In this document: piece by piece, positions 1-14,787 of the stretch | Position numbering within the stretch: the first letter of the stretch is position 1 | Layout: each line of letters opens with the position of its first letter | Source: a virus | Length of the DNA: 14,787 nt | Strand: one strand, 5' to 3' | IMG/VR virus record: IMGVR_UViG_3300027782_000022 | The notes under the pieces: model-generated | Databases searched by the model: none | The model's input: the letters and a program-made list of their open reading frames with translations, nothing else | Told to the model about the DNA's origin: nothing | Translations under genes and position numbers: made by a program

Positions 1-127
1 CCACAGTCCTCCGTTGCGGCCCTGTCTCCAACCGTGGCAGCACGAACCCTTCAGGATGTACCCGAGCCTTCTCGGTCACGCTTTGGCCTCTCCTGGAGCG
101 TTCTGGGACTTCTGGGGGATAATTGAG
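1..127. repeat. Terminal direct repeat, copy 1. Exact duplicate of 14661..14787, most likely the overlap of a circular assembly.
   Basis: Base-by-base comparison shows ccacagtcctccgttgcggc...tctgggggataattgag is identical at both window ends (127/127). The repeat cuts through a coding sequence (TerL 5' end), which fits an assembly overlap better than a physical terminal repeat. Confidence 0.95.
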
Positions 128-454
128 AGGGGCGGCGGGAGTGTCCGATGGCCTGTCTGAAAAACGGGTTGCAACTTTTTTTCCGTTCCGTTTCGCGGTG
201 GCTCGCGCTGATCCGAGTCGGCCGCCGTGTGATCGGTTGCAGCTGAGGTGGGCTATGCCTGCGGCGTCAAGGCTGGGGGCTATTTCGCCTGTTTCTGCCA
301 ATGGTGGTTCGTGGTCTGCGCTTGGGCCGTCTGGGTGTGATCCGGGCAAGGTCATGTCGACTGGGTAGCCGCAGCGGATACAGACGGCTTCGCATTTGGC
401 TAGGACTTGCTTGCGCCATGCTCGATAGGCCGCTGTGTTGTGGAGACTGCTCAT
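1..454 (-). CDS. HNH endonuclease domain ORF, partial in this window. It has no stop codon and continues in frame into the large terminase across the circular junction.
   Basis: The ATG at 454..452 overlaps the stop of the upstream 72-aa ORF (ATGA). Hand translation gives MSSLHNTAAYRAWRKQVLAKCEAVCIRCGYPVDMTLPGSHPDGPSADHEPPLAETGEIAPSLDAAGIAHLSCNRSHGGRLGSARATAKRNGKKVATRFSDRPSDTPAAPLNYPPEVPERSRRGQS, followed by the TerL start codon GTG. It carries a C-x2-C...DH...AH-x2-CN-x-S-x-G HNH signature. The frame is open to base 1, and bases 1..127 repeat the TerL 5' end. It is absent from the ORF track because it runs off the window edge. Confidence 0.8.
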   Translation of the reverse strand, partial: MSSLHNTAAYRAWRKQVLAKCEAVCIRCGYPVDMTLPGSHPDGPSADHEPPLAETGEIAPSLDAAGIAHLSCNRSHGGRLGSARATAKRNGKKVATRFSDRPSDTPAAPLNYPPEVPERSRRGQSVTEKARVHPEGFVLPRLETGPQRRTV

Positions 455-669
455 GCTCGGCGTCCGGCAAGAATCCTGTGGACTGCTTCGACGGGGTAGC
501 CCTTCTGTCGGGCTTGGCAGGCCATGAGCCAGCGCTCATGTGTTTCGGGTCGGCAGAACTGGCAGGGGCTGGTGTGGTCGGTGTCTATCCAGCCTCGGTA
601 ACAGATTACGTGGCCGCAGTTGCAGCCAGGCTTTCGACAGTGTGCGTCTATTTCGATGGGTGTGTGCAT
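451..669 (-). CDS. Cys-rich putative zinc-finger protein (72 aa) of unknown function. It is the first gene after the large non-coding region and is coupled to the HNH-TerL ORF.
   Basis: The ORF has 7 Cys (C-x4-C-x-C-x4-C...C-x2-C). An extended SD, aGGGGAAAcaaATG, lies upstream. Its stop overlaps the HNH start (ATGA). Confidence 0.7.
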   Translation of the reverse strand: MHTPIEIDAHCRKPGCNCGHVICYRGWIDTDHTSPCQFCRPETHERWLMACQARQKGYPVEAVHRILAGRRA

Positions 670-915
670 TTGTTTCCCCTAGCGTTTGCGGCCATTCGTC
701 CGGGCTTGTCCCTACGGGCCCAGCCGAACGGCCGTTGGTGGTTGAGTGAGTATCTTCCCCGATCATCCTCTAATCGTTTCCGATCTTGCATCTACTCCGC
801 GACCATGCACCCATTTCCGCATGGCAGGCCCACCAGCTTTAACCTGGGTTAGACCCGCCAATGACTCGGGCCATGGCATAGGGGGCGCTGCCATGCGGCG
901 ATGGTGCTGTGCGAG
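670..915. promoter_or_regulatory. Largest non-coding region of the genome (246 bp). Candidate promoter, operator, origin or packaging-site region.
   Basis: I found no convincing ORF in the sense direction. It lies between the last early-type gene and the packaging genes and contains clustered CATGGCA/CCATGC motifs and inverted repeats. No confident -35/-10 pair was identified. Confidence 0.45.
817..898. repeat. Inverted repeat: CCGCATGGCAG (817..827) and CTGCCATGCGG (888..898), 11/11 bp. A third CATGGCA copy lies at 872..878.
   Basis: Read directly from the sequence. The 889..895 arm (TGCCATG) can pair either with 872..878 (7 bp, 10-nt loop) or with 817..827 (11 bp, 60-nt loop). Flanking ccat/atgg (811..814 and 901..904) extends the long stem past a 2x2 internal loop. 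Confidence 0.75.
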
Positions 916-1044
916 TTAGTTAGATGCTTCGGGATGCTGTTCGAGGTAGGCCTGCCACACGTGGGCTTGGAGCCTGCCGCGCTGACCTACTGGAATGCCG
1001 ACCTTCCGAGCCCATGCCCGGACATCCTTTTCGGTTGCGATCAT
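916..1044 (-). CDS. Stand-alone Lsr2-like DNA-binding domain protein (42 aa).
   Basis: Hand translation gives MIATEKDVRAWARKVGIPVGQRGRLQAHVWQAYLEQHPEASN. This matches the Lsr2 C-terminal domain pattern (I/V)R-x-WAR-x2-G-x2-V-x2-RGR(I/L)-x3-V-x2-AY. The ATG overlaps the upstream stop (ATGA), and the SD aGGAGGGGAAAccgaATG lies upstream. The ORF is below the track length cutoff. Confidence 0.75.
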   Translation of the reverse strand: MIATEKDVRAWARKVGIPVGQRGRLQAHVWQAYLEQHPEASN

Positions 1045-1721
1045 TCGGTTTCCCCTCCTGTGAACGCTTCGACCGTGGTCGATTTAGCCATGTGCTCAAT
1101 GACGTCAGATGCTGCTCGCTTCGTCAGGTCGTCAAGGGTGGTGACGGTATCACGGTTCGCGGCCATGAGACAGGCATTGACAAGACCCATGAACTCTTCG
1201 CGTGTCGTAATGCCCATCTCTTTGGCCATGCCCCTGATCTTGCCTTTCTGAGCTGTGGAAGCATAGTTCTCCAGGCCTCCGTGCTCATTCCGTGTTGTGC
1301 GCGGGATAGGTTGTCCATTGGGGAAAGTCTCGACCACAGGTTGAGGCTTGTAAAACGGGTCGTCGGCTGGTGTACCAGTTAAACGCTCAGCCTTAGTCAT
1401 TTCCGTCATTGAGGCGCGGAACTTTTCTTTGGAGTATCCAGCATTTGCCAGGGCTCGACCGATGGCTGAGGTTTCGCAGTTTTCCAGGGCTGACGTCTTA
1501 TTGACTGGGGAGCCGCCGACTACCTCCTCGGCAAATCCGTTTGCAGCTAGTCGGTCGCCGATCCAGACTTGGGCCTCCATGACGTACTGGAGAGGTCGGC
1601 CTGTTTCGTCCCGAATAACCTCGATAAGCCTGGACTCGATGCGGCCATCGTCCTTGTGTTCGCCCCAAAACTTATGAATACGGGTGTCGACGGTTTCGTA
1701 TTGGCTGAGATCAAACGCCAT
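1041..1721 (-). CDS. Putative DNA-binding / recombination-replication protein (226 aa). The function is tentative.
   Basis: The ORF is long with good coding character. The N-terminal domain ends in NKTSALENCETSAIGRALANAGY, which resembles the terminal helix of Rad52/Sak-like phage annealing proteins as I remember them. The C-terminal region (AQKGKIRGMAKEMGI...LDDLTKRAASDVIEHM) resembles a helical tail common in phage replication and recombination proteins. No search was done. Confidence 0.55.
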   Translation of the reverse strand: MAFDLSQYETVDTRIHKFWGEHKDDGRIESRLIEVIRDETGRPLQYVMEAQVWIGDRLAANGFAEEVVGGSPVNKTSALENCETSAIGRALANAGYSKEKFRASMTEMTKAERLTGTPADDPFYKPQPVVETFPNGQPIPRTTRNEHGGLENYASTAQKGKIRGMAKEMGITTREEFMGLVNACLMAANRDTVTTLDDLTKRAASDVIEHMAKSTTVEAFTGGETE

Positions 1722-1851
1722 GATTTGCCGCCAATACTTCGACGCAGCGCCATGAACAGAAATGCATAGTCAGCCCGACGCGGGGCGTAAGCGTGATGAA
1801 AGCGCCGTCGTGCATAACAGTCCGGCAATCGTTGCATTGGTACAGGATCAT
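1711..1851 (-). CDS. FCS/TRASH-type zinc-ribbon mini-protein (46 aa).
   Basis: Hand translation gives MILYQCNDCRTVMHDGAFITLTPRVGLTMHFCSWRCVEVLAANHGV. The pattern is C-x2-C-x22-C-x3-C, with the hallmark FCS-x2-C. The ATG overlaps the upstream stop (ATGA), a GGGGAAAG SD lies upstream, and the 3' end overlaps the next gene by 11 nt. Confidence 0.65.
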   Translation of the reverse strand: MILYQCNDCRTVMHDGAFITLTPRVGLTMHFCSWRCVEVLAANHGV

Positions 1852-1976
1852 TTCTTTCCCCATTCTTCGCATATTTCCTTGTGGTGTTTTACTGCTTCAG
1901 CCAAAGCCGTTTTTACGGTTGGCCCCATGACGCGCCCACATGTGCAGGACGCCGAATACATGATGTAGGCGGTCAT
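1848..1976 (-). CDS. Hypothetical mini-protein (42 aa).
   Basis: Hand translation gives MTAYIMYSASCTCGRVMGPTVKTALAEAVKHHKEICEEWGKK. It has ATGA overlaps at both ends and fills what would otherwise be an empty gap in a tightly packed operon. I recognise no motif. Confidence 0.45.
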   Translation of the reverse strand: MTAYIMYSASCTCGRVMGPTVKTALAEAVKHHKEICEEWGKK

Positions 1977-2350
1977 GCCAGGATCTCCCATTCTCGGAGG
2001 ATGCGGCCATGATTGCCCTTGATTATCGATGTGGTAAACCCAGACGCTCGGATGAGGCCTTTAGAGGCCCAGGAGTGCATCAGGGCGCCGATCTGGTTGC
2101 TCGATCCGCAGGGTAGACCCACGTGCATCCTAAGGTCGTCGGCTGTGATTGTTTGCCCAGGCCCAAGGTTTCGCCTGTAATCGTTGGCGCGGTTGTGCCA
2201 TTCGGCATCCTTGACGACAGCGGCTGTGGCTGCGGCTTTGGCTGCATAACCGTCGCCAGCAGCACACCAGCTGCAAACGCCATTCCGGATAGGCCGACCA
2301 CAAGTAGTGCAGTCGTCAAGCGTTGTGGCGAATAAGGTTCCATCGTGCAT
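1973..2350 (-). CDS. Zn-ribbon plus putative winged-helix DNA-binding protein (125 aa). Possible regulator or replication initiator.
   Basis: I place the start at the internal ATG (MHDGTLFATTLDDCTTCGRPIRNGVCSWCAAGDG...) preceded by cGAAGGGGAAAcgATG. This is the same leader as the HTH gene. The 221-aa track ORF extends upstream over two other genes, so I reject that extension. CxxC...CxxC lies at the N-terminus, and the C-terminal NQIGALMHSWASKGLIRASGFTTS...NHGRILREWE looks wHTH-like. Confidence 0.7.
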   Translation of the reverse strand: MHDGTLFATTLDDCTTCGRPIRNGVCSWCAAGDGYAAKAAATAAVVKDAEWHNRANDYRRNLGPGQTITADDLRMHVGLPCGSSNQIGALMHSWASKGLIRASGFTTSIIKGNHGRILREWEILA

Positions 2351-2379
2351 CGTTTCCCCTTCGTGTGTGTTTGTGTTTG

Positions 2380-2484
2380 TTAAAGGCCTGGAGCCTCGAG
2401 CCAGCCGATTAGGCCCATGAAGGCCAGCCCGACTGCTGTGGCGCCAATGTAGAACAGGACTCTGACAAAATACTGAAGCGACAT
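2380..2484 (-). CDS. Single-pass membrane mini-peptide (34 aa).
   Basis: Hand translation gives MSLQYFVRVLFYIGATAVGLAFMGLIGWLEAPGL. The start lies 5 nt after the stop of the transglycosylase-like gene, in the context GGAAAGTAGGGGAAATG. One clear hydrophobic helix is present. Confidence 0.5.
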   Translation of the reverse strand: MSLQYFVRVLFYIGATAVGLAFMGLIGWLEAPGL

Positions 2485-2489
2485 TTCCC

Positions 2490-2876
2490 CTACTTTCCTG
2501 GTGTGCAGGTCCAGCGACCGCCGGCCCAATGCTTTGAGCCCGACCACTTTCCCCTGTAATTAAGCGTTTCGACCATGGCCGCGATCTGAAGATTCCGAGG
2601 CCATTTGTGCATTTCTGTTGCCCTAAGGCGTGCGGCAAATTCCCTAGGCTTTGGGTGCCAGGTCTTCAGCCAGTCAAGCATCATCCATGTGGCCCCATCG
2701 GTCAGGGCGTCATTGAATTGGAACATTCCAAAGTACCCGTTTGTCCGGTTCGTGCTTTTCGGGTTGCTGTGTGATTCCCGCTCGGCCACACAATGCACAT
2801 AGGCAGCCTGATCGGGAGGGATCACGTAGGTCGGGCCTGCGAGGAGGGCCGCAGCTGTCACGGCCGCGACGATCAA
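2490..2876 (-). CDS. Transglycosylase/lysozyme-like protein with an Ala-rich N-terminal hydrophobic segment (128 aa). The start codon is uncertain.
   Basis: VAERESHSNPKSTNRTNGYFGMFQF resembles the E-S...G-(L/M)-(F/M)-Q catalytic region of SLT/Rpf-type transglycosylases. The N-terminus is MIVAAVTAAALLAGP. The track start is TTG, overlapping the HTH stop (TTGA). A GTG five codons downstream is an alternative start. Confidence 0.65.
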   Translation of the reverse strand: MIVAAVTAAALLAGPTYVIPPDQAAYVHCVAERESHSNPKSTNRTNGYFGMFQFNDALTDGATWMMLDWLKTWHPKPREFAARLRATEMHKWPRNLQIAAMVETLNYRGKWSGSKHWAGGRWTCTPGK

Positions 2877-3070
2877 ACCGCCTCGATGATCGTAACGGTA
2901 GGCGATACGCGAGTACGCGTGATTGCTTCCACGCTGTCGCGGTTTACTCGCCTCTGGCCGCCGGGCGTCCTGTGTCCCTCGATGATGCCGAGGTCGAGGT
3001 AGCGCCCGACCGTGTCAGTTGAGACGCCAAGGATCTTGGCAGCCTCTCCAGGTGTAATGATTTCGCTCAT
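2873..3070 (-). CDS. Excisionase/MerR-type helix-turn-helix DNA-binding protein (65 aa).
   Basis: ITPGEAAKILGVSTDTVGRYLDLGIIEGHRTPGGQRRVNRDSVE matches the HTH_17 / excisionase-family pattern. The leader cGAAAGGGGAAAcgATG follows a 49-bp non-coding gap. Confidence 0.85.
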   Translation of the reverse strand: MSEIITPGEAAKILGVSTDTVGRYLDLGIIEGHRTPGGQRRVNRDSVEAITRTRVSPTVTIIEAV

Positions 3071-3119
3071 CGTTTCCCCTTTCGAGGTAGAACGTAGCAG
3101 GCTTTACGCGATTTGCGCG

Positions 3120-3557
3120 CTATTTCTTGGGCGTGTTCAGGATCGGCAGCGGGAACGTCTGGGCGTTGTTTTCGCCCTTGGTTGTGAATGACACGTGAAT
3201 ATGGTGCATATGACCGTAGCCTGAGCCGCGCCATTTCCACATCGAGTTGGCGTATGTCCCTGAAGCAATTTGGTCATTGAAGACCACGTACTTGATGCGG
3301 TTAGCGCCTGGAATTCCTGAGGCCGCATAGGCCACGATCTGGTTAGCGAGCCGTTGTGCTGCGCCTGGATCTTTGGGGTCTAGGTCGGCGTCGATATCGA
3401 GGGCGTGGACCAGGCCTCGAGCGTCGGGGTTGTGGTCTGAATGCCTTCCGGCGTGTGCCTTGTCGCCGATCCAGCCGTCTGAACGCTTGTCGCGCTTGGG
3501 CCAGCGCTTATTGACCTGATTGCGGAGGGTTACGCCTCCGGCTACTAGGCGGGCCAT
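3120..3557 (-). CDS. Endolysin: single-domain zinc peptidase of the DD-peptidase/LAS (M15-like) fold (145 aa).
   Basis: His/Asp metal-ligand signature GDKAHAGRHSDHNPDARGLVHALDID...GHMHHIHVSF. It sits directly after holin-like genes (TAATG overlap at 3557). No cell-wall-binding domain is evident. Confidence 0.8.
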   Translation of the reverse strand: MARLVAGGVTLRNQVNKRWPKRDKRSDGWIGDKAHAGRHSDHNPDARGLVHALDIDADLDPKDPGAAQRLANQIVAYAASGIPGANRIKYVVFNDQIASGTYANSMWKWRGSGYGHMHHIHVSFTTKGENNAQTFPLPILNTPKK

Positions 3558-3805
3558 TACTCTCCCTCGATTTCTAGCTCGGGCATTGTGGCAGTGTCGT
3601 CCACATGGGGCCTCGAGTTCATGCCGTAGCGGTAATCGTCACGGTTGAGGGCGTTCATTAGGACGGGGATGCCTGCGGCCCCTAGGGCCACGATTAGGGG
3701 GTGAACGTTGGAGGTGGCAAGCCATGAGCCTAAGGCCCCTAGGAGGGCTCCTGCGAGGCTCTTAGCGACCGTACCTTCCCAAGTAACCGCCAGCCATTTA
3801 CCCAT
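3557..3805 (-). CDS. Holin candidate (82 aa, two predicted TM helices, charged C-terminal tail).
   Basis: Hydrophobic stretches SLAGALLGALGSWLA and PLIVALGAAGIPVLM. It lies immediately upstream of, and is coupled to, the endolysin. Confidence 0.7.
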   Translation of the reverse strand: MGKWLAVTWEGTVAKSLAGALLGALGSWLATSNVHPLIVALGAAGIPVLMNALNRDDYRYGMNSRPHVDDTATMPELEIEGE

Positions 3806-3820
3806 GACTTACCACCTGTC

Positions 3821-4027
3821 TTAGAGTCGACTTGCGAGGTCGTCGAGTTTCGCCGATATGTCGGCCAGGCTGGAGCCGCCGTTGCGGTAGCCGGGCTGAA
3901 TGGTCTTTGTGTAGCGCTCGATTTCTTGCCTGACGACTGATCGAATTAGCCAGAATAGGCCGGCGAGGATTGCGGCGAGAATGGTTATTACGCCGACCGC
4001 TACGCCGACGACATCTGTCCACTGCAT
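3821..4027 (-). CDS. Single-pass membrane protein (68 aa). Possible holin, antiholin or lysis accessory.
   Basis: N-terminal TM helix VVGVAVGVITILAAILAGLFWLI, followed by the soluble tail ...NGGSSLADISAKLDDL. I recall that motif from actinophage membrane proteins. Its position is in the lysis cassette. Confidence 0.65.
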   Translation of the reverse strand: MQWTDVVGVAVGVITILAAILAGLFWLIRSVVRQEIERYTKTIQPGYRNGGSSLADISAKLDDLASRL

Positions 4028-4036
4028 TAGCCCAGG

Positions 4037-4177
4037 CTAACGATTCTTGAGGCGCTCGAGCACGATTGCCCGGGCGCGTTCCGTCGAGCTAGTCGGCTTA
4101 GGCGCGGCCTTCTTTGCCGGGCGCTTCTTGGGCTCCTCGAGTCCCTCAATGATTTCCTCGGTCTGCTGCTCGCTCAT
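4037..4177 (-). CDS. Highly charged mini-protein (46 aa) of unknown function.
   Basis: Hand translation gives MSEQQTEEIIEGLEEPKKRPAKKAAPKPTSSTERARAIVLERLKNR. The ATG overlaps the upstream stop (ATGA). Most third positions are G/C by eye, as in neighbouring genes. It fills a gap that would otherwise be 146 bp. Confidence 0.5.
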   Translation of the reverse strand: MSEQQTEEIIEGLEEPKKRPAKKAAPKPTSSTERARAIVLERLKNR

Positions 4178-4437
4178 GGGTTTAGTCCATTCATCCATAC
4201 CGGTGCAATAAATTCGTCTAGAGAGGGGTCATAAGTCCAACCGTATGAAGGAAATGACCCTCGGAAAGAGCCGCTATAAGAGCATTGCAACCAAGTTCCC
4301 GCAATCCCTAGCGATGCCTGGAAGGCCTGCCCAAGAGGTTCGGACTCTGGGAAGTCTCCCCCGTTAATGTCATCATTGTTAATGACCTGCACCTGAATAA
4401 CGCGGTTAGTCTCGTCAATTTCCGCAAAATGCGCCAT
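4174..4437 (-). CDS. Conserved small phage protein of unknown function (87 aa), downstream of the fibre gene.
   Basis: MAHFAEIDETNRVIQVQVINNDD...G..FQASLGIAGTWLQCSYSGSFRGSFPSYGWTYDPSLDEF resembles a widespread MAHFA... phage family seen next to tail-fibre genes, from memory. TAATG overlap with the fibre gene. Confidence 0.7.
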   Translation of the reverse strand: MAHFAEIDETNRVIQVQVINNDDINGGDFPESEPLGQAFQASLGIAGTWLQCSYSGSFRGSFPSYGWTYDPSLDEFIAPVWMNGLNP

Positions 4438-5483
4438 TACACGGCCACCCTAATAATTACGATTCCGGAACCTGAGTTTAGACCACTACCACTGCCGTTG
4501 CCGGAATTGGCCGCTCCGGCTCCAGAGCCTCCCGAGGCTCCATTGGAAAAGGTGTAAGAGCCTGCCGTGTAACTCGTGGTCGGCGTGGAGCCTGCAATTG
4601 ACGAGGCTTTGCCCGCGGTACTGACGTAAGCAAGGCCAGAAGCCGCGCTACCTGCGCCGCCGCCGTTGTTACCACTGCCATTTGTTCCTTGGTAAAGAAC
4701 GCCTGCACCGGCAGCACCGCCGCCCTGGCCGCCGCCCGAACCGCCACGAATTGCGTAAGTGTTCGCCGGGCCGCCGCCGGTAGCCGAAAGCCCTGTGAGA
4801 GTGATTGCCGAATCATTGCCGGTACCTTGTGGGCCTGCCCCCGCTCCAACGGTAACGGTGTAAGTACCCGCGGCCAGGTAAAGGCGAATGCCGCCCGATT
4901 GCGTCGAGTCAATCATTCCGCCTGCACCACCACCACCGCCGCCTGCACCACCACCGCCGCCGGCCACGATTAGGTAATCCGCAAAGCCCGCCCGGTCAAT
5001 GACTAGCGAACCGTTCCCGGTAAACGTCACGTACTTGTATCCGGTGTAGGTGCCGGTGGCGGTATTCGTAAAGTTTGCGCCGCTAGCACCCGAGGAAAAA
5101 GGGAGGCACCACCACACCGCGGCGGCCGAGTCATAAGTGAGACTGACGCCCGAGTATTGTGAACTAATCGAGTTTACGGTTCCCGTGACTGTGCCACCTG
5201 TAAAGGTAACCGCGCCGGTGTTAACCGAAAATACGTTGAGACGCATTCCATTAACTAGGCTGCTCGAGGGCAACGTAATAACTGTCGCACTTGCCGAGTT
5301 CATCACGATAGTCGTTCCGGCAAGAATGTCAGCCACTGTGACGGTGTAACTGGCAGTCTTCTTGGACATCGAGCCCGAGGCAACTACGTCGACTCGGTTG
5401 GCGAGGGCCAGGGAGGCCGTCGGGTAATTGGCTACGAGATCCGTCGAGGTGACGTAGGTCGTGCCTCCTGTAGTGGTTGCCAT
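4437..5483 (-). CDS. Minor tail protein / fibre with a glycine-rich domain (348 aa). Likely receptor-binding component.
   Basis: LIVAGGGGGAGGGGGGAGG...YTVTVGAGAG...GGSGGGQGGGAAGAG...GSGIVIIRV is typical of glycine-rich tail-fibre domains. A perfect AGGAGG SD lies upstream. Its position is after the Dit-like gene. Confidence 0.85.
   Translation of the reverse strand: MATTTGGTTYVTSTDLVANYPTASLALANRVDVVASGSMSKKTASYTVTVADILAGTTIVMNSASATVITLPSSSLVNGMRLNVFSVNTGAVTFTGGTVTGTVNSISSQYSGVSLTYDSAAAVWWCLPFSSGASGANFTNTATGTYTGYKYVTFTGNGSLVIDRAGFADYLIVAGGGGGAGGGGGGAGGMIDSTQSGGIRLYLAAGTYTVTVGAGAGPQGTGNDSAITLTGLSATGGGPANTYAIRGGSGGGQGGGAAGAGVLYQGTNGSGNNGGGAGSAASGLAYVSTAGKASSIAGSTPTTSYTAGSYTFSNGASGGSGAGAANSGNGSGSGLNSGSGIVIIRVAV
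4921..4962. repeat. Tandem 21-bp duplication (20/21 identical) inside the glycine-rich fibre gene.
   Basis: The units are CCTGCACCACCACCACCGCCG and CCTGCACCACCACCGCCGCCG, back to back and in frame. They encode the poly-Gly/Ala run AGGGGGAGGGGGGAGG. Confidence 0.85.
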
Positions 5484-5493
5484 GCTTTGCCTC

Positions 5494-6711
5494 CTAGGCT
5501 GCTAGTAGATCGTCAGTTGTAACTACGTTGTACCAGATCACCTCGGTGTTGACGTTGCCCCATTGTAGCGTTGCCGACACCTCGCCCCATGTAGCGGTTT
5601 GGTAGGAATATCTGGGGTCTGAAATGGACAGCGTGAGGATGTGCTGCCCAGGTGTATATGTTTCGGACCAGCCTTCGACAATGCCGAGAAATTGGCTGAA
5701 TGGGGCTGGTTCGGGTAGATCATTCACGACGACCGCCGAGCCCGAAATGAGGTTAAGCACCAAATTGCGGTCGGGTTCTGTCAGTTCATCTACCAGGATC
5801 GAGATATTGCCCAGATTCCATAATGGGTAAGCCTGCGCTAGCAGGATTTCATTGACTCGGGTGATCGCGTCAGCATTTGCTTTGAGGCCTGTTTCTAGGG
5901 TTAAGGCTCGACGGCCATACGTGGCGATTGAGGTCGCATCTGTCGCTTGGTGATATGACGGATTGCTGCCGTGGCTGACCGTGGCATCGTTAATGATGCT
6001 TACCTGGTTTTTGTTCCAGGAGGGGGTAAATACGACCCCGTCGCCAGGAAGCATCGTGCCGGCGTAACTGGTCGGGAATGAGTCCCATGTTTGCTGGTAT
6101 TCGTCCCAGGGATTGATCAGCGCAGACCATGCTCCAGCGAAAGCCGTGGCCCCGCGGGAACCGTAGGACTCGAAAACGATGTATCCGTTAGGCGTGTCGA
6201 AATAGGTGCCACCAGACCATTCTGCGAGCGCCTGTAGCCCATCAAGGCAGGTTTGGGGCTGAGCGTTACCTGCAGATATTGCGTAGAGCTCGAGACTCGA
6301 GGTTCCACCGTTTAGATAGGTCTCTCCTGAGTCGGTGAGGATTTCCTCGGCGCGTGCGTACACGGTTTCGGAGGCGTAGCCCGAGGCTCCCGTGATCCGG
6401 CTTCCCAAATTCGACAGATTCCCGATGGCGGTGATCGTTGTCAGGGCCACCGCTGGCACGCTCGATAGGTGAGTGATTTGGATATCCGAAACCTCACCCG
6501 TGAATCGGGTGGTATCCCAGGCATTGATGTCCATGACGTCGGAAAGGTTGACGTCGAGGCCTGCCGAGCCTCGGATCACGATGACAGCGGTTGAGGCCTC
6601 GGGCTGCGACTTAATGTCATTGCGTCCGTGCGTGACGCTGACCTGATATTCGACGTCATCGAGGTCGAGGGTCACGCCCCCAATAATGATGTGGCTTATA
6701 GGGCTGGTCAT
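5494..6711 (-). CDS. Minor tail protein, distal tail (Dit)-like (405 aa).
   Basis: It lies immediately downstream of, and is coupled to (ATGA), the tape measure gene. The beta-rich N-terminus is typical of siphovirus tail-tip proteins. The call rests mainly on position. Confidence 0.75.
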   Translation of the reverse strand: MTSPISHIIIGGVTLDLDDVEYQVSVTHGRNDIKSQPEASTAVIVIRGSAGLDVNLSDVMDINAWDTTRFTGEVSDIQITHLSSVPAVALTTITAIGNLSNLGSRITGASGYASETVYARAEEILTDSGETYLNGGTSSLELYAISAGNAQPQTCLDGLQALAEWSGGTYFDTPNGYIVFESYGSRGATAFAGAWSALINPWDEYQQTWDSFPTSYAGTMLPGDGVVFTPSWNKNQVSIINDATVSHGSNPSYHQATDATSIATYGRRALTLETGLKANADAITRVNEILLAQAYPLWNLGNISILVDELTEPDRNLVLNLISGSAVVVNDLPEPAPFSQFLGIVEGWSETYTPGQHILTLSISDPRYSYQTATWGEVSATLQWGNVNTEVIWYNVVTTDDLLAA

Positions 6712-8618
6712 GCGTTAAGCACCTGGCCCGTGCGACCGAGCCTCTGGTCGGATTGCTGGATCGCGTTCTGGATTGCCTGCATGATCGCGGTTCCGTTGAG
6801 GAACGGACTGCCTGCGATGAGGTTCGCCTGTGATGCCGCCTGCGCGGTCGTTCCAGCCGTTCCCGCCATGATCGAGGTCGCTCCGCCTTGGGCCACGCCA
6901 GCAGCTGCAAGGGCCGCCCGGATCTCTGCCACCATGGCGTCCGATAGCGTCTTGCCCATCTTGCGGCCCATCTCCTCCAGGAGACTGGTCGACTCGTCAA
7001 GTTCGGCCTGCATGGTCATTAGGTATCCGGCGGCTGATTGCACACCAGCGACCAGCATCGGCGGGACCATCTCGGCGGCTGTGGTCTCGGCCATGTGCTG
7101 AACGTCGACCAACTTCGATTGCATGGTCGGGATAAGGCCCTGATCAATGATTTCCTTGGCCAGTTTGTTTCCGGCCTCGGGGCCGAGGGCGGCCACGGCA
7201 TCCCGGAGTTCCGGGCCGCCCTCGGAGTTCAGCTGCTTCAGGTAATTGCCGAATATGCCAGCCTGTTCGATCTGCTTATTGAAGCCGTCGAGCAGACTCT
7301 GCCCGGTGCGCTTACCTTCAGCATCGAATTGCTGGATGGTTCCAAGATCGATTCCAGAGAGGATGTTTTGGGCCATCCCTGAGATCCAGTTATTCATTTC
7401 CCTGCGTGCGGATTCTAGGGCCGATCCTGCGTCCTTGACCTTGGACGTCAGTTCCTTTACTAGATCGATCTGAACGCGTAGGCGCGGGTTCATAACCTCG
7501 GTGGCCTTGGAGGCTCCGCCTGTGGCTTTCGACAGGCTCGATGTGGCTTTCTGTGCGGTTTCGGCGGCTGCGGCGACATCCTTCATCGATGCCGTCGCTC
7601 GGGCCATCGCCCCGCCCGTGCCAAAGGCAGTAACGCCGCCACTGGTACCACCAGGGTTCAGGGCCTTATTTACACCCGCGAGGCTGCTAATGAGTTGGCC
7701 AATGGGGTTTAGGGCATCGATTGCGGCGTTGCCGATTAGCTCGAAAGCGGGGCCGCCATAACTGAGGATGCCCTGCAGTAATTCGTTGCCTTTATCGGCG
7801 AGGCTTTTAGCGCCGAAAGCGGCGTCGAGCAGATTGCCTGCAAGGATTCCGGCTTTCTTTCCGAGATCTTCCGTTTGGGGCTGAAGATCCCGCATACGTA
7901 CTGACAGATTGCCAAGGCCGCCGCCTGTGCTGGTAAAACCTTCGATGAGACCTTTACCGAGTGATTCCTTGAGTTCATCGAAAGCAATGCCAAGAATCTT
8001 GATTTGGCCTTGCAGGGTTTCTGCTTGGGCTGCGGCTTGGCCTCCGAAGGTTCCCGAGAGTTGGGCAACTGCGGCGTCAAGGTCTTTGTTTTTGATGATC
8101 GAGGCGTCGATGCCTGCGTTGAGTTTTCCTAGGGCTCCGAAGTTTCCGTCGTATGCTTTTCCTAGCGCGTTGGCTACTGATTCCAGACTTTTATTTGCGC
8201 CTATTGAGGTGTCGACAGCAAGGTTAAGCAGATTTTGGGCCTTGGCCACATTTCCGGTCGAGACCAGGAGGCGCTCGAAGGCTGGGCGCAATTCGCTATC
8301 CGTGACGCCTGTAGCGAATTGAAGGTCGTCGACGAAGGTGTTGACTTGCTCGGATGCCCAGCCAAAACCGAGGTTATCGAGCGTGGTGTTGAGTTTGGTC
8401 AGTTCGGCTTCCTCGGCCATTGCCGCCTGTACGCCATCCACGGCCAGCGCTACAGCAAACGCTCCAGCTGCGGCAGTTGCACCGATAAGGGCGGGGCCGA
8501 TCATGCTGGTTAGTTTGTTGCCGAATCCTGAAAGGCCAGTTTCAGCCTGGGCAAGTCCTGACCGGAGTTTGGAGACATCTGCGGCCAGATAGACGGTTAG
8601 AGTCTTGCCGATAGCCAT
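6708..8618 (-). CDS. Tape measure protein (about 636 aa; 641 aa if the upstream ATG at 8633 is used).
   Basis: It is the longest ORF, rich in Ala/Gly/Leu/Gln and helical in character, and sits between the chaperone region and the tail-tip genes. I prefer the ATG at 8618 (MAIGKTL...). That start has a GGAG 9 nt upstream and a TAATG overlap with the preceding gene. The 8633 ATG has no SD. Confidence 0.9.
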   Translation of the reverse strand: MAIGKTLTVYLAADVSKLRSGLAQAETGLSGFGNKLTSMIGPALIGATAAAGAFAVALAVDGVQAAMAEEAELTKLNTTLDNLGFGWASEQVNTFVDDLQFATGVTDSELRPAFERLLVSTGNVAKAQNLLNLAVDTSIGANKSLESVANALGKAYDGNFGALGKLNAGIDASIIKNKDLDAAVAQLSGTFGGQAAAQAETLQGQIKILGIAFDELKESLGKGLIEGFTSTGGGLGNLSVRMRDLQPQTEDLGKKAGILAGNLLDAAFGAKSLADKGNELLQGILSYGGPAFELIGNAAIDALNPIGQLISSLAGVNKALNPGGTSGGVTAFGTGGAMARATASMKDVAAAAETAQKATSSLSKATGGASKATEVMNPRLRVQIDLVKELTSKVKDAGSALESARREMNNWISGMAQNILSGIDLGTIQQFDAEGKRTGQSLLDGFNKQIEQAGIFGNYLKQLNSEGGPELRDAVAALGPEAGNKLAKEIIDQGLIPTMQSKLVDVQHMAETTAAEMVPPMLVAGVQSAAGYLMTMQAELDESTSLLEEMGRKMGKTLSDAMVAEIRAALAAAGVAQGGATSIMAGTAGTTAQAASQANLIAGSPFLNGTAIMQAIQNAIQQSDQRLGRTGQVLNA

Positions 8619-9076
8619 TACAGGTAACTCCATTTCAGGACGATTCGATCAACAGCCTTTGCCCATTCCTCCATGGCTCCGCCTTGGTATTGCCGGACGT
8701 TTTCCATCCAGTTAGTACCTTCGCCGAAAGCCTCGGGGGCTCGCTTTTGAGCGCCAGCGCGGCCTCGATTGCCCTTATCCGTGAGGTATCGGACCATTGT
8801 GGGAGATGCGCCGCCCGAAAACTTCTTTCGGGCTCCGCCAATGTTGACGGCTGGTACACGGTCGCGCTTTATCTTGACGGAATCGGCTATGACCTGACCC
8901 CATGGTCCGGCGTAGTTATTGGCGGCTTGTCGCCATGCTGGGGCCATGTGCTTATCTGCCACGGCTTGCGAGGCATCTCGTAATTCAGCTGAAGCCTCTT
9001 TGGGTAGTTTGCGGAAAGCCCGGAGAACGTCATTTAGGCCATCGACGTAGGTGTCAAACACTTTGGCTGTCGCCAT
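8618..9076 (-). CDS. HK97-gp10-like head-tail/neck component (152 aa) in an unusual position. The function is tentative.
   Basis: DGLNDVLRAFRKLPKEASAELRDASQAVADKHMAPAWRQAA...VNIGGARK... resembles the HK97 gp10 family layout as I remember it. A strong SD, GTGGAGGTGttgagcaATG, lies upstream. Confidence 0.5.
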   Translation of the reverse strand: MATAKVFDTYVDGLNDVLRAFRKLPKEASAELRDASQAVADKHMAPAWRQAANNYAGPWGQVIADSVKIKRDRVPAVNIGGARKKFSGGASPTMVRYLTDKGNRGRAGAQKRAPEAFGEGTNWMENVRQYQGGAMEEWAKAVDRIVLKWSYL

Positions 9077-9166
9077 TGCTCAACACCTCCACGATGGTTG
9101 CTAGTTGCCTGGGATCGTAGGCCGCGACTTCCTCGATCGGCCTGCCGATTCTTACGGCGACTTGGA

Positions 9167-9445
9167 TTATGAATCTCCGGACTGATCCGGCTGGGTAGGG
9201 TCCGGCGTCTCGGCGTCCTCTGCCCAAACGGCCTTTTCCTTTGCCCAGGCCTTTACCTGTGCCAGCGTTACAGGCGATTCCCCGGTCGAGTGAATGTAGG
9301 CGCAGATCAAGCGGATTCCCATGGTTCCCGGCTTGCGCTTTGCCTTGTCGTACAGTTCCTCGGCCTCCATGAGATCCGCCGAGCAGATCTGGTAGGTAAT
9401 GGCCTCGGGGCTGTCCGAGGTGGTGACGGTAATGCTTGGATACAT
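9167..9445 (-). CDS. Tail assembly chaperone (G-like, 92 aa).
   Basis: It is a small acidic protein directly after the major tail gene and before the tape measure region. The SD is cGGGGAAAcgtcATG. The call rests on position. Confidence 0.6.
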   Translation of the reverse strand: MYPSITVTTSDSPEAITYQICSADLMEAEELYDKAKRKPGTMGIRLICAYIHSTGESPVTLAQVKAWAKEKAVWAEDAETPDPTQPDQSGDS

Positions 9446-9469
9446 GACGTTTCCCCGTTCTCTAGTTGG

Positions 9470-9847
9470 TTATGCGAAGGTTACAGTGCCCTGTGCCGAA
9501 ACGGTGCAGGATGCCACGCCAGCGGCGTCAAAGGTGACGTCTGCTGAGTCAATCCACATTGCGGTGCTTGTCCACTTGCCCACAGCAGACTCGACCTCCA
9601 TGGCGACGGAGGTTCCAGCTGCAATGGCGGTCTGGAGTGCGTCGTAAAGGCCCGTATTCTCGTCGTAGAGGAAATCGAGCGAGATAGACGAGTTGAGATC
9701 GGTCTGGTTGAACGCAACATCCGAGAGGGTCTTGGTGCGGATAATCGTGGGGGTCGTGGTGACCGTTCCGGTCGTGATCTGATCTTCGTACTGGACTGCG
9801 CCGACCTTGACGGTGAACGCGGCACCAGCCACGGAAACAACTGCCAT
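9470..9847 (-). CDS. Major tail protein (125 aa).
   Basis: It sits between the connector genes and the chaperone. An AAGGAG SD lies upstream, and the sequence is beta-rich and Thr/Val/Ala-rich. It is small for a major tail protein. Confidence 0.65.
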   Translation of the reverse strand: MAVVSVAGAAFTVKVGAVQYEDQITTGTVTTTPTIIRTKTLSDVAFNQTDLNSSISLDFLYDENTGLYDALQTAIAAGTSVAMEVESAVGKWTSTAMWIDSADVTFDAAGVASCTVSAQGTVTFA

Positions 9848-9851
9848 TTTG

Positions 9852-10223
9852 TTACTCCTTCATTGAGACGGAGACGTTTATCTCCGTGGTGTAGACGGTG
9901 CCTTGCGCTCCCACATCATTTAGCTGCGGGGGGTTTACGACATCCCACGAGAATCCTGCAGGGATGAGAGGTAGGAGGAGGTCGATAGCGTTTTCGACGT
10001 CCAGGGTTGCTGCCTCATTGTTGCGGGGGCTGATAACGATTAGGACACGCCAGCGAACCCGGTAGCCGAGGGCTGTTCCGCGCTCATGCGTGATCCAGGG
10101 GGAATCGGGGATGATTACGACCGCTGGGGGCCGAGGTACAGCGGGAACTGTCGTATAGACCTGAAGGCCCTGCCCGGTAAATGCTGCGACAAGGGCCTCT
10201 CGTGAGTCCGTGGTCAGCGCCAT
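9852..10223 (-). CDS. Head-tail joining protein, tail terminator/completion-like (123 aa).
   Basis: The call rests on position and on the pattern ...VYTTVPAVPRPPAVVIIPDS..., reminiscent of DUF3168/gpU-type proteins. TAATG coupling to the upstream gene. Confidence 0.5.
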   Translation of the reverse strand: MALTTDSREALVAAFTGQGLQVYTTVPAVPRPPAVVIIPDSPWITHERGTALGYRVRWRVLIVISPRNNEAATLDVENAIDLLLPLIPAGFSWDVVNPPQLNDVGAQGTVYTTEINVSVSMKE

Positions 10224-10549
10224 TAGCCGATCATTCCCCGGACATCCATATACGGCCCCAGGAGGGCCATAACGCGACGGGTCATCCAGACCGATAGCCG
10301 GTAGGGGCCAGGGCTGAAATCGGTCGCCACGGCCTGCCCACCTGCGGCGGTGCGTGCCTGGTAGATCTCGACCGCTACTGAGAGGGCGGCTTCCTTACAT
10401 GCCGGGGGCTCGAGTTCGTAGGCCCCGTCCGTGAGTAGGGACGCGACGATATCGTCGGCAGCAGCTGCTACCTGATCGTAAGGCTCCTGGGGCGGGTCAT
10501 AGTCGAGGTCCAGCGCTGTCGCCAGTTCCTCACCCGTCACGAGTGCCAT
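10223..10549 (-). CDS. Head-tail adaptor/connector (gp6-like, 108 aa).
   Basis: It is the first gene after the capsid gene. The N-terminus LVTGEELATALDLDYD...AAAADDIVASLLT fits the gp6-like connector pattern. Confidence 0.65.
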   Translation of the reverse strand: MALVTGEELATALDLDYDPPQEPYDQVAAAADDIVASLLTDGAYELEPPACKEAALSVAVEIYQARTAAGGQAVATDFSPGPYRLSVWMTRRVMALLGPYMDVRGMIG

Positions 10550-10577
10550 ATCGTCGCGTCCCTTATCTCAGCGGTAA

Positions 10578-12098
10578 TTAGTCTTCGAGGCTGATGATGC
10601 CAGCGCCGGAGATGATCTGCGAGGCGCCGTAGCCATAGACCGCAACGTCGCGGCCCAACTGTGCGACGTTCTCGACGGTGGCGAGACGGGGGCCGTCTTC
10701 GATCCACTTGGCTGCCTCGCGGTTGGAGACGATTGCAGCATTGCCGCCCAGGTTGCGGTCGAGGATGACCGGGAGACCTGAGACGCTAACGGCGAGAGTG
10801 TTTGCGCTTGCCGTACCCGACACGTTGTAGGTGCCGTAGTTGGACGGGAAGAACGTGCTCCAGCCGCCGATCTTGATGAACACTGCCGGGGAGACCAGGA
10901 CGAATTCGGCCGGCATTCCGGTCGCGGTCTGGCACTCGACGGATGCTGCGAACACTGCCTCGCGGAAGGCCGAGCCATCCGTGTCGGCTGTGATGTCGTA
11001 GGTGAGCGGGGTGCGCGCACCGTAGACGGCTGCGATGAACGCGATGTCCGTAACCTGAACGTACGAGTTCAGCATGATGCGGGTGTGTGCATCGACGTAG
11101 GACGGGGTGGAGCGCTGAAGCAGCTGGTAGGAGATGTCCGAGCCAGCGGCGTAGGTCTTCAGCGTTGCGGTGCCCTTGAGAAGGTCGATGCGAACCGAGT
11201 TAACCTCGTCCTTTTCGTCGATTTGCTCGGCCACAATCTCGGTCAAATCGCCTGACCAGTAAGGCCAGTTAAAGACGGTGCCCGAGGTGCCAGCTGACTC
11301 CGTGCCGAATGCGGTGATGGTCGGGCGACCTAGGTCGAAGATGCCGCGAACGATGCTCGACCAGTTCGGGGGCAGGACGCCTGGGTTATTGTCTGTGATC
11401 TGATCGACCAGGGCGCGTGCCTCGATCTCGCCGTTCAGAACTGCAAGGCGGTACTCGCCAAAGCTGCGGTACTGGGCGAGTTCGTGCACCTGGGGGGCTG
11501 CGGCGTATGAGCGTGCCTCGATCTGAGCAACCTGCTCACGAACGGTGGCAATGGCCTCACGTGCCTGGATGTCGGCGGTGACCGCAGGAGCGGTTTCCAC
11601 CTCTACGGTTTCGACTGACATTTCTTCCTCTCGGATTGCTGTTACACCGGCCGTGGGATATGCCGGCATATGGGTTATTGACGTCTCCATGAGAGAGGCC
11701 GCCATGTGCTGGACCGCAGTCTTTGCCCGGTTCCAGACAGATTTGGTCGGCATGAAACCGACAGAAAGGCCCTTTGCGGAGCCTGTGCGGATGAGGGTCG
11801 CGGCGTCGCGGCCCTGCACTGTGTTGGCGATATTAAAGTCGATGTAAAGCCCGTCTGGCTTATTCTCAGCTGCGGTAATAACGCCGATGGGCTCATTGTG
11901 GCGGTAGGCGATGGGCTTGCCGATAACGTCCTCGGGCTGGAAAGCGTTAGCGCCGAAAGATTCACGCACATTGCCGATGTTTGTTTCGACTCCGTAGGGG
12001 ACGGCGCGACCGTAGCCCTGTCCGGCGATGTCGGGGTTTGCGCTGTCCTCGCGCATTTCGACAATGAAATCGGCTGAAAACTCTGTGGTCTGCATCAT
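10578..12098 (-). CDS. Fusion polyprotein: HK97-family prohead serine protease (S78) - short acidic/coiled linker - HK97-fold major capsid protein (506 aa).
   Basis: N-terminal protease motifs are IAYRHNEPIG, GLSVGF and METSITHMPAYP. The linker is REEEMSVETVEVETAPAVTADIQAREAIATVREQVAQIEARS. The C-terminal ~300 aa is typical of HK97-like capsid proteins (...LPPNWSSIVRGIFDLGRPTITAFGTE...). ATGA coupling to the portal gene. Confidence 0.9.
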   Translation of the reverse strand: MMQTTEFSADFIVEMREDSANPDIAGQGYGRAVPYGVETNIGNVRESFGANAFQPEDVIGKPIAYRHNEPIGVITAAENKPDGLYIDFNIANTVQGRDAATLIRTGSAKGLSVGFMPTKSVWNRAKTAVQHMAASLMETSITHMPAYPTAGVTAIREEEMSVETVEVETAPAVTADIQAREAIATVREQVAQIEARSYAAAPQVHELAQYRSFGEYRLAVLNGEIEARALVDQITDNNPGVLPPNWSSIVRGIFDLGRPTITAFGTESAGTSGTVFNWPYWSGDLTEIVAEQIDEKDEVNSVRIDLLKGTATLKTYAAGSDISYQLLQRSTPSYVDAHTRIMLNSYVQVTDIAFIAAVYGARTPLTYDITADTDGSAFREAVFAASVECQTATGMPAEFVLVSPAVFIKIGGWSTFFPSNYGTYNVSGTASANTLAVSVSGLPVILDRNLGGNAAIVSNREAAKWIEDGPRLATVENVAQLGRDVAVYGYGASQIISGAGIISLED

Positions 12099-13264
12099 GG
12101 CCTCAGTTGGGGGTCGGGTTCCATTAGGTCGGGCAGGTCGAGCAGTTCGCGGGATTCATCAATTGAAATGACATCGAGGGGGCGCAGCGTCGAAATGAGC
12201 GTGGCGATTTCTGCCGGATTGCCGCGTAGGAATACCGAAGTATCGAACTCGACGGTGTGGCCGCGGGGCGTGATGTCATTCATTGAGAGGCGCTGCGAGA
12301 TCTGAAGCATGACCGGGGTGAGGCTGAGGTCGAGCAGCTGACGATAAAGGTCGGTTCGGTTTGAGTATGTGAGGCTTGATCCTGATTGTGTGGCATTGAC
12401 CCAAGCGGCGTCAAGGTTTGCCTGCCGAGCGATTGCGAGGGCTGAGGCGTCTCGGGCTTGGACGAGCTGCATATCGTTGGGGTTCCAGCCGCCCACGTTC
12501 TCAGTCGAGATCGTCGAGTTTAGGTAGGCGGTCGAACGGTTAGTTCTAGCGGCTTCCCAGGCGTCGAGCAGATCATCGACTACAGCGCTGGGCAGATCCG
12601 CGCCCGAGTTCTTCAGGATAACGTTCGGGACGGGGTATTCGGCGTATCGGAGCGATGCGGCCTCGAGTGCTGCCGCAGTGTTGCAGGCCGAGGCCATGGT
12701 GGTCAGCCATCCGCCGGCGCCGTCGCCATCGAAGCGGATGACGTCCCGGGGCGGGACGGGTGTGCCGTTCCAATAGACAGTTCCGAAAGCCGGGATCGGG
12801 TCCATGATGTCTTGGGTCGTCGGCCCCGGCACGAATGAGATTTGGGTGTATGGCATCCATACGATTTCGGTCGGGTAGCCATCCCATGCTCGGGATTCGA
12901 CCTTCCAGTATGCCTCGCCGTACAGCAGCTGATCCTGAACGGTGCGGCCCATGAGCGCGGCGTAGGTGGTCTGCATTGACGGTTGCACAAGTAGGCCTCG
13001 GGCCACGATTTGATCCTTGCCGACATATTCCTTAAGCGGAAAAGCGGAGATCGTGTTCGTGTAGACCTTTAGGCACTTGACAAAGGCTGGAACCTGAAGC
13101 GCGACGCCGAGATCTACGCCGTAACTCTGGGAGCGCTGGATGGCGGTGAGCAGTTGCGCGGAAGAGTCGCGGATGTACGGGACCGGCTCGGCCACGGCCT
13201 GCGCTGCCGCTGACTGGATCAAAGCCTGGTCCCGTACAACCTTGAGTGAACGGGGAAACGCCAC
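12095..13264 (-). CDS. Portal protein (HK97-type, 389 aa), GTG start.
   Basis: Its size and its position between terminase and protease/capsid fit a portal. The overall sequence character is typical of phage portals. GTG is the only in-frame start after the upstream stop. Confidence 0.88.
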   Translation of the reverse strand: MAFPRSLKVVRDQALIQSAAAQAVAEPVPYIRDSSAQLLTAIQRSQSYGVDLGVALQVPAFVKCLKVYTNTISAFPLKEYVGKDQIVARGLLVQPSMQTTYAALMGRTVQDQLLYGEAYWKVESRAWDGYPTEIVWMPYTQISFVPGPTTQDIMDPIPAFGTVYWNGTPVPPRDVIRFDGDGAGGWLTTMASACNTAAALEAASLRYAEYPVPNVILKNSGADLPSAVVDDLLDAWEAARTNRSTAYLNSTISTENVGGWNPNDMQLVQARDASALAIARQANLDAAWVNATQSGSSLTYSNRTDLYRQLLDLSLTPVMLQISQRLSMNDITPRGHTVEFDTSVFLRGNPAEIATLISTLRPLDVISIDESRELLDLPDLMEPDPQLRP

Positions 13265-13320
13265 GGGTGTAATTCTGGTCCCATATCACACGCTGGTCAA
13301 GCCATCGCGCTTTTCGCGGT

Positions 13321-14739
13321 TTATGCGCGTCGGCGTGTATGGATTCGAGCCATGGGCCTCGGGGTCTTGCTTGCCTGGTAGGCCGCGAACATGACGGCCC
13401 GTGCTGCGTACACGCCTCCATGGCCCATCCGGGCAGACATGACCCATCCGCCTTGGCGCTTGGAGATATTCGATTGCGTGAAATGCTCCAATAGCGTTTC
13501 CGAATCTTCGTGGACTATTGCCCGACGGTCGAACAGATCTAGGAGGTTCTGGGTTGCAGCTGCGGCTTCGCGCTGCCCGACGAGTTCGTCGAAACGCTCT
13601 TGAAGCCTGTCTACATAGCCTGGGGTGACCTGTATAAATAGGCTGGGGTGATCCTTGCGGATTTCCCCTAAGCGTGCGTCGACATCCTTAATCGTTCGGT
13701 GAGTAGTGGCCCGGACAACGATGCGCCCATCCTCCAGCGGTGCGGCGATTGCTACAGCGTGGCCCATTCCGTCAAAGTCGGACTCGACCGCCACAGACCA
13801 GATCCCCTCGGGGGGCAACCCTTCGTCGGAGAGGGTTTCTTTCCACCAGGAATCTTTCAGCCAATGGTTTGCCCGGGGAACCCACATATTCAGGTATTCG
13901 CGCAGCCATGAGGATTGCTCGATGTTTTCCCATTGGCCTCGGAGGAAGGCCTCGCGCTTATCGTTCCATTCTGGGCTAGCGTACTTCCAGGTTTCCGGAT
14001 CGTCAGGATCTGCGGTCGGTGGCGCTGACCATTCCAGGAGCAGAATATTTCCAGGATCATCGGCCCCGAGGTGGTCGATTGCCCTTTGCCGATATGAGGC
14101 CATGAGATCGCTCGATGAGTCACCAGCCGTGGAAACTAGGAAGGCCTGCGGGTTGAGTCGCTCGGCCATGGTCGGCGCGATAGCGCCCATGAACACCTGG
14201 CTAGGGATGCTCCAGGCTTCATCGAGGAAAGCCATGTTTATGGAGAATCCGACGCCAGCGGAATCGTTTGCTGCATGAATTAGCCATCGGTCGCCGGACG
14301 GTAGTTCGATGCCTGCCCGTTCGTTACCCCATCGGGCTGCTTGCTTGCCGTACTTTTCCACGGCCCAAATGCCAGCCGGACGCATAACCTCCATGGCGGT
14401 TGAGCGCTTATTGGCCACATGGAGAATCGTCTGCGGCTCCCCGAACAGTTCGGCATGGTGAAGCCGCCACATGCAGATTGCCCGAGACAGGACCGACTTG
14501 CCGGACTGCCGAGCGACTGTAAGCACGACCGTCGGCCAGCACAGTTCCCCAGTTTCGGGGTAATACTCCAGCGCCCGGTCGAGCGCGTAAGCCTGCCAGC
14601 CTCTCAGCTGCAATCCGTACACGGTAGACAGCCAAACCCGAGCCGCGGGGCCATGCGTTTCCACAGTCCTCCGTTGCGGCCCTGTCTCCAACCGTGGCAG
14701 CACGAACCCTTCAGGATGTACCCGAGCCTTCTCGGTCAC
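13321..14739 (-). CDS. Terminase large subunit (472 aa from the GTG). The reading frame stays open upstream to the window edge and joins the HNH ORF on the circle.
   Basis: Walker A-like VARQSGKS, Walker B MAFLDEAW, and a C-terminal RNaseH-like nuclease region (VAVESDFDGMGHAVAIA). The GTG at 14739 has AGGAGAGG 7 nt upstream. Confidence 0.92.
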   Translation of the reverse strand: MTEKARVHPEGFVLPRLETGPQRRTVETHGPAARVWLSTVYGLQLRGWQAYALDRALEYYPETGELCWPTVVLTVARQSGKSVLSRAICMWRLHHAELFGEPQTILHVANKRSTAMEVMRPAGIWAVEKYGKQAARWGNERAGIELPSGDRWLIHAANDSAGVGFSINMAFLDEAWSIPSQVFMGAIAPTMAERLNPQAFLVSTAGDSSSDLMASYRQRAIDHLGADDPGNILLLEWSAPPTADPDDPETWKYASPEWNDKREAFLRGQWENIEQSSWLREYLNMWVPRANHWLKDSWWKETLSDEGLPPEGIWSVAVESDFDGMGHAVAIAAPLEDGRIVVRATTHRTIKDVDARLGEIRKDHPSLFIQVTPGYVDRLQERFDELVGQREAAAATQNLLDLFDRRAIVHEDSETLLEHFTQSNISKRQGGWVMSARMGHGGVYAARAVMFAAYQASKTPRPMARIHTRRRA

Positions 14740-14787
14740 GCTTTGGCCTCTCCTGGAGCGTTCTGGGACTTCTGGGGGATAATTGAG
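14661..14787. repeat. Terminal direct repeat, copy 2. Exact duplicate of 1..127.
   Basis: Same 127-nt string as 1..127. The unique genome length is therefore 14,660 bp. Confidence 0.95.

Follow-up and report, generated by a model that had tools for sequence, protein, structure and literature searches.

An HNH endonuclease and a large terminase probably encoded by one gene with the cos site inside it in a 14.66-kb siphovirus-type genome

The window, by which we mean the whole 14,787-nt stretch of viral DNA analysed here, carries the same 127 nucleotides at both ends, positions 1..127 being identical to 14661..14787, which gives a circle of 14,660 bp. A minus-strand frame beginning at ATG 454 stays open to base 1 and, on the circle, then enters the frame of the large terminase (TerL), so that a single ORF of 597 codons runs from the ATG through an HNH endonuclease domain and a linker into TerL, ending at the stop codon 13323..13321; codon 126 of this ORF is a GTG at 14739 (the same base as 79). 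The first-pass annotation had described the terminal repeat, the 597-codon HNH::TerL ORF and the HNH motifs CIRCG, ADHEPP and IAHLSCNRSHGG. Direct comparison of the two termini bears out the repeat, all three motifs are found in the sequence, and the ORF is upheld both by translation and by its conservation in a large, diverged family. The protein-level features of the locus are as follows.

451..669, minus strand: small Cys/His-rich ORF of 72 aa, whose stop codon overlaps the HNH start codon (ATGA)
1..454, minus strand: 5′ part of HNH::TerL at the left window edge, codons 1-151, start ATG 454..452 (from translation, the terminal repeat and HNH matches in PHROGs)
185..454, minus strand: HNH nuclease domain, aa 1-90 (from phrog_338, invariant residues, AlphaFold and Foldseek)
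74..184, minus strand: linker, aa 91-127 (~40 aa), AlphaFold pLDDT < 50, predicted disordered
14737..14739 (same bases as 77..79), minus strand: GTG listed as the TerL start, codon 126, not conserved as a start codon
14683..14718 (same bases as 23..58), minus strand: HP(E/D)GFVLPRLET motif, with P140, R141 and E143 invariant
13321..14787, minus strand: 3′ part of HNH::TerL, that is TerL, codons 110-597 plus stop, at the extreme left end of virion DNA

The N-terminal 125 amino acids match HNH endonuclease families in PHROGs (phrog_338, E = 3.6e-13), in agreement with the N-terminal HNH domain proposed earlier, and an alignment of 52 fusions shows C25, C28, H48, H69, C72, N73 and H76 to be invariant. 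AlphaFold models the domain with a pLDDT of 90 (range 85-97), and the top Foldseek matches of this part are all HNH nucleases, including the phage GVE2 HNH protein 5h0m, though these matches are weak (E ≥ 0.056). Neither Pfam nor NCBIfam called an HNH domain in the HNH part or in the whole fusion, a PDB sequence search with the HNH part gave no meaningful match, and a protein search with the HNH part plus linker returned only distant HNH genes at 30-40% identity. The small Cys/His-rich ORF that precedes the HNH start is itself conserved, at 77 loci and 43-100% identity, and its end always lies at the HNH start.

The TerL portion is assigned by phrog_9 in PHROGs (E = 2.8e-39) and by Terminase_6N in Pfam, and its best match in the PDB is the HK97 large terminase both by sequence (6Z6D, E = 0.002) and by fold (6z6d, Foldseek E = 6e-21); Foldseek matched it to whole TerL proteins as well as to isolated nuclease and ATPase domains. 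Across the 52 fusions the Walker A residues R202, Q203, G205, K206 and S207 and the Walker B residues D298 and E299 are invariant, as are the nuclease residues E444 and D448, with D509 and D526 nearly so. With the motif HP(E/D)GFVLPRLET, the first segment past the linker to be folded with confidence, the TerL body begins. That a small terminase (TerS) is missing, as had been noted from the ORFs, agrees with Pfam and PHROGs searches, in which no TerS gene was recognisable in the window and the interval between cos and TerL held no gene; a weak match to the TerS family phrog_57 (E = 7e-4) came from a 65-aa excisionase-like helix-turn-helix (HTH) protein at 2873..3070. Pfam also detected Phage_portal, Peptidase_S78 and Phage_capsid_4 in this genome, the S78 protease being fused to the capsid protein. 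Megablast found no DNA similarity to cultured phages. Two hints of a host were met among the homologues, a TerL fragment of 95% identity in a 'Candidatus Nanopelagicales' MAG bin and a 447-aa homologue labelled Acidimicrobiia, and both were judged unreliable.

The first-pass annotation had suggested a search for TerL homologues with N-terminal HNH extensions, and this yielded dozens of full-length relatives of 585-611 aa with 99-100% query coverage and 57-88% identity. At the DNA level, about 40 independent contigs that span the junction hold HNH and TerL in frame at 57-100% identity; of the 63 loci that cross it (42 unique contigs), 61 (~40 contigs) read through in frame, with no stop codon. 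The frame is broken in two contigs, by a 2-nt deletion in the cos core in L140 and by a frameshift within HNH in L154, and both breaks are probably errors. Of 39 distinct HNH-to-TerL spacers, not one is interrupted by a stop codon in the HNH frame, whereas 29 and 22 are interrupted in the two alternative frames, and 37 of the 39 have lengths that are multiples of three, spread over 14 different lengths. On this pattern of stops and lengths, the open HNH-TerL frame is more than chance and is under clear selection. The architecture recurs well beyond these relatives, in numerous more remote clusters formed at 50% identity whose HNH belongs to other subtypes; for example, Pfam recognises both HNH and TerL in P0233, which has the same genome plan. 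Relatives of the window carry an Lsr2-like protein. Two shorter size classes were considered as unfused relatives, and this was ruled out for the cases examined: the ~564-aa class results from a miscalled start (M34, shown by L002), and the 430-473-aa class from a contig cut within the linker (L001).

The DNA that encodes the linker is the cos region, consisting of an A-rich tract, a T-run, cosN and a phased repeat array. Its elements, read along the coding strand, are these.

156..165, minus strand: conserved T-run GTTTTTCAGA after the A-rich tract, ~15 nt upstream of the right genome end
141, minus strand: right genome end, last base pair after end-polishing, ...GGACAC-3′ on the coding strand
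128..140, minus strand: cosN core 5′-TCCCGCCGCCCCT-3′ (coding strand), encoding part of T-P-A-A-P
119..127, minus strand: left genome end, first 9 nt CTCAATTAT, from contig starts
118..114, minus strand: C5 run, a cos element
115..91 (also 14751..14778), minus strand: phased repeats CCAGAA-N3-CCAGAA-N4-CCAGGA, a cosB-like array that includes AGGAGAGG

The positions of the genome ends were inferred from the points at which independent assemblies stop (at least 60 contigs). On the left, the starts of 38 contigs, drawn from 37 metagenomes, fall at the spot homologous to position 127, between 5 and 13 nt upstream of the C-run and in 26 of the 38 exactly 9 nt upstream; position 127 is the same base as 14787, and the window's own edge thus coincides with the left end. 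On the right, the T-run is followed by a further 23-25 nt before the end in at least 25 contigs from 24 metagenomes, and by 21-22 nt in others besides; within the window-like subset the end falls exactly on base 141, which would be the site of the bottom-strand nick. In one IMG/VR contig both ends are marked by adapter, the right end at 141 being joined to the Illumina adapter AGATCGGAAGAGCGTCG (L105) and the left end directly to an adapter remnant (L030). The 13 nucleotides TCCCGCCGCCCCT between 127 and 141 are missing from left-end and right-end contigs alike; they are kept whole at the right end of L121, which ends exactly after the core, and partly in L119. Since they are absent from both polished ends, a 13-nt 3′ cohesive overhang is indicated, assuming standard end-polishing. 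According to PMC5000459, an assembled cos-phage genome may extend from one end to the other and yet lack the overhang. The physical genome ends lie inside the HNH-TerL linker, with the HNH codons stopping ~45 nt before the right end and TerL directly across cos.

One could suppose that these pile-ups of contig ends reflect loss of sequencing or assembly at a C-rich stretch, in a genome that is circular or permuted and whose ORF is never split. The core with its C5-6 run is extremely rich in C, and Illumina coverage may drop out in sequence of this kind; yet the ends are nucleotide-sharp on both sides and keep a fixed distance from conserved motifs across variants of the core, the adapter is joined directly to both ends of a single contig, L121 breaks off precisely at the core's 3′ edge, and many assemblies pass through the core without trouble. 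We consider loss of coverage a very improbable cause of the ends.

Nor is the junction likely to be false. Caution is called for, as the window is a contig of metagenomic origin and its terminal repeat of 127 nt has the length of a common assembler k-mer, and many relatives are linear contigs that end in the linker, as would be expected if the phage had a true direct terminal repeat of 127 nt and HNH and TerL were two genes, one at each end of a linear molecule. Against such an artefact, which is almost certainly not what lies behind the junction, some 40 independent contigs, which come from different samples and assemblers (JGI, ENA, Logan and NCBI), carry it in their interior, all with an open frame across the same 13-nt core, and overlapping ends could not have created the 13 nt, as these are absent from the polished ends. 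Moreover, a true direct terminal repeat would not stop contigs sharply at the repeat boundary, and the record of the cultured phage Quaker ends with a similar terminus, suggesting a matching cos end. The window is probably one unit of a ~14.66-kb cos-type siphovirus genome, the assembly having run on across the joined ends.

A physical cos end between HNH and TerL had been named in advance as an observation that would overturn the fusion. Such an end is present, as described above, and the fusion nevertheless stands, because the frame across the cos end is under clear selection; the two halves of the ORF are therefore apart in virion DNA and come together again when the replicating genome is circular or concatemeric.

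The spacing of the cos elements is fixed and ungapped across 21 diverse junctions, the motif YYAGRA shows a 10-nt periodicity across 69 distinct relatives, and a phased triple like that of the window arose in 0 of 200 shuffles. The encoded linker varies in length and sequence among relatives. The core CACTCCCGCCGCCCCT is read in three frames in different relatives, as TPAAP, LPPPP or HSRRP, and because the same DNA is read in all three ways the core is, on these alignments, conserved as DNA independently of the reading frame and not as a peptide. TPAAP was considered as a functional linker peptide motif and ruled out on the same ground. The T-run and A-rich tract lie where a bend or a cosQ-like element would be expected. 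On the coding strand of the linker no terminator-like site that might part the two halves was found, terminator-like sites overall were no more numerous than in shuffled sequence, and the predicted RNA fold of the linker is weaker than that of shuffles (z = +1.7).

The same array bears on whether TerL is also made alone. It had been proposed that the GTG at 14739, with a strong Shine-Dalgarno (SD) sequence of its own, could yield a free TerL beside the fusion, and in its fullest form this idea would make the free TerL the working terminase and the fusion a minor or dispensable read-through. In the window the GTG is indeed preceded by AGGAGAGG at a spacing of 7 nt, the ORF list gives a 472-aa TerL from it, and the codon is kept in L007, L009, L017 and L025; some free TerL could start there in this genome. 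However, these few near-identical relatives are the only ones to have the GTG, and others at 97-99% identity read GQKQTDK at the site and have no start codon there. Between cos and PRLET, 13 of 74 distinct sequences lack any ATG, GTG or TTG, and an ATG or GTG with any SD-like sequence occurs in only 10 of the 74. The apparent SD is the third unit of the 10-nt phased CCAGRA array, which is conserved as DNA, and the strong selection on the HNH-TerL frame would be needless if TerL started alone. The proposal of a free TerL from this codon thus finds no support, and a working terminase of that kind is improbable.

The reading that we favour, at a probability of roughly 0.8, is that HNH and TerL form one conserved gene with cos inside it, a gene that the genome ends split. 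The terminase would be a single chain of 597 aa, with the HNH domain (aa 1-90), a disordered linker of ~40 aa and an HK97-like TerL from about aa 131, and the linker DNA would supply cos in the form of the A/T-tract (165..156), the 13-bp C-rich cleavage core (140..128), the C5 run (118..114) and the CCAGRA array (115..91). Staggered cuts at both edges of the core would give virion DNA with 13-nt cohesive ends, probably 3′, in which the HNH half would lie at the extreme right end and have no stop codon, and the TerL half at the extreme left end and have no conserved start codon. After injection the ends would anneal and be ligated, and only then, or on concatemers, could the complete ORF be expressed. 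The fusion protein would recognise and cut cos within its own gene and package one unit length of DNA; the HNH domain and the TerL nuclease may each nick one strand, the protein may work uncleaved, and TerS may be replaced by the linker, by HNH or the TerL N-terminus, or by a small HTH or zinc-ribbon protein.

A different fate for the protein can also be envisaged, in which either the S78 protease of the prohead or a protease of the host cuts the single chain within its disordered linker, and HNH and TerL then act in trans. The predicted disorder of aa 91-127 and their variability in length and sequence would suit such cleavage, the genome encodes an S78 protease fused to its capsid protein, and in HK97 the HNH protein and terminase function as separate chains. 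The linker has no conserved peptide motif independent of the DNA-level conservation of cos, and we regard cleavage as unlikely, if well worth bearing in mind. It concerns the last step only and is compatible with the rest of the single-gene reading.

Among known systems, HNH-assisted cos packaging of the HK97 type is the closest, as the first-pass annotation had supposed, 6Z6D ranking as best match by sequence and fold. The HK97 genome measures 39.7 kb, compared with 14.7 kb for the window. Both have an HK97-type TerL, an HNH gene that lies next to cos and the terminase at the right end of the genome, a head module of portal, S78 protease and capsid protein, and the order cosQ-like element, cosN, cosB-like element, with the binding array on the terminase side. 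The cohesive ends of HK97 are 3′, and those of the window are probably so too. They differ in that HNH and TerL share one reading frame in the window whereas in HK97 they are two proteins acting in trans, in that cos lies inside an ORF in the window and between genes in HK97, in the lack of a recognisable TerS gene in the window, and in the overhang, which would be 13 nt in the window and is 10-12 nt in HK97. HK97 gp74 is stated to stimulate cleavage by TerL (PMC9410871, PMC13595911), the cleavage being that of cos, and HK97 to have 3′ overhangs (PMC9410871), and Kala et al. (2014), as cited in PMC9410871 and PMC13595911, reported that the gp74 HNH protein acts with the terminase gp1/gp2. The HNH::TerL arrangement with cos inside is best seen as a variant of HK97-type, HNH-dependent cos packaging.

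Quaker (MH371111, 17,450 bp; Microbacterium cluster EE, Orlajensenviridae) likewise has a very small siphovirus genome of actinophage type, with a capsid-protease fusion gene (25% identity), small HTH proteins, an HNH gene as the last gene at the right end, and a terminus, ...GACAC CCCGCCCCA-3′ after a T-rich run, similar to that of the window. In contrast to the window, its HNH protein (gp25) is separate, with a stop codon of its own 74 nt before the end, its cos is intergenic, and two small genes (gp1 and gp2) stand between cos and the terminase gp3. Protein identities are 25-32%, that of TerL being < 32%, and there is no DNA similarity; the window thus departs from the cluster EE plan of a 17-kb genome with a separate HNH, an intergenic cos and the terminase as gene 3.

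Packaging sites within terminase coding sequence have precedents in headful phages, whose pac sites lie inside small-terminase genes, viz. P22 gene 3, SPP1 gene 1 and P1 pacA. In these systems cuts are imprecise and made in series, the DNA is terminally redundant, and every virion keeps an intact copy of the gene. The window resembles them in having a recognition or cleavage site within a terminase gene, but its cut is precise and unique and splits the gene in every virion. Where headful packaging gives imprecise cuts and permuted, redundant DNA, dozens of assemblies of this family show unique ends that are precise to the nucleotide, and the TerL groups with cos-type HK97. Integrases of the SSV type carry attP inside the int gene, so that the reaction splits the gene and the reverse reaction restores it; this is an analogy of logic only, site-specific recombination and the proteins and biology involved being unrelated to the window.

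HNH enzymes encoded next to cos, namely N.phiGamma and its relatives, were shown by Xu & Gupta (PMC3592412) to be strand-specific nickases. Like the window, this group combines a small zinc-binding HNH protein beside cos and terminase with an adjoining Cys-rich 'zinc ribbon' ORF (in the window, 451..669), and the bottom-strand cut proposed for the window, AC^TC in top-strand notation, would resemble the AC^CG and AY^YS sites of the group; its enzymes, unlike the HNH of the window, are free-standing. In full-text searches of a limited literature collection, neither a covalent HNH-TerL nor a cos site within an ORF was found to have been described.

If the 5′ half has no stop codon and the 3′ half no start codon in linear virion DNA, the packaging enzyme would be made only after circularisation or on concatemers, and the terminase gene could then serve as a topological switch. 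The enzyme would cut its own coding sequence, so that its supply is coupled to uncut cos junctions in a form of autoregulation, while HNH and the basic linker would replace TerS and two nucleases on one chain would nick one strand each, 13 bp apart. We put this forward as a tentative model, possible but on balance doubtful.

Some consequences are practical. Public annotations of the HNH-TerL family are wrong, in that they start inside HNH (CAB4191156.1, 556 aa) or cover TerL only, and gene callers on linear contigs always miss the HNH::TerL ORF. The conserved cos motif, on the other hand, lets complete genomes of these abundant, tiny freshwater and soil phages be recognised and oriented. For phage biology, the family offers a minimal system, comprising a single chain, a cos of ~80 bp and no recognisable TerS, in which to ask how HNH and TerL share staggered cuts. 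It carries a packaging signal written into the codons of a disordered linker, the same DNA being read in three frames in different relatives, and it gives a clear example of a gene that lies physically in two pieces in each virion and is made whole by the joining of the genome ends.

The window ends in an exact direct repeat of 127 nt (1..127 = 14661..14787), which most likely reflects the k-mer of the assembler, with a graph vertex at the physical end, and dropping one copy leaves a circle of 14,660 bp. On this circle the minus-strand frame from the ATG at 454 stays open down to base 1, joins the TerL frame and ends at the stop 13323..13321, giving an ORF of 597 codons, in which the mechanical ORF list lets TerL begin at codon 126, the GTG at 14739. 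Residues 1-125 match HNH endonuclease families (PHROGs phrog_338, E = 3.6e-13), while Pfam and NCBIfam call no HNH domain in either the HNH part or the whole fusion; the remainder is a large terminase (phrog_9, E = 2.8e-39; Pfam Terminase_6N). Translation thus bears out the open HNH frame, the terminal repeat and the HNH-linker-TerL ORF described in the first-pass annotation, all of whose statements at sequence level were correct.

The fusion is real and conserved. TerL homologues with an N-terminal HNH extension, which the first-pass annotation had proposed looking for, are plentiful: querying 5.8 billion proteins with the 597-aa sequence gave 254 matches, dozens of them 585-611 aa long with 99-100% query coverage and 57-88% identity, and the source contigs of the full-length matches are mostly 14.4-15.6 kb. 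Two shorter classes were considered as unfused relatives and rejected. In the 564-aa class (protein P0001) the gene caller picked Met34, and the HNH N-terminus is open upstream in locus L002; in the 463-aa class (P0117, locus L001) the contig stops within the linker, with the frame open from the second base. When 160 related loci were gathered and the two parts placed by local tblastn, HNH and TerL were in one frame without a stop in 61 of 63 junction-spanning loci (about 40 of 42 unique contigs). A stop always present at the junction of close relatives would have told against the fusion, but of 39 distinct spacers none has a stop in frame 0, against 29 in frame +1 and 22 in frame +2. Because the spacers are stop-free and in frame, with 14 different lengths (111-177 nt and 534 nt) that are each a multiple of three, the HNH-TerL frame is evidently under selection. 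The two exceptions, a 2-nt deletion exactly within the cos core of L140 (ACTCCCGCGCCCT) and a frameshift within the HNH domain of L154, from an old sample, are probably errors; the former could have arisen when polished ends were assembled, or it could be a defective variant.

Among 1.84 billion cluster representatives searched with a profile, there are many proteins of 575-750 aa, under 50% identical, in which other HNH subtypes precede the same TerL, including P0233, with a Pfam HNH and TerL in a 13-kb contig whose gene order is that of the window. The architecture thus extends well past this family. Separately, L138 (3001-3900) carries an in-frame, Cys-rich linker insertion of ~130 aa upstream of cos (CRRCGKPF..CSFEC..CSVCG), which looks like an additional zinc-ribbon domain.

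A large share of contigs in an IMG/VR scan start at query residue 110-113. The left ends of 38 contigs from 37 metagenomes lie 5-13 nt upstream of a conserved C5-6 run, 26 of them exactly 9 nt upstream; on the window's minus strand these ends map to position 127 (CTCAATTAT|CCCCC), where the window's own edge also falls, 14787 being the same base as 127. Right ends were located by a second scan with the HNH part alone, in which at least 25 contigs from 24 metagenomes stop 23-25 nt past a conserved T-run, and more at 21-22 nt, corresponding to position 141 (...GGACAC-3'). Illumina adapter is joined directly to both ends of IMG/VR contig 3300021225_000354, so real DNA ends were ligated there. The remnants are as follows.

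L030:1-19, left end of IMGVR_UViG_3300021225_000354: adapter remnant CCGTGTGCTCTTCCGATTT...
L105:3315-3331, right end of the same record: adapter remnant ...AGATCGGAAGAGCGTCG

These remnants are a contamination of the public record, yet serve as proof of the physical ends. The two end positions enclose 13 nt, 5'-TCCCGCCGCCCCT-3' (window 140..128), that are absent from left-end and right-end contigs and present in every junction-spanning contig; L121 keeps them, stopping exactly at the 3' edge of this core. Loss of 13-nt 3' cohesive ends in end-polishing would be the expected cause of the gap, the 3' polarity being our inference, and Merrill et al. reported that cos phage assemblies behave likewise (PMC5000459). 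The first-pass annotation had held that a physical cos end between HNH and TerL would tell against the fusion. Such an end does exist, at contig ends 127 and 141, but the frame is under selection across it; the cos end is part of the design and the fusion stands.

The core encodes the linker motif T-P-A-A-P, but cos is conserved as DNA, not as peptide: one and the same stretch, CACTCCCGCCGCCCCT, gives T-P-A-A-P in the window and in the majority of relatives, L-P-P-P-P in L113 and L114, and H-S-R-R-P in L157, and HNH and TerL always regain the common frame despite these different reading frames. An alignment of 21 diverse junctions has no gaps from the T-run through the core to ~30 nt past the C-run, all indels falling outside the T-run-to-C-run stretch. 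Downstream of the left end, YYAGRA motifs recur every 10 nt.

115..91, minus strand (array region 91..118, also 14751..14778): phased array CCAGAAGTCCCAGAACGCTCCAGGA

The array triple occurred in 0 of 200 shuffles of the window, and in relatives (L002-L086) the array begins right after the left genome end, with 3-7 units (CCAGAA, CCAGGA or CTAGAA); it is probably a cosB-like binding array. The order of A/T tract, cleavage core and phased array on the terminase side is the topology of lambda and HK97 cos. With 52 fusions as alignment, AlphaFold2 predicted with confidence the HNH domain (residues 1-90) and, from about residue 131, a TerL that opens with the invariant P-R-x-E of the HPDGFVLPRLET motif, while the linker (91-127, pLDDT below 50) came out as disordered. 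The packaging signal thus sits in the one stretch of the polypeptide where nearly any sequence is tolerated. The linker codons of the distant P0233 gene (L162:1061-1340) again contain ..GTTATTTACACAGAACAC GCCGCCCCCGACCCC.., and a cos within the ORF may therefore be general in the wider fusion superfamily.

A second product, free TerL from the GTG at codon 126, had been proposed on the strength of its own Shine-Dalgarno sequence, and this was not supported. The supposed strong SD, AGGAGAGG, is the third unit of the phased array. GTG and SD-like sequence are confined to the window and a few near-identical relatives; at 97-99% identity GQKQTDK, with no start codon, replaces GQSVTEK, and in 13 of 74 distinct sequences the stretch from cos to the PRLET motif, at the start of the TerL body, lacks ATG, GTG and TTG altogether. 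Initiation of TerL on its own is therefore not conserved, and most relatives have no evident route to translating the conserved TerL N-terminus other than the fusion. Neither a terminator-like site on the coding strand nor a stable RNA structure was found between the two halves.

For the TerL part, the best match is the HK97 large terminase 6Z6D (sequence E = 0.002, fold E = 6e-21). Its Walker A and Walker B residues are invariant, as are the nuclease residues E444 and D448 (D509 and D526 nearly so) and the catalytic and zinc residues of HNH, which makes both nucleases appear active. HK97 gp74, an HNH protein, stimulates cleavage of cos by TerL, and the ends of HK97 DNA carry 3' overhangs (PMC9410871); Xu and Gupta described phage HNH enzymes encoded beside cos as strand-specific nickases (PMC3592412). 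The most economical model is a three-part one, in which a single chain would carry HNH and TerL nuclease to cos and each would nick one strand, 13 bp apart; in virion DNA, the HNH half would lie at the right end and the TerL half at the left; and the gene would be rebuilt after injection by annealing and ligation of the ends, the fused gene being expressed from circular or concatemeric DNA and the chain remaining intact or being cut in the linker. As the first-pass annotation stated, no small terminase is recognisable in the window. Candidates for cos recognition are the basic linker with HNH, the conserved TerL N-terminus and the first two of these gene products.

451..669, minus strand: 72-aa Cys/His-rich ORF (MHTPIEIDAHCRKPGCNCGHVICY...), its stop overlapping the HNH ATG (ATGA)
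2873..3070, minus strand: 65-aa excisionase/MerR-type HTH protein, BldC-like (TIGR01764, E = 2.4e-10)
10578..12098, minus strand: S78 prohead protease fused to major capsid protein in one 506-aa gene

The 72-aa ORF is kept in 77 related loci, always adjoining the HNH start, and recalls the 'zinc ribbon proteins' that Xu and Gupta list beside phage HNH nickases (PMC3592412); in L002, JGI gene calling overlooked it and called an opposite-strand ORF instead. The HTH protein, conserved in 72 loci and weakly matching a small-terminase family (phrog_57, E = 7e-4), could serve as a regulator or as a minimal TerS-like protein that binds cos. L157:11791-12192 (Logan SRR30451267) holds an additional 133-aa gene with a weak AAA_33 match between TerL and portal, absent from the window.

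Among cultured phages, the closest parallel is found in the 17.4-kb Microbacterium cluster EE phages, which share the capsid-protease fusion gene (25% identity), also found in Arthrobacter cluster AN phages. In Quaker (MH371111) the gene order closes with HNH, whose own stop lies 74 nt ahead of the genome end, and two small genes separate the left end from the terminase. Its right terminus (L158, 17377-17450), ...GGTTTCTCCGTAGCGAGGGCCACCGACAC CCCGCCCCA-3', resembles the T-run, GACAC and C-rich core of the window, so that one type of cos site lies outside the genes in Quaker yet within codons in the window, as would fit the shedding of the HNH stop and the intervening genes in a lineage whose genome is more compact. 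Although proteins of the two are just 25-32% identical, the similar termini suggest that this cos type is old and has been conserved in small actinophages.

In public annotation, members of the window's family go under 'hypothetical protein' or 'terminase large subunit' and their starts are truncated; calls often begin at Met34 (window 353..355) or later, within the HNH domain (P0001; P0050 = CAB4191156.1), which cuts off the CxxC zinc site and so hides the fusion in database entries. Full-text searches of an incomplete literature collection turned up neither an account of a covalent HNH-TerL nor one of a cos located within an ORF, which does not in itself prove novelty. We classify the HNH::TerL system as a new variant of HK97-type, HNH-dependent cos packaging; specialists in packaging have real reason to be interested in it, as a naturally occurring, minimal system on a single chain, and a gene that would be split in every virion is a further source of that interest.

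What the first reader, a model, noticed from the sequence alone, without database searches (positions are those of the whole stretch)
128..14660. Near-minimal tailed-phage gene set: virion and lysis genes but no recognisable replication, integration, partition or small-terminase genes
About 26 genes, all on one strand, are packed with ATGA/TAATG/TTGA overlaps at 454, 1044, 1851, 1976, 2876, 3557, 4177, 4437, 6711, 8618, 10223 and 12098. Roughly 11 kb is virion and lysis genes.

The remaining ~3 kb encodes only small DNA-binding or zinc-finger proteins, a 226-aa annealing-protein-like candidate, a transglycosylase-like protein and mini-peptides. I see no polymerase, primase, helicase, integrase, ParAB or TerS. 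Replication must therefore be almost entirely host-driven.

From memory, the smallest described siphoviruses of Actinobacteria are of similar size: Rhodococcus RRH1 at about 14 kb, Arthrobacter cluster AN at about 15 kb and Microbacterium cluster EE at about 17 kb. This could be a relative or a new lineage of that size class.
Basis: partly seen in the sequence, partly recalled or inferred. Interest (0 to 1): 0.7.

Follow-up and report, generated by a model that had tools for sequence, protein, structure and literature searches.

The report
Complete 14.7-kb minimal tailed phage
This is the complete 14,660-base genome of an uncultured, very small tailed phage, probably of actinobacteria, that carries no replication enzymes; that kind of "miniphage" is already known, but here the gene for the DNA-cutting and packaging enzyme unusually runs across the physical ends of the packaged DNA.

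Summary
The window is a closed assembly (bases 1-127 equal 14661-14787; 14,660 unique bases). It carries 24-25 minus-strand genes, is about 95% coding, and all twelve listed start/stop overlaps are real. About 12 kb encodes packaging, virion and lysis genes. The other ~2.6 kb encodes small DNA-binding or zinc-ribbon proteins, a lysozyme-like protein and a Rad52/Mgm101-like annealing protein. No polymerase, primase, helicase, integrase, ParAB or TerS was found.

This pattern is already known from Rhodococcus phage RRH1, clusters AN and EE, and freshwater ~15-kb "miniphages". The window is a new uncultured lineage of that class. Its closest cultured relatives (cluster EE) are only ~25% identical in five genes.

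- The last right-arm ORF is an HNH nuclease domain that reads in frame across the assembly junction into TerL, giving a 597-aa fusion.
- The physical genome ends lie inside that ORF. At least 15 independent contigs start, and 27 of 48 end, flanking an invariant 13-mer (window 128-140). Two ends abut Illumina adapter.

This cos resembles the experimentally defined 3' overhang of cluster EE. The fusion is in frame in 17 of 17 junction-spanning relatives. Interest is moderate.

The parts
1..127 (.). Assembly overlap, identical to 14661-14787. Window base 14787 (equivalent to 127) is the first base of the physical left end when read on the coding (minus) strand.
   Evidence: The repeat is exactly 127 nt. 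Relative L011 has the same 127-nt overlap but is broken at a different place, so 127 is taken to be the assembler's k-mer (inference). At least 15 independent contigs start at or within a few bases of the position homologous to window 127.
128..140 (-). cos core: inferred 13-nt 3' cohesive overhang, 5'-TCCCGCCGCCCCT-3' on the coding strand. It encodes part of Thr-Pro-Ala-Ala-Pro in the HNH-TerL linker.
   Evidence: The 13-mer occurs once in the window, at 128-140. Of 48 HNH-anchored contigs, 27 stop at or within about 15 nt of it; 14 of these stop at one identical position, after ...CAC. L063 ends ...CAC and L086 ends ...CAC plus the 13-mer, each followed directly by Illumina adapter. Left-end contigs begin with the base after the 13-mer. 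The 13-mer is essentially invariant, wobble positions included, in about 15 distinct junction sequences. Cluster EE has an experimentally determined '3' 9-b ext' (PMC7302621 Table 1); taking the last 9 nt of the Quaker record as that extension (deposit convention, from memory) gives ...GACAC|CCCGCCCCA.
141..170 (-). Conserved right-end flank of cos: invariant AC next to the nick and a TTTT(T/C)MAR block 16-24 nt upstream. Possible terminase or host-factor binding site.
   Evidence: Anchored comparison of 16 junction sequences. The function is inferred only.
1..454 (-). 5' part of the HNH-TerL gene: ATG at 454, HNH nuclease domain (aa 5-88) and a variable linker. There is no stop codon; the frame continues across the junction into 14660..13321.
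   Evidence: Circular translation gives a 597-aa ORF. The HNH domain matches phrog_338 HNH endonuclease at E 6.5e-12. Cys, His and Asn residues of the HNH region are invariant in 26 homologs. Its cultured-phage homologs are the last gene before the right genome end.
13321..14787 (-). 3' part of the HNH-TerL gene: large terminase (ATPase and nuclease). In this genome only there is a possible internal start, GTG at 14739 (equivalent to 79), preceded by AGGAGAGG.
   Evidence: phrog_9 terminase large subunit, E 1.6e-39, aa 134-584; Pfam Terminase_6N. Many full-length fusion homologs (585-611 aa, 98-100% coverage) exist down to 56% identity. All 17 distinct junction-spanning sequences are in frame and stop-free, with six linker lengths. 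The internal GTG is absent in many relatives.
12095..13264 (-). Portal protein (389 aa)
   Evidence: Pfam Phage_portal E 1.8e-28; phrog_12 E 1.9e-37.
10578..12098 (-). Prohead protease-(scaffold)-major capsid fusion protein (506 aa)
   Evidence: Peptidase_S78 at aa 28-157 and Phage_capsid_4 at aa 251-492. phrog_2263 E 4.9e-57 over the whole length. About 25% identical to the cluster EE 'major capsid and protease fusion protein'.
10223..10549 (-). Head-tail adaptor or connector candidate (108 aa)
   Evidence: Weak match to phrog_5938 (E 0.002) plus gene position. Conserved in relatives.
9852..10223 (-). Tail terminator-like protein (123 aa)
   Evidence: Matches Quaker 'tail terminator' (phmmer E 9e-7, 25% identity) and phrog_22278 (E 5e-4).
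9470..9847 (-). Major tail protein candidate (125 aa)
   Evidence: Assigned by position only. No family match. Conserved in relatives.
9167..9445 (-). Tail assembly chaperone candidate (92 aa). A -1 frame stays open from 9461 to 9054.
   Evidence: Assigned by position only. No canonical slippery heptamer was seen.
8618..9076 (-). Conserved 152-aa virion-module protein of unknown role, located between the chaperone and the tape measure
   Evidence: No family match. Conserved in all relatives, including distant ones.
6708..8633 (-). Tape measure protein candidate (641 aa; alternative start at 8618)
   Evidence: Assigned by size, position and composition. No family match. Conserved at 50-69% in relatives.
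5494..6711 (-). Minor or distal tail protein (405 aa)
   Evidence: Assigned by position. Weak match to phrog_38875. Conserved in relatives.
4437..5483 (-). Glycine-rich tail tip or receptor-binding candidate (348 aa)
   Evidence: Pfam Gly_rich_2 E 2e-6; phrog_2295. Only the N-terminal third is conserved among relatives.
4174..4437 (-). 87-aa protein of unknown function; variable among relatives
   Evidence: phrog_7759, unknown function, E 1e-16. Present in only some relatives.
4037..4198 (-). Small charged 46-53-aa protein (alternative start at 4177)
   Evidence: ORF with an overlapping start. Conserved in most relatives. No family match.
3821..4027 (-). Holin-like membrane protein with one hydrophobic helix (68 aa)
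   Evidence: The sequence shows an N-terminal hydrophobic stretch. It sits upstream of the lysin. The role is inferred.
3557..3805 (-). Holin-like membrane protein with two hydrophobic helices (82 aa)
   Evidence: Sequence features and a TAATG overlap with the lysin gene. The role is inferred.
3120..3557 (-). Endolysin catalytic-domain candidate (145 aa, His/Asp-rich)
   Evidence: Homologs occur only in actinophages. In Glutamicibacter phage Montesquieu the homologous region is the N-terminal part of a protein encoded between the tail genes and the annotated holin. No Pfam or PDB sequence match.
2873..3070 (-). Excisionase-family / MerR / BldC-like helix-turn-helix protein (65 aa); likely a regulator
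   Evidence: HTH_17 E 2.9e-10 and MerR E 1.2e-9. TIGR01764 'excise', 40.6 bits against a cutoff of 28.8; BldC family E 6.7e-9, below its cutoff. Similar to Quaker HTH gp24.
2490..2876 (-). Lysozyme / lytic-transglycosylase-like protein with a hydrophobic N-terminus (128 aa)
   Evidence: Only sub-threshold matches to Rpf-type Transglycosylas, Phage_lysozyme2 and SLT, and a weak match to a c-type lysozyme catalytic motif. It is a core gene in relatives.
1973..2350 (-). Cys4 region plus winged-helix DNA-binding protein (125 aa); accessory gene
   Evidence: AF2 model: residues 50-125 have block-mean pLDDT 74-94 and form a winged helix. Fold matches are generic winged-helix proteins. The 281 profile homologs listed are all small proteins. 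Absent from several relatives.
1848..1991 (-). 42-47-aa Cys/His-containing mini-protein (alternative start at 1976); accessory gene
   Evidence: ORF with an overlapping start. Found in only one of the compared relatives.
1711..1851 (-). 46-aa CxxC...CxxxC zinc-ribbon mini-protein
   Evidence: Read from the sequence. Its start overlaps the upstream stop. The region aligns in 6 of 7 relatives. No PADLOC match.
1041..1721 (-). Rad52-superfamily (Mgm101/Erf/Sak3-like) single-strand annealing protein candidate (226 aa). It is the only DNA-metabolism protein outside the packaging enzyme.
   Evidence: Member of a very large family. AF2 N-terminal domain (block-mean pLDDT 86-97) forms helix, three strands, helix. 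Top PDB fold match is Mgm101, followed by many RAD52 chains, with E >= 3e-3. BFVD matches include ERF and SAK3, E 1e-6 to 1e-4. A homolog is annotated 'mgM101-like protein'. Core gene in all relatives compared.
916..1044 (-). Stand-alone Lsr2 DNA-binding domain (42 aa)
   Evidence: Pfam Lsr2_DNA-bd, 37.9 bits against a cutoff of 26.9; phrog_6269 'Lsr2-like DNA bridging protein', E 2.6e-8.
451..669 (-). 72-aa Cys/His-rich zinc-ribbon-like protein whose stop overlaps the HNH start. Candidate partner of the HNH nuclease.
   Evidence: Sequence. Core gene in relatives. Only faint RING or zinc-finger matches. Zinc-ribbon proteins next to cos-adjacent HNH genes are described in PMC3592412. The role is inferred.

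Best explanation
The window is the complete genome of an uncultured, probably lytic, cos-type siphovirus-like phage. It belongs to the known architectural class of very small actinobacteriophages.

Shown:
- The sequence is 14,660 unique bases in a closed assembly. All 24-25 genes lie on one strand.
- About 12 kb encodes the packaging enzyme, portal, a protease-capsid fusion, tail and lysis genes.
- The other ~2.6 kb encodes an excisionase/BldC-like HTH protein, a lone Lsr2 DNA-binding domain, several zinc-ribbon mini-proteins, a lysozyme-like protein and a Rad52/Mgm101-like annealing protein.
- No replication, integration, partition or small-terminase gene is detectable.
- The terminase gene is an HNH-TerL fusion.
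- Independent contigs end on either side of an invariant 13-mer that lies inside this gene's linker.

Inferred life cycle:
1. The packaged DNA is linear, with 13-nt 3' cohesive ends.
2. After injection the ends anneal and are ligated. This rebuilds the HNH-TerL reading frame, so terminase can be made only from circular or concatemeric DNA.
3. Host RNA polymerase and the host replisome do transcription and replication.
4. The small DNA-binding proteins steer these processes.
5. The annealing protein helps form the multimers or concatemers that a cos terminase needs.
6. The fused HNH and TerL nucleases, perhaps with the adjacent zinc-ribbon protein standing in for a small terminase, cut cos and package unit-length genomes.
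For: Completeness:
- The terminal overlap is exactly 127 nt.
- Three relatives are linear contigs with both ends at or within about 15 nt of the same point: 14,655, 14,840 and 15,079 bp.

Gene content:
- Family scans identify the packaging, head and some tail genes.
- Nothing matched in eight antisense ORFs scanned with Pfam. There are no tRNA genes or Rfam matches.
- There is no nucleotide match to phage or plasmid records.

Class membership:
- The protease-capsid fusion and gene order match cluster EE and RRH1.

HNH-TerL fusion:
- Circular translation gives one 597-aa ORF, with both domains detected.
- Full-length fusion homologs exist down to 56% identity.
- All 17 distinct junction-spanning sequences are in frame, across six linker lengths.
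- The internal start codon is not conserved.

cos inside the ORF:
- At least 15 contig starts and 27 of 48 contig ends flank the 13-mer.
- Illumina adapter is fused directly to two of those ends.
- The 13-mer is conserved at wobble positions.
- The site resembles the experimentally defined cluster EE 3' overhang.

HNH type: homologs in cultured actinophages are the last gene before the right end. HK97 gp74 is the functional precedent.

Annealing protein.

Actinobacterial affinity: an Lsr2 domain, BldC-like similarity, lysin homologs found only in actinophages, nearest cultured relatives all actinophages, and MAG bins mostly Actinomycetota.
Against: - No read-level data were available. The termini are inferred from contig ends, not from coverage steps.
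- The polarity of the overhang rests on three indirect points: the 13 nt are missing from most ends, one adapter-tagged end retains them, and the site resembles cluster EE.
- In this particular genome a GTG with a good Shine-Dalgarno sequence (14739) could give a separate TerL.
- The annealing-protein assignment has weak PDB statistics (best E 3e-3) and rests on a predicted model.
- Several small proteins remain unassigned. One could be an origin-binding or helicase-recruiting factor that these libraries cannot recognise.
- No promoter, terminator or origin-like repeat was found.
- The host is not established. The window's ~58% G+C does not fit the 'low-GC' Nanopelagicales into which two fragments were binned.
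Confidence: 0.75

Rival explanations
1. HNH and TerL work as two separate proteins, and the read-through is incidental. TerL would be translated from an internal start (GTG 14739 here). The HNH ORF would simply have lost its stop codon, or the fusion would be cut after translation.
For: The window has a GTG preceded by AGGAGAGG just downstream of cos. In every cultured relative examined the HNH is a separate gene.
Against: The internal start is missing in many relatives. In those, the first ATG lies about 100 codons into TerL. All 17 junction-spanning sequences stay in frame and stop-free across six linker lengths, all multiples of three. That pattern is not expected without selection on the fusion.
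Confidence: 0.2
2. The shared contig ends are assembly or sequencing breaks at a G+C-rich motif, not physical termini. The phage would then be circularly permuted, or would have ends elsewhere.
For: The 13-mer is a C/G-rich run, and such runs can cause Illumina coverage drops (my own knowledge). No read-level data were examined.
Against: Fourteen contigs end at one identical position, and left ends start exactly 13 nt further on. Adapter sequence is fused directly to two ends. Twenty contigs assemble through the site without trouble. Three contigs run end to end. The motif matches the experimentally determined cluster EE cos. An HNH next to terminase is typical of cos phages.
Confidence: 0.06
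3. Replication is not purely host-driven. One of the small conserved DNA-binding proteins would be a cryptic initiator that binds an origin and recruits the host helicase. Candidates are the 65-aa HTH, the 72-aa zinc protein and the C-terminal domain of the 226-aa protein.
For: The 65-aa HTH, the 72-aa zinc protein and the 226-aa protein are core genes across the lineage. The 226-aa protein has a second, conserved helical C-terminal domain of unknown role. Small initiators are hard to detect by homology.
Against: No match to any initiator, DnaD/DnaB-like, helicase-loader or primase family in four libraries. No iteron-like repeats were found. Published small actinophages are likewise described as lacking DNA-metabolism genes.
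Confidence: 0.3
4. The sequence is not an autonomous phage. It would be a fragment of a larger genome, a satellite, a plasmid-like element or a prophage remnant.
For: The genome is very small. It lacks replication and small-terminase genes. It encodes an excisionase-family HTH protein.
Against: The assembly is closed. Many independent contigs of 14.4-15.1 kb have the same gene order and the same ends. It carries a full packaging, head, tail and lysis set. There is no integrase or partition gene and no plasmid match. Cultured phages of the same architecture are autonomous and lytic.
Confidence: 0.03

Closest known systems
Microbacterium phages of cluster EE (family Orlajensenviridae, e.g. Quaker MH371111, 17,450 bp)
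   Same: The gene order is the same: terminase, portal, protease-capsid fusion, adaptor, tail terminator, tail genes, lysis genes, then small DNA-binding proteins including an Lsr2-like one, with an HNH next to the right end. These phages are lytic, with no integrase or replication genes. The cos is similar...GACAC followed by a C-rich 3' overhang.
   Different: Only five proteins are detectably related, at 24-41% identity. EE is about 2.8 kb larger and has two extra genes upstream of its terminase. Its HNH is a separate gene with its own stop codon 74 nt before the end, and three of its genes are on the other strand. No annealing-protein homolog was detected in EE. Its overhang is 9 nt rather than 13 nt.
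[quoted passage not shown]
   Same: Nearly the same size. All 20 genes are on one strand. It has a large capsid gene related to the protease-capsid fusion, and an HNH as the last gene before the right end. The portal is 30% identical.
   Different: RRH1 has separately annotated TerS, TerL and HNH genes. Only three proteins are clearly related, plus a marginal HNH match.
Arthrobacter cluster AN phages (~15.5 kb)
   Same: [quoted passage not shown]
   Different: They were not compared gene by gene here. According to that paper they lack any DNA-metabolism gene, whereas this lineage carries an annealing protein.
Freshwater 'miniphages' (Kavagutti et al. 2019, PMC6802176)
   Same: That study reports a peak of complete phage genomes near 15 kb in freshwater metagenomes, 155 of them under 15 kb, some predicted to be actinophages. 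One TerL relative (64% identity) is deposited as 'uncultured Caudovirales phage' CAB4191156.1.
   Different: The paper's main text gives no gene-level or packaging analysis of these genomes. That CAB4191156.1 comes from that study is my assumption.
HK97-type cos packaging: TerS gp1 + TerL gp2 + HNH gp74
   Same: An HNH nuclease works with TerL at a cos site, and in the circular map the HNH gene sits next to the terminase genes. Zinc-ribbon proteins are often encoded beside such HNH genes.
   Different: Here the HNH is covalently fused to TerL, no TerS is detectable, and cos lies inside the fused gene rather than between genes.
Rad52-superfamily annealing proteins (Mgm101, Rad52, phage Erf and Sak3)
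   Same: The predicted N-terminal domain has a three-stranded sheet followed by a long helix, and matches Mgm101 and RAD52 structures. Viral-library matches include ERF and SAK3. A homolog is annotated 'mgM101-like'.
   Different: There is no significant sequence match to any solved structure. The protein has a distinct C-terminal helical domain. Annealing activity is untested.

Membership tests
Small-genome actinobacteriophage architecture class (EE, AN, AX, FE, CW, DM, RRH1) | Complete tailed-phage genome under 20 kb | tested here: met
   14,660 unique bases in a closed assembly. Three end-to-end relatives measure 14.66-15.08 kb, and further cos-terminated contigs measure 14.4-15.0 kb.
Small-genome actinobacteriophage architecture class (EE, AN, AX, FE, CW, DM, RRH1) | Protease-scaffold-capsid fused in one gene | tested here: met
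   Peptidase_S78 and a capsid domain lie in one 506-aa ORF; phrog_2263 matches at E 4.9e-57. The feature is stated as common to the class in PMC7302621.
Small-genome actinobacteriophage architecture class (EE, AN, AX, FE, CW, DM, RRH1) | Few non-structural genes and no replication enzymes | tested here: met
   No polymerase, primase, helicase or initiator in four libraries. The one DNA-metabolism protein is an annealing-protein candidate.
Small-genome actinobacteriophage architecture class (EE, AN, AX, FE, CW, DM, RRH1) | Actinobacterial host | tested here: inconclusive
   Supporting: an Lsr2 domain, BldC-like HTH similarity, lysin homologs found only in actinophages, and MAG bins that are mostly Actinomycetota. 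Against: there is no CRISPR or isolate evidence, and the G+C content does not fit the Nanopelagicales bins.
Cluster EE / Orlajensenviridae (membership by relatedness) | Substantial shared gene content or sequence similarity with members | tested here: not met
   No nucleotide match. Only 5 of about 25 proteins are related, at 24-41% identity.
HK97-type HNH-assisted cos packaging | HNH nuclease domain encoded next to the terminase across cos | tested here: met
   phrog_338 HNH matches at E 6.5e-12, with conserved Cys, His and Asn residues. The HNH lies directly upstream of TerL on the circular map. Homologs are the last gene at the right end in cultured phages.
HK97-type HNH-assisted cos packaging | Defined cohesive genome ends | tested here: met
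   Contig starts and ends flank an invariant 13-mer, and adapter is fused to two of the ends. This is indirect evidence, with no read-level or wet-lab confirmation.
HK97-type HNH-assisted cos packaging | HNH, TerS and TerL as three separate proteins | tested here: not met
   HNH and TerL form a single ORF in 17 of 17 junction sequences. No TerS was detected; the only trace is a weak phrog_57 match (E 7e-4) to the HTH of the 65-aa protein.
Rad52-superfamily single-strand annealing proteins | Beta-beta-beta-alpha core fold similar to Rad52/Mgm101 | tested here: met
   The AF2 model has block-mean pLDDT 86-97 over most of the N-terminal domain, arranged as helix, three strands, helix. The top PDB match is Mgm101 (probability 1.0, rmsd 3.1 A over 89 columns), followed by many RAD52 chains, but with E >= 3e-3. 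BFVD matches to ERF and SAK3 have E 1e-6 to 1e-4.
Rad52-superfamily single-strand annealing proteins | Ring oligomer that binds and anneals single-stranded DNA | not testable with these tools
   This needs biochemistry.
Temperate phage | Integrase (or ParAB or telomerase) plus a repressor | tested here: not met
   No integrase, transposase or partition family matched. The 65-aa HTH matches the 'excise' DNA-binding domain only.
Phage satellite (PICI/SaPI-like) | Lacks its own capsid, tail and terminase genes and depends on a helper | tested here: not met
   TerL, portal, capsid and lysis genes are present, together with tail genes assigned largely by position.

The most novel reading that the evidence does not exclude
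This lineage may carry the simplest cos packaging system seen so far. A single HNH-TerL polypeptide would supply both nucleases and the motor, with no small terminase. Its gene is physically split by the genome ends, so terminase can be expressed only after the injected DNA has circularised or concatemerised. That would act as a built-in timer tying packaging to genome closure, and the cos site would be both a DNA signal and coding sequence (Thr-Pro-Ala-Ala-Pro).
Probability: 0.4. Interest if true: 0.7.

Novelty: new variant of a known kind. Interest (0 to 1): 0.5.

Why it matters
The minimal gene set adds one more well-populated, uncultured lineage to a phenomenon already described: tailed phages of about 14-17 kb that rely on the host for replication.

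The more useful result concerns packaging. This is a compact natural system in which the accessory HNH nuclease of cos phages is fused to the large terminase. No small terminase is detectable, and the cos site sits inside the gene.

If confirmed, it offers three things:
- A one-polypeptide model for studying how HNH and TerL cooperate to make staggered cuts.
- An example of a gene that exists only on the circular form of a linear virus genome.
- A practical warning for virome annotation. Linear contigs of these phages start in the middle of TerL and end in a stop-less HNH ORF, so gene callers truncate both.

It also supplies a ready cos motif and many complete reference genomes for an abundant group of aquatic phages.

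Tried and rejected
- Nucleotide searches of the whole window against GenBank phages and PLSDB plasmids found nothing.
- tRNA and Rfam scans found nothing.
- The sigma-70 promoter and intrinsic-terminator scan gave fewer sites than shuffled sequence, and none in the non-coding gaps.
- A repeat search of the right arm gave no iteron-like arrays. The only recurring motif is the shared ribosome-binding site GGGGAAAC.
- Sliding identity to seven relatives showed no unusually conserved non-coding block.
- Sequence and profile searches of the 226-aa protein against PDB sequences gave only chance-level hits. The fold search was needed.
- The lysin and the lysozyme-like protein gave no significant PDB sequence match.
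- I looked for a canonical slippery heptamer for a tail-chaperone frameshift and saw none.
- Source names of TerL homologs gave almost no host information. The GTDB scan gave only binned fragments and one fragmented, distant TerL on a Gaiellaceae contig.
- The isolated 'Ca. Nanopelagicales' phages are unrelated 39-kb genomes.
- Literature searches for an HNH-terminase fusion, or for a gene spanning cos, found nothing relevant. The nearest item was non-coding transcripts crossing cos in mycobacteriophage D29.
- I considered whether the 127-nt terminal repeat is a true terminal redundancy and rejected it. L011 has the same overlap length at a different breakpoint, and the linear relatives lack it.
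- The RRH1 paper (PMC3255915) was not available.

Full report
**1. What is in the window**

The two ends of the window are identical over exactly 127 nt (1-127 equals 14661-14787). The unique sequence is therefore 14,660 bases, and the assembly closes on itself. G+C is about 58%, and cumulative GC skew shows no switch.

All plausible genes are on the minus strand. With 24-25 genes the genome is 94.6% coding.

**2. Gene content**

Family scans identify these genes:
- large terminase (phrog_9, E 1.6e-39)
- portal (Pfam Phage_portal, E 1.8e-28)
- a single 506-aa prohead-protease plus major-capsid fusion (Peptidase_S78 and a capsid domain; phrog_2263, E 4.9e-57)
- a connector candidate
- a tail-terminator-like protein
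- a glycine-rich tail protein

The major tail protein, chaperone, tape measure and a 405-aa tail protein are assigned by position and by conservation in relatives.

The lysis region has two small membrane proteins and a 145-aa His/Asp-rich protein. Homologs of that protein occur only in actinophages. In Glutamicibacter phage Montesquieu the homologous region is the N-terminal part of a protein encoded between the tail genes and the annotated holin.

The right arm (window 3070 down to 128) encodes:
- a 65-aa excisionase-family/BldC-like HTH (TIGR01764, 40.6 bits against a cutoff of 28.8)
- a 128-aa lysozyme or transglycosylase-like protein, with sub-threshold matches only
- a 125-aa Cys4 plus winged-helix protein
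- two or three zinc-ribbon mini-proteins
- a 226-aa protein
- a 42-aa stand-alone Lsr2 DNA-binding domain (PF23359, 37.9 bits against a cutoff of 26.9)
- a 72-aa Cys/His-rich protein
- an HNH nuclease domain (phrog_338, E 6.5e-12)

Nothing resembling a polymerase, primase, helicase, initiator, integrase, ParAB or small terminase was found in Pfam, PHROGs, NCBIfam or PADLOC. Eight long antisense ORFs scanned against Pfam gave no hit. There are no tRNA genes or Rfam matches.

**3.

The 226-aa protein belongs to a very large family. Its AlphaFold model has a confident N-terminal domain arranged as helix, three strands and a long helix. The best PDB fold match is yeast Mgm101 (probability 1.0, rmsd 3.1 A over 89 columns), followed by many human RAD52 chains. 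The E-values are weak (3e-3 or higher).

In the viral structure library the named matches are ERF, SAK3 and a lactococcal phage recombinase, with E from about 1e-6 to 1e-4. One homolog in a phage record is annotated 'mgM101-like protein'. Sequence-only searches against PDB found nothing. I accept it as a Rad52-superfamily annealing-protein candidate. It is a core gene in every relative compared.

The 125-aa protein has a low-confidence Cys4 N-terminus and a confident winged helix. Its fold matches are generic DNA-binding winged helices. The 281 profile homologs listed are all small proteins, and the gene is missing from several relatives. It is not a replication enzyme.

**4. Relatives**

No phage record in the collection is similar at the nucleotide level, and no protein match exceeds 60% identity.

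The best matches to the capsid fusion are the 17.4-kb Microbacterium cluster EE phages (family Orlajensenviridae), at about 25% identity. A protein-by-protein comparison finds only five related proteins in Quaker. In RRH1 it finds three, plus a marginal HNH match. Identities are 24-41%. The gene order is nevertheless the same.

Uncultured relatives are numerous. There are 39 IMG/VR contigs found through the capsid gene and 48 through the HNH domain. More than 250 TerL protein clusters and thousands of homologs of the 226-aa protein also exist, many on contigs of 14.4-15.6 kb.

The following genes are conserved in relatives whose capsid is 68-76% and whose terminase is 57-65% identical:
- HNH-TerL, portal, capsid fusion and connector
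- tail genes
- the lysozyme-like protein
- the annealing protein
- the 72-aa zinc protein

The holin-like proteins, the lysin and the 65-aa HTH are conserved in most relatives but were not detected in the most divergent one (L027).

**5. What is already published**

[quoted passage not shown] This architecture is shared with AN, AX, FE, CW, DM and RRH1 (PMC7302621).
- Freshwater metagenomes show a peak of complete phage genomes near 15 kb, the 'miniphages' (PMC6802176).

The near-minimal gene set is therefore a known pattern. The window is a new lineage within it.

**6. The HNH-TerL fusion**

The ORF that starts at 454 has no stop codon before the window start. On the circle it continues in the same frame into the TerL ORF, giving 597 aa.

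Many homologs of 585-611 aa cover 98-100% of this fusion, down to 56% identity. The alignment keeps the HNH Cys, His and Asn residues invariant.

As an unbiased check I took every distinct DNA sequence that spans the junction. All 17 of 17 keep HNH and TerL in one stop-free frame. Linker lengths are 177, 180, 183, 186, 189 and 222 nt, all multiples of three.

The window has a possible internal TerL start (GTG 14739 with AGGAGAGG upstream). That codon is absent in many relatives, where the first ATG lies about 100 codons into TerL.

In cultured actinophages the nearest HNH homologs are always the last, separate gene before the right end. RRH1 and Quaker have separate HNH and terminase genes, and RRH1 also has a separate TerS.

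**7. The genome ends lie inside that gene**

- Left ends: of the 39 capsid-anchored contigs, at least 15 from different metagenomes start at or within a few bases of the position homologous to window 127, which is also where the window itself ends.
- Right ends: of the 48 HNH-anchored contigs, 27 stop 68-123 nt after the HNH catalytic motif. Fourteen stop at exactly the same base, after ...CAC. Twenty read through.
- The gap: between the two kinds of end lie 13 nt, 5'-TCCCGCCGCCCCT-3' (window 128-140). These are missing from the end-to-end linear contig L034.
- Adapter evidence: L063 ends ...CAC followed directly by Illumina adapter. L086 ends ...CAC plus the full 13-mer followed by adapter. 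L090 stops inside the 13-mer.
- Full-length contigs: three contigs have both ends at or within about 15 nt of this point, at 14,655, 14,840 and 15,079 bp.
- Conservation: the 13-mer and the preceding AC are essentially invariant in about 15 distinct junctions, including wobble positions, while neighbouring codons drift. A TTTT(T/C)MAR block upstream and a TCCCCC(C)A block downstream are also conserved.
- Comparison with cluster EE: cluster EE phages have an experimentally determined '3' 9-b ext' (PMC7302621 Table 1). Quaker's record ends ...GACAC CCCGCCCCA, against ...GACAC TCCCGCCGCCCCT here. That the last 9 nt of the record are the extension is the deposit convention, recalled from memory.

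I conclude that the virion DNA is linear with 13-nt cohesive ends, most likely 3' extensions, located in the codons Thr-Pro-Ala-Ala-Pro of the HNH-TerL linker. The 127-nt overlap is most simply the assembler's k-mer, because L011 has the same overlap length at a different breakpoint.

**8. How it most likely works**

Shown: the gene set, the fusion, and the positions of the contig ends.

Inferred:
1. After injection the cohesive ends anneal and are sealed by host ligase. This recreates the HNH-TerL gene, so terminase is made only from circular or concatemeric DNA.
2. Transcription proceeds in one direction round the circle by host RNA polymerase. It is modulated by the BldC/excisionase-like HTH, the Lsr2-domain protein and the zinc-ribbon proteins.
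3. DNA synthesis uses the host replisome.
4. By analogy with lambda (my own knowledge), a cos terminase needs multimeric substrates and recombination can supply them. The annealing protein would help produce packageable multimers.
5. HK97 gp74 is an HNH that binds TerL and stimulates cos cleavage. Zinc-ribbon proteins are often encoded next to such HNH genes (PMC3592412). Here the HNH is tethered to TerL, and the 72-aa zinc protein overlaps its start. This suggests a compact cos endonuclease that may not need a classical small terminase.
6. Lysis would use the two membrane proteins, the 145-aa lysin and the secreted lysozyme-like protein.

**9. Host**

Several features point to Actinomycetota:
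- an Lsr2 domain
- BldC-like HTH similarity
- lysin homologs found only in actinophages
- nearest cultured relatives all actinophages

Fragments are binned in two Ca. Nanopelagicales MAGs, and also in Acidimicrobiia, Bifidobacteriaceae, Gaiellaceae and one Alphaproteobacteria MAG. Binning is weak evidence. The window's 58% G+C does not fit the low-GC Nanopelagicales. The host is unresolved.

**10. Verdict**

The 'near-minimal' gene set, however, is a documented property of small actinophages and of freshwater miniphages.

Two things appear new, as far as the accessible literature shows. The first is the lineage itself. The second is its packaging arrangement: an HNH-TerL fusion whose gene spans the cohesive ends, with no detectable small terminase.

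I rate it a new variant of a known kind, of moderate interest.

Noticed in passing
L063 (last 17 nt) and L086 (last 24 nt): Two public IMG/VR contigs carry untrimmed Illumina adapter sequence at their ends (AGATCGGAAGAGCGTCG and AGATCGGAAGACACACGTCTGAAC), fused directly to the phage terminus. This is contamination in the database records, but it is informative about the physical ends.
   Followed up: yes
window 9054-9461 (minus strand): A -1 reading frame stays open across the end of the putative tail-assembly-chaperone gene (9167-9445), as expected for the usual chaperone frameshift product. I saw no canonical slippery heptamer.
   Followed up: partly
window 4437-5483: Only the N-terminal third of the glycine-rich 348-aa tail protein is conserved among otherwise close relatives. 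The rest is replaced, which is the pattern expected of a receptor-binding protein under host-range diversification.
   Followed up: partly
window 1041-1721 (protein residues ~117-125): The disordered linker of the annealing-protein candidate contains a conserved acidic motif, (P/T)xDDP(F/W). It is reminiscent, from memory, of the acidic C-terminal tip of bacterial SSB, so it may be a protein-interaction motif.
   Followed up: no
window 141-170 and 105-121: Conserved DNA blocks flank cos: TTTT(T/C)MAR lies 16-24 nt before the nick, and TCCCCC(C)A lies 7-15 nt after the 13-mer. An imperfect palindrome (AAAACGGGTTGCAAC / GTTGCAACTTTTTTT, window 161-182) overlaps the upstream block. These could be cosB-like binding sites.
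   Followed up: partly
window 8618-9076: A 152-aa gene sits between the chaperone and the tape-measure gene. It is conserved in all relatives but has no family match. Cluster EE has an unassigned gene at a nearby but not identical position, between its major tail protein and its chaperone.
   Followed up: no
L045 10001-10882 (Gaiellaceae MAG contig of 121,867 bp): A distant TerL relative (39-57% identity per piece) lies on a long bacterial contig. It is broken into four pieces in different frames. It is either a decaying prophage or the result of indel errors in a long-read assembly.
   Followed up: partly
window 3063-3081, 2343-2361 and other gene starts: Many genes share the same ribosome-binding context, (A)GGGGAAAC followed by 2-4 nt and the ATG. 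This produces short direct repeats that are not regulatory arrays.
   Followed up: yes
window 763-894 and 536-766: Two further small ORFs (43 and 76 aa) lie in or overlap the 246-nt gap between the Lsr2-domain gene and the 72-aa zinc protein gene. They have no family matches and only patchy conservation. The gap also holds a 24-nt imperfect inverted repeat (811-834 / 881-904).
   Followed up: partly
relatives (P0128): One close homolog of the 226-aa protein (86% identity) comes from a Tara-labelled sample, so the lineage may not be restricted to fresh water.
   Followed up: no

Follow-up and report, generated by a model that had tools for sequence, protein, structure and literature searches.

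The locus at positions 916..1044 raises two questions: whether a reading frame of only 42 amino acids, resembling the DNA-binding half of Lsr2, is a complete gene, and what such a lone domain would do for a phage. Lsr2 silences foreign DNA in actinobacteria and is needed by mycobacteriophages for productive infection, and it also controls antibiotic gene clusters of Streptomyces and virulence genes of Mycobacterium tuberculosis (PMC10066036).

The window, that is, the whole stretch of 14,787 nucleotides analysed, has the appearance of an entire phage genome (~14.8 kb) in circularly permuted form, and its genes all share one strand. Both of its ends (1..456 and 13321..14787, minus strand) cut inside the HNH-terminase region, in keeping with a complete genome that is circularly permuted. 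The recognisable genes encode the terminase large subunit, the portal, a protease-capsid fusion, tail proteins and a MerR/HTH_17 protein. The scans for tRNAs and Rfam families gave no matches in the window, and megablast against cultured phages detected no nucleotide-level relative. One 506-aa ORF (10578..12098, minus strand) codes for the prohead protease (Peptidase_S78) together with the major capsid protein (Phage_capsid_4), and this single-ORF arrangement is also found in distant relatives (506–508 aa). Small Cys-rich, zinc-ribbon-like proteins are encoded in the non-structural block (451..669, 1711..1872 and 1973..2350, minus strand), and a 72-aa Cys-rich protein (CxxxxCxC...CxxC) is conserved immediately upstream of the HNH-terminase region. 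In the relative L014 (4159..6066), an HNH-endonuclease-like N-terminal region (CxxC...HxxxxxN...H) and the large terminase share one 635-aa frame.

An actinobacterial host, as proposed in the earlier note, received indirect support from three sides. The best relatives of the portal protein were the portals of small Arthrobacter, Gordonia, Rhodococcus and Curtobacterium phages (~31% identity); the tblastn matches of the mini-domain were all actinophages, except for one record of unnamed host; and a capsid fragment 84% identical to that of the window was found in a Ca. Nanopelagicales MAG. The two MAG contigs that match the phage are probably binned phage DNA. Relatives of the phage occur in many metagenomes, and the record names suggest that some of these are from freshwater lakes. 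Scans of the window proteins detected no integrase in the window lineage. In the distant cousins L033 (5079..5873) and L034 (7261..8025), a reverse-oriented tyrosine integrase separates the tail genes from the HTH gene, so the 15-kb group has temperate members alongside apparently lytic ones.

The mini-gene was identified on the minus strand at 916..1044 (stop codon included), with its ATG at 1044..1042 and its TAA at 918..916, based on the ORF list, Pfam, a PDB profile search, AlphaFold2 and Foldseek analysis, and pN/pS. Its 42 codons are translated as MIATEKDVRAWARKVGIPVGQRGRLQAHVWQAYLEQHPEASN, and the peptide quoted in the earlier note corresponds to residues 7–36 of this product. The public gene calls include the mini-gene under the label 'hypothetical protein'. 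The mini-protein belongs to the Pfam family PF23359 (Lsr2_DNA-bd), which it matched over profile positions 7–34 of 37 with an E-value of 1.1e-9 and 37.9 bits, above the curated gathering cut-off of 26.9 bits; the same family is also precomputed for its relatives. Two Lsr2-like families of PHROGs matched as well (E-values of 2.6e-8 and 2.2e-7), while the NCBIfam search with the mini-protein gave no match. Compared with PDB, the profile of the mini-protein family detected 2KNG, 6QKP and 6QKQ, all of the C-terminal domain of M. tuberculosis Lsr2, with E-values from 3e-6 to 9e-6, the match to 2KNG (3e-6) showing ~50% identity over 28 residues.

The AlphaFold2 model of the mini-protein, built on 25 family members, had a pLDDT of 88.5 and consisted of a helix (residues 5–15), a loop of 11 residues (16–26) that includes R22-G23-R24, and a second helix (27–36). 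Foldseek analysis of this model against PDB returned three NMR structures of the Lsr2 DNA-binding domain as the top matches (36–38% identity), the best of which was 6QKP (TM 0.70, rmsd 1.9 Å, 34 columns); the E-values were weak, as expected for only 42 residues. The identification of an Lsr2 DNA-binding domain at this position, made beforehand from the letters alone, was thus borne out by Pfam, PHROGs, the 2KNG profile match and Foldseek, including the HMM check that had been proposed for it. The mini-protein starts four residues ahead of helix 1, and residue 2 is paired with residue 41 in the model. As judged from this model, the conserved termini of the mini-protein may pair with each other and close the mini-fold, rather than dock a partner.

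Lsr2 carries, besides this domain, an N-terminal oligomerisation domain. We therefore looked for this domain, first within the mini-gene and then elsewhere in the window. No Pfam match to the Lsr2 oligomerisation family was detected among the ~22 predicted window proteins scanned, a set without the portion of the HNH-TerL frame extending past the ends of the window, and a separately encoded oligomerisation domain was accordingly rejected for these proteins. The mini-protein is not an Lsr2-like silencer, since the oligomerisation domain was tested for and is absent. Having a single DNA-binding site and lacking an oligomerisation module, the mini-protein is predicted neither to bridge DNA nor to form filaments. 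The domain is also not extended upstream, and the description of it as stand-alone holds. Taken together, we regard it as almost certain that this gene encodes a lone Lsr2-type DNA-binding domain as its whole product.

The completeness of the gene was examined in its relatives. A Shine–Dalgarno sequence, AGGAGG (1054..1059, minus strand), was read 9 nt 5' of the ATG, and a purine-rich GGAGG-like site is present at the same distance in most relatives, even where the upstream gene differs. In a large protein collection, the mini-gene family fell into 31 clusters (90% identity), with lengths of 42–46 aa in nearly every case, and the exact mini-protein sequence of the window was found on 24 contigs. 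We fetched 32 related loci, of which 30 extend beyond the upstream gene, and the mini-gene was 42–43 aa in length in all 30. Among 22 distinct coding sequences, pN/pS was 0.23, with 40 of the 42 third positions variable; the frame was free of stops in all 22 variants, and stops occurred in all other five frames, excluding a chance ORF in GC-rich DNA by frame-specific selection. Protein-level conservation extends to both termini (MIAT... and ...HPEASN), and in the C-terminal tail (...YLEQHPEASN) it holds even though synonymous divergence is highest there (pS 0.64).

The earlier note had named an in-frame extension in relatives as the sign of a fragment of a full-length gene. In the window, the in-frame stretch 5' of the mini-gene is 13 codons long and falls within the preceding gene, which is read in a different frame, while in relatives it ranges from 3 to 73 codons and shows no conservation. 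This, with the length of 42–43 aa across related loci, excluded the remnant of a longer Lsr2 gene. In some relatives, a further gene is inserted between the upstream gene and the mini-gene, namely, a 49-aa gene at L004 (9855..10004) and a gene for a 77-aa CxxC protein at L012 (3681..3914). The mini-gene remains unchanged at 42 aa after either, and each inserted gene overlaps the start codon of the mini-gene, indicating that translational coupling is kept whichever gene is upstream. No slippery heptamer of the X XXY YYZ type was found in the final 13 codons of the upstream gene; together with the Shine–Dalgarno sequence of its own and the 49-aa and 77-aa insertions, this excluded a −1 frameshift tail on the upstream protein.

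The gene upstream of the mini-gene (1041..1721, minus strand) encodes a protein of 226 aa, and its TGA overlaps the ATG of the mini-gene (ATGA). This protein matched phrog_11717 with an E-value of 4e-31, its relatives carry the precomputed family PF27148 (Slr1353_N), and a phage homologue is annotated as 'mgM101-like protein'; no sequence-level match was found in Pfam-A or NCBIfam, and no significant one in PDB. In the AlphaFold2 model, residues 11–100, forming the N-terminal domain, had a pLDDT of >90, and Foldseek returned yeast Mgm101 at the top (probability 1.00, rmsd 3.1 Å, TM 0.31–0.42, with an E-value of only 5e-3), followed by many RAD52 chains, including human RAD52. On these grounds, the neighbour is probably a single-strand annealing protein of the Rad52/Mgm101-like type, with an N-terminal domain that may adopt the Rad52-type fold (beta-beta-beta-alpha). 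This domain contains the invariant NKTSALENCETSAIGRALANAGY, and the helical C-terminal domain is lineage-specific. The family of this neighbour comprises at least 8000 proteins (PF27148 Slr1353_N), without functional annotation in the libraries used.

The loop of the mini-protein carries the AT-hook-like motif R22-G23-R24, encoded by 973..981 (minus strand), which was located by HMM alignment to 2KNG and by its position in the modelled loop; it aligned with the RGR of M. tuberculosis Lsr2. R22 and G23 are conserved in ~90% of the mini-protein family and R24 is variable, being replaced by T, H, P or K in approximately one-third of the family clusters. The loop with this DNA-contact motif is the most variable segment in the family, and five members (P0054, P0055, P0058, P0196 and P0222) lack R-G-R, having, for example, GITQGVHEDML or CECGKV in its place, while retaining W11, A12, Y33, L34 and the HPEA tail. 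In one of these, P0196 (95 aa), the mini-domain is duplicated in tandem, and both motifs are degenerate. CgpS functions with an RGI motif (PMC5137423), and annotated full-length phage Lsr2 copies have NGR and RGV at this position. Given RGI in CgpS, relatives that have lost the second Arg may still bind DNA. We consider it likely, judging from the sequence, that the window mini-protein has retained DNA binding, and conservation of the motif is what suggests its preference for AT-rich DNA.

How might a phage use such a protein? By analogy with the isolated C-terminal domain of Lsr2, the mini-protein would bind as a monomer to the minor groove of AT-rich DNA and, being presumably unable to bridge DNA or to build filaments, would act solely by site occupancy. 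Co-produced with the probable annealing protein through ATGA translational coupling, it could coat or mark AT-rich stretches of replicating or recombining DNA, where nucleation of host Lsr2 filaments would be prevented. Host Lsr2 is the natural competitor for the same sites, which makes competitive counter-silencing the leading reading. As the best explanation overall, we tentatively propose a gene for a lone DNA-binding domain that acts by occupancy of AT-rich DNA and competitive counter-silencing, with somewhat less than an even chance of being correct in full. That antagonism of host Lsr2 is the function for which the mini-protein was selected is possible, albeit doubtful. Counter-silencing as such, the role suggested in the earlier note, is plausible from the sequence. 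The accompanying term 'dominant-negative' was, however, wrong: poisoning of this kind requires an oligomerisation domain, and a protein with the DNA-binding domain only is unable to poison Lsr2 oligomers and could only compete for sites. A monovalent Lsr2-type domain is expected to bind far more weakly than a cooperative filament, as formed by Lsr2 or H-NS, so that effective competition with Lsr2 would need a high copy number of the mini-protein. Silencing by the Lsr2-like protein CgpS requires oligomerisation (PMC5137423), and truncated phage copies of Lsr2 have already been suspected of interfering with Lsr2 (PMC10066036). A role of the mini-protein as a prophage silencer is unlikely because the window lineage lacks an integrase.

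The counter-silencing reading is tempered by several observations, namely, the variable R24, the loss of the motif in a few family members, the lack of an AT-rich island, and the lack of the mini-gene in the annealing-protein-bearing cousins L033 and L036/L037. It is also tempered by the fact that the truncated antagonists documented or proposed so far consist of the other half, the oligomerisation domain (PMC5137423, PMC10066036). Moreover, the gene context points to a role in DNA recombination or replication at least as strongly as to counter-silencing. The main rival is such an accessory role, in which the mini-protein would be a DNA-targeting subunit that binds the annealing protein, or another replication protein, and tethers it to AT-rich DNA; a fusion of the Ku-Lsr2 DBD kind would here be divided into two polypeptides. 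In support of this, the mini-gene is coupled through ATGA to the gene for the probable Rad52/Mgm101-like protein, and in a distant temperate cousin (46% identity between the annealing proteins), a 54-aa stand-alone Lsr2 DNA-binding-domain gene (Pfam E-value of 1.4e-12) abuts the annealing gene on the upstream side, opposite to the order in the window. Ku is fused to an Lsr2 DNA-binding domain in cluster J mycobacteriophages (PMC8612146). The conservation of the termini MIAT... and ...HPEASN at the protein level could likewise reflect a partner, but the model pairs residues 2 and 41, and the termini may just close the mini-fold.

Other stand-alone domains bear on the same point. We identified four other stand-alone Lsr2-domain genes, of 41–54 aa, in other phages, three of them beside DNA-metabolism genes; a 46-aa domain adjoins an AAA_25 helicase and DNA polymerase A (PolA) in a phage of ~45 kb. 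In a sample from IMG/VR, which was drawn with degenerate DNA patterns and is therefore biased, 54 reading frames carried the DNA-binding domain, and the longest possible ORF was 51 aa or shorter in three of them, one of which belongs to the window's own family. Of the others, a 41-aa ORF immediately precedes a gene for an HNH endonuclease and one of 47–51 aa is two genes away from SSB, and a fourth short frame spans 58 codons from stop to stop, without a start codon upstream of the domain. Among 1.84 billion representatives searched, 5140 proteins carried the Lsr2 DNA-binding domain. This search ranks multi-repeat proteins first, so the top of its list consisted mostly of proteins with 2–6 tandem domains, and it gives no length distribution for single-domain proteins. 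Many of the proteins detected carry the domain as a C-terminal module, which speaks for the accessory role. Many others (among P0180–P0325) consist of 2–6 tandem Lsr2 DNA-binding domains without a recognisable oligomerisation domain, the extremes being two-repeat mini-proteins of 68–82 aa and six repeats in 541 aa; such proteins could bridge DNA by multivalency alone. The Lsr2 DNA-binding domain thus occurs in many architectures, indicating a mobile module, and its stand-alone form with a single copy recurs as a minority.

Against the accessory role, however, no fusion of PF27148 and PF23359 was found among the best 120 homologues of the annealing protein, the 49-aa and 77-aa genes intervene between the two genes in some relatives, and the cousins at L033 and L036/L037 carry the annealing protein without the mini-gene or any Lsr2 domain. 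In addition, adjacency is weak evidence in a 15-kb phage, where almost any non-structural gene adjoins another. We consider a role as accessory subunit unlikely on balance, while it deserves serious consideration. It is also rather unlikely, though worth stating, that the stand-alone domains of 41–54 aa constitute a recurrent, undescribed class of phage counter-silencers that would defeat Lsr2-type xenogeneic silencing by competing for AT-rich sites while the phage DNA replicates or recombines.

Alternatively, the mini-protein might regulate or shape the phage's own DNA, at an AT-rich promoter, origin or packaging site, without involvement of host Lsr2. Purifying selection fits such a housekeeping role, and the phage has few recognisable regulators, with one MerR/HTH_17 protein. 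The position of the mini-gene is also in agreement, as it is the last gene of the non-structural block, before a non-coding stretch of 245 nt with conserved hairpins and the HNH-terminase region. In this stretch, a consensus fold of 13 relatives revealed two adjacent stem-loops 20 nt past the mini-gene stop (853..895, minus strand), with 15 pairs, three of which show compensatory double changes; the folding energy was no better than that of shuffled sequences (z = 0.39). These stem-loops may conceivably mark the end of a transcription unit (an operon-end terminator without a U-tail) or represent another signal. However, the targets that this reading calls for were not detected. The genome has a GC content of 58%, the lowest 100-nt window still has 42% GC, and the genome scan showed neither an AT-rich island nor an AT-rich tract of >9 nt, so that a dedicated AT-rich target island on the phage was rejected; nor were promoter-like sites found in positions 1–3200 of the window. 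The low sequence specificity of a monomeric AT-hook-like domain also counts against this reading, and we consider the reading improbable.

Still less probable is that the Lsr2 fold has been repurposed, with the core and the tail binding a protein and the RGR motif a relic, so that no action on DNA is involved. The five family members without R-G-R, which keep the core and the HPEA tail, and the high variability of the loop would be explained in this way, but R22-G23 is present in the window copy and in ~90% of the family, and changes at the third position are tolerated in proteins of the same kind (RGI in CgpS (PMC5137423); NGR and RGV in the full-length phage copies). Finally, that the mini-gene is not independent at all, but a chance ORF, an Lsr2 remnant or the −1 frameshift tail of the annealing protein, has a negligible probability, because the very short length of the ORF and its −1 frame relative to the upstream gene, the stop codon of which it overlaps, are outweighed by frame-specific purifying selection without stops in 22 variants, a start codon and a purine-rich SD-like site that most relatives keep, the same 42 aa after a different upstream gene with an unconserved in-frame upstream stretch, and the lack of a slippery heptamer at the end of the upstream gene.

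The mini-protein is a candidate for asking whether site occupancy alone counters Lsr2 silencing. If proteins of 42 aa do displace Lsr2, they would represent a new type of phage anti-host factor and a very small natural tool to switch on silenced clusters. If the mini-protein instead serves the recombination module, it would show the use of the Lsr2 domain by phages as a free-standing DNA-binding part. Either way, a peptide of 42 residues can be synthesised and is a cheap, directly testable reagent.

Compared with known systems, the mini-protein shares with the DNA-binding domain of M. tuberculosis Lsr2 the same fold of helix, RGR loop and helix. In Lsr2, this domain is the C-terminal half of a protein of ~112 aa with an N-terminal oligomerisation domain, whereas the mini-protein consists of the DNA-binding domain alone; its family further differs from Lsr2 in a W at position 30 and in the conserved tail ...YLExHPEASN, which is predicted to pair with the N-terminus. 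Full-length Lsr2-like proteins of phages and prophages, such as CgpS of the C. glutamicum prophage CGP3 and those of Streptomyces, Mycobacterium and Gordonia phages, are likewise encoded by actinophages and have a homologous DNA-binding domain, which in the Streptomyces phage Coruscant is up to 59% identical to the mini-protein. Three full-length phage examples of the 'Lsr2-like DNA bridging protein' were 110–185 aa in length, with an Lsr2-like N-terminal region in two of the three. CgpS silences its prophage by oligomerising (PMC5137423), and the mini-protein, unlike CgpS, is unable to oligomerise through an N-terminal domain.

Two architectures are closer in lacking the oligomerisation domain. 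The Ku-Lsr2 DBD protein of cluster J (PMC8612146) has, like the mini-protein, a DNA-binding domain without an oligomerisation domain in a repair or recombination context, but its domain is joined covalently to Ku, while the mini-protein is a separate product encoded beside a probable Rad52-like annealing protein. The metagenomic tandem proteins (2–6 repeats, 68–541 aa) also have no detectable oligomerisation domain, and the repeats in them are close relatives that share the ending ...AYL.AHP; these proteins are multivalent and could bridge DNA, whereas the mini-protein has a single copy of the domain.

Phage-borne full-length copies of Lsr2 and oligomerisation-only truncations are already known, and we found no description of phage Lsr2 proteins with the DNA-binding domain only in the literature searched. 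Truncated phage Lsr2 proteins of <80 aa (clusters BD, BK, EE and EH), the engineered CgpS N-terminal domain as well as H-NST of E. coli have been proposed or shown to be silencer antagonists (PMC10066036, PMC5137423, PMC8612146), and these, like the mini-protein, are halves of silencer proteins on mobile elements. They keep the oligomerisation domain without the DNA-binding domain and poison oligomers, while the mini-protein has the reverse architecture and would act at the level of DNA only. The mini-protein is thus the reciprocal of the known oligomerisation-only truncations and, if the proposed class of stand-alone DNA-binding domains is real, this class would be the DNA-level mirror image of oligomerisation-domain decoys such as H-NST and the N-terminal-only phage Lsr2 proteins.
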